DNA of 64,000 nt from an uncultured Planctomycetota bacterium. Lineage in GTDB: Bacteria; Planctomycetota; Planctomycetia; Isosphaerales; Isosphaeraceae. The DNA lies in contig CAWGMQ010000006.1 of the NCBI GenBank assembly GCA_963823665.1, forward strand, positions 512,001 through 576,000, in the 5' to 3' direction. Below are positions 1-64,000 of the stretch, one piece after another. The stretch's first letter is position 1; every line of letters begins with the position of its first letter. The notes below the pieces were generated by a model that ran no database searches, was not told the origin of the DNA, and saw only the letters and a list, made by a program, of their open reading frames with translations. The position numbers were made by a program, and so were the translations under genes.

Positions 1-44
1 TACCCTGTATTTCGCCGAGTCTAATCGCGAGATTCGACCCTGTA

Positions 45-710
45 ATGAATACGATCGTTCTCTACGACGACACGGTGGATATTCCGAGCGGGATCACCGA
101 TCTGAGTGCGTTTCGCCGCTGGGCGCACTCCGATGAGTTCCCGGAGACCGGCCGGATCTGTTTTCTCGATGGGCGAGTGTGGGTTGACATGAGTAAGGAA
201 CAGGTTTTCACGCACAACCAGCTCAAGCAAGAGTTCAATCTTGTGCTCGGCGGGTTGGTCAAGGCGCAGCGCCTTGGTCGTTTTTTTCCGGACGGCGTGC
301 TATTGACGAACGATCGAGCACAGCTCGCTTGCCAGCCGGATGGCACATTCGTCAGTCGCCAAAGCCTGAAGTCCGGGCGAGTTCGCCTGGTGGAGGGAGA
401 GAAAGGAGGCTATCTCGAGCTCGAAGGGACGCCCGACATGGTCCTCGAAATCGTGAGCGCCAGCTCGGTCGAGAAGGACAAAGAGGTGCTTCCCGAGCTG
501 TACTGGCGCGCGGGGATCCCCGAGTACTGGTTGGTTGATGCCCGGGGAGATGGCCTCGAATTTCAGATCTTCCGACGCGAGCCCGGCGGCTACACGGTCG
601 TACGCAAGCAACGAGGCTGGCTCAAGTCCCGCGTCTTTGGCCGATCTTTCCGTCTGTCCCAAGGGATCGACGAAGCCGACAATCCTGAATACAGCTTGTC
701 GGTCCGTTAA
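45..710 (+). CDS. Uma2 family (DUF820) PD-(D/E)xK endonuclease-like protein
   Basis: 221-aa ORF with the typical Uma2 motifs QPDGTFV, PDMVLEIVS, DK...Y and GIPEYWLVD. Confidence 0.9.
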   Translation: MNTIVLYDDTVDIPSGITDLSAFRRWAHSDEFPETGRICFLDGRVWVDMSKEQVFTHNQLKQEFNLVLGGLVKAQRLGRFFPDGVLLTNDRAQLACQPDGTFVSRQSLKSGRVRLVEGEKGGYLELEGTPDMVLEIVSASSVEKDKEVLPELYWRAGIPEYWLVDARGDGLEFQIFRREPGGYTVVRKQRGWLKSRVFGRSFRLSQGIDEADNPEYSLSVR

Positions 711-782
711 TTCGGCGCGCCCCTGGAGAGGCACGGTATCCTTGGAATTCCGGAACTCCAACTCGGCGGTCGGGGGTACTCG

Positions 783-1187
783 ATGACCGTGGATATGAGC
801 GGCGAGATGGAGAAGCACGCCCGTGCTGCGGTCGAGATGGTCCGTGAGGAGTACGGGCACGAGCTCGACTTTTCCGAGCCCACGATCGGCGCCGTCGAAT
901 CCATTCTGAACGGGTTCTGGGAGGACGGTGGCAATGAAAACGACCTGTTGGCGACAGTTGCCTTGCTGTTCGGGGCGTACATCGGGGAGATGATCCGCAG
1001 TCACTGGCCTGAAGCGGCCTGGATCGGCGGCTCATTGACGCCCGCGGCTCCGCCTTCCACGCTGCAGGTGGGAGACATCGAGGTGTATCCGATCGCGTGG
1101 TGCTACAAGCGGCTCTACAACGGCCCGGCGGACAGCGTGGTCGACAAGTATCTGAAGTTCCGGCAGGCCATCGCTGAAAGGGAATAA
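783..1187 (+). CDS. Hypothetical protein, DUF3806-like small acidic helical protein
   Basis: 134-aa ORF with LDFS..., LFGAYIGEMI and YPIAW-KR patterns. The family assignment is tentative. Confidence 0.6.
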   Translation: MTVDMSGEMEKHARAAVEMVREEYGHELDFSEPTIGAVESILNGFWEDGGNENDLLATVALLFGAYIGEMIRSHWPEAAWIGGSLTPAAPPSTLQVGDIEVYPIAWCYKRLYNGPADSVVDKYLKFRQAIAERE

Positions 1188-1227
1188 GATGTCGATCCCG
1201 GCGAGGCAGCATTTTAGAGAGGTAACG

Positions 1228-2433
1228 GTGCGTGGCAGGAATAGCGCCCTGGCGATTTTCATCGTCGCCTCATTGACTCATCCGGTCGCCGCGCAAAGTC
1301 AGTGGCCCACGAAGAGCTGGCCTGCCACGGAGCCGCGTGCCGTCGGGCTCGACGCCAAGGTGCTCGAGGCGCTCGATGCGGATATCGCCGCCGGCAAATT
1401 TGGCAACGTCGACAGCATGCTGATCATTCGGCATGGCAAGGTTGCCTTCGAACGGTCGTACAAGCACGATTATGATCGCATCTACAAGGAGCAAGCCCAG
1501 ACGCCCGGCGCGCTGAACCCCCACGATCCAAGCGGCCCGTACAACTACTTCAACCCGTGGTGGCACCCCTATTATCGCCGTGGTGATCTCCACACGATGC
1601 AGTCAGTGACGAAGACGGTGACCTCGGTGGTCATCGGCGTCGCGATAGCGCGAAAGGAGTTTCCCGATCCGGAGACGCCGGTCATGCGATTCTTCGACGC
1701 AGCCGGGGTGAAGAACGTCGACGCGAGGAAGGAGCGTCTGACCATTCGCCACCTGCTCACGATGACAGCCGGGCTGGACTGGGATGAAGACGTCCCCTAC
1801 CAGGACCCCAAAAACACGTGCAGCGTCATGGAGGCGAGCTTCGACTGGGTCAAGTTCACGATCGATCGACCGATGGCCCACGAGCCCGGGACGGTGTTCA
1901 AATACAACAGCGGCGCGACGCAATTGCTGTCGTTTATCTTCAGGAAGGCGACGGGCACCGACATCGAGGAGTACGCCGAGCGGCATCTATTCGTTCCGCT
2001 TGGCATTGAGCGATATTTCTGGAAACGCACGCCGACCGGACTGGCTGACACGGAGGGAGGGCTCTACCTGCGAACGCGCGACATTGCGAAGATCGCTTAT
2101 CTATTCCTCCGGGATGGCGTCTGGGACGGGAAGGCCGTCGTGGAGCGGGACTGGGTGAAGGCGTCACTTTCGCCGAGCGTCACGGTGGCCGCCGGAAAGG
2201 TCAAGTACGGATTCAAGTGGTGGCTTTATTCGTATGGCAAGGAAGGCGATCGCTGGGCGTGGGGCGGATCGGGTTTCGGCGGGCAGAGACCGATCGTGGT
2301 GCCCGAGTACGACCTGGTCATGGTCTTCACCGCCTGGGACATTCTCCCTGGCCGGCCGGCCCTCACGACACGGGTCGCGATCGACCGCGTGATCCAAGCG
2401 GTTGTCGATCGACCGGGTGGTGCGAGCCCATAA
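1228..2433 (+). CDS. Secreted serine hydrolase, beta-lactamase class C / CubicO-like family
   Basis: SxxK (QSVTK), YxS (YNS), LLTMTAG and GFGGQ motifs. GTG at 1228 follows a GAGG RBS and opens a signal-peptide-like stretch (..HPVAA|QS). The longest ORF starts at 1189. Confidence 0.88.
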   Translation: MRGRNSALAIFIVASLTHPVAAQSQWPTKSWPATEPRAVGLDAKVLEALDADIAAGKFGNVDSMLIIRHGKVAFERSYKHDYDRIYKEQAQTPGALNPHDPSGPYNYFNPWWHPYYRRGDLHTMQSVTKTVTSVVIGVAIARKEFPDPETPVMRFFDAAGVKNVDARKERLTIRHLLTMTAGLDWDEDVPYQDPKNTCSVMEASFDWVKFTIDRPMAHEPGTVFKYNSGATQLLSFIFRKATGTDIEEYAERHLFVPLGIERYFWKRTPTGLADTEGGLYLRTRDIAKIAYLFLRDGVWDGKAVVERDWVKASLSPSVTVAAGKVKYGFKWWLYSYGKEGDRWAWGGSGFGGQRPIVVPEYDLVMVFTAWDILPGRPALTTRVAIDRVIQAVVDRPGGASP

Positions 2434-2484
2434 CGTTTCTCGGTGCTCAAGGTCCGGGATCCGTTGATCGCGGGGAAAGCCGAG

Positions 2485-5400
2485 CTAGGCTTGCCGGAAG
2501 CCCGGCACGAGGCATGAAGCCATCCGGGATGGATTGACGATCGACTGGGCGCGCATCCAGGCCTCGGCCTGCTCGACCATCGCGCGGCCGGTGTCTCCGC
2601 CCCGCAGTTGACCGAGGTGATGCCGCGCCGAGGCGGCGAAGAGGCCCATGTCTGCTATCTCGAATCGCTGTACAGCATCGGCCAGAAGCCGCTCAGCTCG
2701 CACGGTATCGCCCCTGACATTGGCCACAGCGGCCCTGATTCCCTGGGCGTGGGCCCGCGTCCAGGGCAATTGCTGGCGATCCAGACGGCGAGCGGATTTT
2801 TCTGCATGACGGAGCAATGGCCCGGGCCCGGCCGAGACCGCCGCCATCGCAACGGCACAGCGCCCTGCGTGCTGGATCACGTCGGCCTGGACCTGCTCGA
2901 TCCGCAACAACAGCGACGACTGCAAGAGCCGCTCGGTCTCCTTGATCCGACGCCAGGCGGCGGCCGCATCACCGGCGTACGAGTCAATATAAAGACTCCC
3001 ATAATAAAAATTGAGATGCTGGATGTGAAAACCTTGATGCGACCATTCTCCGAGCGCCTGGCGGGCGAACCGGCGGGCGCCTTCGACGTCGTCAAGAGCG
3101 AGGGGGATGAAGGCACCGACATAGGGCCCGGGCGTGGCCAGCATGTAGCGATCGCCGCGCTCGCGCGCCTCGTGGAAGATTTCCTGGCAGCGAGTGCCGA
3201 GCTCGGCGAGCCTCCCGAGCGACCACAGTGACCAGAGGGCGAAGATCCGGGTCGTGTCCAGCTCCCAGATGACGCCCGTGCATCGATCACGGAAGATCGC
3301 TTCGGCGCGGTCCGCGAATTCGAGTGCCCGGCGGTAACGGCCAATCAGGAACTCGGCCGCGCCGGCGGAGAGGCTGGCCATGCCCAGCGCATGAGGGTTG
3401 CCGAGCCGGTCCGCCAGGCTGGTGGCGGCTCGAACCAGCCTTTCGGTCCGGCGCCACACGGGCCGTCCCTGACAGGCAACGTGCACGGCCTCCCAACCCA
3501 GGGCCAGTGCAATCCGCGACGGTTCACCGGCCTCGAGCGCCAGCAGCAGGCTTCTTGTCTGGTAGTCGGCTCCCCGGATCACGTCGACGATGCTGATGCC
3601 GATGGCCACCGATCGAGAAATGTCGATCAGCTCAAGCTTTTCGCGTGGCACTTCGGCCTCGGCGCGCTCGTGGAAGCGCAGGCCGCGCAGCCGGAGGCGT
3701 GCGCGGCTCTTCAGAAGGCGCAAGAGTGCGCGGCGCGGCGTGCGCGGCAGGCTCAGTCCCACGCGGTCAAGAATCGCGCCGAAAGCAGAGAGACCCTCGT
3801 CAATGTGTCCGCTTACCAGGAACTGGTAGGCTGCGCGGCGCTGGAGCTCGATCAGCTCGAGCTGATCGGAGCCCGCGGCTGCCTCCTGGTAAACTCGCGC
3901 CGCTTCGACACTGCGACCGACGTTGGCGAGCGCATCGCCCAGCCGCGTGCGAATCCGTCGCGCCGCGGCGGGGTCGGCCGGGCCCAGCTCCAGCGCGCGG
4001 CGATAGAGCTTGACGGCCCGATCAAAGGCCAGTGCCTCGCTCGCCTCGTCCGCCGAGAGAGCGTAGTAGTGGCCGGCGCTCGACTGCTCACCGGCCCCCT
4101 CGAAGTGCACGGCCAGCGTTTCGGGATCCGCCCCTCCGGCCTGATCCAGCTCGGCGGCCAGACGTCGATTTACTTCACGCAAGCGGTCGGCGTCCAGATG
4201 GTTGACCACTGTCTCCCGGATCCGGTCGTGATAGGTTTCCACCTCATCAAGCGATCCCAGGCCCGTACCTCGGATCAGGTGTTGGGCACGCAAGAGTGTG
4301 AGCCCGGAAAACCCCTGATTGCCCAGATCGGCAGCCTTGCAGGCGATCGCCTGCCGAAGCGGCTGGCCCGCGACGGCAAGGATCTCGAGTAGGGCCAGGG
4401 CCTCCGCCGGCAACCTGCCGATCCGCCGCCCGAGTACGCTGTCGAGACTGATCTGGGTCGACAGTGTGCCGCCTTCGCCCAGCTCGCCTCCCTCATCGAG
4501 GTATTCGACCAGCTCGTAGACGAAGTAAGGGCTGCCCCCCGACTCGCGCACGATCGTCTCGGCGAGGGCAACCGCGGCGGGATCGTCCTGACCAATCAAC
4601 CGCAGTGCCAGCTCGCGTCCCTCAGCGAGTGTGAGCGGCTCCAGCGCGACCTCGCGTTGGTCGCGTGGGGCAGAGCCATCGCTCTCTTGCTGCAGAACGA
4701 TGCGCAGGAAGGGGCTGAGCGCGGCGTATTCGCTCCGGTACGAAGCGACCAGAAGAAGCACCGGTGCGTCGGGTGGGCGCAACAACTCCGAAAGCAGAAG
4801 GGCGCTGTCCAGGTCGCCCCACTGGAGATCGTCGATGGCCAGCACGAGCGGACGACGGTCGCCGATGCGCGCCAGCAGCTCGCGAAGCGCGGCGAAGGCC
4901 CGCCGCCGCAGCTCGAGGCGGTCGAGCGAGGTGTGAGGGCGGCTCGGCGCTTCCGCCACGGCCTCCACTCGCCGCAACACGGGGAAAACTTGAGCAAGCG
5001 TCGACATGTCCCGAGGAATGAGGGCATCGGCCTCACGCCGGGACAGCCGGCGCAGGTAGCGCGAAAGGGCATCGATCAACGTGTCGACCGCCTTGTACGC
5101 CACCGACTCCTGTTCATAGCAGCGCCCGGTCAGGATGACTGCGTCGTCGCGCTCGAACAGCCCCTCGAGGAATCGCTGGATGAGGGAGCTCTTGCCAACG
5201 CCCGAGCGGCCGTGAACGAGCACGGTCACCGTTCCGCCCTGGCACGTGTCCTTGAATGCACAGTCGAGCGCGGCAAGCTGCGGCTCGCGGCCCACGAACA
5301 ACCGGCGCAGAGCGGCCATCCGCGACGATTCTCCCGCGCTTCCTCCCAGCCGTCGCAGGATCTCCTCGCCCGATGGACGTTCACGCGGGTCTCGCCCCAG

Positions 5401-6543
5401 CAGATCCATGCACAGCCGGTCCAGTTCCTGGGGGACATCCGGAAACAGCGACGCCGGCGAAGCCGGGTCTGTTCGCTGTTTTTCCATGAGGACCTTCAAG
5501 AACTTGCCCTCGTGCGGCAAGCGCCCCGAGAGTGCCCGGTAGAGCATCACACCCACGGCGTACCAGTCAGTTGCCTCATTCACGGGGCAGCCCGCGGCCT
5601 GCTCCGGAGCCATGTAGGCCGCCGTTCCGACGATGTGCCCGTCCGTCGTCTCCGGGTCTGCCCGCGCATCCACGTTCGTGGACAGTCCGAAGTCCAGAAG
5701 GACCAACCGGCCCTGCCGCGTCACCAGCACGTTCGACGGCTTGATGTCCCGGTGCAGCCTCCCCTGCCCATGCAATTCGGCCAGCACCTCGGCCAACTGT
5801 ATGAGTGCCGCCCGAAGGCGCGCGTAGTCCGGGCGCACGGCGGATAGTCGAACCGGCTCAGCCGGCGGGACGAGCGCCACCGGGTCAACCTCCGTGCCCG
5901 GCAGGGGGGATTCGGATTCTGAGCCGCCGACGGTCGACTCGACTGGGGCGGATCCCGCACGCGGCGGGGACGACGCTTCCGGGTCGAATTCGGTCGAGCC
6001 GGGTCGCGAGGCCCCGGGCCCCAGTCGATCGGTCTGATCCAGGCTCGCGTCGAGACCAGCGCCGGTCGCCTCGGTCCGGGCCGGCCGTGGAGCAAACTCG
6101 GCCTCGGTCGGCGGCGGGCACGCGCCGCCTCCCTGCGCCGGCAAATCTTCGGCCGCCGGGTCGCGCTGAGTCAATCGCCCCGCCCCTGGGGCATCCGTCT
6201 GGCCGAGCGTGTCATCCGCCGGACCGCTGGGCTCGGGGCAGACGTACTCGAGAAAATCCACGCCTTCCACCAGCTCCATCGTGAAGAACCACTCGTTCCC
6301 CTCCGAGAAGAGCTCATGAAGCCGCACCAGGCCGGGATGGGTCATGTCCGCCAGCGAGCGGAACTCTCTCTTGAATCGATAGAGCGAGCTGGCATCCAGC
6401 CGGAGGATGGTCTTGAGCGCAACCCGCTCGTTCCGCTCGCTGTCGAATGCCTCGTACACCACTCCCATTCCGCCCGCGCCCAGGCGCCGCCGGATTGTAA
6501 ACCTTTGCGTACCCGTGAATGTGTCGAGTGGGTTCTTGTGCAA
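2485..6543 (-). CDS. Ser/Thr protein kinase fused to AAA_16/STAND-type P-loop ATPase and TPR-like helical repeats
   Basis: LGAGGMGVVY, VALK, HRDIKPSN, DFG, YMAPE; Walker A GRSGVGKS; Walker B LAIDDLQW; GGSPYF; Ala/Arg-rich helical C-terminus. Start codon (TTG) uncertain. Confidence 0.92.
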   Translation of the reverse strand: MHKNPLDTFTGTQRFTIRRRLGAGGMGVVYEAFDSERNERVALKTILRLDASSLYRFKREFRSLADMTHPGLVRLHELFSEGNEWFFTMELVEGVDFLEYVCPEPSGPADDTLGQTDAPGAGRLTQRDPAAEDLPAQGGGACPPPTEAEFAPRPARTEATGAGLDASLDQTDRLGPGASRPGSTEFDPEASSPPRAGSAPVESTVGGSESESPLPGTEVDPVALVPPAEPVRLSAVRPDYARLRAALIQLAEVLAELHGQGRLHRDIKPSNVLVTRQGRLVLLDFGLSTNVDARADPETTDGHIVGTAAYMAPEQAAGCPVNEATDWYAVGVMLYRALSGRLPHEGKFLKVLMEKQRTDPASPASLFPDVPQELDRLCMDLLGRDPRERPSGEEILRRLGGSAGESSRMAALRRLFVGREPQLAALDCAFKDTCQGGTVTVLVHGRSGVGKSSLIQRFLEGLFERDDAVILTGRCYEQESVAYKAVDTLIDALSRYLRRLSRREADALIPRDMSTLAQVFPVLRRVEAVAEAPSRPHTSLDRLELRRRAFAALRELLARIGDRRPLVLAIDDLQWGDLDSALLLSELLRPPDAPVLLLVASYRSEYAALSPFLRIVLQQESDGSAPRDQREVALEPLTLAEGRELALRLIGQDDPAAVALAETIVRESGGSPYFVYELVEYLDEGGELGEGGTLSTQISLDSVLGRRIGRLPAEALALLEILAVAGQPLRQAIACKAADLGNQGFSGLTLLRAQHLIRGTGLGSLDEVETYHDRIRETVVNHLDADRLREVNRRLAAELDQAGGADPETLAVHFEGAGEQSSAGHYYALSADEASEALAFDRAVKLYRRALELGPADPAAARRIRTRLGDALANVGRSVEAARVYQEAAAGSDQLELIELQRRAAYQFLVSGHIDEGLSAFGAILDRVGLSLPRTPRRALLRLLKSRARLRLRGLRFHERAEAEVPREKLELIDISRSVAIGISIVDVIRGADYQTRSLLLALEAGEPSRIALALGWEAVHVACQGRPVWRRTERLVRAATSLADRLGNPHALGMASLSAGAAEFLIGRYRRALEFADRAEAIFRDRCTGVIWELDTTRIFALWSLWSLGRLAELGTRCQEIFHEARERGDRYMLATPGPYVGAFIPLALDDVEGARRFARQALGEWSHQGFHIQHLNFYYGSLYIDSYAGDAAAAWRRIKETERLLQSSLLLRIEQVQADVIQHAGRCAVAMAAVSAGPGPLLRHAEKSARRLDRQQLPWTRAHAQGIRAAVANVRGDTVRAERLLADAVQRFEIADMGLFAASARHHLGQLRGGDTGRAMVEQAEAWMRAQSIVNPSRMASCLVPGFRQA

Positions 6544-6656
6544 CAGACTACATCCGCGGGAAGGACGGTGAAAGGCGGCGGGTCGGCCGAGCGATGAATC
6601 TCCGGCGGCAAGTATACCCTGGGAAGGAGTCTGTCCGCGAGGAAACCGAGATGTGA

Positions 6657-8969
6657 TCAGCGTACGGGGGCGAAGACGTCCTCCGGCAGCTCGCTGGACG
6701 GGCCGGCGAGGACAGCTTCGGCCTCGGTGGAGAACTGAAGCAGCTCGGCGGCTTTAATCCCATCAAGGTTCTTCGGCTCTCTTTGCCAGCGCGCGGCGCG
6801 ATCCAAGCTCTCGCGGGCCTGGTCGCCATGTCCGAGCCGGTGGTGAGCCATGGCCTGGAATAAGAAGTCGAAGCCGTCGAGCCGGCCGCGGTTGGCAGCG
6901 CGGCTGCGCTCGAGGATGGCAATGGCCTCGGCGTAATGGCCCGCCCGGTACAGGACGACGCCCATCGTGTTGAGGTACGTGCCTTCGCTGGGATGCAGCT
7001 CCACGGCCCGTCGGGCGAGCGCCACCGCGCGGTCAAGATCGCGCCGCGCCACGGGACCGTTGGCCAGCGGCCAGGCAAGGTTGTTGCAGCAAAACGCCAG
7101 CGATTGCCGGAAAACCCACTGCTCGGGTTCGAGGGCCACTGCGGCCTCCAGATCGGCGCTCGCGGGCTGGTACTGCTTCATCCAGCGATAGACCGTACCG
7201 CGCACGGCCCGGTAGTGGGCGTCGTCCGGTCGCAAATGGATCGCTCGCGTCAGGTCGTCGATGGCCTCCGGGTAGCGTAGCAGAGTGGCGTACGCGTGAG
7301 CACGATGATGGAGAGCGTCGGCGTCGTTGGGCTCGTCCATGAGTCGCGCCGTGTACCGCTCGAGCAGGACTGCTCCGCGGTCGTCGAAGTGGCGGTCAAG
7401 CCAGGGAAGGAAGCCGTAGTTGACCCGGAGCGGCGTGAGGAGCGCTAAGGATGCACGGGCCGGGTCAAGGTCGGAGTAGGCCGGCGCGTCCCAGTCGAGG
7501 TGCATGCCGGCGAGTTGCTTGCGGATGGTGCGCAGGTCCCAGACGTGTACGGCCGGACCATCATCGGTGGTCACCACGATCCGCGAGCCGTCGGGGCTGA
7601 AGGCGGCCCAGCCCTGGCACAAATCAGGGCTTTCGAGTCGCGCCAGCGTGCGGCCGGTCTCGGTCTCCACGAGGCGAAATATCTTGCTGTCATCCTGGAC
7701 CACCATCAGCCGCCCGTCGGGGGAGAAATCATAGCCATGACCGCCGATCTGCCTCGCCTCTCGCCAGGTGCCGACTTCCCAGAGCCGGCAGGGCGAATTC
7801 TCCGTCATCAGCCATTTCCCATCAGGGCTGAAGGTGACGCCCCCCGAACCATAATCGAGGGGAAGGTCGGCGACTTTTTGGAAATCGGAGGTCCGCCAGA
7901 CCTGGGCACCGCGACTCTCGATGTGGGTACCGGTCGCCAGCCATTGCCCGTCGGGACTGACGGCGACCCTGCGGCAGTCCACCAGCGGGCCCACACGGGC
8001 TGAGAGTTCGGGAGTCGTGACATAGGCATAGGTGTAGTCGGCCTTGGCCACGATCCGGCCCGACCGGTCCTGCGCGATTCCACAGTATCCCAGCGGCAAG
8101 GCAAGCCCGCGCGGCGGGCCCATGCCGGATTCGCCGCCGTCTGAGTCGAGCCGGATCGGCCACCGATTCACGCCGAGCGCGCCACTGGTGATCAAGTCAC
8201 CGGAGGAATCGAACATCACGTTCCACGTGGTGCCGATCGCCGCGAAGGCAAGCTCGGTGCCACGGGCCAGATCCCATAGCACCACACCCTGATCGGTACC
8301 GACGGCGAGCAGCCGGCCATCATGCCTGATCGTCGGGCGTTGATAGTCCATCTGCCGGCCGGAAATATGAGCGAACGTCCGGTATTCCAGGGCCGGGTCG
8401 ACCTGGTACGTGGTGAGTTTATCCTCGAGCGAAACGACGACCCTCCCATCCCGGCTCATTTCGGGGTTGGATTCGCCGGTCACGGTCAGCCAGTTCCGGC
8501 CCAGGATCGCATCCCACAGCCATAGTCGCCCTTCCCAGCCGTTGCTGATCAGCAGCGTGCCGGCGGGGTGGAAAGCGACGTGCACGCCCTTGGCGCTGTG
8601 GCCTTCCAGGGTCGACGTGCGTATGCCGCCCGCGGCATCCCAGACCATGATCTTTCGATCATCAAACGGGATAGCCAGCGCGGTGCCGTCGGGACTCCAC
8701 GCGACGCCGGCCGGGTTGGGTGGGAGGGCGATGGTGCTGACCTGCCGGCCCGTTTCCGTCTCGAGGATCACGCAGGCGGGGCCGTTTTTTTCGTCATAGA
8801 GGACCGCGATCCGGTTGCCGTCCGGCCGGATAGCGAGGCCCCGTGCCGGTCCGGTCCCTCGGTGCTGCCGGGCGATCCGACGGTTCGCGAGATCGTGGAC
8901 CACCAGCGCTCCATCAGTACGGGCCAGGATCAGCCGCCGGCCATCCGGGGCGAACTGGATCGCTCGCAC
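6657..8969 (-). CDS. WD40 + TPR region: C-terminal part of the frameshifted Ser/Thr kinase gene 6657-11009
   Basis: Repeated FSPDG/WSPDG/WD units, then TPRs (YPEAIDDLTRAIHLRP, YLNTMGVVLYRAG). This frame continues the upstream ORF from about 9005. Confidence 0.88.
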   Translation of the reverse strand: MRAIQFAPDGRRLILARTDGALVVHDLANRRIARQHRGTGPARGLAIRPDGNRIAVLYDEKNGPACVILETETGRQVSTIALPPNPAGVAWSPDGTALAIPFDDRKIMVWDAAGGIRTSTLEGHSAKGVHVAFHPAGTLLISNGWEGRLWLWDAILGRNWLTVTGESNPEMSRDGRVVVSLEDKLTTYQVDPALEYRTFAHISGRQMDYQRPTIRHDGRLLAVGTDQGVVLWDLARGTELAFAAIGTTWNVMFDSSGDLITSGALGVNRWPIRLDSDGGESGMGPPRGLALPLGYCGIAQDRSGRIVAKADYTYAYVTTPELSARVGPLVDCRRVAVSPDGQWLATGTHIESRGAQVWRTSDFQKVADLPLDYGSGGVTFSPDGKWLMTENSPCRLWEVGTWREARQIGGHGYDFSPDGRLMVVQDDSKIFRLVETETGRTLARLESPDLCQGWAAFSPDGSRIVVTTDDGPAVHVWDLRTIRKQLAGMHLDWDAPAYSDLDPARASLALLTPLRVNYGFLPWLDRHFDDRGAVLLERYTARLMDEPNDADALHHRAHAYATLLRYPEAIDDLTRAIHLRPDDAHYRAVRGTVYRWMKQYQPASADLEAAVALEPEQWVFRQSLAFCCNNLAWPLANGPVARRDLDRAVALARRAVELHPSEGTYLNTMGVVLYRAGHYAEAIAILERSRAANRGRLDGFDFLFQAMAHHRLGHGDQARESLDRAARWQREPKNLDGIKAAELLQFSTEAEAVLAGPSSELPEDVFAPVR

Positions 8970-10822
8970 GTACGATATCGGTCCCGGATCATTGAGCGCC
9001 AGGCGCGCCCGTCGATGTCCCGGATCGTTACGGCTCCGCCGGGTTGATGCCCGGCGGCGAGATAACGGCCGTCGGGGCTGAAGCCGTACAGCCTGGCATC
9101 GCGCACGCCCCGGGCCCGGAACTGGTCGATTTCCTGGTCATCGAGAGCGCGGCGGACCGAGATCGCTCCATCGCGGAACCGCAGGGCGTACCGCGTCATG
9201 GTCGGATCGAAGCTGGTCGCAATGACGTCTCGGGGCCGGTGGATGACCCTGCCGGCCGGCTTGAGATCCGGCAGCGCCAGTGCGGCAATCGCCAGGTCGC
9301 GTAGCGAATCGCGCCGCGCGGCCGATCCCGTCCCCGGGGGAAGGCCCTCGAGCAGATTCGCGGCCTGGCTCACGGCCTTGAGGGTCTCGAATCGCTGGCC
9401 TTGCCGGCGGCTGAACAGCCCGTTTCGGGCTTGCGCCGTGTAGGCGTCGACCGCTCGCCACTCAGCATTCAGAGCCACGTCGTCCGAGCGGGCGCGCTCG
9501 AGCCTGAGCGCCTCGGCCTGGTTCCGAAAGACGATGGCCGCAGCCATCGCCGCGGCGGCCAGGACGATCATCAAGAGCGCCGCGGCGATGTTGGCGCCGG
9601 CCAGCCAGGGCTCGCGCCTGCACCAGCGCCAGAACCGCTCGACGGACGACACCGGCCGCGAGCGGATCGGCCGCCCTTCGACGAACCTCCGCAGCTCACT
9701 GGCCAGCTCGCCGGCCGAGCCGAACCGGTCAGCCCTGTCTTTGGCGATGGCCTTCAGGACGATCGTCTCCAGGTCGCGCGGGATGTTTCCTTCGAGCTGC
9801 CGCGGCGGCGGTGGCGGGTCATTGCGGATGCGCTCGATCAGCCGGATCTGGTCGGTCTCCTCGAACGGCGGCCGCAGCGCCAGCAGCTCATACAGCGTCG
9901 CGCCGAGAGAATAGACATCGCCTCGACGTTCCGACGTTCCCCGGAATCGCTCCGGCGCCATGTAGCGGAGCGTCCCGACCAGCTCGCGCGATTGCGAGGG
10001 GTCGGTGCTCTCCTCGAGTTTCGCCAGGCCGAAGTCGGTGACCCATATGTTGCCCATTGCGTCCAGAAGCAGATTCGACGGCTTGATGTCGCGATGCAGC
10101 ACGCCGCGACGGTGGGCGTACTCCAGGGCGTCGGCCACCTGCACGCCGAGTCTGGCGATCTCGCGGTAGTATCGCAGCTCACGCAAGCCGCCCAGCGATG
10201 ATGATTCGAGCGTCGACGGCTGACGGCCATCGCACTCTTCCAGCCCTGGCTCCCGATCGCCCGCGCGCATCGCATCGGCAGCCGGAGCCTCCTCGCCGCC
10301 GGCGGTGCTCGCGGTGGTCGTGAGATCCGGGTCCGTCGCCGCGGCGACGCGACCGGTCAACAGTCCTCTCGCGGCGGCCGTGGCCGGGATGGTGATGATC
10401 CCATCGGGGACGATGAGACTCTCGGCGTGCGTGTCGTCTTCACGCAGATGACGGATGTCGGCCAGGACACGGTCCAGGGGCTGACCCTCGATGAACTGCA
10501 TGGCGTAATAGCAGACCCCATCCTGTTCGCCGTAATCGAAGACGCCGACGATATTGGTATGGTGCAGCCCGGCCGCCAGGCGGGCCTCGGCGTGGAACCG
10601 CCGCGAGTATTTCGAGTCGGCCCGGAACCGCGGCTGCATGACCTTGAGCGCGACCCGGTTCTTGAGCGATTCGTGCTCGGCCTCGTACACGACGCCCATT
10701 CCCCCGCCGCCGACCCGGCGGCGGATGAGGTAGTCACCGAGTCGTTCCGGCGACGGGCTAGCGTCTCCGGATTCGCTCGCGAACGTGCTGTATCTCGAGG
10801 GTGGTGTGAGGCTGCCGCTCAA
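8930..10822 (-). CDS. Membrane Ser/Thr protein kinase catalytic domain + TM helix (middle part of gene 6657-11009)
   Basis: VGGGGMGVVY, HRDIKPSN, DFGLAK, YMAPE, RDLETIVLK, RWCRR and then a hydrophobic helix. Confidence 0.92.
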   Translation of the reverse strand: MSGSLTPPSRYSTFASESGDASPSPERLGDYLIRRRVGGGGMGVVYEAEHESLKNRVALKVMQPRFRADSKYSRRFHAEARLAAGLHHTNIVGVFDYGEQDGVCYYAMQFIEGQPLDRVLADIRHLREDDTHAESLIVPDGIITIPATAAARGLLTGRVAAATDPDLTTTASTAGGEEAPAADAMRAGDREPGLEECDGRQPSTLESSSLGGLRELRYYREIARLGVQVADALEYAHRRGVLHRDIKPSNLLLDAMGNIWVTDFGLAKLEESTDPSQSRELVGTLRYMAPERFRGTSERRGDVYSLGATLYELLALRPPFEETDQIRLIERIRNDPPPPPRQLEGNIPRDLETIVLKAIAKDRADRFGSAGELASELRRFVEGRPIRSRPVSSVERFWRWCRREPWLAGANIAAALLMIVLAAAAMAAAIVFRNQAEALRLERARSDDVALNAEWRAVDAYTAQARNGLFSRRQGQRFETLKAVSQAANLLEGLPPGTGSAARRDSLRDLAIAALALPDLKPAGRVIHRPRDVIATSFDPTMTRYALRFRDGAISVRRALDDQEIDQFRARGVRDARLYGFSPDGRYLAAGHQPGGAVTIRDIDGRAWRSMIRDRYRTCERSSSPRMAGG

Positions 10823-11009
10823 AGTCGCCGAGCTGCTCCAGCTCGACCAGCGCCGGAATCAACTCGCGAATCCGTGCGGCCAGCTCCGGGTGGCGTGCCA
10901 TCAGCTCGGTCAGTGCCGGCCGTTCTCCACGACGGAACCGGTCCAGAAACGACTCGACGACCGGTCCCAGGGGATCGTCGTCCGGCGGTTCCATCGATCC
11001 GCCATTCAT
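10758..11009 (-). CDS. N-terminal segment of the ECF-coupled kinase (frameshift near 10822)
   Basis: ATG at 11009 overlaps the ECF stop (ATGA) and has a GGAGG RBS. It encodes ESFLDRFRRGERP..HPELAARIRELIP, an N-terminal module I recognise from planctomycete kinases downstream of ECF sigmas. Confidence 0.8.
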   Translation of the reverse strand: MNGGSMEPPDDDPLGPVVESFLDRFRRGERPALTELMARHPELAARIRELIPALVELEQLGDFERQPHTTLEIQHVRERIRRR

Positions 11010-11638
11010 GACCATTCCTCCTTCGGCCCGTCCGGCAAGACGGAGAGAATGTCCTTGAGGCGTCCCAGGGCCCGCAGGTAGCGCTTGGTAGCCGCCGACT
11101 CGCCTAGCCCGAGCACCCGCGCGCACTCGCCGTTGGTGAGCTGCTCGAAGTGGCGCAGGACCAGGACTTCGCGGTCGATCGCTTCCATGCGCTCGAGCAC
11201 TTCCAGCAAACGTCGCTTGCGCTCGGCCCGGATGGCCACGTCGCTCGCCCGGGTGTCGCGGCCCAGAAGCTGGGCCGCGAGTGCCGCCGAGCTCGCCGCG
11301 GGAACCGTCGCGGTGTTGATCGAAACGTCACGACCGGCATCTCGCGATTTCGCTCCGAGCTGCTGGCGGTGCACGATCTGCAACCGCTGGAGCGTGAGGA
11401 ACCTGAGCCACAAGAACGGCGGCATCCGATCAGACTGGTCTGTGTATTCCGGTCGCCGCTCCGTGGCCTCAAGGAATGCCTCCTGGATCACGTCCGAAGG
11501 GTCGATGCGGCCGCGCAGCCGCTGGTCCAGCCGCAGCGCGACCATCCGCCGCAGGCGCTTGCGGTGCGCCGATAGAAACTGACCCCACCTGGCGCGGTCC
11601 TCGCCCCTGGAGTCGCCTGCGGCATCGTTCGTGTCCAT
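11006..11638 (-). CDS. RNA polymerase sigma-70 factor, ECF subfamily (planctomycete kinase-associated type)
   Basis: Sigma2 LRRMVALRLD..RIDPSDVIQEAF..FLWLR and sigma4 DREVLVLRHFEQLTNGECARVLGL..KRYLRAL. Likely start ATG 11638; the ORF track extends to 11716. Confidence 0.93.
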   Translation of the reverse strand: MDTNDAAGDSRGEDRARWGQFLSAHRKRLRRMVALRLDQRLRGRIDPSDVIQEAFLEATERRPEYTDQSDRMPPFLWLRFLTLQRLQIVHRQQLGAKSRDAGRDVSINTATVPAASSAALAAQLLGRDTRASDVAIRAERKRRLLEVLERMEAIDREVLVLRHFEQLTNGECARVLGLGESAATKRYLRALGRLKDILSVLPDGPKEEWS

Positions 11639-11648
11639 GATGGTTAAG

Positions 11649-11675
11649 ACTGCGCGCGGACACCGATTCGGGACA
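11649..11675 (-). promoter_or_regulatory. Putative ECF-dependent autoregulatory promoter TGTCCCG-N13-GCGCAGT
   Basis: Minus strand reads ttttttct-TGTCCCG-aatcggtgtccgc-GCGCAGT-cttaaccatc-ATG. The same motif and spacing recur at 15212-15238. Confidence 0.65.
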
Positions 11676-11740
11676 AGAAAAAAGCCGCATGAGCATTTTC
11701 TCAACAATATTATCAAATTGCGACCTGAATCTCGCTTGCT

Positions 11741-11768
11741 TGTCTGGCTTCGGTTCTCTCTCAGCAGT
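11741..11768 (+). promoter_or_regulatory. Degenerate copy of the same promoter motif (TGTC-N19-GCAGT) upstream of the divergent kinase
   Basis: TGTCtggcttcggttctctctcaGCAGT; the spacer is 1 nt longer than in the other two copies. Confidence 0.35.
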
Positions 11769-11836
11769 ATGCTCTAGCGCGACCGCGCTTCGGCCGGCGG
11801 AGCGAGGGACATTCACCCGCGGCGTGGAGCATCGCC

Positions 11837-13210
11837 ATGAACGAACAACTCGAGCCCGGCCTGTCGCTGCCAACGGAACCGAACGAAACCGTCGACGTGA
11901 TCCCGGACGATCGAACCACACCGCCCACCGAAGAAATGCCGCCGGAGGGGCCGAAATCTCGCGAGCCGCGCGGCGCACGAATCGGGCCGAACCTGCCGGG
12001 CTACGAGATCCTCGAGGTGATCGGCCGTGGCGGCATGGGGGTCGTGTACAAGGCACTGCATACGCGCCTCGACCGCCTGGTCGCTTTGAAGATGGTGCTG
12101 GCCGGTGCCCACGCCTCGCCCGAGGAGCTCGCGCGGTTCTCCATTGAATCGCAGGCTGTCGCGCAGCTCCAGCATCCGGGGATCGTCCAGATCTACGAGG
12201 TGGGCGAGCATGATGGCCTGCCGTATTTCTCGCTCGAGTTTGTCTCCGGCGGCAGCCTCGCGCACAAGATCGGCGGAAAGCCGCAGCCGACGCGCGAGGC
12301 CGCGGGGATGGTGCACGAGCTCGCCCTGGCCGTTCGCGAGGCGCACCGGCGCAACATCATCCACCGCGACCTGAAGCCGGCCAACGTGCTCCTGACCCCG
12401 GACGGACGGCCCAAGATCACCGACTTCGGCCTGGCCAAGCGATTGGACTCCGACTCGGAACAGACCCACACCGGTGCGATCATGGGGTCGCCAAGCTACA
12501 TGGCCCCCGAGCAGGCCTGGGGCCAGACCCACGAGATCGGACCCCGCACCGACGTGTACGCCCTGGGCGCGATCCTCTACGAGATGCTCGTCGGCCGCCC
12601 GCCGTTTCAGGGTGCCTCGCCGATCGAGACCATCGAGCTGGTCCGGACCGAGGAACCGGTGCCTCCAACCCGCTTGCAGCCGAAGATTCCCGTCGACCTC
12701 GAAACAATCTGCCTGAAATGCCTGCAGAAAGATCCTGCCAGGCGGTATTCCGACGCGAATTCACTTGCCGAAGACTTGCAACGATTCCTTGAGGACAGGC
12801 CGATTCTGGCACGTCCCGTGGGGACCGCCGAGCGACTGGCACGATGGTGCCGCCGCAACCCGAAGGTCGCCCGGCTCACCGCGACGGTCGCCGGGCTCCT
12901 GGTCCTGGTCGCCGCCGTGATGACCTACGCCGCCGTTTCGCTCAACCGGGCGAATGGACAGCTCGAGGCATCGATTAAAACCGAGTCGGCCGCGCGGAAG
13001 GCGGCCGAGACTAGCGAGCACGCCGCGCTCAAGGCGCGTGACGACGAGGCCGTTGCGCAAGGCAGAGAGCGAGGCGAGAGCGAAAGCCGAGAAGCTCGTC
13101 GCGGTCGCCCTGCTGCTGAACAGGAACGCACTGAATTCCACGCGGACCATCAGCGTCTTGACCCTCAAGCGGCTTCGCGATTTCCCGGGCAGCCAGGATC
13201 TGCGGGATGA
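11837..13210 (+). CDS. Membrane Ser/Thr protein kinase, N-terminal part (frameshift near 13055)
   Basis: IGRGGMGVVY, HRDLKPAN, DFGLAK, YMAPE, DLETICLKCLQKDP, RWCRRNP and a TM helix; GGAG RBS. Confidence 0.93.
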   Translation: MNEQLEPGLSLPTEPNETVDVIPDDRTTPPTEEMPPEGPKSREPRGARIGPNLPGYEILEVIGRGGMGVVYKALHTRLDRLVALKMVLAGAHASPEELARFSIESQAVAQLQHPGIVQIYEVGEHDGLPYFSLEFVSGGSLAHKIGGKPQPTREAAGMVHELALAVREAHRRNIIHRDLKPANVLLTPDGRPKITDFGLAKRLDSDSEQTHTGAIMGSPSYMAPEQAWGQTHEIGPRTDVYALGAILYEMLVGRPPFQGASPIETIELVRTEEPVPPTRLQPKIPVDLETICLKCLQKDPARRYSDANSLAEDLQRFLEDRPILARPVGTAERLARWCRRNPKVARLTATVAGLLVLVAAVMTYAAVSLNRANGQLEASIKTESAARKAAETSEHAALKARDDEAVAQGRERGESESREARRGRPAAEQERTEFHADHQRLDPQAASRFPGQPGSAG

Positions 13211-14525
13211 GCTGGTCAGGACGTCGGTGAAAGAACTGCACGCCAACATGGAAGGCATGGACCAGCTCGGAGCCGTCGGCGCCCACGACAAGGAGGCGGC
13301 GGCGACAGCCACCCGGACGCTCGCCGGGATCTACCAGCAGGCGGCAGGACTGATGGATGATTTCGGACGCTACGACGAGGCCATGCGGTATCTTCGCCAG
13401 ATGGACGACCTGGCCGAATCGCTGGCAGCGAGCAATCCCGGACAGATCCAGGCCAAAAGGCTCCTGGCGATCAGCAAGCTCACGATCGGCCAGTTCGAGA
13501 TGAACCGGTTCGGCGACTCGAAGGCCGCGCTCAAACACCTTCAGCAAAACCTGGAGCTCCGCCGGGAGTACCTGGCAGCCAAACCGGGAGACGACCCGGC
13601 CAAGGATGGGGTCTGCAACGCGCTCGGTGAGCTCGCGCGGGTCTGGTTGAAGCTGGGGAATCCCGGCAAGGCGAGCTCCTACTACAAGGAGGAGATCAAG
13701 CTGCGTGGTGAGATCGGGGTGAAGCTGGCCGGGCAAATCGAATTCCGCCGTCAAGGCGCCGGCCTCGAGGAGAAGCTCGGCGACCTGTCTGTCGAGCTTG
13801 GCGACCAAAGCTCCGCCAAGGACCATTACGACCGCGCGCTCGAGCTCCGCGAAGAGATCGCCAGGCAAAACCCCGGCCACGACCAGGCACAGCGCGACGT
13901 GTTGCTGTCGTTTAACAAGCTCGGCACATTCTACCTGCTCCACCGCAAAAACCCGGCCACGGCCCGGGACTTCTCCGAAAAGGCGCTCGACGGGTTCGTG
14001 CAGCGGCTCAGTGCCGAGCCGGCGAGCGTCGGGGCCAAGCAAGACCTCGCCGCGACCCATTACTTCGTGGGGACCGCCGCCCTCCGCGCAGGCGACCGCA
14101 TGGCCGCCGATCGTCACTACAGCGAATACCGAACGATCTGCGAAGGGCTCGCCGGCAACCCGAAGGCGGAGCTGATCATTCGCGACCTGATGATTGCCCG
14201 CGCGCGCTGCGGCGAGCACAAGATCGCGTCCCAGACCGCAGAGGAACAGATCAAGTCACCCCCGCTCGACGTGCGGGTCTATTACTATGCCGCCTGCGCT
14301 TTCTCCCTCTGCGCCGGCGCCGTGGCCGAGGAGCCGGCCTCGCCGGAGACGCAGGCTCTTGCCAGAAGTTATACCGAGAGCGCCTTCAAGTCGCTTCGCC
14401 TGGCCCTCAAGGCCGGCTGGGAGGGCGTGGTCGACGTCGAGACCGACCCCGATCTCGACGCGATCCGCAACGCCCCCGGGTTCAATGCCATCGTCGCAGA
14501 GTTCCGCAAGGCCGCCGGCAAGTGA
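12954..14525 (+). CDS. TPR region: C-terminal part of kinase gene 11837-14525
   Basis: TPR-like helices and a terminal YYAACAFSLC..LRLALKAGW..ETDPDLDAIR motif. Becomes the coding frame from about 13055. Confidence 0.85.
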   Translation: MDSSRHRLKPSRPRGRRPRLASTPRSRRVTTRPLRKAESEARAKAEKLVAVALLLNRNALNSTRTISVLTLKRLRDFPGSQDLRDELVRTSVKELHANMEGMDQLGAVGAHDKEAAATATRTLAGIYQQAAGLMDDFGRYDEAMRYLRQMDDLAESLAASNPGQIQAKRLLAISKLTIGQFEMNRFGDSKAALKHLQQNLELRREYLAAKPGDDPAKDGVCNALGELARVWLKLGNPGKASSYYKEEIKLRGEIGVKLAGQIEFRRQGAGLEEKLGDLSVELGDQSSAKDHYDRALELREEIARQNPGHDQAQRDVLLSFNKLGTFYLLHRKNPATARDFSEKALDGFVQRLSAEPASVGAKQDLAATHYFVGTAALRAGDRMAADRHYSEYRTICEGLAGNPKAELIIRDLMIARARCGEHKIASQTAEEQIKSPPLDVRVYYYAACAFSLCAGAVAEEPASPETQALARSYTESAFKSLRLALKAGWEGVVDVETDPDLDAIRNAPGFNAIVAEFRKAAGK

Positions 14526-15211
14526 CGGCCCACGTTGAGTTCATTCCGGCTTAATCATGCCGTTTCGTGACGTTTTGAAGCTTGCATTTTTATTTCCGTC
14601 GACTTGAAATCTTGAGCGGCAAAACGTAGACTCGCACTTGTTTTGCACACGTAACGATACTTTTCTTACGTCGTCTTCGTTGTTCCGGCTGATATCCAAC
14701 GCTGTCACCGGTAGAACAACGTTCTCTTCTTTTATACCTCGGGGCCAAGGCGGCCACGAATTTCGACCGACCTGGATCGTGCCGGTTGCGAGCCGGGCTT
14801 GCCTCTTTGCCGGATCGCGGCCGTGTGATCGATATCGTCAAACGGATTGCGTCGGACAGAGTCGCGTCCGCCGCGCTCTTCAGAGAACCGGTCCCGGCGT
14901 CTGACCAGGGACCGATCGTCGTCGAGGAACTGGGCGGGGCTCAGGGAACTGATGAGCCGCGTCTCGGGTGCGAAGTCACAGAATCGCTGATGCGATGTCA
15001 CAATCGCACGCGAAACGGACATTGACCTCCAGGTAAGGCGGCCAGCAGGAAATAGATTACCGGGGATCGAAGCTTAAAGTAGCTGCGTTCTGCCACGAAA
15101 GGCAAGCACCCGGAAAAAGCGATTTTCTGGTGTACGGAGTATTCCGCCGCGCGGTTAAGAGTTCGTGGGATTGTTTCACGGAATGTCTTCCGAGGGAATT
15201 TCGATTTTTCG

Positions 15212-15238
15212 TGTCCCGGCAGTACCCCTTTGCGCAGT
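15212..15238 (+). promoter_or_regulatory. Putative ECF-dependent promoter of the giant gene, TGTCCCG-N13-GCGCAGT
   Basis: tttttcg-TGTCCCG-gcagtaccccttt-GCGCAGT, ending 113 nt before ATG 15352. Both 7-mers and the spacing match the copy upstream of the ECF gene. Confidence 0.65.
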
Positions 15239-15351
15239 TCTAGCAGTACACAGTACTCCCGATCGGAACAGCAACGAGACTGAACAAGAGATCATTGACG
15301 TCGAGATTGCATCGTGGTTTTACCTCTCCTCTCGAAGCAGAAGGTTGTACG

Positions 15352-18300
15352 ATGTCGACACCTCATGACCAGGGCGCCAGCGCGTTCCACGACGACGACC
15401 GCCGCGGACGCAGGATGAACCGGCGGCGGCGTGACGCCGCGAAGCGGAAGAAACGGAGCCCGTTCAAGCCGTTCTTCCACACCCTGGAAAAGCGAATGAT
15501 GCTGGCGACGTTTCTGGTCAGCACCGCGGCCGACTCGGGCGCCGGCTCGCTGCGGCAGGCGATCCTGAACTCGAACGCCGCACCAGGGTCGAACACGATC
15601 GACTTCGGCATCGGCACGGGCGCCCAGACGATCTCGCTGTTGTCGGCCCTGCCGAACATCACCGTCCCGGTCCTGATCGACGGCACGACGCAGCCGGGAT
15701 ACACCACCGCTCCGCTGATCGATCTCGACGGCACGGGCGCGGGCAGCAGTGCGAGCGGGCTGGATCTTGCCGCCGGCTCCGGCGGCAGCACGATCCGCGC
15801 CCTCGTGATCGATAACTTCGCGGCCGACGGGATCGTGATCACGACGACCGGCAACATCGTCCAGAGATCCTATATCGGTACCAACGCCGCGGGCACCGCT
15901 GTGGGCAGCCAGGCGATGACCTACGGTATTGTCGACACGGCCGGGAGCAACAACACGATCGGCGGTACGACGGCGGGCGCGGGCAACCTGATCTCGGGCA
16001 ACTCCGAGGGCATTCTCCTTCAGAACGCCCTCGCTTCGGACAACCTGGTCGTGGGCAACCTGATCGGCACCGACATTACGGGCAAGGTCGCGCTGCCAAA
16101 CTTGCAGGGTGTTGGTGTGTTCGGCGCGCCCGGCAACACGATCGGCGGTACGACCTCTGGCGCGGCCAATTTGGTCTCCGGCAACAGCAACTTCGGAGTC
16201 GTTATCTCAGGTGGGCAGAGCACCGGTAACATCATCGCGGGTAACAAGATCGGTACCGACATCACAGGCACCCTCGCGCTATCCGATAGCCACGGTGTCG
16301 AAATCGCCAACGGGGCGACCAACAACACGGTCGGCGGCCTGACTGGAACCCCCGGTACCGGGGCGGGTAACCTCATCTCGGGCAACACCGCCGCCGGCGT
16401 TTACATGGGCATGGAGTCGGGTAACGTCGTTGCCGGCAACCTGATCGGCACCGACATCACCGGCGCCCACGCGCTGTCGAACGACTTCGGAGTGTATTTC
16501 GATATCGACACCACGAACAACACGGTCGGCGGTACGGCCGCGGGCGCGGGCAACCTGATCTCGGGCAACGTCGACGGAATCGACAACGCTACGACCGATG
16601 TCATCGCCGGCAACAAGATCGGCACCGACATCACCGGTACCGTCGCGCTGCCGAACACGACGTTTGGCGTGATTTTGGTCTCGAACAGCACGATCGGCGG
16701 TACGGCCGCGGGCGCGGGCAACCTGATCTCAGGCAATAAGACCGGAATCCTGGCCTTCGGCGGCGCCAACTTGATTGAAGGCAATCTCGTCGGTACCAAC
16801 GCGACCGGGCTGACCGCCCTCGGTAACACCCAGGACGGGATCGACGTCAAATCTTCGGCCGAAACCATCGGCGGTACGGCCGCCGGCGCGGGCAATACGA
16901 TCGCGTTCAATACCGACGACGCAGTCAACGTGATTACCGGCACCGGAGACGCGATCCTCGAAAACTTGATCTACAGGAACGGCTCGGGCATCGTCCTCGC
17001 CTCGGGCGCAAACAACAATCAGATCGCCCCGGTCATCACCGGTGTCACGTCGGAGGCTACGGCAGCGACCGCCTCCCAGACGAGCATCTCGGTGGATCTG
17101 ACCGCGGCGGGGTTCACATCCGGCTCAACTTATTCGCTCGACTTTTTCGCGAGCGGTTTGGGTGATCCCTCGAGCGGGGTCCAGGCCCACGTCTACCTGG
17201 GAACCCAGACATTCACGGGGGGTGCCACGGGTAACGTCATGTTCACGTTGCCCATGCCGCTGTTGTCGGCAACCGAGACGGTCACGGCGACGGCGACGCT
17301 CCTGGCTGGGTCGACGTTCACCGATACCTCGAGTTCTGCCACGGCCGCCGCGGTCGCCGAGATTTCCAACATCACAGTCACCACGACGGCCGCAACCGGC
17401 GTTGGCTCTCTCGAACAGGCGATCCTGGACGCCAATGCCGACACCACCCTTCCCATGCCCTACACGATCACGTTCGCGATCACGCCCGGGAGCGCTCCCT
17501 TTACGATCACCCTGCCATCAGGCGGGTTGACTTCGCTCACACGCTCCGTCGCGCTCGACGCGACCAGCCAATCGGGCTACACCGGCTCGCCGATCATCGT
17601 GTTGAACGGGACCGGGGTTTCGGGAAGCGGGCTGGTCCTGAGCACTGGGTCCGACGGCAGCCTGGTCAGGGGATTCGACATTATCGATTTCACTCGCTTG
17701 GGCATGGACGGTATTGACATCGATTCAAGCGGCAATGCCGTGCAGGCCAGCTACGTGGGCGTGCAAACAGGCGGAAGTACTTCGGCCGAGGACAAAGATG
17801 GCGTATTGATCAACGGCTCGAACAACACGATCGGCGGTACGACGCCACATGCGGGCAATCTGATTTCTGGCAACAACAACCCCGCCGGCACCACCGAAGG
17901 CATCGGCGTCGAGATCAACGGCTCGAGCGCGACCGGCAATACGGTCGAAGGCAACCTGATCGGCACCGACATTACGGGCATCCTCGACCTGCCCAATTAC
18001 ATCGGCGTATACATCGCTACCAGCGCCTCGGGCAACACCATTGGCGGCAGCACGGCGGCCGCCCGCAACGTCATCAGTGGCAACACTGTCGACGGCGTCT
18101 TCGTGGACCTTGCCGGCGGTAATCTGATCGAGGGCAACCTGATCGGCACCGACGTGACCGGGTCCGTCGCGCTGGGCAACCTGGGTGACGGCGTCGAGCT
18201 CCAAGGCTCCAACAACGATACCGTCGGCGGCACCACCGCCGCGGCCCGCAACGTCATCAGCGCCAGCGGCCAGTTCAACCTGTACATCGTCTACTCCGCC

Positions 18301-21300
18301 GACGAGACCGTCCAGGGGAACTACATCGGTACAGACGCGACCGGCACCTTTGCCCTGGACACCGACACTTTCACCGGCATCGAGGTCCTCAGCAGCTCCG
18401 ACAACCTGATCGGCGGGACCGCGCCGGGTGCCGGCAACGTCATCTCCGGCACCGCCTATGGCGGCATTATTGTCAGCGACTATTATGGCGGGGGTCAAAA
18501 CCCACAGGTCACGGATGGCAACACAATCCAGGGCAACTTGATCGGACTGAATGCCAGCGGCACGGCCGCTCTCCCTAATGGCTCTGACGGCATTTTTGTC
18601 GGCAACTCTCTAGACACTCAGATCGGCGGCCTGGCGCCGGGGGCTGGCAACGTGATTGCAGGCAGCCAGGCGGTCAGTGTTGGCCCGGGTTATGACTATC
18701 CTGCTGGAAGCAACGGGGATGGCATCCTCGTGCAAGGTTCCGCGCCGGGCATCGCCATCGAGGACAACCGCATTGGCACCGATCTGACTGGCACGGATGC
18801 CCTGCCCAACCAGGGCAGCGGCGTGTACGTAGCGAACACCACGGCCACGATCAGCGGCAACCAGATCGCCGGCAACGGCTACGACGGAATTACCGTCCAG
18901 GGTAGCGGCGCGCCCAACGGCCTGACGGGCTTGTGGTCGGCGGACGGCACCACCTTCGACAGCCAAGAGGACACCGACGGCACTTTGCTCGGCGGCGCGA
19001 CCTACGCCCCGGGAATCTCAGGGCAGGCCTTTTCCTTCGACGGCACGAGCGGTGCCTTCGAGGACAACTCCAATTTTTCGCCGCCGGGCGGCCGGATCCA
19101 GTACCCTTTCGGCGCCACCATGGCGGCCTGGATCAACACCACGGCGGCAAGCGGAACGCTGATGACGGACGGCGGTGGCATTGACACTCAGAGCGGCATG
19201 GGCCTGTTCCTGCAGAACGGCCACCTCGAAGCGATTGGCAGCAAGGGCACCGCCGGCCAGTTCAACTTTGACTTGACCAGCGCGGTGACGGTCAACGACG
19301 GTCAGTGGCACCTGGTCGCCGTCACCTGGGACGGAACCACCTCCGCCGGCGGCGTAACGTTGTACATCGACGGCGCCCAGGTGGCCACCGGCACGGCGCT
19401 AGCGACTCTCGGCAACCTCGGCACCGGCAACGACGGCGCCAGCTCGCTGCTGTATTTCGGCGGCGACCCCAACCTCGCGCTGCCCTATTACAAGGGCTTG
19501 ATGGACGAGGTGGCCGTCTACAGCTCAGCGGTCAGCGCGGCCGACATGGCCACGATGTACAGCGTCCGCGGCGTCGCCGAGTCCGCGAGCGCCGCCACGA
19601 TTACCGGCAACCAGATCGGTACGAACGCGTCCGGCACTGCCGCGCTCGCCAATAGCAACGACGGCATCGATCTCGTCGGCTCCAGCTTCAACGTGGTCGG
19701 CGGCACGACGCCTGCTGCGGCCAACCTGATCTCCGGCAACACGACCGTTGGTATTCAGATCACGGGCGCGGGCGCAACGACCAACGTCGTCGAGGGTAAC
19801 CTGATCGGCACCGGCATCACGGGGACGGTGGCGATTGCCAACGCCACGGGCGTCGAGATCGATACCGGCGCCTCGGGCAACACGATCGGCGGCCTGACCG
19901 CGACGCCCGGCACCGGCGCAGGCAACGTCATCTCGGGCAACATGAACAACGGCGTCGAGATCGACGGCACCGCCACGACCGGCAATGTCGTCGCGGGCAA
20001 CCTGATCGGCACCGACTCAACCGGCACGGTAGCAATCGCCAACGCCACGGGCGTCCAGATCGATACCGGCGCCTCCGGCAACACGATCGGCGGCTCGTCG
20101 GCCCTCTCGCGCAACGTCATCAGCGGAAACACGGGCGACGGAGTTTTTATCACCGAGACCGCGACCGGCAATGCAGTCGAAGGCGACTACATCGGCACCG
20201 ACGTCACGGGCACCCTCGCCCTGCCCAATTTCAACGGCGTCTTGATCGATACCGGCGCCTCCGGCAACACGATCGGCGGCTCGTCGGCCCTGACGCGCAA
20301 CATCATCAGCGGAAACTCGGACGACGGCGTTGTTATCGACGCGACCGGGACTGGCAACAACCTGGTCGCGGGCAATTACATCGGCCTGGGGCCCGACGGG
20401 ACGACGGCCGTCGGCAACGCCTTGGAAGGCGTCTTTGTCGTCAACTCCGGGACCGGCAACACGATCGGCGGCCTCACGTCGACCCCGGGCACGGGGCTCG
20501 GTAACGTCATCGGGAACCAGTTGTCATTTTACAACAGCTACGGGATCGCGCTCCAAGGCAACGCGGCTGTCTCGGTGCTCGGCAACGTCATCGGCCTCAA
20601 CGCGGCGGGGAACGCCGCGCCGAACACCTCCGGCGTCCGGGTGTTCGGGTCGAGCGGCAACGTCATCGGAGGCGGACTCGCCGGCTCGGCCAACGTCCTC
20701 TCGGGAAATGCGGATTACGGGATACTCCTGACCAACGGCTCGGCCTTCAACCTCGTCCAAGGGAATTTGATCGGCACCGACGCGACGGGTACCGTCGAAC
20801 GGAGTAACGGGGGCAGCGGGGTCTATTTGACCACTGGTTCGAACAACAATGTCATCGGCACGAACGGCGATGGCGTCAACGACGCGACCGAGGGAAACGT
20901 CATCGCCGGCACGGCCTATAGCCTCGTAAACCTCGACAGCGTCGGGACGAATAATAACGTGATTGCGGGCAATGCCATCGGCACCGACCGGACCGGTACA
21001 CTGGCAATGGGAGGGACGATCGGCATCCAGGTCAACGCCGGAGTCCAGAACACGCGGATTGGGACCAACGCCGACGGCGTGAGCGACATCGCCGAGAGGA
21101 ACCTGATCAATGGCAATATCTACGGCGTCCAGATCACCGGAACCGGCGCGACCGGCAACACGGTCGCGGGCAACTACATCGGCGTAGCCGCCGACGGCGT
21201 GACGGCGCGGGGGAATACGAGCTATGGCGTCTTGATCCAGGGTGGCGCAACGGGCAACACGATCGGCGGGCTGACGAGCACGCCCGGCACCGAGGCGGGG

Positions 21301-24300
21301 AACGTCATCTCGGGGAATACCGGCGCAGGAATCACCATCAGCGATACCGGTACGTCCGGTAATGCGGTCGAAGGCAACCTCATCGGCACGAAGGCCGGCG
21401 GCACCTCAGCACTGGCGAACAGTACCGACGGGGTGCTGATCCAGACCAACGCCTCGAGCAATACGATCGGCGGCACCGCGGCCGGCGCGGGCAACGTCAT
21501 CTCGGGCGACACGACCAACGGCGTGGAAATCACGGGAACGGGAACATCGAGTAACGTCGTCGAGGGTGACTACATCGGCACCGACTTGACGGGCACGGTG
21601 GCGATCGCCAATGCCACGGGCGTCGAGATCGATACCAGCGCCTCGGGCAACACGATCGGCGGCAGCGCCGCGGCTGCGCGCAATATCATTTCCGGGAACT
21701 CGTACGGGGTCACTCTGAATGACACAACGAGCGACGCTGTCGAGGGTAACTTTATCGGCACGGACCTGACGGGTTCAATCGCCGTTGCGAATGGCATCGG
21801 CGTTCTGATCTGGGCCAGCGCCACGGGCAACACCATTGGCGGGCCCGCCACGATGACCGGCACCGCACCGGGTAATGTGATTTCAGGCAATTCGGGACCG
21901 GGCATTTTCTTCGACAACAACGTTGCCAGCACCGGTGACCTGGTTGAAGGAAACCTGATCGGCACCAATGCCGCCGGCACGGCGGCGCTGGGCAACGGCG
22001 TCGGAAACGGCGGCATTTACATCCTGAGCGATGGCAGCGCCACGCATGAAACGATCGGCGGCACGGCGGCCGCCGACCGCAATGTGATCAGTGGCAACAA
22101 TGGCGCGGGCATCGACATCCTGAACGACAACAGCAACCTGATCGAGGGCAACTACGTCGGCCTCGACATCACGGGCGCGTCGGCGGTACCGAATCTGGAC
22201 CAAGGCATTCAAATCGTCGGGTCGAACGATAATACCGTCGGCGGCACGGCGCCCGGCGCCGGCAATGTCATCAGCGGAAACCGGTACAACGCCACTGCGG
22301 GCCAGCAAGTGGTGATCAACGACGAAAACTTGGCGACGCAAACCGCTTCAGGCAACCTCGTTCAAGGGAATTTGATAGGAACGAATGCGGCTGATACCGG
22401 TCTGCCGTCGGGAATGAGCTTCGACTACGACGGGACCGGTGTGGAAATCCTCGGCTGTGCCACCGGCAATACCATCGGCGGGACGACAGCGGGGGCCGCC
22501 AACGTGATCGCCGGCAATGCCACGGGCGTCTTTATTGGCTCCGTGGGATTTCTGGCTGGAGGTACAACTTCCGGCAACGTCGTCGAGGGGAACGATATTG
22601 GCGTCGAGGCGAATGGAACCACCGCACTGGCCAACACGGTGGGCGTCTTGATCCAGTCGGGCGCGGGCAATTCCTTGACCGACGACAACACCTTGGGCGG
22701 AGCCACGGCCGTGGCCGCGAACATCATCAGCGGCAATACCACATTTGGAATCGAAATCTCCGGCAGCACCGCGACCGGGAATGTCGTCGAGGGTGACTAC
22801 ATCGGCACCGACCTGACGGGCACTGTGGCGATTGCCAATGGAACGGGCGTCGAAATCGATACGAGCGCCACGGGCAATACGATCGGTGGTCTCACGAGCA
22901 CCGCCGGCACCGGCGCGGGCAACGTCATCTCGGGTAATAGCAACTACGGTGTCTGGGTCGTCGCCGCAACTTCGAACGCCATCGAAGGCAACCTGATCGG
23001 CACCGGCGCCACGGGTACGGTCGCGGTCGCCAATGGGCTTTTCGGAGTCAATGCCGATACGGGGGCCAATAACACGACCGTCGGTGGGACCGTCGCCGGC
23101 GCGGGCAATGTGATCAGCGGCAACACGAGCTACGGGGTCGTAATCAACTCGTCCGGCAGCCTCGTCGCCGGCAACCTTATCGGGTTGAATCGCGCCGGGA
23201 CCACGGCGGTGGCGAACCTGTCGAGCGGGATCAAGCTTGTCGGGGCGAACAACACCGTCGGCGGTATCACCGCCGTTGCCCGCAACGTCGTTAGTGGCAA
23301 CACGCAGAATGGGATCTTGGTCACGGGCGTCGGGGCGACGGGGAACCTGATCGAGGGGAACTACGTCGGTACCAATGCCGTCGGCAGCGCTGCCGTTCCC
23401 AACAATTCCGTCGCCTCGTACCGGGGCATCCTCATCAACTCCGGGGCCCAAAACACCACAGTCGGCGGCAGCACCGCCGGCGCGGGCAATCTCCTGTCGG
23501 GGAACCTCGGTTGGGGTCTTGAAGTCGACGGCCCAGTGACCGCCAACACGGTGATCCAGGGCAACCTGATCGGTACCGACGCCACCGGAACCTTCGCCGT
23601 CGGGAACGGCTTCAGCGGCGGTATCATCATTTACCGTGCGATTAGTACGACGATCGGTGGGACGACCGCAGCCGCGCGAAACCTCGTCTCGGGCAACCAA
23701 TCCGCCGGAATCCTTGCTGAAGGAACGGGCTTGTCCCAGTTGCTCATCGAGGGCAATTACATCGGTACCAACTCCGCCGGCAGCGCCGCGATCCCCAACA
23801 ACGACACCGGGGTGTACGTCGAGGATCTGGCGGCGAACGTGACGATCGGAAGTGCCGTGGCGGGCGGGGGCAACCTCATCAGCGGTAACGGTTACTGCGG
23901 GATCTATGTGACAAATCAAGATGGTGTCGGAGTCGCGACGAACGTCGTCATTCAGAACAACTCGATCGGCACCAACGCTTCTGGCACCGGCGCTATACCG
24001 AACCTCGCGGGCGCCGTCGGAGGAACCGGCGTGTACGCTGGTTCCGGGGTCATTATCTACAACGTGCCGAACGTCGTCGTTGGCGGATCTTCTGCCAACA
24101 CTCGCAACCTTATCTCAGGCAACGCGGCATACGGAGTCGCGATCTCCGGCTCCGCCTCCACGGGGAACCAGATTTTCGGCAATTTCATTGGCTCAGACGT
24201 CTCAGGCACTGTGTCGCTCGGTAACGCGACCGGCGTCATCATCCAAAGTGGAGCGACAAGCGACACCATCGGCGGCACGGCCGTCGGCGCGGGCAACCTG

Positions 24301-24546
24301 ATCTCCGGCAACACAACCTTTGGTGTTCAGATCACGGGTGCGGGCGCAACGAGCAACGTCGTCGAGGGGAACCTGATCGGCACGGGCATCACGGGGACGG
24401 TGGCAATCGCCAACGCCACGGGCGTCGAGCTCGATACCGGCGCCACCGGCAACACGATCGGCGGCACGTCGGCCGGGCGCGAAATCTCATTTCGGGGAAC
24501 CTCTCCTATGGCGTGTCAACCGATACCACCGCGGGGGCAAACGTAA
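15352..24546 (+). CDS. Giant extracellular beta-helix repeat protein, part 1 of 3 (export motif, right-handed beta-helix repeats, LamG-like domain)
   Basis: Arg-rich leader ending LEKRMMLA; GSLRQAI cap; dozens of NTIGGT..AGNLISGN..GNLIGTD repeats; LamG-like insert near 18910-19580 (AAWINTT, DGQWHLVAVTWD, LYIDG, GLMDEVAVY). Confidence 0.9.
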   Translation: MSTPHDQGASAFHDDDRRGRRMNRRRRDAAKRKKRSPFKPFFHTLEKRMMLATFLVSTAADSGAGSLRQAILNSNAAPGSNTIDFGIGTGAQTISLLSALPNITVPVLIDGTTQPGYTTAPLIDLDGTGAGSSASGLDLAAGSGGSTIRALVIDNFAADGIVITTTGNIVQRSYIGTNAAGTAVGSQAMTYGIVDTAGSNNTIGGTTAGAGNLISGNSEGILLQNALASDNLVVGNLIGTDITGKVALPNLQGVGVFGAPGNTIGGTTSGAANLVSGNSNFGVVISGGQSTGNIIAGNKIGTDITGTLALSDSHGVEIANGATNNTVGGLTGTPGTGAGNLISGNTAAGVYMGMESGNVVAGNLIGTDITGAHALSNDFGVYFDIDTTNNTVGGTAAGAGNLISGNVDGIDNATTDVIAGNKIGTDITGTVALPNTTFGVILVSNSTIGGTAAGAGNLISGNKTGILAFGGANLIEGNLVGTNATGLTALGNTQDGIDVKSSAETIGGTAAGAGNTIAFNTDDAVNVITGTGDAILENLIYRNGSGIVLASGANNNQIAPVITGVTSEATAATASQTSISVDLTAAGFTSGSTYSLDFFASGLGDPSSGVQAHVYLGTQTFTGGATGNVMFTLPMPLLSATETVTATATLLAGSTFTDTSSSATAAAVAEISNITVTTTAATGVGSLEQAILDANADTTLPMPYTITFAITPGSAPFTITLPSGGLTSLTRSVALDATSQSGYTGSPIIVLNGTGVSGSGLVLSTGSDGSLVRGFDIIDFTRLGMDGIDIDSSGNAVQASYVGVQTGGSTSAEDKDGVLINGSNNTIGGTTPHAGNLISGNNNPAGTTEGIGVEINGSSATGNTVEGNLIGTDITGILDLPNYIGVYIATSASGNTIGGSTAAARNVISGNTVDGVFVDLAGGNLIEGNLIGTDVTGSVALGNLGDGVELQGSNNDTVGGTTAAARNVISASGQFNLYIVYSADETVQGNYIGTDATGTFALDTDTFTGIEVLSSSDNLIGGTAPGAGNVISGTAYGGIIVSDYYGGGQNPQVTDGNTIQGNLIGLNASGTAALPNGSDGIFVGNSLDTQIGGLAPGAGNVIAGSQAVSVGPGYDYPAGSNGDGILVQGSAPGIAIEDNRIGTDLTGTDALPNQGSGVYVANTTATISGNQIAGNGYDGITVQGSGAPNGLTGLWSADGTTFDSQEDTDGTLLGGATYAPGISGQAFSFDGTSGAFEDNSNFSPPGGRIQYPFGATMAAWINTTAASGTLMTDGGGIDTQSGMGLFLQNGHLEAIGSKGTAGQFNFDLTSAVTVNDGQWHLVAVTWDGTTSAGGVTLYIDGAQVATGTALATLGNLGTGNDGASSLLYFGGDPNLALPYYKGLMDEVAVYSSAVSAADMATMYSVRGVAESASAATITGNQIGTNASGTAALANSNDGIDLVGSSFNVVGGTTPAAANLISGNTTVGIQITGAGATTNVVEGNLIGTGITGTVAIANATGVEIDTGASGNTIGGLTATPGTGAGNVISGNMNNGVEIDGTATTGNVVAGNLIGTDSTGTVAIANATGVQIDTGASGNTIGGSSALSRNVISGNTGDGVFITETATGNAVEGDYIGTDVTGTLALPNFNGVLIDTGASGNTIGGSSALTRNIISGNSDDGVVIDATGTGNNLVAGNYIGLGPDGTTAVGNALEGVFVVNSGTGNTIGGLTSTPGTGLGNVIGNQLSFYNSYGIALQGNAAVSVLGNVIGLNAAGNAAPNTSGVRVFGSSGNVIGGGLAGSANVLSGNADYGILLTNGSAFNLVQGNLIGTDATGTVERSNGGSGVYLTTGSNNNVIGTNGDGVNDATEGNVIAGTAYSLVNLDSVGTNNNVIAGNAIGTDRTGTLAMGGTIGIQVNAGVQNTRIGTNADGVSDIAERNLINGNIYGVQITGTGATGNTVAGNYIGVAADGVTARGNTSYGVLIQGGATGNTIGGLTSTPGTEAGNVISGNTGAGITISDTGTSGNAVEGNLIGTKAGGTSALANSTDGVLIQTNASSNTIGGTAAGAGNVISGDTTNGVEITGTGTSSNVVEGDYIGTDLTGTVAIANATGVEIDTSASGNTIGGSAAAARNIISGNSYGVTLNDTTSDAVEGNFIGTDLTGSIAVANGIGVLIWASATGNTIGGPATMTGTAPGNVISGNSGPGIFFDNNVASTGDLVEGNLIGTNAAGTAALGNGVGNGGIYILSDGSATHETIGGTAAADRNVISGNNGAGIDILNDNSNLIEGNYVGLDITGASAVPNLDQGIQIVGSNDNTVGGTAPGAGNVISGNRYNATAGQQVVINDENLATQTASGNLVQGNLIGTNAADTGLPSGMSFDYDGTGVEILGCATGNTIGGTTAGAANVIAGNATGVFIGSVGFLAGGTTSGNVVEGNDIGVEANGTTALANTVGVLIQSGAGNSLTDDNTLGGATAVAANIISGNTTFGIEISGSTATGNVVEGDYIGTDLTGTVAIANGTGVEIDTSATGNTIGGLTSTAGTGAGNVISGNSNYGVWVVAATSNAIEGNLIGTGATGTVAVANGLFGVNADTGANNTTVGGTVAGAGNVISGNTSYGVVINSSGSLVAGNLIGLNRAGTTAVANLSSGIKLVGANNTVGGITAVARNVVSGNTQNGILVTGVGATGNLIEGNYVGTNAVGSAAVPNNSVASYRGILINSGAQNTTVGGSTAGAGNLLSGNLGWGLEVDGPVTANTVIQGNLIGTDATGTFAVGNGFSGGIIIYRAISTTIGGTTAAARNLVSGNQSAGILAEGTGLSQLLIEGNYIGTNSAGSAAIPNNDTGVYVEDLAANVTIGSAVAGGGNLISGNGYCGIYVTNQDGVGVATNVVIQNNSIGTNASGTGAIPNLAGAVGGTGVYAGSGVIIYNVPNVVVGGSSANTRNLISGNAAYGVAISGSASTGNQIFGNFIGSDVSGTVSLGNATGVIIQSGATSDTIGGTAVGAGNLISGNTTFGVQITGAGATSNVVEGNLIGTGITGTVAIANATGVELDTGATGNTIGGTSAGREISFRGTSPMACQPIPPRGQT

Positions 24547-27500
24547 TCGAGGGCGACTACATCGGCACCGATGCGACCGGAAATGTCGGGTTGTCCGATG
24601 GGACCGGGATCGACATCGCCTCGGCGGGCAATACCATCGGCGGCACCGCGTCGGGCGCGGCAAACGTGATCGCCGGGAATGACGGCACGGGCTACTCCAC
24701 CGCCGGTACGCAAATATTCCTGGACACTTCCGCGAGTGACAACCTGGTTCAGGGGAATTACATTGGCCTCGGAGCCGACGGCCTTGCCCTGGCCGGCGCG
24801 ACCGGCTCCGGCGTGTATATCAACCATGCGACTGGAGAGACGATCGGCGGCGTCACGGCCGCGGCCCGGAACGTGATCTCGGGAAATTCAGGGGCTGGTG
24901 TTGAGATATTGGGCGGCTCCGACAACCTGATCGCGGGCGACTATATCGGCACCGATCCGACGGGCACTACAGCCATCGGCAACGGCCCACTGAACTCAAA
25001 CAATGACGTCGCGATCGGAGGCGGCGCGACGAACAACACCGTGGGCGGCACGACATCCGGCGCCCGCAACATCATCTCCGCCGGTGGATTCGGCGTCTAC
25101 GTCTTTGGTCCGGCAACGACGGAGAACCTCGTCGAGGGCAACTACATTGGCACGGACAGCACGGGCACCGTGGCCCTGGCCAACGTCGTCGGAGTTGGTC
25201 TCTCCTCGTCAGGTGGCGGCAACACGATCGGCGGCGCGACCTCCACGCCCGGGACGGGAGCGGGCAATCTCATCGCGGGTAACAGCGACCAAGCCGTGGG
25301 ACTTGGCTCGGAGCCCGACGGGGACGTGATCCTGGGCAACGTGATCGGTGGAGTTGCCATACCGGGCGTCGGCACGTCGCCGGAAAACTTGATCGGCATC
25401 GGGGTGGGGGGCAGCACCGGCTTCGAGATCGGCGGCACGAGCCCGCAAGACGAGAATGTCATCTCGGGCAACACGGCCTATGGGGTGGAGATCTCCGGCA
25501 GCTCAAACAGTCTTGTCCAGGGTAACCTGATCGGCACCAACCTCCCCGGAAGCTCTGCCGTGCCCAACCAGATCGGCGTCTTGATCGAGGGCGGCTCGAC
25601 AAACATCACGATCGGCGGCACCACCGGCTCGCCCGCCAACGTGATCTCGGGCAACACGATCTACGGGTTACAGATCACGGGTGCGGGCACATCGAGCAAC
25701 GTCGTCGAGGGTGACTACATCGGTACCGACGTCACAGGCGCGATGGCGATTGCCAACGGCACGGGTGTCGAGATCGAAGTCGGCGCATCGGACAACACGA
25801 TCGGCGGCCTGACCACGACGCCGGGCGCCGGGGTGGGCAACGTGATCTCGGGCAACTCCAATAACGGGGTCTACTTGAGCGATGCCGGAACGGCCTCCAA
25901 CGCCATCGAAGGGAACCTCATCGGGACCGACGCAACCGGGTCCGCGCCGCTGGGGAACGTGGGCGACGGCGTCGCCGTGGAGGCCGGCGCGACCGGGGCC
26001 ATCATTGGCGGGGCGACCGCGGGCGCGGGCAACGTCATCTCGAACAACAGCAACTACGGCGTCTACATCGACGCGAGCGGGGCCGTAGTCCAGGGTAACT
26101 TGATCGGCCTCGATTCAAGCGGCGTCAATGTCATGGGCAACTCTTACGGGGTCGGTATCGGTGCGAACGGCGTCACCGTCGGCGGCACGACCGCGCTCGC
26201 GCGGAACGTGATCGCGGCGAGCGCCGTGGACGGCGTCTTGATCGGGTCGAGCTCCGTCCTGGTCGAAGGGAACTTTATCGGGACCGACGCCTCGGGAGCT
26301 CATGCCCGGGGGAACAACCAAGGCATCGTCACCAACATCGGGGGCAGCAACACCATCGGCGGCACCGTGACCGGCGCGGGAAACCTGGTCTCCGGCAACA
26401 CCACCGATGGCATCGACTTGGATTTGTCCAACAGCAACCTCGTTGTCGGCAACTTGGTCGGTACAGACTCGACCGGAAATCTCCGGCTGGGCAACGAGTA
26501 CGGACTGGCGGTATTCGGGTCGAGCAACACAATCGGCGGACTGACCGGCGCCAGCGCCGGGAACGTGGTCTCTGCCAACCTCTTCGACGGCATCATCATC
26601 GCCTCGGGCACCGGCAACCTGATCGAGGGGAACGACGTCGGGACCAACGCGGCCGGCACCGCCGCACTGGGCAACGGGGCCTTGGGCGCCATCGATGTCC
26701 AGAGCGGCCCGAACACCGTCGGCGGCACGACCGCCGGGGCCGGCAACCTCGTCTCGGGCAACCTCTCGGACGGCATCATCCTCACGAGTTCCGCAAGCGC
26801 TGTCCTGGTTGCGGGCAACATCGTGGGCTTGAGCGCCTCCGGCAACGCCGCGATCGGCAATGTCCTCGGCATCGAGATCGACGGGTCGAACAACACGATC
26901 GGCGGCACCACCTCCGGCGCCGGCAACGTCATCTCGGGGAACACCGGCGCCGGCGTCGAGTTAAACGGCGCGGGGGCGTCTGCCAACGTTGTGGTGGGCG
27001 ATGATATTGGCACCAATGCCGCGGGCACCGCCGCCTTCGGCAATGGCAGCGACGGTGTGGAGATCACCAACAGCGCCACGGGCGACACGATCGGCGGCAC
27101 GACGGCTGGGGCGGGCAACGTCATCTCCGGCAACACAGGCGACGGCGTCGAGATCACCGGCACCGGCACGACCGGCAACCTCGTCGCGGGCAACTTGATC
27201 GGCACCGACTCAAGCGGCACGGCGGCGCTGGGTAACCTCGTTGCCGGCGTAGAGATCGACACGGGCGCCTCGGCCAACTTGATCGGCGGCACTACGGCTT
27301 CGGCCCGTAACATCATCTCCGCCAACGGCTATTCCGGTGTGCAGATCTACGAGGCGAACGACAACCTCGTCGAGGGCAACTACGTCGGCACCGATAAGAC
27401 CGGGACTATCGCCTTAGGCAACAACGTGGGCTCCGGGGCATTTGGCGACGGTTTCGGCGGCGTCACGCTTGACGGTGGTTCTTCCGGCAATACGATCGGC

Positions 27501-30500
27501 GGCCTCACCGCGACCCCGGGCTCGGGCGCCGGTAACGTCATCTCCGGGAACATCTTCGCGGGAGTGTTATTGTACTTCGCCGGATCCGACAATTTAGTGG
27601 CCGGCAATCTGATCGGCACTGACTCGACCGGCGGCGTTGCCCTGGGAAACCTCATCGATCCCCTATTGAACTATGGCGGGGCCGGCGTCGGTGTTGAGTA
27701 CTCGAGCGACACCACCGTGGGTGAGCTGGGCGGGCGTAACGTGATCTCGGGCAACGGCCCCGGCACCGTCGACGGTACCAACGTTTACCTGTTGAGCTCC
27801 ACCGGAAGCGTTGTCCAGAGCAACTTTATCGGTACCGACATCACCGGGACCGTCGCCCTCTCCACCAATACATTGAACGGCGTCTATTTCCAATACGGGT
27901 CGTATACGATCGGCGGACTCACGCCGACGCCGGGCACGGGACTGGGCAACGTCATCTCGGGCAATTCGATCGGCATTTATTACTCGGGCGATACCGTGCC
28001 CGACGGCGTCAACATCGAAGGCAACATCATCGGCGCCGATGCGACCGGTACGCACGAGCTGCCAAACCCCAATGGGGGCATGATTTTCTATCAGGTCAGC
28101 CTTGTCACGATCGGCGGCACCGCGGCCGGCGCGGGGAACCTGATCTCGGGAGATAATCGCCCCGGCAGCGAGGGCGACATCTACCTGGATGATTCGACGG
28201 ATAACGCGGTCAAGGGCAACTTCATCGGCACCGACATCACGGGCAAGTTCGGCCTACAGGCCCTGCCAGGCGATCAGAACGGCATCGGCGTGAACATCGG
28301 ACTCGGATCGACGGATAACACCATCGGCGGCATCACCGCGGCGGATCGGAATATCATTTCCGGCGTGGTCAACGGCCCCGGCGTCTACATTTTCGGCACC
28401 GGCACAACGGGCAACACGGTCGAAGGTAACTTCATCGGCACCGACTTGACGGGCAGTGTCGCGATTGCCAACGCAGTCGGCGTTGAGATCGAAACGGGGG
28501 CGAGCGGCAACCTGATCGGCGGCACAGCCGCCGGCGCGGGCAACGTCATCTCGGGGAACGCTGTCGACGGTATCGATATCGGCGGCACGGCGACGTCTGG
28601 AAACGTGGTGGCCGGCAATGACATCGGTACCGACGTCACGGGCACGGTCGCGCTGGGCAACCTGGCTGACGGCGTGGTGATTGACACGGGTGCATCGGGC
28701 AACTTGATCGGCGGAACAACGGCCTCGGCCCGCAACATCATCGCCGCCAACGATGGTTCCGGCGTGGAGATCGACGACGCGAACGACAACCAGGTCGAAG
28801 GCAATTACGTCGGCACCGACAAGACCGGGACCGTCGGGCTGGGCAACAACCAGATCTTGAAGAACATCGCCGACGGCGGCATCTCGCTCGAAAACGGCGC
28901 TGCCGGCAACACCATCGGCGGACTCACCGCGACCCCGGGCACCGGCGCGGGGAACCTCGTCTCGGACAACGCCAACGGGGGGGTGGTACTCAACTACGCG
29001 GGATCGAACAATTTGGTGGCCGGCAACCTGATCGGCACCGACTCGACCGGCACGGTTGCTCTTGGCAACCTCCCCGACACCCCCGCGCTTTACGGCGGGT
29101 ATGGCGTCGACCTCAACTACTCGCCCGGCAACACGGTGGGTGAGCCGGGCGGGCGCAACGTGATCTCCGGCAACGGCGCCGTCGGCCCCGGCATCACCAA
29201 CACCGCCAACGTCATCGTGTATTACTCGTCCGGCAGCGCGGTCCAGAGCAACTTTATCGGCACCGACATCTCCGGGACCGTCGCCATCTCCAGCAACACC
29301 TACAACATGTACGTCGGAGGAGGGTCGTCGATCACGATCGGCGGAATCACACCGACGCCGGGCACGGGATTGGGCAACGTCATCTCGGGCAATAGCGGCG
29401 AGTTTGGCCTGGGTATCGCGGGCGTCACCGGGCCCGTCGTCGTCGAAGGCAACATCATCGGCGCCGATGCGAGCGGCGAGCACGAGCTGCCGAACGCGGT
29501 GTCGGGCGTCTTTCTCTCTCAGGCCAGCGGCGTCACGATCGGCGGGGCCGCGGCCGGCGCGGGAAACCTGATCTCGGGAGATAATCGATATGGGAACGAG
29601 GGTAACATCTTCCTGGATGATTCATCGGATAACGCGGTTGAGGGCAACCTGATCGGCACCGACATCACCGGCGAAGCTCGGCTACCTGCCCTCTCGGGCG
29701 ATGTGTACGGCACCGGAGTGATCATCGCCGACGGATCAAGCGGTAACACCGTCGGCGGCACAACGGCAGCGGCCCGGAACATCATCTCGGGAATCGACGG
29801 CCCGGGCGTCTACATCGGTGCGGAATTCGTCCCTGGCTCGGTCTCGTCCGGCAACGTCGTCCTAGGCAATTACATCGGCACCGACGCCGCGGAGACCACC
29901 GCCCTAGCCAACGACGGCGATGGCGTGGAGATCGCGACCGGCGCCACGGGCAACACGATCGGCGGCACCGTGGCCGGAGCGGGCAATGTGATTTCGGGCA
30001 ACACGAACGACGGCGTAGAAATCTCGGGCACGGGTACATCGGGTAACGCCGTCGATGGTGACTTCATCGGCACTGACGTGACAGGCACGGTGGCGATTGC
30101 CAACGCCACGGGCGTCGAGCTCGATGCCGGCGCCTCCGGCAACGCGATCGGCAGCATAACCGCTGGCGCGGGTAATACGATCGCGGACAACACGGGTGAC
30201 GGCGTGCAGGTCGTCGGCAACGGCACGACCGGCAACCCGATCCGTGGTAACTCGATTTTCGGCAACGGCGTCCTGGGCATCGAGCTCGGCACGAGTGGGG
30301 TGCCCTCGACCAACGTTCTCGGTGGATCGACGAGCGGGCCGAACAATGACGAGAACTACCCTGTCCTCACGATCGTGAGCTACACGCCCGGCGTCGGCAC
30401 GACCATCGCCGGCGATATCAACACCGCGCCGAACACCACTGTCTTCGTCGATTTTTACACCGATGCAGTCGAGGGCCAAGGAGGCTACGGCCAGGGCCAG

Positions 30501-32042
30501 ACGTATGTTGGCAGCGTGACTGTGACCACGACCAACGACGGTAACGCCTCGTTTACCTACCTGAGCACGTCCCTCCCACGGAACGCGATCGTTTCGGCGA
30601 CGACGACGGACCCGGGAAATACGTCGGAGTTCTCGCTCGACCAAGCTGAGGACACGCCACCGATCGCCGAGCTGGTTGCGCGGCCGAGCCCGGCGGGCTC
30701 TCCGGCGACCACCTTCAACGAAGGACAGACCATCACGTTCGACGGCTCGGGCTCGTTTAGCCCCGACGGCGATGCGCTCTCCTATACCTGGGATTTCAAC
30801 GATGGGACTCCGCTCGTCACCACCTCGACGCCGACGGAGACGCACGCTTATGACTACGACGGAACCTATGTCGTCACCCTGACCGTCAACGACGGCCACG
30901 GCGGGATCGAGAGCAACATCGACATCCTGACGATTAACAAGCTGCCGCCAACGATCACCTTCAACCCGCTGCCGGCGTCGCTCGCTGTGGGGACCACGCT
31001 TCACTTGACCGGCACGATCGACGACCCGACCCCGGACCTCGAGACCGTCGTTCTCAACTGGGGCGACGGCTCGTACCCCACGACCCTGCACTTGGCCGCG
31101 GGGAGCTCGACGTTCTCGGTCTCCCACGACTACGCCTCGCCGCTTCCCGGGGGCGCGACCACGGCCACGCTCGGCGCGACCGTGACCGACGCCTCCAACC
31201 CAGCCGCGTCGCCTAAGCCGTCACCCCTCGGACCCCTCTCGCCGACGCCCACATTCGATGTCGGCGGCTTGAGCGGATCAACCTCGGCCATGCTGACGGT
31301 CTTTCAGCAAGTGCCCACGATCGCCGGTCTGACCCTCAGCCAGTCCACGGTCAACGTCGGCGGCACAACCACGCTCTCGGGGACGATCGTGGACCCGAAC
31401 CCGGTCGTCTCGCACACGGTGACGATCCAGTGGGGCGATCCATCCCCCGCGACCACCCTGGATTTGCCCCCCGGCGACCTGGCGTTTTCGAGCGCGCACC
31501 AGTACGACAGCACTCCCGGCGACTCGCTTTCCGGCGCGTGGCCGATCGATGTGACGGTCGTCAACAGCAATCTCCTCTCGGGCGCCGTCGCGCCGCCCGC
31601 CGTCACCGCCGTCGACGTGTCGCCGGTCGTTCAGATAGAGAGCCTTCCGCTCTCGACCGCGGGCTCGCTCGTCTCGCTGCTCGCCAACGCAATCGAGCCG
31701 CCGGGAACGATCAACCAGCTCACCTACCAGTGGACCCTCACCACCGGCGGTGCCTTCTACGCATCGGGGACCGGCCAGACCCTTTCGTTCGTCTCGATCA
31801 GCGGCGGAGTGTTCACGGCGACAGTCGTGGTCACCGACCAGGACGGCGCGACCGGGCAGGCCAGCGCGCAGGTTGTCGTCGGCCCATCGACTCCGAATAA
31901 CACCGTCATTTTCAATCCGGCCGGCGGCGGGCTGGTCACGATCACGGCCGACGGCACGACCTCCAACCCATTCGCACCCGGCAACGGAATCATCTATTAC
32001 GCGCGGGCGCAACCAACTTTGTCGAGGCCGCCCCGACCCTGA
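24513..32042 (+). CDS. Giant extracellular protein, part 2 of 3 (beta-helix repeats, PKD/Ig-like domains)
   Basis: The same repeats continue in the -1 frame from about 24478. PKD signature YTWDFNDG..YVVTLTVNDG near 30700-30930, with further WGD-type domains. Confidence 0.9.
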   Translation: MSTDTTAGANVIEGDYIGTDATGNVGLSDGTGIDIASAGNTIGGTASGAANVIAGNDGTGYSTAGTQIFLDTSASDNLVQGNYIGLGADGLALAGATGSGVYINHATGETIGGVTAAARNVISGNSGAGVEILGGSDNLIAGDYIGTDPTGTTAIGNGPLNSNNDVAIGGGATNNTVGGTTSGARNIISAGGFGVYVFGPATTENLVEGNYIGTDSTGTVALANVVGVGLSSSGGGNTIGGATSTPGTGAGNLIAGNSDQAVGLGSEPDGDVILGNVIGGVAIPGVGTSPENLIGIGVGGSTGFEIGGTSPQDENVISGNTAYGVEISGSSNSLVQGNLIGTNLPGSSAVPNQIGVLIEGGSTNITIGGTTGSPANVISGNTIYGLQITGAGTSSNVVEGDYIGTDVTGAMAIANGTGVEIEVGASDNTIGGLTTTPGAGVGNVISGNSNNGVYLSDAGTASNAIEGNLIGTDATGSAPLGNVGDGVAVEAGATGAIIGGATAGAGNVISNNSNYGVYIDASGAVVQGNLIGLDSSGVNVMGNSYGVGIGANGVTVGGTTALARNVIAASAVDGVLIGSSSVLVEGNFIGTDASGAHARGNNQGIVTNIGGSNTIGGTVTGAGNLVSGNTTDGIDLDLSNSNLVVGNLVGTDSTGNLRLGNEYGLAVFGSSNTIGGLTGASAGNVVSANLFDGIIIASGTGNLIEGNDVGTNAAGTAALGNGALGAIDVQSGPNTVGGTTAGAGNLVSGNLSDGIILTSSASAVLVAGNIVGLSASGNAAIGNVLGIEIDGSNNTIGGTTSGAGNVISGNTGAGVELNGAGASANVVVGDDIGTNAAGTAAFGNGSDGVEITNSATGDTIGGTTAGAGNVISGNTGDGVEITGTGTTGNLVAGNLIGTDSSGTAALGNLVAGVEIDTGASANLIGGTTASARNIISANGYSGVQIYEANDNLVEGNYVGTDKTGTIALGNNVGSGAFGDGFGGVTLDGGSSGNTIGGLTATPGSGAGNVISGNIFAGVLLYFAGSDNLVAGNLIGTDSTGGVALGNLIDPLLNYGGAGVGVEYSSDTTVGELGGRNVISGNGPGTVDGTNVYLLSSTGSVVQSNFIGTDITGTVALSTNTLNGVYFQYGSYTIGGLTPTPGTGLGNVISGNSIGIYYSGDTVPDGVNIEGNIIGADATGTHELPNPNGGMIFYQVSLVTIGGTAAGAGNLISGDNRPGSEGDIYLDDSTDNAVKGNFIGTDITGKFGLQALPGDQNGIGVNIGLGSTDNTIGGITAADRNIISGVVNGPGVYIFGTGTTGNTVEGNFIGTDLTGSVAIANAVGVEIETGASGNLIGGTAAGAGNVISGNAVDGIDIGGTATSGNVVAGNDIGTDVTGTVALGNLADGVVIDTGASGNLIGGTTASARNIIAANDGSGVEIDDANDNQVEGNYVGTDKTGTVGLGNNQILKNIADGGISLENGAAGNTIGGLTATPGTGAGNLVSDNANGGVVLNYAGSNNLVAGNLIGTDSTGTVALGNLPDTPALYGGYGVDLNYSPGNTVGEPGGRNVISGNGAVGPGITNTANVIVYYSSGSAVQSNFIGTDISGTVAISSNTYNMYVGGGSSITIGGITPTPGTGLGNVISGNSGEFGLGIAGVTGPVVVEGNIIGADASGEHELPNAVSGVFLSQASGVTIGGAAAGAGNLISGDNRYGNEGNIFLDDSSDNAVEGNLIGTDITGEARLPALSGDVYGTGVIIADGSSGNTVGGTTAAARNIISGIDGPGVYIGAEFVPGSVSSGNVVLGNYIGTDAAETTALANDGDGVEIATGATGNTIGGTVAGAGNVISGNTNDGVEISGTGTSGNAVDGDFIGTDVTGTVAIANATGVELDAGASGNAIGSITAGAGNTIADNTGDGVQVVGNGTTGNPIRGNSIFGNGVLGIELGTSGVPSTNVLGGSTSGPNNDENYPVLTIVSYTPGVGTTIAGDINTAPNTTVFVDFYTDAVEGQGGYGQGQTYVGSVTVTTTNDGNASFTYLSTSLPRNAIVSATTTDPGNTSEFSLDQAEDTPPIAELVARPSPAGSPATTFNEGQTITFDGSGSFSPDGDALSYTWDFNDGTPLVTTSTPTETHAYDYDGTYVVTLTVNDGHGGIESNIDILTINKLPPTITFNPLPASLAVGTTLHLTGTIDDPTPDLETVVLNWGDGSYPTTLHLAAGSSTFSVSHDYASPLPGGATTATLGATVTDASNPAASPKPSPLGPLSPTPTFDVGGLSGSTSAMLTVFQQVPTIAGLTLSQSTVNVGGTTTLSGTIVDPNPVVSHTVTIQWGDPSPATTLDLPPGDLAFSSAHQYDSTPGDSLSGAWPIDVTVVNSNLLSGAVAPPAVTAVDVSPVVQIESLPLSTAGSLVSLLANAIEPPGTINQLTYQWTLTTGGAFYASGTGQTLSFVSISGGVFTATVVVTDQDGATGQASAQVVVGPSTPNNTVIFNPAGGGLVTITADGTTSNPFAPGNGIIYYARAQPTLSRPPRP

Positions 32043-32170
32043 CGACTCCGATCGAGCTGGTCGGCAGCACCGGCGGAACGAACACCCTGATCGGCGGCGC
32101 CGGCGACGACACGCTCGTCAGCGTCCGGGGGAATGATTACCTCGAAGGGACAACGGGCAACACCGACTTC

Positions 32171-35100
32171 GTGCTCATTCTGGGCCACGATCCGACGCTG
32201 GTGGCCTCGACGGGCATCAACACGATCGATCTCAGCCAGACGCCCCAGAACGTCACGCTCAACCTCGGCAGCCAGACGGTTCAGACGGTGGACAGCGCCG
32301 GGGACATCGTGCTTCTGCAGGGCACATTCCAGAACGTGATCGCCGGCCCCGGGGACGACATCCTTACCGCGGCTAACGGCGTCAACAGCTCGCTCATTGG
32401 CGGCTCCGGCAATGACATCATCTATGGCTCGGGATCGGGGAACGACTCGATCGTGGGTGGCACGGGCAACGACACCTTGGTCGGTGGCGGCGGGAACGAC
32501 ATCATCTACGGCTCGTCATCGGGGAACGACTCGATCGTCGGTGGGACTGGGAACGACACGATCACTGGCGGCGGTGGTAATGACATCATTTATGGGTCGT
32601 CGTCGGGTAACGACTCGATCGTGGGTGGGACGGGCACCGACACGATCATGGGCGGCGGTGGTAACGACATCATTTATGGATCGTCGTCGGGCAACGACTC
32701 GATCGTAGGCGGCACCGGGAACGACACGTTGGTTGGTGGCGGTGGTAACGACATCATTTATGGATCGTCATCGGGGAACGACTCGATCGTGGGCGGGACG
32801 GGGAACGACACGCTGGTTGGCGGCGGCGGGAACGACATCATCTATGGCTCGGGATCGGGGAATGACTCGATCGTGGGTGGGACAGGGAACGACACGCTCG
32901 TCGGCGGTGGCGGCAACGACATCATTTATGGCTCGGGATCGGGGAACGACTCGATCGTGGGTGGGACGGGGAACGACACGCTCGTCGGCGGTGGTGGCAA
33001 CGACATCATCTATGGCTCGGGATCGGGGAACGACTCGATCGTGGGTGGGACAGGGAACGACACGCTCGTCGGCGGTGGTGGCAACGACATCATCTATGGC
33101 TCGGGATCGGGGAACGACTCGATCGTGGGTGGGACGGGGAACGACACGCTCGTCGGCGGTGGTGGCAACGACATCATCTATGGCTCGGGATCGGGGAACG
33201 ACTCGATCGTGGGTGGGACGGGGAACGACACGCTCGTCGGTGGTGGTGGCAACGATATCATCTATGGCTCGGGATCGGGGAACGACTCGATCGTGGGTGG
33301 GACGGGGAACGACACGCTCGTCGGTGGTGGTGGCAACGACATCATCTATGGATCGGGATCGGGGAATGACTCGATCGTGGGTGGGACGGGGAACGACACG
33401 CTCGTTGGCGGCGGCGGTAACGACATCATCTATGGCTCGGGATCGGGGAATGACTCGATCGTGGGTGGGACGGGGAACGACACGCTCGTCGGCGGCGGCG
33501 GTAACGACATCATTTATGGCTCGGGATCGGGGAACGATTCGATCGTGGGCGGCACCGGGAACGACACGTTGGTTGGTGGCGGCGGCAACGACATCATTTA
33601 TGGGTCGGGATCGGGTAACGACTCGATCGTGGGCGGCACCGGGAACGACACGTTGGTTGGTGGCGGCGGCAACGACATCATTTATGGGTCGGGATCGGGT
33701 AACGACTCGATCGTGGGCGGCACGGGCAACGACACGTTGGTGGGCGGCGGCGGCAACGACATCATTTATGGGTCGTCGTCGGGAAATGACTCGATCGTGG
33801 GTGGGACTGGGAACGACACGATCACGGGCGGCGGCGGCAACGACATCATCTATGGATCATCATCGGGGAACGACTCGATCGTGGGCGGCACGGGCAACGA
33901 CTCGATCACCGGCGGCGGGGGTAATGACATCATCTTCGGCGGGCCCGGAAACGACTCGATCGTGGGTGGCACCGGCTACAACACGATCAGCGGCGGTGGT
34001 GGCAGCGACATCATTTCTGGAGGGCCGAACGACTGGCTGATCGAGACTGACCCAGTCGGAAACACGGTGACTCCCACCACGGTGACCCTGACCAACTCGT
34101 CGCTGGCCATGCCGGGATACGGGACGGATACCATCATCGGCATCACCAACATCGTCGTCGGGCTGGGCGACGGCAAGATCGAGCTGGACGCCAGTCATGA
34201 CACCATGCCGCTGGTGCTGGTCGCCGGGACGGGCGACGACACGATTCTGGCTGGGCCGGGTGACGACACGATGTATGCGGGGTCGGGCACCGACTCGCTG
34301 GTCGGCGGCGGCGGCAACGACGTCTACGTCTTCGGCCCGCTGGCGCAGGGAAACGTCACGGTGAATGATGGGTCGAACACGAACAACACGATGGACTTCT
34401 CGCTCTTTGGCGCGGGCATCAATCTCGATCTCCAGGCGGTTGGCCCGCAGGCTGTGAGCCCGGGACTGTTGAACCTGACCCTTACCAACCCGCTCAGTAT
34501 CAACAAGGTTGTCGGCACGTCGTACCCCGACACGATCCTGGGCAACGGCCGGAACGATACGCTGATCGGCAACGGCGGCGACAACTACCTGAACGCCCGA
34601 GGCGGCGCGGCCCTGGTCGAAGGATTCCAAACGCAGGTGGTCTACCTCGACTTCCTGCCAGGGGTGGTCGACTACTCGGCGCAGTCCACTCGGGACGCCA
34701 TCCAGGCCGGCATCGGGGCGATCTATTCGGCGTTCAATGTCACCTTTACGCAGACACAGCCGACGAGCGGGCCGTACGAGACGCTCTATTACAACGTCCC
34801 GGCCGGCAGCCTGCTTGCGGGCGAGGCGACGGAGCTCGACTGGCGAAACCTCGACCTGGACGGGTCGGCCTCGATCGACATTAGCCAGTTCCTGGGCGGG
34901 CCTGACTACCCGGCAGACACTCTGACGAATGTCATTAACATGTCGGTGACGATCGGCGCTCACGAGCTCGGACATCTCACCGGCCTCATCCACGGCGATT
35001 CGTTCGGCCCTATCGGCGCTGGTGTTTACGCGAACCTCGCCGACAATTCGTACCTTGAGGGCTTCACCCCGCCCTACCCCGGCCCGGCGAACGCCGTCGA

Positions 35101-38100
35101 CACGGTGTACGACGTGATGGCGTCTCCGGCGTCGGTCGGCACTTCGCTCTTCGATGCGGCCAACGTGACATTCTTCGGCGAGCGCGACGACATTTCCCTG
35201 GCGTTTGCCGACTCGGGCACGACGACCAACGAGACGCCTGGCGACCCCAATACGTCGGTCGCGACGGCCCAGCCCCTGACTCTCGCACCGCTGTCCGTTC
35301 CGAACACGGTGTTGATTGGCCAGGGGACCGGCGACTACTTCGACGTGACCGCCGCCGATGTCGTCGGCTCGATCGGGCTCGGCGCCAACGGGCAGAGCAA
35401 CTCCGACTACTACGCTATCACCGCCACGGCGGGCGAGCTGCTCAACTTCCAGGTCCGGTCGCAGACTTTGACTCGCGATAACGACGATTCGATCGATTCG
35501 GAGCTGACAATCTACGAAGCAGACGGCACGACTGTGGTCCCGTACTATGGCAGCGCGTCGGGCGCGTTCAACGACGGTGGCTTCCAGGACGCCGATGCCG
35601 TCCTGTACGACCTCACGATGCCGTACACGGGCACTTACTACGTGAAAGTGAGCACCATCGTCGTCACCGACTCGTTCGGCATTGTTCATAACTCCGAAGT
35701 CGGCGACTACGAGCTGTTCATGTACAGCTTCGCGGCCACGCCTTTGGGAGGCACGCCTGCCACGAACGGCGATACGCTCGTCGGCAGCTCGGGGCAGGAT
35801 ACGCTGATCGGCAGCTCGGCGAACGACTTGATCGAAAGCGTGCCGGGCGATTCGGTCGTTTCCGGCTCGGGTGCCGACACGATCGACACGCTGCCGTACA
35901 ACATCGAAATCGCCGACCCCGCGCTCCAGTTGGGAAGCCCGGTTTCCCTTGCCGGCAGCTTTGTGGCCTCGAACCCGGGCATGGCCTACACGTACGACTG
36001 GCACGTGGCCAGCAGCAATGGTCAGGTGATCGCCGACGCCCGCGGGACGGCCGCGGTCGACAACGGGGCGGGGACGACCGCGTTTCAGTTCACGCCCACG
36101 TCCGCGGGCGCTTACACCATCACGCTCACGATCACCGACGGCTACGGCGGAGTCAACCAGGCGACGCTCGAGGAGACGGCCGGGACAATCACGCCCTTCA
36201 CCACCCAGATCGGGACCGGCGCGGGCCAGATCACTGGGATTCTCGGCACGCCGACCAGCTTGAACGCGACGGCCACGGGCACGTACGCGGTCGCGTCTTA
36301 CGCCTGGGTCGTCTCGGCCCCCGCCGCGGCGACAACGCCCGCGCGGGGATATGACTCCTCCTACTGCTTCACACCGACGTCCGCCGGGAATTACACCGTC
36401 ACCATGACAGCGACCGACACCAACGGGGACGTGTCGGTGTCGAGTCTCACCGTCATCGTGCCGTTTGTCGCCCCCTCGGCGCAGATCGTTGGAGTGCCGG
36501 CGAACGAGTACGTGCCCGAGGGGTACGCGTTCTCCCTCGCCGGAATTGGCAACGACCCTACCCAGGGGGACGACCTCACCGAATCGTGGACCGTCACGGC
36601 CGGCGACGGCTCCGAGGCGCCGTACACCCAGTCGGGCCCGAACGTGACGTACACGCCCGACGACATCGGGTCTTACACCGTCACGCTCGATCTGCTCGAT
36701 GCCAGCGGCCAGGTCGTTGCTTCAACCTCACAGCAGATCCTTTCGATCGGAGTCGCTCCGATGGCGACGATTTCTGGGGGACCGACGGGAGGGACGACCA
36801 CCGAGGGTACGACCCTTGCATTCTCTGGCGCGGCCAGCAGCCCGAGCACCGTCACAACGGCCAAAGGGTTCCTCTACACCTGGGGCGTGACGCTCGGCAC
36901 CTTCATTTACGTCGCCCCGACGACCCCAACGGTCAACCCCACCAACTTCAGCTTCACGCCGGGCCAGGCGGGGACCTACGTCGTGTCGCTCTCCGTCACA
37001 GACAATCACGGGTTTACCAGCCTGGCCGCCACCCAGACGGTTGAGGTCGCCGCAGTCGCGCCTTCGGTCACGATCACGGGCCTGCCGGCCGACAGCGTCA
37101 CTGCGGGAACGACGGTTGCTCTCGGCAGCATTGTGACTGACCCGAGTGCCGTGCTCCAGAGTGCCGGTTTCTCCGAGTCGTGGAACGTTCAGTTCGGCGG
37201 AGCAACGTACGGGCCGTTCTACGGGCCGGCGCTAAATCTTACGCTGGGCTCCATCGGTAGCTATACCGTGAACTTCGTGGCCACGGATGCCGAAGGCGTC
37301 TCGTCCACGACGACTGAGATCGTCACCGCCGCCGACACCGCTCCGGTCGTCACGCCCGCGGCCTCGCCCACAGCGCAGGCGCCGGAGCAGGCGACCAAGA
37401 GCGCGTACAACCTTGGCAGCGTCGTGGGCCCTGGCCTCGACCAGAGCGGCGGGATTGTGACCGTGAACTGGGGCGACGGAACGGCCGCAACCTCGTTCCC
37501 GATCTCGTCGCAGGGCTCACTCGGCTTCCAGGCCCACGCCTACGAGCTGCCCGGCAACTACCAGATAACCGTCACCGTGACCGACGCCTACGGCCTCTCC
37601 GGTTCCGAGTCGTTCACGACGACCGTGGCCCCGGTCGCACCGTCGCCGGAGATCCAGAGCGCGCCGGCTTCGATGAACGCAGAATCGTCCGTGATTCTGA
37701 GCAGCAGCGTCACCGACTTCAGCCAGGCCGAGAATGCCGCGGGCTACACGTACGCCTGGTCCGTGCTGCGGAATGGCGCGCCTTACACCCTCCCGGGCAA
37801 CCCGTCGACAGACGGCCCGAGCTTGCAGTTCACTCCCGTGCTCGGCGGCAGCTACACGATCAGCCTCTCCACGACCGATTCGAGCGACAGCGTGGGAGTC
37901 GCGCCACCGCAGACGATCGTCGTCAACGATCTGAACACGACCACCAGCCTGTCCTCGTCGGGCAGTCCGTCCGTCAGCGGCCAGAGTGTCGCTTTCACCG
38001 CCACGGTGAGCATCGCGGGAGCGGGCAGCAACGCCGTGGTCAACCCGAGCGGCACGGTCACCTTCTATGACAGCGGCGTAGCGATCGGCACCGCAACGCT

Positions 38101-41100
38101 GACCGGCACGGCCACCGACACCGCCACGTTCACCACGAGCACGCTGAGCACGGCCACCCACCCCATCACGGCTGCGTACACCAGCGGCGACGGCAGCTTC
38201 AACGCCAGCGCGCCGTCCTTGGCAATCAACCAGGGGGTCAACAAGGCCAACACCACGACCAGCGTGGTCAGCTCGGGCAGCACGGTTTCCGGCCAATCGG
38301 TGACCTTCACGGCCACGGTGAGCATCGTCAGCCCCGGCACCAGCGCCGTGGCCAACCCGACCGGCACGGTCAACTTCTACGACGGCACCACGCTGCTGGG
38401 CAGCGGGGCACTCAACGGCACCGATACGGCGACCTTCACCACCAGCACGCTGTCGACCGCCGCCCACCAGATCACGGCAACGTACGCGGATGACACCAAC
38501 TTCAATCCCAGTACCTCGGCCGCCATCACGCAGACGGTGAGCAAGGCCAGCACAGCCACCAGCGTGGTCAGCTCCGGCAGCTCGGTCTCCGGCCAATCGG
38601 TGACCTTCACCGCTACGGTGACCATCGTCAGCCCAGGCACGAGTGCCGTCGCCAAGCCGACCGGCACGATCAACTTCTACGACGGCTCCGTGCTGCTAGG
38701 GGGCGGGGCGCTCAGCGGCACCGCCACCGATACGGCCACCTTCACCACCAGCACCCTGTCGACAGCCAGCCACCAGATCACGGCGACCTATGCCGATGAC
38801 ACCAACTTCAGTCCCAGTACCTCGGCCGCCATCACCCAGACGGTGAGCAAGGCCAGCACAGCCACCAGCGTGGTCAGCTCCGGCAGCACGGTCTCCGGCC
38901 AGTCGGTGACCTTCACCGCCACGGTGAGCATCGTCAGCCCGGGCACCAACGCCGTGGCCAAACCGACCGGCACGGTCACGTTCTACGACAACGGTGCCGC
39001 CATCGGCACCAGCACGCTCAGCGGCACGGCCACGGATACGGCCACCTTTACCACCAGCACGCTGAGCACCGCCACTCACCCCATCACAGCCGCCTACACG
39101 GGCGGCGATGGAAACTTCAACGCGGGCACGCCCTCCGCTTCGATCAGCCAGGTTGTCAACAAGGCGTCTACCACCACGGTGGTGAGCTCCTCGGCCAACC
39201 CGTCGGTCTCCGGCCAATCCGTGACCTTCACGGCCACGGTGAGCATCGTCAGCCCCGGCACCAGCGCCGTGGCCAACCCCACCGGCACGGTCACCTTCTA
39301 TGACAACGGCGCCGCCATCGGCACCGGCACGCTCAGCGGCACGGCCACGGATACGGCCACCTTTACCACCAGCACGCTGAGCACCGCCACTCACCCCATC
39401 ACAGCCGCCTACACAGGCGGCGATGGAAACTTCAACGCGGGCACGCCCTCCGCTTCGATCAGCCAGGTTGTCAACAAGGCGTCTACCACCACGGTGGTGA
39501 GCCCCTCGGCCAACCCGTCGGTCTCAGGCCAGTCGGTGACCTTCACGGCCACGGTGAGCATCGTCGGCCCGGGCACCAACGCCGTGGCCGAACCGACCGG
39601 CACGGTCACGTTCTACGACAACGGCGCCGCCATCGGCACCGGCACGCTCAGCGACACGGCCACGGATACGGCCACCTTTACCACCAGCACGCTGAGCACC
39701 GCCACTCACCCCATCACAGCCGCCTACACGGGCGGCGATGGAAACTTCAACGCGGGCACGCCTTCCGCTTCGATCAGCCAGGTTGTCAACAAGGCGTCTA
39801 CCACCACGGTGGTGAGCCCCTCGGCCAATCCGTCGGTCTCCGGCCAGGGGGTGACCTTCACGGCCACAGTGAGCATCGTCAGCCCGGGCACCAACGCCGT
39901 GGGCAAACCGACCGGCACGGTCACCTTCTATGACAACGGCGCCGCCATCGGCACCGGCACGCTCAGCGGCACGGCCACGGATACGGCCACCTTTACCACC
40001 AGCATGCTAAGCACCGCCACTCACCCCATCACGGCCGCCTACACGGGCGGCGATAGCAACTTCAACGCGGCCGCGCCGTCGGCGGCGATCAACCAGGTTG
40101 TCAACAAGGCGTCCACCACCACGGTGGTGATCTCCTCCGCCAATCCGTCGGTCTCCGGCCAGGGGGTGACCTTTACGGCCACGGTGAGCATCGTCAGCCC
40201 AGGCACGAGCGCCGTGGCCAACCCCACCGGCACCGTCAACTTCTACGACGCCTCCACGCTCCTGGGCAGCGGCACGCTCAGCGGCACCGGCACCGATACG
40301 GCCACCTTGACGACCAGCACCCTCTCGACCGCCAGCCACCAGATCACGGCGACGTATGCCGGTGATACCAACTTCAATTCCAGTACCTCGGCCGCCATCA
40401 CCCAGACGGTGAACAACCCCAGCATGACCTCGGGCTCGATCTACGTTCTGGACCCGACGGCCGGCGGGGCCCTCGCGCTCTCTGGGAACGCCATCATCAA
40501 CGTCCTCGGCAACATCATCGTGGATTCGAGCTCGTCAACCGCCATCACCGCGAGCGGAAACGCCTCGGTCAAGGGCGCGGTCATTCAAGTCAAGGGGGGC
40601 GTGCAGAAGAGCGGGAACGCGACCTTCAGTCCGGCGCCGACCACAGGGGCACCGGTCGTTGCCAACCCGCTCGCCGGACTGACCGCTCCCACTTACTCAG
40701 GCACACCCATCTCGGAGACGCTCAGCGGGAACTCGACGGCCACGATCAATGCCGGCGTGTATAGCCAGATCACGGTCTCAGGCAATGCCAGCCTGACACT
40801 CAACCCGGGTATCTACATCATCGCCGGCGGTGGCCTCTCGGTATCCGGCAACGCGAACATCACCGGAACGGGCGTGATGATTTATAACACCAAGAGCAGC
40901 ACAGGCACTTACGGCAGCATCACCTTGAGCGGCAATGGAACAATCAAGCTGACCGGGCCCACGACCGGGGCGTACGCCGGCATTCTGATCTTTCAGGACT
41001 TGAGCAACTCGAAAGCCCTGACGTTCAGCGGCAATGCCATGCAAGGGATCACCGGCACGATCTACGCACCATCAGCACAGCTCGTCGAGAGCGGCAACGC

Positions 41101-42868
41101 CCAGGTCGGCAGTACCACAAACCCACTCTCGATCGTCGTCGATACGTTGACAATCAGCGGCAACGCAATCGCGAACGCCCTGAGCTTGTCCTCGCCCGCG
41201 GGGACGGTCGCGTACACCCCGGCCCAGATCCGGGCCGCCTACGGCATTGACAACCTCACGCTCGACGGCACCGGCCAGACCATCGCGATCGTCGATGCCT
41301 ACGACGACCCGGCCATCTACCCCGCCCTGGACGCGTTTGACACTGAGTTCGGGCTGACGTCCGCCGGAGCGACACTCCTCGACCAGTATGGCCCGGCTTC
41401 GTCGTTCCTGACTGTCCTCAACCAGAACGGCCAGGCGACTTCGCTGCCGGGGACTGACCCGAACGGCGCCGGTACCAACAACTGGGAGGCGGAGGAAACG
41501 CTCGACGTCGAGTGGGCGCATGCCATCGCACCCGGGGCCCAGATCATCCTGGTCGAGGCGAATAGCCAATCCCTGCCGGACCTGATGGCCGGCGTGGCCA
41601 CGGCAGCGAATCAGCCGGGCGTGTCGGTGGTCTCGATGAGCTGGGGATTCGCCGAGGGACAAGCGGTATTTGCCAGCGATGAGGCGACCTATGACGGTGT
41701 TTTCACCACACCGGGCGTGACGTTCGTGGCGAGCACCGGCGACTACGGCGCCGCTGATCCCGAGTACCCCGCCTACTCGCCCAACGTTCTCGCGGTCGGT
41801 GGCACAAGCCTCACGCTGAACGCCGATAACTCGTATAACAGCGAGACCGGGTTCGGCTACGAGTCGAGCGCGCTGGGCACGTTCATCGGCAGTGGCGGTG
41901 GCATCAGCCTTTATGAGCCTGAGCCGGCCTACCAGGAGGGTGTCCAGTCCACCGGCAAACGGACCATCCCCGACGTCTCGCTCGTTGCCGATCCGGCCAC
42001 GGGAGCATGGATCGCCGACCCGTACAATGTGTCAGGCAGCAACCCATTCGAGATCGTGGGCGGCACGAGCTTGGCGGCCCCTTGCTGGGTTGCTCTCGTC
42101 GCCCTCGCCAACCAGGGACGTGCCGCCGCGGGCGAGCCCGCGCTCGATAGAGCGAGCCCCACCGACACCCAGCAAGCCCTCTACAGCCTGCCCCAGAGCG
42201 ATTACCACGTCATCAGCAGTGGAAGTAATGGTTACTCCGCGGCCGCCGGCTACAACCTGGTCACAGGCCTCGGCACGCCCGTGGCCAACGTGCTGGTCAC
42301 CGACCTGGTTGCCTACCAGGGGCCTGGAACTTCGTACTCCGGCCCTGCTGTCGGAGCCATGCAAAACGCCGAGCTTGCCAACATACGGGCGAGCGCCGGC
42401 GGCCCCACCGACGTTTTCAGCGTGTTTGATTCCTTCACGTTCGGCAGCAACGGTACCGGTCAGGAAATCGCGCGCGCCGCGAGCCCGACGAATCGCGCCA
42501 GCCAGGCAGTGGACGCAGCCAGCCGCGGTGTGACCAGGCAGGACCCGGACATCGCGAACGTCGCCGAAGTTACCGAGTCGCTCGCGCCTTTCGGCGAGCG
42601 CCAGGCTCTGACATCAGACTTCGTTCCGCCGGGCATGGGGCCTGGTCTCGCGTCACTGGATTTCGCGCTGGAAGATATGAGCATTGCTATTGATACGATG
42701 GCCGACTCGGTGAAAACGGTTGTCCGGATCCGACTCGGTTCGCGCTCGGTGAGAGTTCGAGAGACCTCTCGAGCCCAGCAAAAGCGACCGGTTCCAGTCG
42801 TCGACCCTGCCGCCCTTCTTGCGCTGCTTGGCAGCGGATGGACCCCGCGAGACGGCGGCAGACACTAG
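32171..42868 (+). CDS. Giant extracellular protein, part 3 of 3 (RTX Ca-binding array, metzincin motif, PPC/PKD-like, 8 Ig-like repeats, S53 peptidase)
   Basis: Frame open from about 32008. GGxGND repeats; HELGHLTGLIH; SVSGQSVTFTATV Ig repeats; EETLDVEW, STGD and GGTS sedolisin motifs. Confidence 0.9.
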   Translation: MLILGHDPTLVASTGINTIDLSQTPQNVTLNLGSQTVQTVDSAGDIVLLQGTFQNVIAGPGDDILTAANGVNSSLIGGSGNDIIYGSGSGNDSIVGGTGNDTLVGGGGNDIIYGSSSGNDSIVGGTGNDTITGGGGNDIIYGSSSGNDSIVGGTGTDTIMGGGGNDIIYGSSSGNDSIVGGTGNDTLVGGGGNDIIYGSSSGNDSIVGGTGNDTLVGGGGNDIIYGSGSGNDSIVGGTGNDTLVGGGGNDIIYGSGSGNDSIVGGTGNDTLVGGGGNDIIYGSGSGNDSIVGGTGNDTLVGGGGNDIIYGSGSGNDSIVGGTGNDTLVGGGGNDIIYGSGSGNDSIVGGTGNDTLVGGGGNDIIYGSGSGNDSIVGGTGNDTLVGGGGNDIIYGSGSGNDSIVGGTGNDTLVGGGGNDIIYGSGSGNDSIVGGTGNDTLVGGGGNDIIYGSGSGNDSIVGGTGNDTLVGGGGNDIIYGSGSGNDSIVGGTGNDTLVGGGGNDIIYGSGSGNDSIVGGTGNDTLVGGGGNDIIYGSSSGNDSIVGGTGNDTITGGGGNDIIYGSSSGNDSIVGGTGNDSITGGGGNDIIFGGPGNDSIVGGTGYNTISGGGGSDIISGGPNDWLIETDPVGNTVTPTTVTLTNSSLAMPGYGTDTIIGITNIVVGLGDGKIELDASHDTMPLVLVAGTGDDTILAGPGDDTMYAGSGTDSLVGGGGNDVYVFGPLAQGNVTVNDGSNTNNTMDFSLFGAGINLDLQAVGPQAVSPGLLNLTLTNPLSINKVVGTSYPDTILGNGRNDTLIGNGGDNYLNARGGAALVEGFQTQVVYLDFLPGVVDYSAQSTRDAIQAGIGAIYSAFNVTFTQTQPTSGPYETLYYNVPAGSLLAGEATELDWRNLDLDGSASIDISQFLGGPDYPADTLTNVINMSVTIGAHELGHLTGLIHGDSFGPIGAGVYANLADNSYLEGFTPPYPGPANAVDTVYDVMASPASVGTSLFDAANVTFFGERDDISLAFADSGTTTNETPGDPNTSVATAQPLTLAPLSVPNTVLIGQGTGDYFDVTAADVVGSIGLGANGQSNSDYYAITATAGELLNFQVRSQTLTRDNDDSIDSELTIYEADGTTVVPYYGSASGAFNDGGFQDADAVLYDLTMPYTGTYYVKVSTIVVTDSFGIVHNSEVGDYELFMYSFAATPLGGTPATNGDTLVGSSGQDTLIGSSANDLIESVPGDSVVSGSGADTIDTLPYNIEIADPALQLGSPVSLAGSFVASNPGMAYTYDWHVASSNGQVIADARGTAAVDNGAGTTAFQFTPTSAGAYTITLTITDGYGGVNQATLEETAGTITPFTTQIGTGAGQITGILGTPTSLNATATGTYAVASYAWVVSAPAAATTPARGYDSSYCFTPTSAGNYTVTMTATDTNGDVSVSSLTVIVPFVAPSAQIVGVPANEYVPEGYAFSLAGIGNDPTQGDDLTESWTVTAGDGSEAPYTQSGPNVTYTPDDIGSYTVTLDLLDASGQVVASTSQQILSIGVAPMATISGGPTGGTTTEGTTLAFSGAASSPSTVTTAKGFLYTWGVTLGTFIYVAPTTPTVNPTNFSFTPGQAGTYVVSLSVTDNHGFTSLAATQTVEVAAVAPSVTITGLPADSVTAGTTVALGSIVTDPSAVLQSAGFSESWNVQFGGATYGPFYGPALNLTLGSIGSYTVNFVATDAEGVSSTTTEIVTAADTAPVVTPAASPTAQAPEQATKSAYNLGSVVGPGLDQSGGIVTVNWGDGTAATSFPISSQGSLGFQAHAYELPGNYQITVTVTDAYGLSGSESFTTTVAPVAPSPEIQSAPASMNAESSVILSSSVTDFSQAENAAGYTYAWSVLRNGAPYTLPGNPSTDGPSLQFTPVLGGSYTISLSTTDSSDSVGVAPPQTIVVNDLNTTTSLSSSGSPSVSGQSVAFTATVSIAGAGSNAVVNPSGTVTFYDSGVAIGTATLTGTATDTATFTTSTLSTATHPITAAYTSGDGSFNASAPSLAINQGVNKANTTTSVVSSGSTVSGQSVTFTATVSIVSPGTSAVANPTGTVNFYDGTTLLGSGALNGTDTATFTTSTLSTAAHQITATYADDTNFNPSTSAAITQTVSKASTATSVVSSGSSVSGQSVTFTATVTIVSPGTSAVAKPTGTINFYDGSVLLGGGALSGTATDTATFTTSTLSTASHQITATYADDTNFSPSTSAAITQTVSKASTATSVVSSGSTVSGQSVTFTATVSIVSPGTNAVAKPTGTVTFYDNGAAIGTSTLSGTATDTATFTTSTLSTATHPITAAYTGGDGNFNAGTPSASISQVVNKASTTTVVSSSANPSVSGQSVTFTATVSIVSPGTSAVANPTGTVTFYDNGAAIGTGTLSGTATDTATFTTSTLSTATHPITAAYTGGDGNFNAGTPSASISQVVNKASTTTVVSPSANPSVSGQSVTFTATVSIVGPGTNAVAEPTGTVTFYDNGAAIGTGTLSDTATDTATFTTSTLSTATHPITAAYTGGDGNFNAGTPSASISQVVNKASTTTVVSPSANPSVSGQGVTFTATVSIVSPGTNAVGKPTGTVTFYDNGAAIGTGTLSGTATDTATFTTSMLSTATHPITAAYTGGDSNFNAAAPSAAINQVVNKASTTTVVISSANPSVSGQGVTFTATVSIVSPGTSAVANPTGTVNFYDASTLLGSGTLSGTGTDTATLTTSTLSTASHQITATYAGDTNFNSSTSAAITQTVNNPSMTSGSIYVLDPTAGGALALSGNAIINVLGNIIVDSSSSTAITASGNASVKGAVIQVKGGVQKSGNATFSPAPTTGAPVVANPLAGLTAPTYSGTPISETLSGNSTATINAGVYSQITVSGNASLTLNPGIYIIAGGGLSVSGNANITGTGVMIYNTKSSTGTYGSITLSGNGTIKLTGPTTGAYAGILIFQDLSNSKALTFSGNAMQGITGTIYAPSAQLVESGNAQVGSTTNPLSIVVDTLTISGNAIANALSLSSPAGTVAYTPAQIRAAYGIDNLTLDGTGQTIAIVDAYDDPAIYPALDAFDTEFGLTSAGATLLDQYGPASSFLTVLNQNGQATSLPGTDPNGAGTNNWEAEETLDVEWAHAIAPGAQIILVEANSQSLPDLMAGVATAANQPGVSVVSMSWGFAEGQAVFASDEATYDGVFTTPGVTFVASTGDYGAADPEYPAYSPNVLAVGGTSLTLNADNSYNSETGFGYESSALGTFIGSGGGISLYEPEPAYQEGVQSTGKRTIPDVSLVADPATGAWIADPYNVSGSNPFEIVGGTSLAAPCWVALVALANQGRAAAGEPALDRASPTDTQQALYSLPQSDYHVISSGSNGYSAAAGYNLVTGLGTPVANVLVTDLVAYQGPGTSYSGPAVGAMQNAELANIRASAGGPTDVFSVFDSFTFGSNGTGQEIARAASPTNRASQAVDAASRGVTRQDPDIANVAEVTESLAPFGERQALTSDFVPPGMGPGLASLDFALEDMSIAIDTMADSVKTVVRIRLGSRSVRVRETSRAQQKRPVPVVDPAALLALLGSGWTPRDGGRH
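32399..34020 (+). repeat. 84-bp (28-aa) tandem array of RTX/haemolysin-type Ca-binding repeats, 18 full units plus a degenerate tail
   Basis: Unit GGGGNDIIY-GS(G/S)SGNDSIV-GGTGNDTLV. First unit starts at 32399 and the 19th at 33911 (18 x 84 bp later). Confidence 0.92.
37935..40415 (+). repeat. Eight tandem bacterial Ig-like (Big_3-type) repeats of about 300-315 bp
   Basis: Eight TT..SS..SVSGQ(S/G)V.FTATV..P(T/S)GT(V/I).FYD..ITA.Y units. Units 4-7 are near-identical with 315-bp periodicity. Confidence 0.88.
41210..42315 (+). other. Peptidase S53 (sedolisin/kumamolisin-like) catalytic domain within the giant protein
   Basis: YTPAQIRAAYG, GQTIAIVDA, ETLD (Glu/Asp), SMSWG, STGD (oxyanion Asp), YPAYSPNVLAVGGTSL, PDVS, GGTS (Ser), TGLGTP. 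Confidence 0.88.
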
Positions 42869-42986
42869 GCTCGAGAGCAGCAACGAGGTAGCCTTTCTCC
42901 ACCGTCTTCGGATGCATTCGATTTGCACGCCAGGGCCGACGTCTTCGCCTTTGAGTCTACATCACTTTTTGCCAGGAGTTGCGACA

Positions 42987-45029
42987 ATGTCATTTACGGC
43001 ATCGATTCACGGGCTGAAGAGAATTGTCGTCCGCAGCGGGCGTGTTCAGCGAGCCAGAACCCGCCGGTGCGCTGTTAGCGCGCGGCGCTCCTTCGTCGCA
43101 CGTTTAGAGACGTTCGAAGATCGAACTTTGCTCAGCACCTTCACGGTGGCCAACCTGAACGACAGCGGCACCGGCTCGCTGCGGGCAGCCATCGCGGCTG
43201 CAAGCAGCGGGGATACGATCGCGTTTGCCAGGGGACTTCGCGGCACCATCACGCTGACAAGCGGCGAATTGCTCGTCCCTGACAGCGTCACCGTCAGCGG
43301 GCCGGGGGCCAATGAGCTTTCCGTGAGCGGCAACAATGCCAGCCGGGTGTTCGAGATCGCCGCCGGCCAGAACGTGACCATCAGCGGCCTGACGATCACC
43401 CACGGATCTGCCTCCGCCGAGGGCGGCGGCATACTGAACGACGGCGCTGATCTGACGCTGTCCGGGGTCGACCTCAGCCAGAACGTGGCTTTCGAGAGCG
43501 GCAGCAGCGGCGCCCAGGGCGGTGGCATTCAGAGTCTGGACGGCACTCTGGTGATCACCAACTCAAAGATCACCGGCAACCAGGCGCTCGGCGGTGCCGG
43601 CGCATCGGCATCCGGCGAGGGCAGCGGCGGCGGCATCTTCGTCACTGCGGGCACTGCGATGATCAGTAACAGCATCATCAGCGGCAACCTGGCTCAAGGC
43701 GGTGACAACAGCAGCGATGGCTTCGCGAGTGGAGGGGGTCTTTTAGCGGCGGCGCCGACCACCCTCACCTCCTCCAGCATCACCGGCAACCAGGTTCGCG
43801 GAGGCCAAGACGCGCCCGACAACGGATCCGAAGGGGGCGGACTGGAGATCTTTGATACGACCGTAGCGATGACGGGGTGTACCGTCAGCGGCAATCTGGC
43901 CGCCGGTGGCGACGGCGGGACTGGGCCATACGTCGGCACCGCCGAAGGGGGCGGTATCAACATGTTTGGCACCGTCACCATCTCTGGAAGCACCTTCGCG
44001 CAGAACCAGACTCTCGCTGGCAGCGGTGGCGAGAGCGGTCAAGGCAACCCGGAAGCTTTCGAGGACTATAGCTTCGGGGGCGCCATTGCAAATACGGAGG
44101 GCAGCCTGAACATCACCAACAGTAGCTTCAACTACAACAAGGCCAACGGCGGCAACAACTCCACGGCCACCGGGGCCGACTTTGGAGCGGTCGGAGGTGC
44201 CGAGGGAGGCGCTCTTTACAATGAGCTTGGTAGTACGGCCACGCTCTCGCTCTGCAGCTTCAACCACAATGTGGCCCAGGGGGGCGATGGCGACACCGGC
44301 AGCGGAATGGTTGTGCTGGTCGGCGAAGGAATGGGAGGCGCGATCGTTTCGGGCTACGGCACCAGCTTGGCCCCGAACACGCTCACCGTCAGCAGCAGCA
44401 CGTTCATTGCGAACAGTGCGCAGGGCGGTGACAACGACGACGGCAACGCCAGCGTGTCGGGCCTTGTCGGCGCCGGGGTCGGCGCCGGAATCGCGAACTA
44501 CGCGGGGGGCAGCGCGATAGTCAGCGGCAGCGTGCTCTTTAGCGGCCAAGCCACGGGCGGTACCGGCAACATCGCCGGAGGCGTCGGGGCTGTCTTCGCC
44601 GGCCTCGGCGCGGGGGGCGGCATCTTCAATTATCTGGGGAACTACGATTCATCGGGATACGGCCTCTTCACTACCAGCTCCGTCAGCGTGACGAGCAGCA
44701 CGCTTTCCCGCGACCAGGCCAACGGCAGCGGCGCCAACGCCGAGGGCGGCGGCATCGCCAACGTGTCCTCGGCAATGACCACGGTGTCGAGCGGCATCCT
44801 GATCCTGAATGAGGCGAACGGTGGGGGCGCCGCCGGACTAGGCGGTGGCGCCTACAATGATTCCAGCTCGACTCTGGCATTCACGCAATCCTTGGTGACT
44901 CAGAATCAAGCCGACGGCGGACCGGGAATTGGCGGCGGGATTTATAGCCTCGGGACGTTCACCTTTGATGCCAATACGTTCATCGTGTTCAACCACGCGT
45001 CCACGAGCGGCGATAACATCGGCCCATGA
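42987..45029 (+). CDS. Planctomycete-type extracellular Gly-rich beta-helix (Pmp-like GGGI repeat) protein
   Basis: AGGAG RBS before ATG 42987; Arg-rich leader + LETFEDRTLLS; GSLRAAI cap; repeated N.A.GG..GGG(I/L) units; no autotransporter barrel visible. Confidence 0.85.
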   Translation: MSFTASIHGLKRIVVRSGRVQRARTRRCAVSARRSFVARLETFEDRTLLSTFTVANLNDSGTGSLRAAIAAASSGDTIAFARGLRGTITLTSGELLVPDSVTVSGPGANELSVSGNNASRVFEIAAGQNVTISGLTITHGSASAEGGGILNDGADLTLSGVDLSQNVAFESGSSGAQGGGIQSLDGTLVITNSKITGNQALGGAGASASGEGSGGGIFVTAGTAMISNSIISGNLAQGGDNSSDGFASGGGLLAAAPTTLTSSSITGNQVRGGQDAPDNGSEGGGLEIFDTTVAMTGCTVSGNLAAGGDGGTGPYVGTAEGGGINMFGTVTISGSTFAQNQTLAGSGGESGQGNPEAFEDYSFGGAIANTEGSLNITNSSFNYNKANGGNNSTATGADFGAVGGAEGGALYNELGSTATLSLCSFNHNVAQGGDGDTGSGMVVLVGEGMGGAIVSGYGTSLAPNTLTVSSSTFIANSAQGGDNDDGNASVSGLVGAGVGAGIANYAGGSAIVSGSVLFSGQATGGTGNIAGGVGAVFAGLGAGGGIFNYLGNYDSSGYGLFTTSSVSVTSSTLSRDQANGSGANAEGGGIANVSSAMTTVSSGILILNEANGGGAAGLGGGAYNDSSSTLAFTQSLVTQNQADGGPGIGGGIYSLGTFTFDANTFIVFNHASTSGDNIGP

Positions 45030-45382
45030 GGCCCTTCTAAGCTGAGCGTGTCGTGGATTGGGCTTCGGGGAGAGGTGCTTCCGTCGACGTCCCTGTTTCG
45101 CTGCAGCAAGGGATACGGCGCCGGAGTGGTGGTGAGGGCACCCGGTGCCAAGAGGTTCATTCACCTCTGAAGCCGCGCGATCGCTTCGAGCACCGGCTTC
45201 AGAAAGGTACGGGCTGCTTGGACAAGCAACAACTCCGATCGATGGACACCTTTCCGGCCGAGATGTTGCCTCGGACCCGGACGGACCTGGCGAATGTGCT
45301 GCTCAACATCGCCGAGATCGAGCGCAGGCAATCGAGCTTTTCCGCGCTACATAGCATTGCACAATCACGCGACATCGGTGCG

Positions 45383-45608
45383 TGGCACAGGCTCCGCCGG
45401 TGGTCCGGTGTAGCAGGCACACTCCGTGTGCCGTCCGCCGAAGTTGCCGGTTGGATGGCACAGGCTCCGCCGGTGGTCCGGTGTAGCAGACACACTCCGT
45501 GTGCCGTCCGCCGAAATTGCCGGTTGGATGGCACAGGCTCCGCCGGTGGTCCGGTGTAGCACGCACACTCCGTGTGCCGTCCGCCGAAGTTGCCGGTTGG
45601 ATGGCACA
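45383..45608. repeat. 73-bp tandem repeat x3 (plus 7 bp) containing a GTAG-type REP-like hairpin
   Basis: Units start at 45383, 45456 and 45529. Each has TGGCACAGGCTCCGCCGGTGG and GTAGCA-GGCACAC-tcc-GTGTGCC, and they differ at only a few positions. Confidence 0.9.
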
Positions 45609-45666
45609 CGCTTTGCCACTGCGCCATGCCCGGGCGGATCGCCGTCCCGGAATCGCGAAAAGCCAT

Positions 45667-46518
45667 TCAGGAGCCTGAAACGGCAAGTCTCTCCATCGAC
45701 GCACGATATCGCGACTCGACCTGATCGCGAAGCACATGCCGGCCCCCGGAGACAACTTTTCGGCCATACCTCCAAACGCAATCCACGGCCGGCAGGCGGG
45801 CGGCGAAGATCCACGCGTCTAGGACCGGATCTCCGAGTCGCCCTGCCAGGTCGACGTGACTGGAGTCCAGGGCGATCAGGTCGGCGGGAGACAGGAGGTG
45901 GATCCCTGCGCTGGGGGTTCCCGGCGCTCGAGAACCTCCTTCAATCGCCGAGTCGAACAGCGATCGCCCGGTGGAGCGGCCGTCGCCGTGCGCCATCACG
46001 TTGCGGGTGCGAAGGGCCAGGCGCTGCGCATACTCGAGCCATCGCAGCTCTGCCGCGGCGTCGATCAATACGTTGGAATCGGATCCCACGCCATACGACC
46101 CGGAAAGAGCCAGGAATTCCGCAGCGGGGAAGATGCCGTCTCCCAGGTTGGCTTCAGTGATCGGGCAGAGGCCAACCACGGCGCCACTGCCGGCGATGCG
46201 CGCCAGCTCGTGCTGATCGACGTGCGTCGCGTGCACCAGACACCATTGATGGTTGACGTCGAACGCATCCAGCAGCCAGGTCGCGGGCCGGCGGCCACAC
46301 CAGCTCAAACAGTCTTCCACTTCTCTGATCTGCTCGGCGAGGTGGATGTGCACTGGACCATTTTCGGCCAGGGCGAGCACGGACGTCAGCTCCGCCTCGG
46401 TGCAGGCCCTGAGGCTATGCGGGGCGATTCCTACCACCGCGTCGTCAAGCGTTGAAACCGCCCGGCGGCTCCGCTCAAGCAGTGATGTGTAGCCGTCGAT
46501 ATCCGTGACGAAGCGCAT
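45667..46518 (-). CDS. hutF: Formimidoylglutamate deiminase, C-terminal part (frameshift near 46543)
   Basis: GIAPHSLRA, HIHLAEQ, WCLVHATH, CPITEANLGDG, GSDSN. Confidence 0.9.
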   Translation of the reverse strand: MRFVTDIDGYTSLLERSRRAVSTLDDAVVGIAPHSLRACTEAELTSVLALAENGPVHIHLAEQIREVEDCLSWCGRRPATWLLDAFDVNHQWCLVHATHVDQHELARIAGSGAVVGLCPITEANLGDGIFPAAEFLALSGSYGVGSDSNVLIDAAAELRWLEYAQRLALRTRNVMAHGDGRSTGRSLFDSAIEGGSRAPGTPSAGIHLLSPADLIALDSSHVDLAGRLGDPVLDAWIFAARLPAVDCVWRYGRKVVSGGRHVLRDQVESRYRASMERLAVSGS

Positions 46519-47033
46519 CTGGCGAAGGTCCGGTGCGGCACCCCGAAGCCGGAATGAGCGTAGAACACGGGCAAGAGCGTCAAGCCGATCCCGACTGCCT
46601 GCGCCGCCGCAGCCACGCGGTTGGCCATCTCGGCGACGTCATCGAATGGACGACCGCTGCGATCGTGGTGGACGTAGTGAAACTCACCGACACGGGTGAA
46701 GCCTGCCTCCAGCATCTCCATGTACGCGAAGGCGGTGATGGCCTCCAGGTCGTCGGGGCCGATGGCGTCGACAAACCGGTACATCGTTTCGCGCCAGGAC
46801 CAGAAGTTGTGGCCGATCGCCGCGCGCACCTCGGTGTGGCCCGCCATCACTCGCTGGAAGGCGTGACTGTGAACATTCGGAAGACCGGGCACACCGATCG
46901 CATTGCGCTCCGCACCGGGCTGCGGCGATACGCCCGACTCGATGGACTGGATCCGGCCATTGTCGATATCAATCCGGACCCGCTCGGCCCATCCCGAGGG
47001 CAGCAAGCACGATTGGAACCACAAGCTCGTCAT
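46431..47033 (-). CDS. hutF: Formimidoylglutamate deiminase, N-terminal part
   Basis: PNVHSHAFQR, FWSWRETMY, EMLEAGFTRVGEFHYVHH; GGAG RBS. Confidence 0.9.
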   Translation of the reverse strand: MTSLWFQSCLLPSGWAERVRIDIDNGRIQSIESGVSPQPGAERNAIGVPGLPNVHSHAFQRVMAGHTEVRAAIGHNFWSWRETMYRFVDAIGPDDLEAITAFAYMEMLEAGFTRVGEFHYVHHDRSGRPFDDVAEMANRVAAAAQAVGIGLTLLPVFYAHSGFGVPHRTFARCASSRISTATHHCLSGAAGRFQRLTTRW

Positions 47034-47083
47034 GAGCGGTGCGATCTCCTTTCCCTCGTCGCAAGTTAGACAATCTCGGGGAG

Positions 47084-47108
47084 AAATCGGTACAATTGTA
47101 ATCGATTT
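47084..47108. promoter_or_regulatory. Imperfect palindrome (candidate operator) in the hutF/hutI divergent promoter
   Basis: AAATCGg-TACAATTGTA-atCGATTT: a perfect 10-bp palindromic core with AAATCG/CGATTT arms. Confidence 0.4.
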
Positions 47109-47149
47109 CCACGGCGATGCATGTCATGCTCTTCGCGCAAGAGGCCGCC

Positions 47150-48355
47150 ATGTTCTGCGATCGCGTCTGGCTGAACGCGCGGCTCGCAACCCTGCGATCG
47201 GACCAACCCGGGCTGGGCGAGATGCCGGACGGGATCGTGGCCTGTCGAGACTCACGCATCCTTTACGCCGGTGCGGCTGCCGGTGCTCCGTCGGATCTGC
47301 ACGCGCCCGAGCGCATCGACTGCGCGGGCCGCTGGATCACGCCGGGGCTGATCGATTGTCATACCCATTTGATCCACGCCGGTGACCGCTCGAACGAGTT
47401 CGAGATGCGGTTGCGCGGCGCGAGCTATGCCGAGATTGCCAGGGCCGGCGGCGGAATCGTCTCGACAATGCGTGCGACGCGAAGCGCGAGTGAAGAGGGG
47501 CTAGTCCATTCCGCGCTGGGGCGGTTAGACGCTCTGATCGCCGAGGGCGTGACCACGGTTGAAATCAAGTCCGGCTACGGTCTCGACCTCGACAGCGAGC
47601 GGAAGCAATTGCGAGCCGCGCAATCGCTCGCGCGACGGCGTGCGGTGACGATCGCGACGACGTTTCTGGGAGCACATGCCCTGCCGCCTGAGGCCGCCAG
47701 CGCGGATGCGTACATCGATCTCGTCGTTAGAGATATGATTCCGGCCGTGGCCGCGGAGGGTCTGGCGGAGACGGTGGATGCGTTCTGTGAAGGGATCGGC
47801 TTCTCTCCGGAGCAGACCGCGCGCGTATTCGAATCGGCGCGAGCGCACGGCTTGAGGGTGAGGCTGCATGCCGATCAACTGTCGAACCTGCACGGAGCGG
47901 CACTGGCGGCTCGATTCGGTGCTCTCTCGGCCGATCATCTCGAATACACCGATGAAGCGGGTGTTTGTGCGATGGCGGCGGCCGGTGTGGTCGCGGTGCT
48001 GCTGCCGGGCGCGTTTTACTTCCTGCGCGAGACGACGCGGCCGCCCGTGGAGCTGCTGCGCCGGCATCATGTGCCGATTGCCGTGGCGACCGATTGCAAC
48101 CCGGGCACCTCGCCGCTCACTTCACTGCTGCTGGCCATGAATATGGGCGCGACTCTTTTCGGCCTGACGGTCGACGAGTGCATTGCGGGTGTCACCCGGG
48201 AGGCGGCACGGGCGCTCGGGCGGCTTGCGAATGTTGGTACGATCGAGCCCGGCAAGTCATGCGACCTGGCGATCTGGGACATCGATCGCCCGGCCGAGCT
48301 TGTTTATCGCATGGGGTTCAATCCGCTGCACGCGCGCGTCTGGAGAGGAAAATGA
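47150..48355 (+). CDS. hutI: Imidazolonepropionase
   Basis: [46 protein letters not shown]. Confidence 0.96.
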
Positions 48356-49905
48356 CGCCCGTTCTGTTACGCCCGGGCGCGGTCAGCCTGGCCCAATGGC
48401 AAGCCGTCTACCGGGGCGCCCGAGTGAGGCTCGATCCTGAGTGCCGCAGTGCGATCCACCGCAGCGCCCTGGCCGTTGTTCGGATCGTGGCCAAGGGGGA
48501 GCCGGTTTATGGCGTCAACACCGGGTTCGGCAAGCTGGCGAGCGTCCAGATCGCCGTGAACGACCTTGAGACCTTGCAGCGCAACATTGTGTTGTCGCAC
48601 GCGGCAGGCGCAGGCGAACCGGCGCCGGCTCCGGTGGTGCGCCTGATGATGGCTCTCAAACTTGCAAGTCTCGCGCAGGGCGCCTCGGGCGTTCGGCCCG
48701 AGACCGTCGCGCTGCTCGAAACGATGCTGGAGCGCGACTTGCTCCCTGTCGTTCCGGTCCAGGGCTCCGTGGGTGCCTCCGGCGACCTGGCCCCGCTGGC
48801 GCACATGGCCGCGGCGATGATCGGGGCGAGCGAAATCATGGTCGCCGGGCGCAGCATGCCGGCAGCGCGGGCGCTTGCCGATGCCGGTCTGGAGCCGCTG
48901 CATCTTGGTCCCAAGGAAGGGCTCGCGCTGCTAAACGGTACGCAGTTTTCGACTGCCTATGCGCTCGCGGGCCTTTTTGAAACCGAGGTCGTCCTCCAGA
49001 GTGCGCTCGTCGCCGGCGCCCTGTCGACCGAGGCCGCCAAGGGATCGGATACACCGTTCGACTCGAGGATTCACAAGCTGCGCGGCCATCGCGGTCAGCT
49101 CGAAACGGCCGCCGCGATCCGCCAGCTCATGGCGGGCTCCCAGATCCGAGCGTCGCATCTGACGGGAGATGTGCGCGTGCAAGACCCGTACAGCATCCGG
49201 TGTCAGCCGCAAGTGATGGGGGCGGTCCTCGACTTGCTGCGCCAGGCAGCTTTCACGCTCTGGATCGAGTCGAACGGTGTATCCGACAACCCGCTCGTCT
49301 TCCCCGCAGGCGAAGGGGGGAACGACGAGGTTCTCTCCGGCGGCAACTTCCACGCGGAACCGGTTGCATTCGCCGCCGACATGATCGCGATCGCAATCTG
49401 CGAGCTCGGCTCGCTATCGGAGCGCCGCACCGCGGTACTGGTCGATCCTGCCCTTTCCGGCCTGCCGGCGTTCCTCTCACCCGAGCCCGGACTCAACTCC
49501 GGTTTCATGATCCCGCAGGTGACGGCGGCGGCGCTCGTTTCCGAAAACAAGCAGCGAGCCTTTCCCGCAAGCGTCGACTCGATTCCCACCAGCGTCAACC
49601 AAGAAGATCATGTGTCGATGTCTGCGCATGCCGCGCGCCGGCTGACGCCGATGGCCTGGAACGCCGCCACGATCGTCGGTATCGAGGTGCTGGCGGCCGC
49701 GCAGGGATGCGATTTTCACGCTCCGCTCTCGAGCAGCGACGACCTGGAACGCGTGCGCGCGGCAGTTCGCCAGCGTGTGCCGCGGCTCGATGGCGACCGA
49801 TATCTGAGCCCCGATCTCCGCGCGGCGGCCGGAATGGTGCGCGAGGGTGCTCTGATCGCCGGTCTGGAAACCCCCCTGCCCTCCATCATCGGAGCATCCT
49901 TGTGA
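48352..49905 (+). CDS. hutH: Histidine ammonia-lyase
   Basis: [11 protein letters not shown]-forming [42 protein letters not shown] overlap with hutI. Confidence 0.96.
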
Positions 49906-50741
49906 GCGGGAACTGGCTGACGATCCGGCGCGGTTCGGCGCCGCTGGTGATCAGCATTCCGCACGCCGGAGTCGAGATACCGCGCGAGATCGAGACGACG
50001 TTGGTCTCGCCGTGGCTCGCGCGCAAGGACACCGATTGGTGGGTGGACCGACTTTACCAGCACGCTGGCATGTCTGATCTAACAATTGTGCAGACGGCGA
50101 TCTCGCGCACGGTCATCGACGTGAACCGCGACCCGTCGGGCCGCTCGCTCTACCCGGGCCAGGCAACGACGGAGCTTTGCCCGAGCATGACGTTCGATGG
50201 AGAGCCGCTGTATCAAAGCGGCGAGGCGCCGGGCGCGGAGGAAGTTTTACGTCGTAAGGCGCGGTGGTTCGTGCCTTATCACGAGGCATTATCGGCTGAG
50301 CTGGCGCGGTTGCGCGGCGCGCACGCGCACGTCGTGCTTTATGACGCCCACTCGATCCGTTCGTCGGTTCCGCGACTCTTTGACGGCACCCTACCTCACT
50401 TCAACATTGGCACGAACGCCGGAGCGAGCTGTGCAGCGGAACTCACCAGGGCGGTGGAAGCCGCGTGCGATGCGACGTCGTTCAGCCGCGTTACGAACGG
50501 GCGCTTTCGGGGTGGCTATATTACCCGCAAGCACGGGAATCGCCACTTGGGCGTCCACGCGATCCAGATGGAGCTGGCCTGCCGGAGCTATCTGCGTGAA
50601 CCGATCGGTCGCGTCGACCCGTCGAACTGGCCGCTACCGCTCGACGAAGGTTTTGCGGCACCGATGATCGTCGCGATTGGCGAGATTCTGCGAGCCAGCC
50701 TTCAGTTTGCAGCAGCCAAAACCGGAGGAGTAAACCCATGA
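49902..50741 (+). CDS. hutG: N-formylglutamate deformylase (amidohydrolase)
   Basis: [59 protein letters not shown] overlap with hutH. Confidence 0.94.
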
Positions 50742-52405
50742 CCCGCATCGACAAGACACGCGTCATCCGCGCGCCGCGTGGGCCGGAGCGAAGCGCGAAG
50801 AGCTGGCAGACCGAGGCGGCGCTGCGGATGCTCATGAACAACCTCGACGCCGAGGTTGCCGAACGGCCCGAGGAGCTGGTGGTCTACGGCGGCATCGGCC
50901 GAGCAGCGCGCGACTGGGAGAGCTTCGACCGCATCGTGGCGACGCTGCGGCGGCTCGAGCTTGATCAGACGCTGCTCGTTCAGTCCGGCAAGCCAGTCGG
51001 TGTTTTCCGCACCCACGCAGATGCGCCTCGGGTCCTGATCGCGAACTCCAACCTCGTGCCGGCCTGGGCGAACTGGGACCACTTTCACGAGCTGGACCGC
51101 AAAGGGCTGATGATGTTTGGCCAGATGACGGCGGGCAGTTGGATCTACATCGGCAGCCAGGGAATCGTGCAAGGCACGTACGAGACATTCGTCGAAGTGT
51201 GTCGGCAGCATTACTCCGGCGATTTTGCCGGACGATGGATCCTGACCGCGGGTCTGGGAGGAATGGGCGGCGCGCAGCCGCTTGCGGCAGTCATGGCCGG
51301 TGCCTCGTGCCTGGCGGTCGAATGCCAGCCTTCGCGCATCGCGATGCGGTTGAAGACCGGCTACCTGGACCGTCAGACAAGCAGTCTGGATGAGGCGCTG
51401 GAATGGATTGCCCGGTCTTGCCGGGAAAAGAGACCGGTGTCCGTCGGTCTGCTGGGCAACGCCGCGGACGTGTATCCGGATCTGGTACAGCGAGGCGTAC
51501 GGCCCGACGCCGTGACCGACCAGACCTCCGCGCACGATCCGGCGAGCGGCTATCTGCCCAAGGGGTGGACGCTCGAGCAATGGGCTTCTGGCCGGGAACA
51601 CGATCCCAAAGGCGTTGAACGTGCGGCGAAACGCTCGATGGCCGAGCAAGTCGCCGCGATGCTGGAATTCCACAAGTCCGGTGTCCCGACCTTCGACTAC
51701 GGCAACAACATCCGGCAAATGGCCAAGGATGAGGGTCTCGTGAGCGCCTTCAACTTTCCCGGTTTTGTGCCAGCGTACATCCGCCCGCTGTTCTGCCGCG
51801 GCATCGGCCCGTTTCGATGGGTCGCTCTCTCCGGAGATCCGGAGGACATCTACCGAACGGACGAGAAGGTGCGCACGCTCATGCCTGGCGACAAGCACCT
51901 GCACAACTGGCTCGCGCTGGCCCGTTCAAAGATCAAGTTTCAAGGACTGCCGGCCCGCATCTGCTGGGTTGGTCTGGGCGACCGGCACCGGTTGGGATTG
52001 GCCTTCAACGAGATGGTTGCCAGCGGGGAGCTCAAAACGCCGATCGTGATTGGCCGCGACCATCTCGATTCGGGCGCGGTGGCCTCGCCGAACCGTGAGA
52101 CCGAAGCGATGAAGGACGGTTCCGACGCCGTCTCGGATTGGCCGGTCCTCAACGCGCTGCTCAATTGTGCCTCGGGCGCGACGTGGGTTTCGTTTCACCA
52201 CGGCGGGGGCGTCGGGATGGGCTACTCGCAACACGCGGGCCAGGTGATCGTGGCCGACGGCACCCCGGAGGCTGCTCGCCGATTGGAGCGCGTGCTCTGG
52301 AACGATCCGGCGAGCGGCGTGATGCGGCACGCTGACGCGGGATATGGCGCGGCGGTTGAGTGCGCGAAGGAAAAAGGCCTGGACCTGCCCGGCATTCTGG
52401 GCTGA
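50738..52405 (+). CDS. hutU: Urocanate hydratase
   Basis: [60 protein letters not shown]. Confidence 0.98.
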
Positions 52406-52418
52406 CACCTTTTCGGGT

Positions 52419-52862
52419 TTATCCGCTCGGGGCGGACTGGGCCGGCGCCGGCCGCGGAAGAAGCCATGCGCCGGCGTACGTGGCCGGCAGGAAAATCGCG
52501 AACGTGGCGATCCAGAACCAGATAGGTGGCGGCAGCATCAAGTTGTTTGCAATGCCGGCCAGAGTGAGCAAGGCGCCGAGCGCCAAGGCGTGCCCTCCTG
52601 GAGAATTTCGACCGATCAGAGCGGTGAGGAATCCGCCTGCTATTCTTCCCAGCGCCCACCCGGCAAGAACAACGACGAGTGCGCCCAGCGGAGCACTCGC
52701 CATGAGCGCCTTGATTTCCTGCCTATCCGTCACGCCTTTCGCCCGCTTGCCTAACTCCGGATACAGGAGTTGACCGTTGGCCGTCTCCACGATCATCATC
52801 ACCACGCTGGCAGCGACGAAGCCAGCGATTACTGCAAGAATGCTACGGATCACCCGCCACAT
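52419..52862 (-). CDS. Hypothetical integral membrane protein (about 4 TM helices)
   Basis: GGAGG RBS before ATG 52862; four hydrophobic segments. Confidence 0.75.
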   Translation of the reverse strand: MWRVIRSILAVIAGFVAASVVMMIVETANGQLLYPELGKRAKGVTDRQEIKALMASAPLGALVVVLAGWALGRIAGGFLTALIGRNSPGGHALALGALLTLAGIANNLMLPPPIWFWIATFAIFLPATYAGAWLLPRPAPAQSAPSG

Positions 52863-52939
52863 ACGACCTCCCCCAATTTGCCACGAGTCGCGTAATCCAA
52901 GCTGGCAATCCGTTGCGCGGTCATTCACCCTGACCGTGG

Positions 52940-53446
52940 CTAACCACGGTGGTGCAGCATTGCCGTGGCTCTGCCCAGCTCGTGATTGCAGGTGCGCAAG
53001 TATATTGCTGTGGCCAAAAACGTGTCGATACCACTTGGCCCGGCATCCAAGGGTGTGCTCGCGAGGGCCTCCAGTAGCGCCGCTCCTGTGGTAAAGCCAG
53101 TCCCGCGGAGTGCCGTCGTCTCTGCGATCAACATCCTCGAGTGGTTCGTCCGCCGAGAAACGAAGCCGGACAACACCGTTGCGATCCAGCGCCGCCGCAG
53201 CGAGCTCAGGGGATTCTCGTGCTCGCGCGGCTCATCCAGAGCCGGTAGCTCCACAGGCCGAGGTCGCGCGTTCTTGAGGTGATGACGCTGAAGCTCATCG
53301 AAGCCCAAACAAATTCGGCCAGCAAACGACTGGGGAATCTCCAAGCGCGGCTCGCCATCAGTGCGCTCGACTCCTTCAGCCTGGGCAACGGCAAGCGGCG
53401 AGACGACCGTTGGTTCGTCCAGGTTCATGCGGCCGATGACCTGCAT
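52940..53446 (-). CDS. C-terminal part of the SWIM zinc-finger protein (frameshift near 53455)
   Basis: Restoring one G in the GGGG run gives HARG-LRMQVIGR, joining this ORF to the upstream one. Confidence 0.7.
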   Translation of the reverse strand: MQVIGRMNLDEPTVVSPLAVAQAEGVERTDGEPRLEIPQSFAGRICLGFDELQRHHLKNARPRPVELPALDEPREHENPLSSLRRRWIATVLSGFVSRRTNHSRMLIAETTALRGTGFTTGAALLEALASTPLDAGPSGIDTFLATAIYLRTCNHELGRATAMLHHRG

Positions 53447-54705
53447 CCGCAGCCCCGCGCGTGGCTCAGCATGCGCAAGTTCTCGCGAAAGCAGAGCGAC
53501 TCGCTTTCATTCTCAATGGCCAGGCGAATCGGCGGAGTATCGGTGTTTGGCATGAAAAACAATTCAGCGCCGGCGGCGCCGGCGATCGTGCCCGTGACAA
53601 AAACGAAATCCCAGCCGGCCGGTCGCGCATCAGCAGGTTCGCCGGCCTGCGCGTAAACAGCATTCCATTGCTCCACCACCGGACGACGAAATCGCCCCTG
53701 GATCGAGTCGGCTTGCCAGGTGGATTCGCCCTGCGCCACGATCTTGACGTCTTTCCCGCGGCCCAGGCGTCCGTCCTGGGACGCAGTCAGGTCGGTACCA
53801 AAGTACAGGCCGCGAGCGAGCTGTTTCGCCGGCTGGACCAAAGCCCCGATTTCAATGCCCCCGAGGTAGGCGTCGCGGGCACGTAGAGCCTCACCGGGGC
53901 GGATATCCGATGCTGTGTAGATATGATCGTCTTCGCCCAGAAAATAAACTGCTGCCCCGGAAAAACCGCTGCGCGTGATGATCGGCTCGGCAAAGAGCCC
54001 GTGCAGCCTGCGCGGCCGAACCGGCCGTTGTTTTCGACGCGCCGTGCCGATCCAGAAGCTCTCGACCGCCTTCCCGCTGAGCACGTGCCGGCTCGTTTCG
54101 AGCACGTCCGCCACGTCTAGAGCGAGCTGTGCGGGATCCGCCGTGGTCGCACGCGTCCGAATCTCATGAGTACCGGCAGCGATTCTCAATCCCAGCCCCG
54201 CCAGCCGATGAAGCCCGACGGCGCGGCATTGATGAACCGCACGAAGCAGGCCAGACTGCACGACGACGCCGGCGCTTGAGACACCGACTTGCAGCAACTG
54301 TGCTACATTTCGGACCAGCTCACGCGCAGCGTGCAGCAGCTTTTCGTCAGGCTCGACAACGTCGTCACGCTCGTCTGCTGCGGCCGGCTCGATCACTTCT
54401 TGTTGGTCGCCTGGATGCGACTCGACGATCGCCACTTCGAGACGAGTGACGCAGGCGAGTACATGGAAACATGTAGGTGACAATAAACACGTACAGGCCA
54501 GTTGCTCCACGCGCGTGACGTGTCCATGCGGCAATCTCACGGTTTCCGCACCAGTATTCACCGACCAGGCCTCGTCGCTCGAGAGCCAGAGCCAGCTTGC
54601 CCCGGCGTCGGGCTCGCGATCGAGGCGACGCCGTACCCGATCGGGCGTTGATTCGATCATCGCCGCGACGAGCGCTGGCGATACAGTGGGACGGTCCGCG
54701 CTCAT
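53425..54705 (-). CDS. SWIM zinc-finger protein (YehQ-like position), N-terminal part
   Basis: CTC-x5-C-x-H (ACTCLLSPTCFH); ATG 54705 overlaps the vWA stop (ATGA). Confidence 0.8.
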   Translation of the reverse strand: MSADRPTVSPALVAAMIESTPDRVRRRLDREPDAGASWLWLSSDEAWSVNTGAETVRLPHGHVTRVEQLACTCLLSPTCFHVLACVTRLEVAIVESHPGDQQEVIEPAAADERDDVVEPDEKLLHAARELVRNVAQLLQVGVSSAGVVVQSGLLRAVHQCRAVGLHRLAGLGLRIAAGTHEIRTRATTADPAQLALDVADVLETSRHVLSGKAVESFWIGTARRKQRPVRPRRLHGLFAEPIITRSGFSGAAVYFLGEDDHIYTASDIRPGEALRARDAYLGGIEIGALVQPAKQLARGLYFGTDLTASQDGRLGRGKDVKIVAQGESTWQADSIQGRFRRPVVEQWNAVYAQAGEPADARPAGWDFVFVTGTIAGAAGAELFFMPNTDTPPIRLAIENESESLCFRENLRMLSHARGCGCRSSAA

Positions 54706-55841
54706 GAACTTGCTCCGCGGATCTGGTCGCCCACCCACTGTGCCAGGCGTTCGGGGCTCACGGCCGCAACGGACATTCCCGAGGAGACCGCGCTCGCCGC
54801 ATTGCCGGTGTGGTAGCGCGGCCTGGCGCTATCGTCCAGAGCGGCGAGACCCAGCAGCTTCGCACCGGAGTCGGCCAGCATGCGGATCTCGGCCAGCATC
54901 TCCGGTATGGACATTCCTTCTTCAAAATCCGTTACGAGCACGATCATCGTGCGGTTGGGGTTTCTGATTGCTTCGCGAGCGGCCCGCAAGCCCAGTCCGA
55001 TATGAGTGCCGCCACCCACGCTCACTTCCATCAAGAGCGCAAGCGGATCATCGACCGAATGCGACAGGTCGATAACCTCTGTGCTGAACGCGAAGAACCG
55101 GACGTCAATCGCCGGCAGCGCCGAGAAAATGGCCGCCACGAGCGCACTATAAATGACGGAAGCTTCCATCGACCCGGATACGTCCACGACGAAGATCAAA
55201 TGCCAGTCCATCTGGCGGTGCGCGGGCGTGCGGAACACGATCCGCCGCGGCGCGAGCGCGACGCGGCCGTCGGGTCTGCGGTAGGCAGTATCGAGATTCG
55301 TGTCCAGAGTTCGGGCAAAATCGAGGCGGCGGCTCCTCCGGTGGGTGGGTCGGGCCGTGGAGAGCCCCGATAAGGCCGTCCGAAGCCGATCCGCCAGTTG
55401 CGCGGCCAACCGCTCGGTGATTCTTCGCGCCAGTTTTCGCAACTGGCCAAGTTCCCGCTCAGGAAGCGCACCACGAAGGGCCAGGATTTGTTCGAGCAAA
55501 TTGACCGATGGCCTCACAGTGTTCGGGTTGAGATGCTCGAGAATCGCCGCCCGCCCCGCAGCGGCGGCATCGCCCATGACCTCCTCGCAGACATCCGCGC
55601 CGAAGAGACCACTCACTTCGTTAATCCATTCTCGTGCGGACGGCGATGCGGCTTCGGTTCCCCCGCGCCCGGCAAGGTCGTCTCTACGGCCACGGCCCTC
55701 GCGCGCACTGGCGCCGTATAACTGATCGAGCGCGGACGCGGCACGCTTGGCTTTTGCACTCCCACAGCCTTTCACCCCCAGAACCAGCCGCCAACGATCG
55801 GCCAGTGTGATTTCACCAGGCGGATCGCTGATTTGAATCAT
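54702..55841 (-). CDS. von Willebrand factor A (CoxE/YehP-like) domain protein
   Basis: DRWRLVLG, ALDQLYG, MIDAS DVSGS, GGGT and VTDFEE. May really be fused to the upstream DUF5682 ORF. Confidence 0.88.
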   Translation of the reverse strand: MIQISDPPGEITLADRWRLVLGVKGCGSAKAKRAASALDQLYGASAREGRGRRDDLAGRGGTEAASPSAREWINEVSGLFGADVCEEVMGDAAAAGRAAILEHLNPNTVRPSVNLLEQILALRGALPERELGQLRKLARRITERLAAQLADRLRTALSGLSTARPTHRRSRRLDFARTLDTNLDTAYRRPDGRVALAPRRIVFRTPAHRQMDWHLIFVVDVSGSMEASVIYSALVAAIFSALPAIDVRFFAFSTEVIDLSHSVDDPLALLMEVSVGGGTHIGLGLRAAREAIRNPNRTMIVLVTDFEEGMSIPEMLAEIRMLADSGAKLLGLAALDDSARPRYHTGNAASAVSSGMSVAAVSPERLAQWVGDQIRGASS

Positions 55842-58284
55842 CGTCGAGTGGCGCGCTCTGTTTCCCGGGCTCTCGCACAACAAACTCGGGTAAGAGCCGA
55901 GCAATCGCCGCGCGTCCAGCGCGGTCGGCGGCGGCTGCAGCGGCAAACGACTCTGGATCGTGGATCGCTTGTGCACGACTGGCTGCTGGTCCACCCGGCT
56001 CGAGGACCGCAAGCCGATCGGCGAGAAGCCGGGCGCGATCCGCAGACGCGAGCGTGTGAAATCCACCCCGCAAGGCCGGCAGTCTGACCAGAAACTCGTC
56101 ATCCGCTGAGCCGGCAAACCGGCTCTCGAGGCCGCTCAGCCAATCCGTGTCCGAGGAAACGAGCGGCAAGAGCGGAACCAGGAGGCCCTGCAATCGCGAC
56201 CGTAGTTGTCCGCGCCCTTCTGTCGCCCCAGCGCCGTCATACCAACTCGCGAGTATGGCAGAAAGCTCGTCGACGGTGACGAGCGCAAGCATCGCCAGGG
56301 CTCCCCAAGCCGCTCCCTGCATGCGCGGCGAGCCCTCTCGTTGCATGCGCACCAAACAGGAGCGTAATGCGGGAACAAGGGGAGAACGTTCCGTAGTCCC
56401 GCTTGAGCTTCCGCGGAGGTCGCCACGAACCATCGCCGTCAGATCGACCAGTGCAACCACATCCGCCGGGTCGTCGGACCCGCGCAATCCGTCCAGACCG
56501 CGTAGCGCGGCATTCAAGAGCGGCTCGGCGTCAAGCAGTTCCGCCGGCGCCTCGAACAAATCAACATCAGGTGGAGCGGCATCATCCCCGCGCAGGGGCA
56601 AGCCGACGAAATGGCCCACGGCGATGCGCTCGATGACCACGGCCGCTTCGATCAACTGAGCTGCTGACGCCGCGTGCAGGAAAGGGCCATCGAGCTGAGT
56701 CAAGAGTTTCTTGACCGAGTGTCCCAGTCCGCACTCCGCCGAAGCAGACAGGCGTGCGAGCGTTGTCGCCGGATGCTGATGCTCGGCCGAATCGGCGTCC
56801 GAATCAGCGGTCTCGGACTGGCGCAGCCGGCGCACGGCCGCCTCGCCGGCTTGCTCCAGGGTCGCGCCGTGGATGCCTGCCCCCTCGAGGGTCGCGGTCG
56901 TCGCGCCGGTCCATCGCACTTCCCAGACTTCGGTCAAGTTCTCGCGCATGCCCATGGGTTCGGCATCAAGCCGCCGCGCGTATTGAATGCCGACCAGACT
57001 CAATCGTCGCAAGAGTACGGCACGGCCCCGGTCGAGCCTCGAGCGTGACGGATCAAGACGGAGCTCGCGCGGGTCTTGATCAATCGTGTCAGAGCCAGGC
57101 AACTTCAGACGCACCATCGCCGCGTCGATCTGGGCGGCCAGCCCGCTGCGCGGCGTGCCCCTGGGCAACCGGCCACGCTGGTTGCCGACCAGAACCGTCT
57201 GTGCAGCGGCCGCGACTGCTCGGCCCCTGCCAAACAAGTCGCCCTGCACCAGTGAAGTCTCGATCGCTTCCAGCAGCTCGCCCCGGCCTGGCGCTCGATG
57301 ACCGCGCAGCCGCCCCAGGTCACGCGCCAGACGCACAATCTCGATCGCATCCGGAGTGCCCGCGACATGCCCTTGATCCCGCAAGTGACGGCAAAGCTCC
57401 ACAGCCAGGTCGGCGACAAGACGCTCGGCGATGGCTGGTTCGGACGCCGCAAGCATCGCCTGCTGCCACACTGGGTCCATCACTCCAGCCGGATAACCGC
57501 TGCGCTCGTCGAGCTGCGCGAATGAATAAGGAATGAGCGATGTGATCGGATCCTTGATTGGATACTTGTCGACGGCGGCAGCTACTGGTGCCTTCCAGAG
57601 CACCGGCTCCCTCAGGAGCGCCGCTGCGTGAAAAGAACCCACGACTGCGACCGAATGCTCAGGCGCCGCCGCCACCGCCGCCCGCATTGCCGCTTCGCGA
57701 TGAGCATCGGCGAAGGTTGGCCCGTTCGACGAATGCCGGACCATCCAGCCGAAGTAAAGAGCCGCCTTGCGAATCGCCTCCGCGGATGCGGCAGTCGCAG
57801 GCGTTTCCACGAGTTTTTCCCACAGCTCGCCGCTGTCGCGCGCGGCAAATCGGTTCAGCAGATTGGCGAGCGCCGTTTGTCGATCGGGCTCCTGATCGTG
57901 ATCGAGCGAATGATGCTCGAGCCGCCGCATCGCCGAGAGGCCCAGGTCGCAGGGGATAACGGGAACGTTTTGCGAGAGCGCCCAGCGAATCGCCGCAAGC
58001 TCGGGCGAGAAATCGGCGAGCGGATAAAACGAGATCAGCCGCGTCTCGTCGCAAGCGGCCAGCGCCACAGGTGCTTCCAGATCACTTCTGCCCAGGTACT
58101 CGAGCCAGGGCTCGAATTCTGGGGGCATCTCGACCAGTACCGATCTCGGCCGGAATTGAGCGAGCAGCTCGGGCATGACGCGCGCAAGCGCTGTCGAGTG
58201 GTGGCGCACGCCGATCAGGAACGGAGCGCGGCATTCGGCCAGCCGCGTGGGCACATCATCATTGGTTGAGTTCTTCGAGGACAT
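55813..58284 (-). CDS. DUF5682 family (YehM-like) protein
   Basis: IGVRHHS, VLVEMP, FYPLADFSPEL, REAAM, VVGSFH, SLIPYSFAQLDERSGYPAG, RLPALRGGF. Start uncertain (58284 or GTG 58254). Confidence 0.82.
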   Translation of the reverse strand: MSSKNSTNDDVPTRLAECRAPFLIGVRHHSTALARVMPELLAQFRPRSVLVEMPPEFEPWLEYLGRSDLEAPVALAACDETRLISFYPLADFSPELAAIRWALSQNVPVIPCDLGLSAMRRLEHHSLDHDQEPDRQTALANLLNRFAARDSGELWEKLVETPATAASAEAIRKAALYFGWMVRHSSNGPTFADAHREAAMRAAVAAAPEHSVAVVGSFHAAALLREPVLWKAPVAAAVDKYPIKDPITSLIPYSFAQLDERSGYPAGVMDPVWQQAMLAASEPAIAERLVADLAVELCRHLRDQGHVAGTPDAIEIVRLARDLGRLRGHRAPGRGELLEAIETSLVQGDLFGRGRAVAAAAQTVLVGNQRGRLPRGTPRSGLAAQIDAAMVRLKLPGSDTIDQDPRELRLDPSRSRLDRGRAVLLRRLSLVGIQYARRLDAEPMGMRENLTEVWEVRWTGATTATLEGAGIHGATLEQAGEAAVRRLRQSETADSDADSAEHQHPATTLARLSASAECGLGHSVKKLLTQLDGPFLHAASAAQLIEAAVVIERIAVGHFVGLPLRGDDAAPPDVDLFEAPAELLDAEPLLNAALRGLDGLRGSDDPADVVALVDLTAMVRGDLRGSSSGTTERSPLVPALRSCLVRMQREGSPRMQGAAWGALAMLALVTVDELSAILASWYDGAGATEGRGQLRSRLQGLLVPLLPLVSSDTDWLSGLESRFAGSADDEFLVRLPALRGGFHTLASADRARLLADRLAVLEPGGPAASRAQAIHDPESFAAAAAADRAGRAAIARLLPEFVVREPGKQSAPLDDDSNQRSAW

Positions 58285-59473
58285 TGCGCAGGTCGTACAT
58301 CCGCTTCCAGAGTGCATCCTTTTCGCCGCGGCGCCGGATCGGGCCGTCCCAGTAAGCGAGCACGCGATCCCGGTCTTCTTGATTGTCCTTGAGCACCACG
58401 CCCAGGAGATAGCCGGGCAGCAAAGACACCGGGTCTTTTTGTGCGGCAAAGAATGCTCCTTGACGCGTGATCGCCGCGGCGACCGTGATCGCCTCTGCCG
58501 TGCTCATCACGGCTGCCGGCCGCTCGACGTTCCAACCTTCGTCGGTGCGACCCTCCCGCAAGTCGCGAAAGGTTGTCACGAGAATGTCGAGCAGCCGGGA
58601 ATCGACTTCGGCATCGGTGCCCGATTCGCTCAGCACGGCGTGTGCGCGGGCACGCACCAGCTCGATCTCTTGCTTCGCGTCGCCGATCGGCGGAACCGTC
58701 TCGAAATTCAACCGGCGCTTGAGGGCCGCGGACATTTCTGAAACGCCCCGGTCGCGCAGGTTTGCAGTCGCGATCATGTTGAAGCCTGGAAGCGCGAAAA
58801 CACTGCCGTGCTCGCCCTCGAGCTCGGGAATCATCATGCGGCGTTCGCTCAAGACGCTAATCAGGGCGTCTTGCACTTCGGGCAAGCATCGCGTGATTTC
58901 TTCGACGCGCACCAGCTTGCCGGTGCGCATGCCGGTGAGAACCGGCGAGGGCACGAGCGCCTCGGGCCGCGGCCCGCCGTCGAGCAGCATCGCGTAATTC
59001 CAGCCGTAGCGAAGATGGTCTTCGTTCGCACCAGCCGTGCCCTGAATCGTCAAGGCGCTTGTGCCGCTGATGGCCGCGGCGAGGAGCTCGCCCAGCATGC
59101 TCTTGGCCGTGCCCGGCTGTCCGACGAGCAACAAGCCGCGCTCTCCGGCCAGAGTGACCACGCACCGTTCCACGAGCGCGCGTGAGCCGACGAACTTGGG
59201 CTCGATGACCAGGGACCTGGGCGCATCAACCGGCAGGTCGGCTGAAGCGGCGGCCCGAATCGCGGCGGCGTGGGTGCCACACAAAAAATCGACCACCCGC
59301 TCGGGGGAAAGAAGCCACCCCGGCGGCCGCGGCGACGAATCGACCGCGCGCAGGAACGCAAGCTGGTCCGCGTAGCGTTCCTCCGCGGGCGGCTGCTGTA
59401 CCGACCGTGTCGGCGCCCTTCGCGCGAGGAGCGGATCGGAAGCGGCGGGGTCGGGAGACTTTTTCCTGGCCAT
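58259..59473 (-). CDS. MoxR-like AAA+ ATPase (YehL type, AAA_5)
   Basis: Walker A GQPGTAKS, IQGTAG..LRYGWNYA, Walker B VRVEEITR, IATANLRDRGVSEMSAALKRR. Confidence 0.92.
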   Translation of the reverse strand: MARKKSPDPAASDPLLARRAPTRSVQQPPAEERYADQLAFLRAVDSSPRPPGWLLSPERVVDFLCGTHAAAIRAAASADLPVDAPRSLVIEPKFVGSRALVERCVVTLAGERGLLLVGQPGTAKSMLGELLAAAISGTSALTIQGTAGANEDHLRYGWNYAMLLDGGPRPEALVPSPVLTGMRTGKLVRVEEITRCLPEVQDALISVLSERRMMIPELEGEHGSVFALPGFNMIATANLRDRGVSEMSAALKRRLNFETVPPIGDAKQEIELVRARAHAVLSESGTDAEVDSRLLDILVTTFRDLREGRTDEGWNVERPAAVMSTAEAITVAAAITRQGAFFAAQKDPVSLLPGYLLGVVLKDNQEDRDRVLAYWDGPIRRRGEKDALWKRMYDLRNVLEELNQ

Positions 59474-59475
59474 GC

Positions 59476-61356
59476 TTATTTCGTCTTTTTCCGTCGTTTG
59501 ACTTCTTCATAGCGAGGCCCGTCGCCGTCTGTCACGCGCTGCCACGCCCCGGCAAAAACTTCTTCGAAGGGCCTCAGCACCATCGGACCGCCGGCAGGGC
59601 AAAGTACACCCGGATTCAGCTCGAATTCGACAAGCTGAGCGAGCTTCCAGCTTTCGATGGGCAACCAGGGCGCCTTGAGCACGGTCCATTCACCGGGAAG
59701 AAAGATCGCGCGACCCGCGCGCTCGCGCACTGCCTCAAGGACCAGCTTGCGGTCGATGAGCGCAGCCGACGCGTTCTTCAATTGTGCGGCTGTCCAGCCG
59801 TTCCAGTTGCGGAGGTTGGCCGCCGTGGGATCGGGCAGGGCGAGCACTTGAGCATATAGCACGGCTGCATCCTCGCCCAGCTTATATTTGGCGCGAATCG
59901 CTTTCACGACAGCCGCAGCCGTATGATTGGGGTTCTGGGGCCACTGTCCCTCCGGTACGTTTTTCGCCAGGATTGCCTTCGTCAGTTTCTGGAACCCGGG
60001 GCTCTTGATTGCGGCAACCAACGATGTGAAGCCGTCGGGAGAGATGTAGTCATACATGGCATCAGTGCCGAGAATACCTAGAAGGCGAGCCATGTCTCCC
60101 TGGTCCTTGAGCTTTGCCGGTCGATATGCAATCAGACCTTGAGACTGGCTGTCGAGCGCTGCTGCCGTGATAAAGCCGTCGTCAAAACGGGCTGTACCGT
60201 CCTTCGCGTTTGCCTTGGTCTTGCCGACATGCGTGCTGAGCCATTCCGACGGCTTGAGCGGTTCTTTTCGCCCATCGCCGTAAAGATGAACGGAGCGCAG
60301 CTCGAGCAATGTGACCGGCGAGTTGAGCGCCATCGTCGTGTGCTTGATCAATGCCGGCATCTGGGCTCGGCACGGATGCCCCGCGGCGGCTTCCGCGTGC
60401 ACGACCGCCACCAGTTGCACGATGGACCGAAGGGCTGCACCGAGATCCGCCTCGTCGCTCTTGTTTTTGCCGGCGAGCTCCAGGCCTCCGTAGGTCTTCT
60501 TCGAGTCGACCTTGAATTCCAGCTCGCGAGGCTGGAGGAGCGGATGATTGGCCGGGTCTGCAGCCGCAGCAAGAACGGTCTCATGATTTAGCCGCTGCCA
60601 GTTCGACGTCTTGCCCAGCACCGAGAGACGTGTTTGCAGTGCTGCCTCGATCTGCAAACGTTTGGGCATCTTTGCTTGCCAGGCCTTTTCGATCAGGCGC
60701 AATACGGGTGTGCGATCGGCGGCGAAGGGGGCGGCGCATCCTTGCGAGATCACCGCTCCATAAAGCTGGGTCCGAACCGCCGGATTCAGATTGCGCACCG
60801 CCTGCCTGCCGGCGCTCGCGTCAGTGGTCCTCAGGCCAAGGGCCGCGCGCAGATCGGCCGGCAAGAAATTGTGCTCGTAGCTGTCGACGTTCAGGCCTGC
60901 CAGCCAGATCAGCGCGATCTCCGCCGGCGAGGCGGAGAGCCTCGCGGCGGTTTCCTCCAATTCTGCCGGGGAAGGCAACGGCGGTTGGGTACAGGATTCG
61001 GCCGCAGCAGCGAACGCCTCCATCTGTGCACGATCGTACTGTGTCTTGATCCTGCGAACGTTCTTGACCGTGTAGCCAGGCGGAGCGCCGGGGGTTTTGG
61101 CTGTCGAATAGCGCAGGAATTGGTAGGGAAGCCGGTCGGCAAAATGAATTCCGATGAATAAGTCTTGGCCTTTTGTGATGGAAAATGATTGTCCGGCGGT
61201 GCCTTCCACATTGTAGCCACCCCAAGCGTTCTTCTTGGCGCCCTCGGGATTCCCGTCCATGATGTCGAACGATCCCGGGCGATCACCGATACCGAGATCG
61301 AGCCAGAGCTTGAGGAACTCGAGCCACGGCACCTCACTCTTGTCCTTCCTGTCCAT
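59476..61356 (-). CDS. Large uncharacterised protein, C-terminal part
   Basis: 626-aa ORF ending 2 nt before the AAA start, with C-terminal LYAQVLALPDPT..WNGW..RAGRAIFLPGEW..PIESWK. Likely continues the upstream ORF across a 5-A run at 61356-61360. Confidence 0.75.
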   Translation of the reverse strand: MDRKDKSEVPWLEFLKLWLDLGIGDRPGSFDIMDGNPEGAKKNAWGGYNVEGTAGQSFSITKGQDLFIGIHFADRLPYQFLRYSTAKTPGAPPGYTVKNVRRIKTQYDRAQMEAFAAAAESCTQPPLPSPAELEETAARLSASPAEIALIWLAGLNVDSYEHNFLPADLRAALGLRTTDASAGRQAVRNLNPAVRTQLYGAVISQGCAAPFAADRTPVLRLIEKAWQAKMPKRLQIEAALQTRLSVLGKTSNWQRLNHETVLAAAADPANHPLLQPRELEFKVDSKKTYGGLELAGKNKSDEADLGAALRSIVQLVAVVHAEAAAGHPCRAQMPALIKHTTMALNSPVTLLELRSVHLYGDGRKEPLKPSEWLSTHVGKTKANAKDGTARFDDGFITAAALDSQSQGLIAYRPAKLKDQGDMARLLGILGTDAMYDYISPDGFTSLVAAIKSPGFQKLTKAILAKNVPEGQWPQNPNHTAAAVVKAIRAKYKLGEDAAVLYAQVLALPDPTAANLRNWNGWTAAQLKNASAALIDRKLVLEAVRERAGRAIFLPGEWTVLKAPWLPIESWKLAQLVEFELNPGVLCPAGGPMVLRPFEEVFAGAWQRVTDGDGPRYEEVKRRKKTK

Positions 61357-64000
61357 TTTTATGGCCAGCGCGCCAGTACGCTTGCCAGGACCGCAGGGGC
61401 AGATCTTCGAGCATCGAGAACCACAGGTGGTTTATCTGCGGGAGACCACCCGCCTTGGAAGTTCCATTGAGAAACTCGGCGACTGCGGCGAGATGTTTGC
61501 TGAGGGAGGCCGCTGCGTCAATTCGAAGCACCGGGAATCCCCAGTGGGCCGCTGCGATGTCGCTCTGGCGATAGACAACCGACGTTGCACTTGTGGTTTC
61601 CTCGAATTTATCAGCGCTTGCCTTGTCGCGCAGGGCGATCAAGTCGGCACCCTCTTGTGCGGCCTGCTCGATCACATGCGCGACTCCGAGTGCCATGCGC
61701 TTTGGGGCCTCAGGCAGGAGCTTCTTGAGGGCCGAGAGAAGGTTCTTTCGCGCAACCGCTCCCAGTCCGCTACCGTGCGGCACGACTTGTGCGAGCGAAC
61801 GATCCTCCCCCACCGCCTTGAGCAACGTGGCGCACTGAGCGTGAGTAATGCCTCGCAGCTTCAGTGACGATGCTCGATCGCGCTGCCGGAGAAAATGCCA
61901 GAACTGGAGTGGCAAGACAGTCCGCTGCTCATCGGTGTCGTCGCTATCGAAATCGTGAGTTATGGCAACAATCGTCGAACCAGTTGGATCCCAGATCGAG
62001 TAATTCCCCGTACCAGAACCGGTTGCGGTCACCGGCAGGAATTCGTTCGTACCCGGCTGACGGAGCAGCGCCACCGGCATTGCGAAGGTACCGTCGGCAT
62101 CCATCAGAGGCTTGTCCCAGCGGCGGCCGTCGATCCCCTGGCCGAAGTAGCTGCCATCAGGGCGCTTGATCGTCTTCCATCCGATCATGCCGTCGCGCGT
62201 GCCGAGCGGCGAATCCGTGGCACCCGGAGGTGCCGGCCTCAAATCCGAAGCACTCCACTCAATCGTGCCGCCATCCGTTTCCTCAAACCAGGGCGGCACG
62301 CTCTCGCGACCGAGTTTTCCAGTGCGTGGGTCCACCTCGGTGATCTTCCAACGTTGCTCACCGGATTGCGGGTCGTACTCAGGGCTCACGCGCCAGAATC
62401 GCTGCCCGTCATGAAGGTAGGCGTGCGACGCGGGCATCTGCTTGTCGCCCGGTCGAACGGCCTTATCGCCCAGAAAAACACTTCCATCGTCCAGTAGAGT
62501 CGCCGTTCGTTCCGAGGCGCTTCGGAAGAACCAGTAGCTGGTGGCGTCGTGGTGCTGGGCGGGATCGCTGACCCAGTAGAAGCGTCCCTGGTACTTTTCG
62601 TCGCGATAATTGACCGCGAGATCGTCGCCGACGGCGACGATTGTGACGATCTCGCTCTTCTTGGGCAAACGCAGCTCGTGTTTCTGGATTTTGCCGTCGC
62701 CGCCGATGACCACCGCGTGAATCTTGTCGCAAACGACGATGCTGGGAAACGTGAGGTGGACGTTCGTGTCTCGGAGCTGATGTTGTTGGATCTTGATCTT
62801 GCTGCGATCGATCGCCTCCTCAAGAGCAGGCAGACCAAATTCTTCGAAGACACCGGCCTGGAGCGTTCGTCGCAGCATGTTGGCAGAATCGACGCGCATG
62901 AGCCGTTCCGCGAGATCCGGAAACAGTCGCATTGCATCGGGCCAGAGAGTCGAAGCGAGCCGACTCTGAGCCAGCTCAAAGCTGGCCAGTCCGCTCTCTT
63001 CCAGAATGTCAATGAGGCTCGATGTGTGTAGCCGCCACAACTGATTGATTCCGGGGCGATCGCCGGCAGCCAGGGGGAACGCCCGCTGTTCGAGCGCGGT
63101 CTGCTGATAGCCTCGTGTCTCCGCGCCGCCGCGACATGCGAGCGCCTGCTCGAGCCCACGGATGATCGCTGAGCTGAAGCGACCGTCCTTGGCCGACAGC
63201 ACGATATCCTGATTGCGGAGGGGATGGTCAACCGTCGCGGACAACCAGCCCGAGAAAGTCACCGCAAATGCCGGCGGCGGATCGCCGACTTTGATTCCCG
63301 ACACCAGGCACGCCTCGAGCACGTCAACGTCGACGTCCGTGCTGCGGTACCGCCCGCCAATCGAAAGCGAGAGGGGTTCGTTCTCTTTCTTCAGGCGCGG
63401 CGTCAGTTTCTCGAGCATCTGCAATGTGCGCTCTGGTGCCGGGATCGCATCATGTACGATGCGGCCGAACCAGGTGGCGATGGGCTCTCCGAGGGGCGGC
63501 GTTCCGTTGTGCTCATCCTTCCACAGGTATTCGAGGACTCCCCACTCTTCAAGTAACTCGAACCAAGGGCCAAGCTTGCTATCGCCGTAGTATCTCGGCT
63601 CTGGCTTGGTGTGCCTGAGGATTGCGATTGCGAACGCCGGATTGCGAGCCACGATCCGTTTGCAGTGGCTGCTGCACGTCTTCCAGAATTGGAGTGGCGG
63701 ACGACCCATCGCGGGAGATTCGATGACCTCTTCGAGCCACTTCTCGAGTTCCTTGTCGGCATCGAGCCGGGCGGCCTTGGCGAGCTTCATGAAATCCTTG
63801 GGCAGCGTGGCCCAGGGAGGCATTCCGCCGTTCGTGCGCCGCAGGCACAGGTCGCGGAAAATGTCGAACGCCTCTTTGGGCGGGTAGTGACCTTGCAAGT
63901 CGCCGCCATAATCCGAAAGTGCGTTGCTTGTGAGGCAGCCCGAGAGCACGAACTCCAGTATGACGTCTCGCCGGCGTGCGCGATCCGACTCGAGGGCGTG
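61334..64000 (-). CDS. Large uncharacterised protein, upstream part (truncated by the window edge)
   Basis: The frame stays open to position 64000 (HALESDRARRRDVILEFV..); contains LRRTLQAGVFEEFGLPALEEA and DPRTGKLGRESVPPWF. Confidence 0.75.
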   Translation of the reverse strand, partial: HALESDRARRRDVILEFVLSGCLTSNALSDYGGDLQGHYPPKEAFDIFRDLCLRRTNGGMPPWATLPKDFMKLAKAARLDADKELEKWLEEVIESPAMGRPPLQFWKTCSSHCKRIVARNPAFAIAILRHTKPEPRYYGDSKLGPWFELLEEWGVLEYLWKDEHNGTPPLGEPIATWFGRIVHDAIPAPERTLQMLEKLTPRLKKENEPLSLSIGGRYRSTDVDVDVLEACLVSGIKVGDPPPAFAVTFSGWLSATVDHPLRNQDIVLSAKDGRFSSAIIRGLEQALACRGGAETRGYQQTALEQRAFPLAAGDRPGINQLWRLHTSSLIDILEESGLASFELAQSRLASTLWPDAMRLFPDLAERLMRVDSANMLRRTLQAGVFEEFGLPALEEAIDRSKIKIQQHQLRDTNVHLTFPSIVVCDKIHAVVIGGDGKIQKHELRLPKKSEIVTIVAVGDDLAVNYRDEKYQGRFYWVSDPAQHHDATSYWFFRSASERTATLLDDGSVFLGDKAVRPGDKQMPASHAYLHDGQRFWRVSPEYDPQSGEQRWKITEVDPRTGKLGRESVPPWFEETDGGTIEWSASDLRPAPPGATDSPLGTRDGMIGWKTIKRPDGSYFGQGIDGRRWDKPLMDADGTFAMPVALLRQPGTNEFLPVTATGSGTGNYSIWDPTGSTIVAITHDFDSDDTDEQRTVLPLQFWHFLRQRDRASSLKLRGITHAQCATLLKAVGEDRSLAQVVPHGSGLGAVARKNLLSALKKLLPEAPKRMALGVAHVIEQAAQEGADLIALRDKASADKFEETTSATSVVYRQSDIAAAHWGFPVLRIDAAASLSKHLAAVAEFLNGTSKAGGLPQINHLWFSMLEDLPLRSWQAYWRAGHKNGQEGQE

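Follow-up and report, generated by a model that had tools for sequence, protein, structure and literature searches.

Gene organization of the locus

The window analysed here is a 64,000-nucleotide stretch from the genome of an uncultured planctomycete of the Isosphaeraceae (genome G000). All genes of the locus are real. The minus strand carries an ECF62-like ECF sigma factor of 210 aa (11638-11006) and K1, the cognate receptor kinase of this sigma factor (11009-6657, ~1450 aa when read through). The stop codon of the sigma gene overlaps the start of K1 in an ATGA at 11009-11006, indicating translational coupling. K1 consists of a conserved N-terminal three-helix domain, a Hanks kinase domain, one TM helix, WD40 repeats and TPRs, in this order. 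On the plus strand, K2 (11837-14525, ~900 aa read through) is a TM kinase in which the kinase domain is followed by one TM helix and TPRs. The third kinase is a soluble kinase-STAND ATPase (6543-2485, minus strand), a neighbour outside the conserved unit, which combines a kinase with an AAA_16 domain containing Walker A (GRSGVGKS) and Walker B motifs and has no TM helix. Catalytic motifs are kept in all three kinases, and no separate anti-sigma gene was found in the locus. An earlier sequence-only reading had described the same set, i.e. an ECF gene coupled to a TM kinase with WD40/TPR repeats, a divergent TM kinase with TPRs, a soluble kinase-STAND ATPase and no visible anti-sigma gene, and was right on each point.

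The giant exoprotein gene (15352..42868, plus strand) encodes ~9,170 aa when read through. The protein starts with an Arg-rich LEKRMMLA signal motif, which we take to be the one named Planc_extracel, followed by long beta-helix repeats. Further features are a LamG insert (~19135-19470), a PKD domain (~30680) and 37 RTX-type nonapeptides (~32200-33970), behind which lie a zincin, PKD/Ig domains, eight Big_3_5 domains and an S53 peptidase. The RTX_toxin model scored 250 bits of the 1000 required, from the Ca-binding repeats only. Within the zincin, the zinc-binding motif HExxHxxGxxH (34961..34999, plus strand) reads HELGHLTGLIHGD and is accompanied by a Met-turn, both being features of metzincins; the Atlas look-alikes were Reprolysin/M10, and a PDB sequence search with the zincin region gave no match. 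The sedolisin-like serine-carboxyl peptidase domain (S53; 41333..42283, plus strand) matched sedolisin with an E value of 1e-16. Its catalytic Ser and oxyanion Asp align, and the Glu-Asp-Ser triad is complete with the Glu/Asp pair placed by eye. Both proteases of the sequence-only reading are thus present with intact sites.

A second secreted repeat protein of 680 aa is encoded at 42987-45029 (plus strand), 118 nt after the giant gene and with no plus-strand terminator between the two, and is probably co-transcribed with it. Its N-terminal signal motif and cap are the same as those of the giant. The repeats and signal motif agree with the second beta-helix gene proposed earlier, while the fold itself is suggested by the repeats and the protein had no Pfam match. 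Neither exoprotein was hit by PF07595 (Planc_extracel) at E 0.001; this 20-position model found one site in the whole genome and is too short for mapping signal motifs, which were mapped with a purpose-made regular expression and profile.

The sigma factor and K1 form an ECF62-like pair

By far the best NCBIfam model for the sigma factor was TIGR02984 (Sig-70_plancto1), at 152 bits below its cut-off of 183.75. ECF62 is reportedly associated with Jogler 2012. The group comprises planctomycete ECFs without an anti-sigma gene whose +1 kinase has one TM helix and WD40 repeats and, according to the available part of the description, an N-terminal zinc finger (Casas-Pastor 2021, PMC7826278). Sigma and K1 share this layout, including the kinase at +1, one TM helix, a WD40 fusion (s1, s2) and no anti-sigma gene, and are a known ECF62-like planctomycete pair. 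In contrast to the zinc finger (s1-s3), K1 has a Cys-free helical N-terminal domain, and HxxxCxxC occurs in none of 34 readable +1 kinases; the locus is therefore classed as ECF62-like only. What the window adds to the published layout is a motif of the subfamily and a slot for a target gene.

In the ECF43 pairs EcfK/PknS of Xanthomonas citri and EcfP/PknT of Vibrio parahaemolyticus, an adjacent TM Hanks kinase activates the sigma factor, and in ECF43 the acidic DxxD is absent and Thr phosphorylation is the on-switch, as far as the accessible text of these reports goes (PMC13147305, PMC8999054, PMC8103513). The same kind of kinase neighbours the sigma factor here and is predicted to activate it. 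Their output is given as an envelope or defence function; here the predicted target is an exoprotein rather than a T6SS or a polymyxin regulon. Region 2.2 of our sigma factor reads D46-P-S48-D49-V-I-Q-E. In contrast to the uncharged motif and phospho-Thr of ECF43, DPSDVIQE keeps both acidic residues of DxxD, with a Ser inside that is invariant in 18/18 aligned homologs; D46 and D49 are invariant too. The charge-restoring logic of ECF43 therefore need not apply.

A context of ECF, membrane kinase and exoprotein is also on record for ECF217s1, where a Planc_extracel/dockerin/TPR protein is conserved (PMC7826278). This is, however, a separate ECF group (Rhodopirellula, Pirellula), for which the parts of the source at hand report no promoter link. 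Since the ECF62 layout is published and a Planc_extracel neighbour is recorded for ECF217s1, calling the system undescribed, as was done from the sequence, was too strong. TM Ser/Thr kinases with WD40/TPR arrays are the commonest architecture of the phylum (PMC11032199); K1 and K2 share it, and the sections of that study available to us link no target genes to it.

Genome G000 carries 58 such sigma factors, 50 of them with a +1 kinase. Around the 57 other modules, a divergent signal-motif gene starts less than 2 kb away in 11 cases (0.86 expected), and one lies just behind the kinase in 14 (1.7 expected). With the signal-motif profile the window-level enrichment was 33/57 versus 12/40 (p=0.008); with a profile from control seeds only it was 26/57 versus 12/40 (p=0.14) and disappeared at stricter cut-offs.

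From its single TM helix and the pattern published for the family, K1 is predicted to span the inner membrane with the WD40/TPR repeats outside. An envelope or contact signal might then cause K1 to activate the co-translated sigma factor, most simply by phosphorylation of Ser48 in region 2.2. It is a real if lesser possibility that, within the same regulon, the three-helix domain of K1 acts as an anti-sigma factor would, tethering sigma to the membrane until a signal frees it, so that phosphorylation of Ser48 would be secondary. The presence of this domain in 26 of the 34 readable +1 kinases and its absence from K2 and the STAND kinase are in line with such a role, as are the retained DxxD and the zinc finger that ECF62 kinases have at the same place in the accessible description. 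The lack of HxxxCxxC in all 34 kinases argues against it. Residues 1-62 of K1 gave a three-helix model (pLDDT 82) with a best Z of 5.0, to unrelated helical proteins, and no anti-sigma family appeared among the Pfam, PDB sequence, Atlas, Foldseek or VIA-align matches. Such a mechanism concerns the activation step only and is compatible with sigma control of the giant gene.

A promoter-like motif precedes both the sigma gene and the giant gene

The motif TGTCCCG-N13-GCGCAGT, with a T-rich tract upstream, is found on the minus strand at 11649..11675, where it stops 10 nt short of the sigma ATG and may be a near-leaderless self-promoter. The second copy (15212..15238, plus strand) lies 113 nt before the ATG of the giant gene; none was found upstream of K2. 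In 16.46 Mb the 14-bp motif occurs exactly twice, both times at this locus, and its reversed control does not occur. A genome of the same genus (G001) keeps both copies, the spacer of the sigma copy having diverged with the boxes unchanged. A leave-genus-out matrix, built on the boxes only of 10 sites (one mis-picked, none from this genus), scored the giant site at 24.1 and the sigma site at 23.5 bits, compared with a maximum of 16.4 among 1.6 million control positions and 12.9 for the next best position in the window.

An independent test on 121 genomes of the family yielded 10 hits in eight genomes of other genera against one control hit. Three are self-promoters of sigma genes, one is divergent from a sigma gene, three lie directly behind a K1-like kinase (one of them weak), one precedes a giant gene as in the window and two are of unclear placement. 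The gene order in G059 is motif, sigma (77%), K1 (72%), motif and three signal-motif genes. These are 54-70% like the 680-aa gene, whose homologs are here directly under the motif. Paired sites are also present in G095 and G055; for the close sigma homologs G000:C8, G008:C16 and G007:C387, the self-site is present and the surrounding DNA examined held no second site. Among 17 other giant paralogs in G000 there is no site of at least 14 bits with the 13-nt spacer, and two have weak sites with a 14-nt spacer, which rules out inheritance of the motif by all giants.

Run without a seed on 21 adjacent genes, a Gibbs motif search found nothing above shuffles. When boxes were matched family-wide, at least 12 of 15 positions were shared in two of 34 sigma/neighbour pairs versus 13 of 1802 non-cognate pairs, overall not significant (p=0.12); the best pair was that of the window (14/15). 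The last base of the -10 box (T or A) agrees between self-site and neighbour's site in all six pairs having the box (window, G001 C4, G001 C5, G000 C4, G059 and G095).

The common motif unique in the genome, its recurrence in other genera and the genome-wide adjacency of modules and exoproteins suggest that the sigma factor is likely to control the giant gene directly through a second copy of its own promoter-like motif. ECF control of the giant, as first proposed, is thus the most likely reading, separate from the proposal that the kinases act as one system. Comparison with relatives likewise retained the motif as a mark of sigma genes and adjoining secreted-protein genes. The four-gene order was seen in this genus only. 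The core would be a two-gene switch of sigma and K1 plus a copied promoter. Sigma would recognize TGTCCCG (-35), 16 nt and CAGT (-10) in front of two genes. At its own gene, where the start would be near-leaderless, this would create a positive feedback loop for sigma and K1; at the other site it would turn on the giant gene and probably also the 680-aa gene behind it. The predicted product is exported, very long and rod-like, built of beta-helix and Ig parts, and carries Ca-binding repeats and two proteases, a zinc protease and, at the C-terminus, an acid serine protease. It might serve attachment, surface proteolysis or self-processing. Gene anatomy, the motif with its placement and the linkages were observed directly; from them we predict that the motif drives transcription and that sigma is phosphorylated, as well as the signal, the export route and the function.

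Alternative explanations and the other two kinases

If the motif were a real promoter read by a paralogous sigma factor elsewhere, through cross-talk or as a master sigma, then sigma, K1 and the giant would be co-regulated with none controlling another. This is unlikely. At least three more G000 sigma factors have near-identical self-sites (C4, C8, C5), one G001 K1 has the motif and a giant with no sigma found beside it, and a giant in G084 has the motif with no sigma on its 13-kb contig. However, the last -10 base matches the site of the own neighbour in every one of the six pairs, and a paralogous regulator is also at odds with the 17 G000 giant paralogs lacking a 13-nt-spacer site.

A single conserved system of sigma and all three kinases, as envisaged in the sequence-only reading, was not borne out and is very improbable. 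All of these genes are syntenic in G001, and there is a linkage between K2 and giants, with 13 of 30 family members located within 20 kb of a giant beta-helix gene (1.1 expected; ortholog contexts read from coordinates alone). The K2 family, however, often accompanies giants without a sigma gene; for the two K2-giant pairs closest to ours outside the genus (G063, G066), no sigma of this type is listed in the vicinity, and a divergent kinase is found in only four of 58 modules. For the STAND kinase the three-kinase system is largely refuted by gene context: its homologs (57-88%) lack sigma, K1 and giant upstream in 9/9 other genomes, and it occurs in none of the 57 other G000 modules. Most probably, K2 is part of an older K2-plus-giant pairing which the sigma-K1 cassette came to adjoin in this genus, and the STAND kinase would be a bystander.

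Chance adjacency, with the second motif copy as an idle relic of a local duplication, has a very small probability: one genome contains 58 sigma factors together with some 30 loci for beta-helix giants and some 20 for S53 peptidases, and the four-gene order was seen in one genus only, but the two copies have only the boxes in common, spacer and flanks being different, and the same placement recurs in several genera in front of varying target genes.

Implications for planctomycete exoproteins

In the supplement and text available for ECF62, predicted promoter motifs are not conserved, no target is named and phosphorylation of kinase-linked planctomycete sigmas is listed only as predicted (PMC7826278). 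In the literature covered, neither a promoter nor a target has been reported for ECF62. New here is a promoter-like motif shared by the sigma and giant genes, which offers a first testable target for an ECF62-like sigma factor. The locus provides a precise 27-nt element, a named candidate target and a compact version in a relative (G059), by which the questions of sigma target and giant regulator become directly testable. The proteins encoded by published planctomycete giant genes are very large and predicted to be located at the surface, and some of them have peptidase domains (PMC5352709, PMC12673574, bioRxiv 2023.11.21.568195). The giant of the window is similar in size and peptidase domains, and the portions of these sources at hand give no regulator; it differs from the Omnitrophota giants in having no SecA and glycosyl-transferase modules. 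The linkage between K2 and giants is a lead of its own, of which we found no description in the literature accessible to us.

More tentatively, and with a rather low probability, large soil planctomycetes may possess dozens of portable sigma-kinase cassettes with their own promoter codes, which capture exoproteins by promoter copying and so form a combinatorial sensor-to-exoprotein switchboard. The giant protease-adhesin captured here would already have K2 as its dedicated receptor kinase. One surface appendage would then be gated by two such kinases, of which one might sense the giant itself or its cleavage products.

Frame breaks in the giant gene and the kinases

The 27.5-kb surface-protein gene of the sequence-only reading stands as a read-through of ~9,170 aa; the assembly splits it into three ORFs, each in another frame (15295-24546, 24513-32042 and 32171-42868), with breaks near 24475 and 32005. 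K1 is broken twice (~10820, ~9010), K2 once (~13050) and the unrelated hutF also once (~46540). In G001, a single ORF of 4551 aa spans the 32005 break, and K1 (1471 aa) and hutF are unbroken. At each K1 break, a short-read contig (two in all, zero substitutions) differs from the window by one 1-base gap. K2 orthologs of other genera are single ORFs of ~1000-1100 aa, and K2 of G001 is broken at nearly the identical place through different indels. The G001 read-through, the K1 short-read contigs and the unbroken K2 orthologs mostly show that the slips of 1-2 bases splitting the giant gene and the two kinases are assembly errors; for the 24475 break, the continuity of the repeats is the sole support for read-through. 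That the giant is three separate genes or a decaying pseudogene, as the three ORFs, the 24475 break with its support from repeats only and the broken K2 in both genomes of the genus might indicate, is extremely improbable, given that G001 reads through at 32005, short-read contigs mend both K1 breaks, hutF is likewise broken and both protease sites are intact.

Gene content of the locus and frame breaks

All genes listed by the sequence-only reading were found in the window (C6:512001-576000 of the 16.46 Mb, 12-contig genome G000). The ECF62-like sigma factor gene (11638-11006, minus strand) is joined by an ATGA overlap to the start of K1 (11009-6657, minus), a WD40/TPR kinase with one TM helix; the divergent TPR kinase K2 (11837-14525, plus) also has one TM helix and the soluble kinase-STAND ATPase (STAND kinase; 6543-2485, minus) none. 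Gly loop, catalytic Lys, HRD, DFG and APE are kept in all three. As assembled, the giant exoprotein gene with beta-helix, zincin and S53 parts (giant; 15352..42868, plus) comprises three ORFs, and slips of 1-2 bases also occur in K1, K2 and the unrelated hutF. In the same-genus genome G001 the reading frame is continuous across the 32005 position of the giant, the hutF break and the two breaks of K1, and each K1 break appears as a one-base difference in two short-read contigs otherwise free of substitutions. The breaks in K1 and hutF and the one at 32005 in the giant are assembly errors; the one at 24475, across which the repeats continue, probably is as well. For K2 this is less certain because the G001 K2 breaks at nearly the same place; K2 orthologs outside the genus are single ORFs. 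The breaks at 9010, 13029-13056, 24475 and 32005 lie mostly on GCGC-type runs and may reflect systematic long-read error at methylated sites, which could explain the K2 break common to G001. In G001, one sigma is followed by two tandem K1 copies, the beta-helix part of the giant is shorter than in the window and the STAND kinase is itself frame-broken.

A promoter-like motif upstream of sigma and giant

The upstream regions of sigma and giant have in common TGTCCCG-N13-GCGCAGT after a T-rich tract, which occurs twice in G000, upstream of these genes only. Since the pattern was derived from these same two sites, independent matrix tests were run. A matrix from nine sigma-upstream sites at other loci scored the giant site at 32.0 bits (control maximum 17.5), and a boxes-only matrix without same-genus sites (10 sites, one mis-picked) at 24.1 versus 16.4. 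Across 121 family genomes, the strict pattern gave 10 matches outside the genus compared with one for the control: three sigma self-sites, one divergent from sigma, three behind a K1-like kinase (one weak), one before a giant resembling that of the window and two unclear. G059, from another genus, has the complete compact form, motif-sigma-K1-motif followed by three secreted-protein genes like the 680-aa gene of the window (42987-45029, plus). Further loci with paired sites are G001:C5, G000:C4, G000:C7, G095 and G055. Judged against the spacing generally known for ECF promoters, the motif is consistent with an ECF promoter and a near-leaderless sigma transcript.

The sigma-K1 pair is of a known kind and the promoter-like element is newly defined. 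The giant is a likely target, probably under direct control of the sigma. The proposal that the ECF controls the giant is upheld to this extent, as a likely target via the motif upstream of both, but not as a three-kinase unit. By matrix scan, the upstream regions of K2, the STAND kinase and the 680-aa gene lack the motif.

The claim holds for this sigma subfamily, not for all 58 sigmas. Among divergent paralogs, self-site and target-site matched in 2/34 cases versus 13/1802 non-cognate ones, which is not significant (four sigmas without placement excluded). Unseeded motif finding on 21 neighbouring genes gave nothing above shuffled sequences, and no second site was seen at three close sigma homologs. 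The -10 variants follow sigma sequence groups, with kinship as a confounder.

At G001:C5:826001-866000 the order is motif-K1-motif-giant with zincin-K2-like kinase, and no sigma gene was detected between first motif and K1. Near-identical motif-like sites with a TGTCACG -35 variant, under the matrix threshold, lie 264 bp apart at G000:C4:890209 and 890473. A weak motif-like site directly upstream of one STAND kinase ortholog in G059:C5 (locus position 1613; 18.4 bits, 12-nt spacer, poor -35) is found at one of nine such loci and may be due to chance.

Adjacency to sigma modules

In G000, at least 58 of 154 matches to the planctomycete sigma model are strong, at 129 bits or above (150 of 456 candidates scored), and a kinase occupies the +1 position in 50 of these 58. 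Beta-helix paralogs occupy about 30 loci, and there are about 20 S53 loci. With so many sigma-kinase pairs and giants, adjacency by itself is little proof. We compared 20 kb around sigmas with 40 evenly spaced control windows on the eight largest contigs; seven control windows overlapped sigma windows and were shifted by 200 kb. A fixed regex for the Arg-rich ExLExRxLL signal motif matched at 39 sites across the 68 loci of the sigma regions, with one spurious match, versus 12 in 40 controls. Using an all-seed profile, 33/57 sigma windows and 12/40 controls contained a signal-motif gene (p=0.008); a profile seeded from controls only gave 26/57 (p=0.14), and at stricter cut-offs, which favour its training set, no excess in sigma windows. 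Position is a stronger signal than window-level enrichment: divergent starts within 2 kb of sigma numbered 11 versus 0.86 expected (8 of the 11 by regex alone), and same-strand starts 2-6 kb downstream 14 versus 1.7. The strand bias is in part geometric. Exoprotein genes with an S53 domain are found no more than 10 kb from 4/57 other sigma modules (G000:C3:1364176, C4:818577, C5:1180984, C11:924905) and in 0/40 control windows.

STAND kinase and K2

The idea of one three-kinase system fails on linkage. STAND kinase homologs occur in 80/121 genomes; none of nine fetched contexts has sigma, K1 or giant upstream, and none lies beside another sigma module of G000. The closest K2 orthologs (G063, G066, other genera) directly precede a giant, arranged as in the window, and among the matches listed no such sigma lies nearby (G066: 150 of 179 candidates scored). 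Among the cap matches listed (42 beyond), 13 of 30 genes of the K2 type have a giant N-terminal cap no farther than 20 kb away, versus 1.1 expected, a count from related genomes that excludes the window, its G001 ortholog and matches in genomes outside the cap search. Four of five K2-like paralogs of G000 lie within 22 kb of a cap (C6:33852, C8:509151, C8:785169, C10:926144); at C8:785169 a different ECF-like gene (46 bits) separates paralog and giant.

Activation of the sigma

The sigma retains DxxD, within which Ser48 is invariant. According to reviews, charges of this kind are kept in non-ECF43 groups, where the mechanism may differ. The sigma-K1 layout is that of ECF62 as given in the Casas-Pastor supplement (PMC7826278), and WD40/TPR-array TM kinases are described in PMC11032199 as frequent across the phylum. 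Published ECF62 kinases carry a zinc finger at the N-terminal position, whereas K1 has a Cys-free three-helix domain, conserved in 26/34 kinases. This domain may act as an anti-sigma.

Neighbouring genes

At 45-2433 lie genes for a Uma2 endonuclease-like protein, a 134-aa product with no Pfam match and a beta-lactamase-family (PF00144) protein. The minus-strand genes at 53425-63949 (MoxR-like AAA, DUF5682, CoxE-type vWA and two large genes, 59476-61356 and 61334-63949, without Pfam or NCBIfam match) look like a MoxR-vWA cluster. A complete histidine-utilisation cluster (hutF, hutI, hutH, hutG, hutU; 45667-52405), with a 1-base slip in hutF, is 87% identical and syntenic in G001.

What the first reader, a model, noticed from the sequence alone, without database searches (positions are those of the whole stretch)
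11649..15238. Shared bipartite promoter motif links the ECF sigma factor to the giant gene
Seen: TGTCCCG-N13-GCGCAGT, preceded by a T-tract, occurs at 11675-11649 (minus strand, 10 nt before the ECF ATG) and at 15212-15238 (plus strand, upstream of the giant gene). The 14 flanking bases and the spacing are identical while the spacers are unrelated. Known: ECF sigmas commonly autoregulate through -35/-10 elements with this geometry. Inference: this is the target promoter of this ECF, the ECF transcript is nearly leaderless (no RBS visible), and the giant adhesin/protease is its output.
Basis: partly seen in the sequence, partly recalled or inferred. Interest (0 to 1): 0.85.

Follow-up and report, generated by a model that had tools for sequence, protein, structure and literature searches.

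The report
Sigma-factor promoter wires giant exoprotein gene
A two-part DNA signal in front of a planctomycete regulatory gene and in front of a neighbouring 27-kb surface-protein gene is very probably the promoter that this regulator itself reads, and many related regulators carry their own matched versions of it, which gives testable wiring for a barely studied family of kinase-linked switches.

Summary
TGTCCCG-N13-GCGCAGT occurs exactly twice in the 16.5-Mb genome, at the two stated places. It is one variant of a promoter shared by a family of planctomycete kinase-linked (ECF59-like) sigma factors: 103 of 149 relatives carry it just before their start. Promoter bases covary with the sigma residues known to read -35 and -10, although tree-independent pairs were too few for significance. 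Neighbouring secreted-protein genes carry the local sigma's own variant: its template was best or tied in 18 of 39 loci. The register puts +1 on the A of the ECF ATG (11638), so the mRNA is probably fully leaderless.

Two additions. The co-encoded kinase has a conserved three-helix head that is predicted to cover the sigma's -35-reading helix, like an anti-sigma (score 0.70, best control 0.08). The giant gene has a second family-type promoter at 15129 that matches a distant paralog.

No transcript or biochemical data exist. One paralog with the same recognition residues could cross-read the site. Verdict: a known kind of circuit, in a well-supported new variant.

The parts
11649..11675 (-). 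ECF self-promoter: -35 TGTCCCG (11675-11669), 17-nt spacer ending in conserved GCGC, -10 core AGT (11651-11649); predicted +1 at 11638
   Evidence: 36.4 bits, matrix trained without it; both boxes unchanged in same-genus ortholog while 5 of 13 spacer bases differ; register
11678..11683 (-). T-tract upstream of the -35 box (UP-element-like; inference)
   Evidence: T enriched at -7 to -3 before the box across 90 sites
11006..11638 (-). ECF sigma factor, 210 aa, ECF59-like; DPSD (Ser48) where other ECFs have DAED
   Evidence: Pfam Sigma70_r4_2; best NCBIfam TIGR02984 152.7 bits, below its cut-off 183.75; Ser48 in 109 of 120 relatives
6657..11009 (-). Kinase 1: helical head, Ser/Thr kinase, one membrane helix, WD40 and TPR repeats; start overlaps the ECF stop; frame broken near 10825 and 8930-8969 in this assembly
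10827..11009 (-). Conserved three-helix head of kinase 1, no Cys/His zinc motif; predicted to bind the sigma-4 recognition helix
   Evidence: found directly after 133 of 149 ECF genes; fold model pLDDT 84.7; complex score 0.70 vs best control 0.08
2485..6543 (-). Kinase 3: Ser/Thr kinase with AAA-ATPase domain, no clear membrane helix; follows kinase 1
11837..14525 (+). Kinase 2: divergent membrane Ser/Thr kinase with TPR repeats; frame broken near 13030-13060; no family promoter in front of it
15129..15155 (+). Second family-type promoter of another variant, GGTGTAC-N13-GCGCGGT, 83 bp upstream of the 15212 site; matches a paralog at G000:C10
   Evidence: 21.0 bits; 1 of 2000 shuffles of 14526-15200 reach that score; pattern found 3 times in the genome
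15212..15238 (+). Target promoter of the giant gene; predicted +1 at 15248-15250, about 104-nt leader
   Evidence: 26.9 bits; both boxes unchanged in the ortholog, 2 of 13 spacer bases differ
15352..42868 (+). Giant secreted protein, about 9,170 aa: Arg-rich planctomycete-type N-terminal motif, beta-helix repeats, laminin G, PKD, RTX nonapeptide repeats, Ig-like domains, sedolisin-like (S53) protease at about 41333-42283; frame broken near 24500 and 32000
   Evidence: sedolisin E 1.4e-16; ribosome-site-like AGAAGG at 15339-15344
42987..45029 (+). Separate downstream gene with its own N-terminal motif; not part of the giant gene; no family promoter in front

Best explanation
The motif is the promoter read by the ECF sigma factor at 11638-11006. 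The locus is a local signalling cassette. At rest the sigma is held off in two ways (inferred): the N-terminal head of kinase 1 covers its -35-reading helix, and it carries Ser48 where other ECFs carry an acidic residue for binding core polymerase. A signal at the periplasmic WD40/TPR part of kinase 1 leads to release and probably to Ser48 phosphorylation (inferred by analogy to EcfP/PknT). The sigma then transcribes its own leaderless mRNA, which also encodes kinase 1 (positive feedback), and the giant surface protein gene from +1 at about 15248-15250. Shown: the motif, its rarity, family-wide conservation, fixed distance to the ATG, matched variants at neighbours, gene anatomy. Inferred: direct recognition, start sites, kinase control, head binding, the nature of the signal.
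For: Only 2 exact copies genome-wide. 103 of 149 family genes carry the motif (shuffles 10 of 745), 90 of 103 with the same spacer. The top covarying pairs are K185 with -35 base 4, R61 with -10 G, E180 with -35 bases 6-7, I88 with -10 A, Q87 and Q84 with -10 bases. K185, I88, Q84 and R61 align to RpoE S172, N84, N80 and A60 (read off the RpoE-family alignments), which PMC7776599 names as readers of -34/-33, -13/-12 and -11. A second site matching the local sigma's own promoter at 20 bits or more occurs in 22 of 115 loci, against 17 of 2875 swapped templates and 0 of 115 reversed ones. With targets chosen by annotation, the own template was best or tied in 18 of 39 loci; no permutation of 20000 reached the observed mean, also among 14 loci of this genome alone. 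Head-sigma complex: score 0.70, best of 3 controls 0.08; the mark was reached by 116 of 157 solved complexes and 2 of 215 mismatched pairs (counts hold only roughly for my own alignments); runs agree in at least 83% of contacts; partner pLDDT at least 83.
Against: No start-site or biochemical data. The tree-independent test had only 2-6 pairs and reached no significance; for E180 it went 0.8 same way vs 0.5 opposite. The DNA before the giant gene is over 90% identical in the only ortholog, so box conservation there says little. With flanks included, the window's own template matched the 15212 site at only 14 of 19 positions, 11.8 bits, and 20 of 25 swapped templates scored as well somewhere in the locus; two other templates fit that site better. 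21 of 39 annotated neighbours were not best fitted by the local template, among them those of the 79% and 78% identical relatives L227 and L103. 43 of 44 other homologs of the giant gene's N-terminus lack any family site. Across 121 genomes the exact pattern gave 27 matches against 23 for the reversed control; 9 of the 27 lie at no ECF cassette or giant homolog. The complex pass may come from likeness to solved sigma/anti-sigma pairs.
Confidence: 0.8

Rival explanations
1. The motif is a real promoter of this sigma family, but the giant gene is driven mainly or jointly by other paralogs in trans: the one at G000:C8:1374377 with the same recognition residues, and the one at G000:C10:1207122 through the 15129 site.
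For: The C8 paralog has the same residues (R61, Q84, Q87, I88, E180, S181, T184, K185) and the same two boxes. The pattern KGTBTAC-N13-GCRCGGWT occurs 3 times in the genome: at 15129, before the C10 paralog and before that paralog's neighbour (pattern written after seeing these sites). A giant-gene homolog in another genus (G064:C27) also has two family sites in tandem, neither matching the self-promoter I read by eye before its adjacent ECF.
Against: Matched sites cluster next to their own cassette. The C8 and C10 paralogs are frameshifted in this assembly, and the C8 self-promoter has a spacer 2 nt short, which may be assembly error. In the ortholog the -35 box of the 15129 site differs at 2 of 7 bases. 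Tandem sites were seen in only 2 of 71 upstream regions, this one and its ortholog.
Confidence: 0.3
2. The motif is bound by another factor (a transcription factor or another sigma) that co-regulates the ECF and the giant gene; its covariation with the ECF is shared ancestry.
For: Kin share both residues and promoters, and the tree-independent test was not significant.
Against: The strongest covariation is domain-specific and falls on known reading positions. Variants are matched between paralogs and their neighbours inside one genome. The fixed distance to the ATG fits a start site. The only sigma-70-like match in 11500-15500 is at 14604-14632, in a stretch the ortholog lacks.
Confidence: 0.07
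3. The ECF self-promoter is real, but the copy before the giant gene is a relic or a chance match and is not used.
For: Weak conservation test at that site; most homologs of the giant N-terminus have no site; a close metagenomic homolog (L329) keeps a different upstream element instead.
Against: Look-elsewhere chance 9 of 1500; second-best site in 64 kb; the same arrangement recurs with this variant in other genera, for example L228, L229, L230, L242 and L306.
Confidence: 0.1

Closest known systems
ECF59 (and ECF62, ECF61, ECF217): planctomycete kinase-associated ECF groups, Casas-Pastor et al. 2021, PMC7826278 (passages of main text; supplement parts 1, 15, 21)
   Same: Planctomycete ECF with a kinase gene at +1, one membrane helix, TPR or WD40 repeats, longer linker; ECF59 is described with 'a conserved TC in -35', which fits TGTCCCG.
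   Different: That text gives no full motif for ECF59 and calls the ECF61, ECF62 and ECF217 motifs not conserved; it names no targets and says kinase-related groups typically lack anti-sigma factors. Here a full bipartite motif, matched targets and an anti-sigma-like kinase head are found. Its Tables S1-S5 could not be read and may hold motif logos.
EcfP/PknT (Vibrio parahaemolyticus) and EcfK/PknS (Xanthomonas citri), ECF43; read in review passages of PMC8999054 and PMC8103513, original papers not seen
   Same: ECF next to a membrane Ser/Thr kinase, with the acidic DAED motif altered to carry a phosphorylatable residue; output is envelope or secretion genes.
   Different: Serine (DPSD) rather than threonine (STTA), and two aspartates are kept, so inactivity without phosphorylation is less certain; phosphorylation is untested here; different promoter and phylum.
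Local autoregulatory ECFs and the ECF promoter code, Todor et al. 2020, PMC7776599 (sections 5-7, passages, Table S1 passage)
   Same: Self-promoter plus few nearby targets; -36 TGT start; 17-nt spacer; S172, N84 and N80 equivalents read -33, -13 and -11.
   Different: Covariation at -31/-30 falls on E180 (V167 equivalent) instead of R171, which is Thr here; a conserved GCGC precedes the -10 core; no Planctomycetes term was found in its main text or 8 supplement files held.
Class I anti-sigma domain (ASDI; RseA, RskA, RsiW), PMC7406223 (abstract, passages)
   Same: Helix 1 packs on the DNA-reading face of sigma-4; helices 1-3 form a unit; zinc is optional.
   Different: No sequence or fold match was found; helix 4 on sigma-2 was not modelled; the domain is the head of a kinase.

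Membership tests
ECF (group 4) autoregulatory promoter | Bipartite motif at fixed spacing upstream of the sigma gene across orthologs | tested here: met
   103 of 149 genes; 90 of 103 with one spacer length
ECF (group 4) autoregulatory promoter | -35/-10 spacer of 16-18 bp | tested here: met
   17 bp between TGTCCCG and AGT in the register
ECF (group 4) autoregulatory promoter | Bases covary with sigma-4 and sigma-2 reading residues | tested here: inconclusive
   Expected pairs top the list, but tree-independent pairs were too few
ECF (group 4) autoregulatory promoter | Transcription starts about 10 nt after -11 and depends on the sigma | not testable with these tools
   Needs RNA ends or in vitro transcription
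ECF59 | Planctomycete ECF with kinase at +1 | tested here: met
ECF59 | Serine in the DAED-equivalent motif | tested here: met
   DPSD; Ser in 109 of 120; serine for ECF59 stated in PMC8103513
ECF59 | TC in -35 and a longer linker | tested here: met
   insertions against RpoE-family chains
ECF59 | Score against the group's own HMM | not testable with these tools
   Group models and Tables S1-S5 not readable
ECF62 | Kinase with WD40 repeats and one membrane helix | tested here: met
ECF62 | N-terminal zinc finger on the kinase (subgroups 1-3) | tested here: not met
   Head consensus has no conserved Cys/His motif
TIGR02984 Sig-70_plancto1 | Score at or above 183.75 bits | tested here: not met
   152.7 bits, best model
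Class I anti-sigma domain | Helix 1 binds the DNA-reading face of sigma-4 | tested here: met
   Model only: head residues 7-14 on sigma 184-188; score 0.70 vs 0.08
Class I anti-sigma domain | Sequence or fold homology to known ASDIs | tested here: inconclusive
   No clear match for a 56-residue helical model
Class I anti-sigma domain | Helix 4 binds sigma-2; inhibits transcription | not tested
   Fragment ends at the frame break; needs an assay

The most novel reading that the evidence does not exclude
Soil planctomycetes run dozens of paralogous sigma/kinase cassettes that are kept apart by a readable residue-to-base code. Each sigma is double-locked by a zinc-free anti-sigma head and a phospho-serine site on one receptor kinase, is made from a leaderless mRNA, and switches on a neighbouring giant exoprotein. 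Some giant genes, this one included, stack promoters of different variants and so combine signals from cassettes on distant parts of the genome.
Probability: 0.3. Interest if true: 0.78.

Novelty: new variant of a known kind. Interest (0 to 1): 0.62.

Why it matters
Kinase-linked ECF groups of Planctomycetes have no described promoter consensus or targets in the texts I could read. A consensus with a residue code lets regulons be predicted for about 30 paralogs in this genome alone and ties them to the phylum's giant secreted proteins, whose control is unknown. It also makes two open points directly testable in a heterologous reporter: whether these sigmas need serine phosphorylation, and whether 'anti-sigma-free' kinase groups hide an anti-sigma in the kinase head. 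The matched sigma/promoter pairs are also candidates for orthogonal switches.

Tried and rejected
A whole-genome matrix scan was not possible, so the regulon size rests on pattern searches. Among their matches only the two window sites and the pair at G000:C4 scored above 21 bits; a further site at C10:579405 scored 20.2 with no ECF or signal-motif gene found within 10 kb.

No RNA holder was listed for 10800-16200. Contigs of four DNA runs laid on 6500-26000 gave no start-site information. No Rfam match in 10800-16000. The kinase head had no significant Pfam, NCBIfam, PDB sequence or fold match.

I first read GCGCAG as the -10 hexamer (C-13 G-12 C-11 A-10) and dropped it: I88 and Q84 covary with A and T further downstream, and the ATGs cluster 9-11 nt after the T. 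I rejected 42819-45029 as part of the giant gene because it has its own start and N-terminal motif. I treat the frame breaks as probable assembly errors, not pseudogenisation: the two giant-gene breaks are single-base indels against the same-genus genome, which has many breaks of its own; both genomes are broken near the same place in kinase 2, at different bases. This is not proven.

Literature: nine answered searches found no paper giving this motif. Jogler 2012, Wiegand 2020 and Iyer 2020 were not held and may describe planctomycete ECF promoters; Tables S1-S5 of PMC7826278 were unreadable. Earlier scan notes had nothing at this place or for this protein.
Full report
1. Observation. Both sites are present as described. 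They are the only exact copies in the 16.46-Mb genome; the window is G000:C6:512001-576000. Two exact matches arose in 0 of 100 window shuffles, and any shared 7+7 word between the two upstream regions arose in 9 of 1500 shuffles. One- and two-mismatch versions are at background.

2. Anatomy. On the minus strand an ECF sigma gene (11638-11006) overlaps the start of kinase 1 (11009-6657: head, kinase, membrane helix, WD40, TPR), followed by kinase 3, a kinase-ATPase. On the plus strand lie kinase 2 (11837-14525) and the giant gene (15352-42868, about 9,170 codons) with an Arg-rich N-terminal motif, beta-helix, laminin G, PKD, RTX-repeat and Ig-like domains and a sedolisin-like protease domain (E 1.4e-16). 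The closest named relatives of the sigma are from Planctomycetota, several labelled Isosphaeraceae; I infer that family. The same-genus genome G001 has the same gene order. Several genes are frameshifted in both assemblies.

3. A family promoter. The genome holds 78 matches to the sigma, about 30 of them at 40% identity or more. I collected 149 distinct family genes from this genome and relatives. A matrix fitted to their upstream regions finds a site above 9 bits in 103 of 149, against 10 of 745 shuffles; 90 of 103 share one spacer length. The consensus is TTTCC-TGTCCCSRA-N11-GCGCAGTTWW. The matrix was fitted on the same set, so I rescanned the window with one trained on 101 sites without the window and its ortholog: 11675 scores 36.4, 15212 scores 26.9, 15129 scores 21.0, and the best of 30 local shuffles 20.1. 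In G001 all 28 box bases are unchanged while 7 of 26 spacer bases differ (p about 0.004 by hand), but the giant gene's upstream DNA is highly conserved overall.

4. The sigma probably reads it. Over 120 genes (103 above threshold plus 17 lower-scoring loci added by hand; effective number 37), the strongest residue-base pairs are K185 with -35 base 4 (K:C 77; N:G or T 27), R61 with the -10 G, E180 with -35 bases 6-7, I88 with the -10 A, and Q87 and Q84 with the next bases. One top-ten pair is cross-domain (G192 with a -10 base). From the RpoE-family alignments, K185, I88, Q84 and R61 correspond to RpoE S172, N84, N80 and A60. PMC7776599 (sections 6-7 and the Table S1 passage) assigns S172 to -34/-33, N84 to -13/-12, and N80 and A60 to -11, with consensus TGTAACC for -36 to -30. 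So TGTCCCG is -36 to -30, AGT is -13 to -11, and the spacer is 17 bp. On a tree built without these columns, independent pairs numbered 2 to 6 and none was significant: R61-G 2.9 same way vs 0.0 opposite, I88-A 3.3 vs 0.0, K185-C 0.8 vs 0.0, E180 0.8 vs 0.5; the three cross-domain controls I could see gave 0.1-1.0 vs 0.1-0.2. Two tests and one control summary were cut from the output.

5. Leaderless. In that register +1 falls on 11638, the A of the ATG. Of 103 sites, 73 have an ATG 8-12 nt downstream, preceded by a pyrimidine in 65; 22 more have a pyrimidine-purine step followed by a G-rich ribosome site at about the same place. Both fit a start 9-11 nt after the motif. For the giant gene this gives 15248-15250 and a leader of about 104 nt.

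6. The link to the neighbour is general. Using each sigma's own promoter as template, a second site of 20 bits or more lies within the fetched locus in 22 of 115 cases, against 17 of 2875 swapped and 0 of 115 reversed templates (loci of 8 kb or more, with 18 names admitted by hand). These sites lie mostly just after the sigma-kinase operon or divergent from it, before secreted proteins or further kinases. In a test where the target was chosen by its N-terminal motif (39 of 114 loci had one), the own template was best or tied in 18; mean 13.3 bits against 7.3 off-diagonal; 0 of 20000 permutations reached it, also for 14 loci of this genome. Examples in this genome: TGTCCCA/G..GCGCAGAT (L041), TGTGGAC..GCGCGGTT (L049), TGTYTAC..GCGCGGTT (L057), TGTCCGT..GCGCAGGT (L056). 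Against: 21 of 39 do not fit; the window's own flank-inclusive template scores only 11.8 bits at 15212; 43 of 44 other homologs of the giant N-terminus have no site. Across 121 family genomes the exact pattern gave 27 matches against 23 reversed; of the 27, 10 are ECF self-promoters, 7 are neighbours of a cassette, 1 precedes a giant homolog and 9 are unexplained.

7. Control of the sigma. The DAED motif reads DPSD; position 48 is Ser in 109 of 120. A review passage says ECF59 members are thought to regain charge by serine phosphorylation (PMC8103513); another warns that groups other than ECF43 keep acidic residues and may work differently (PMC8999054). A 54-residue head follows 133 of 149 sigma genes as the kinase N-terminus. 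It folds as three helices. The complex prediction with the sigma scored 0.70 against a best control of 0.08; the mark was reached by 116 of 157 solved complexes and 2 of 215 mismatched pairs, counts that hold only roughly for my alignments; runs agreed in at least 83% of contacts and partner pLDDT was at least 83. The interface is the sigma-4 recognition helix, as for helix 1 of class I anti-sigma domains (PMC7406223). The pass may reflect likeness to such solved pairs and does not show binding. The idea of a kinase-borne anti-sigma head came from earlier scan notes about zinc-type heads in other genomes.

8. A second promoter. The 15129 site is a different variant. The pattern written for it matches only 15129, the self-promoter of the paralog at C10:1207122 and that paralog's neighbour. 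One of 2000 shuffles of 14526-15200 reached its score. G001 keeps the -10 part and changes 2 of 7 -35 bases. A giant homolog in G064 also has two family sites in tandem. Function is open; I put it at about one in three.

9. Comparison and verdict. It works like a local autoregulatory ECF circuit with a kinase receptor (EcfP/PknT, EcfK/PknS). It is best filed as ECF59-like; group membership by HMM could not be tested. The published group text gives only 'TC in -35' for ECF59 and no conserved motif for ECF61, ECF62 or ECF217. Three key papers and the supplementary tables were not visible, so novelty of the consensus is probable, not certain. PMC11032199 (passages) covers the kinase architecture but its main text has no mention of promoters.

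Noticed in passing
window 14976-15022 (+): Element containing TGTCACA-N13-CGGACAT and the inverted repeat ATCGC-N4-GCGAT; 87% conserved upstream of a close metagenomic homolog of the giant gene (L329) that lacks the main motif; partly deleted in G001. Possibly a promoter of another ECF family.
   Followed up: partly
window 14526-14960: About 430 bp of lower-GC DNA between kinase 2 and the giant gene, absent from G001; it holds the only sigma-70-like match of the region (14604-14632); part of it resembles two other places in the genome.
   Followed up: partly
window 11686-11722: AT-rich stretch upstream of the ECF -35 box, identical in G001 over about 38 bp, with the imperfect inverted repeat CAAT-ATTATCAA-ATTG; possible binding site or divergent promoter.
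   Followed up: no
window 11765-11780 (+): Conserved TATGCT hexamer about 65 nt before the kinase 2 start; candidate -10 for kinase 2, which has no family promoter.
   Followed up: no
window 32391-34020: Array of 84-bp RTX-type repeats in the giant gene, seen as staggered matches against G001; 21 nonapeptide stretches in Pfam.
   Followed up: no
window 45667-52405: Histidine-utilisation-like cluster: amidohydrolases, aromatic amino-acid lyase, N-formylglutamate amidohydrolase, urocanase.
   Followed up: no
window 54702-59473 (-): MoxR-type AAA ATPase, DUF5682 and VWA_CoxE genes in a row.
   Followed up: no
G000:C8:1374622 (L008, L040): One-mismatch copy of the motif, divergent from the closest intact-box paralog, before another kinase gene.
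   Followed up: partly
L043, L266: Second matched site lies before an orphan kinase that begins with the same helical head, suggesting one sigma with two receptor kinases.
   Followed up: no
L451 (G087:C1), L452 and L453 (G084): High-scoring copies of this variant with no ECF within about 10 kb; possible targets in trans.
   Followed up: no
G000, whole genome: 252 matches to the first 400 aa of the giant protein on at least eight contigs; the other N-termini examined lack this motif and show different upstream motifs.
   Followed up: partly
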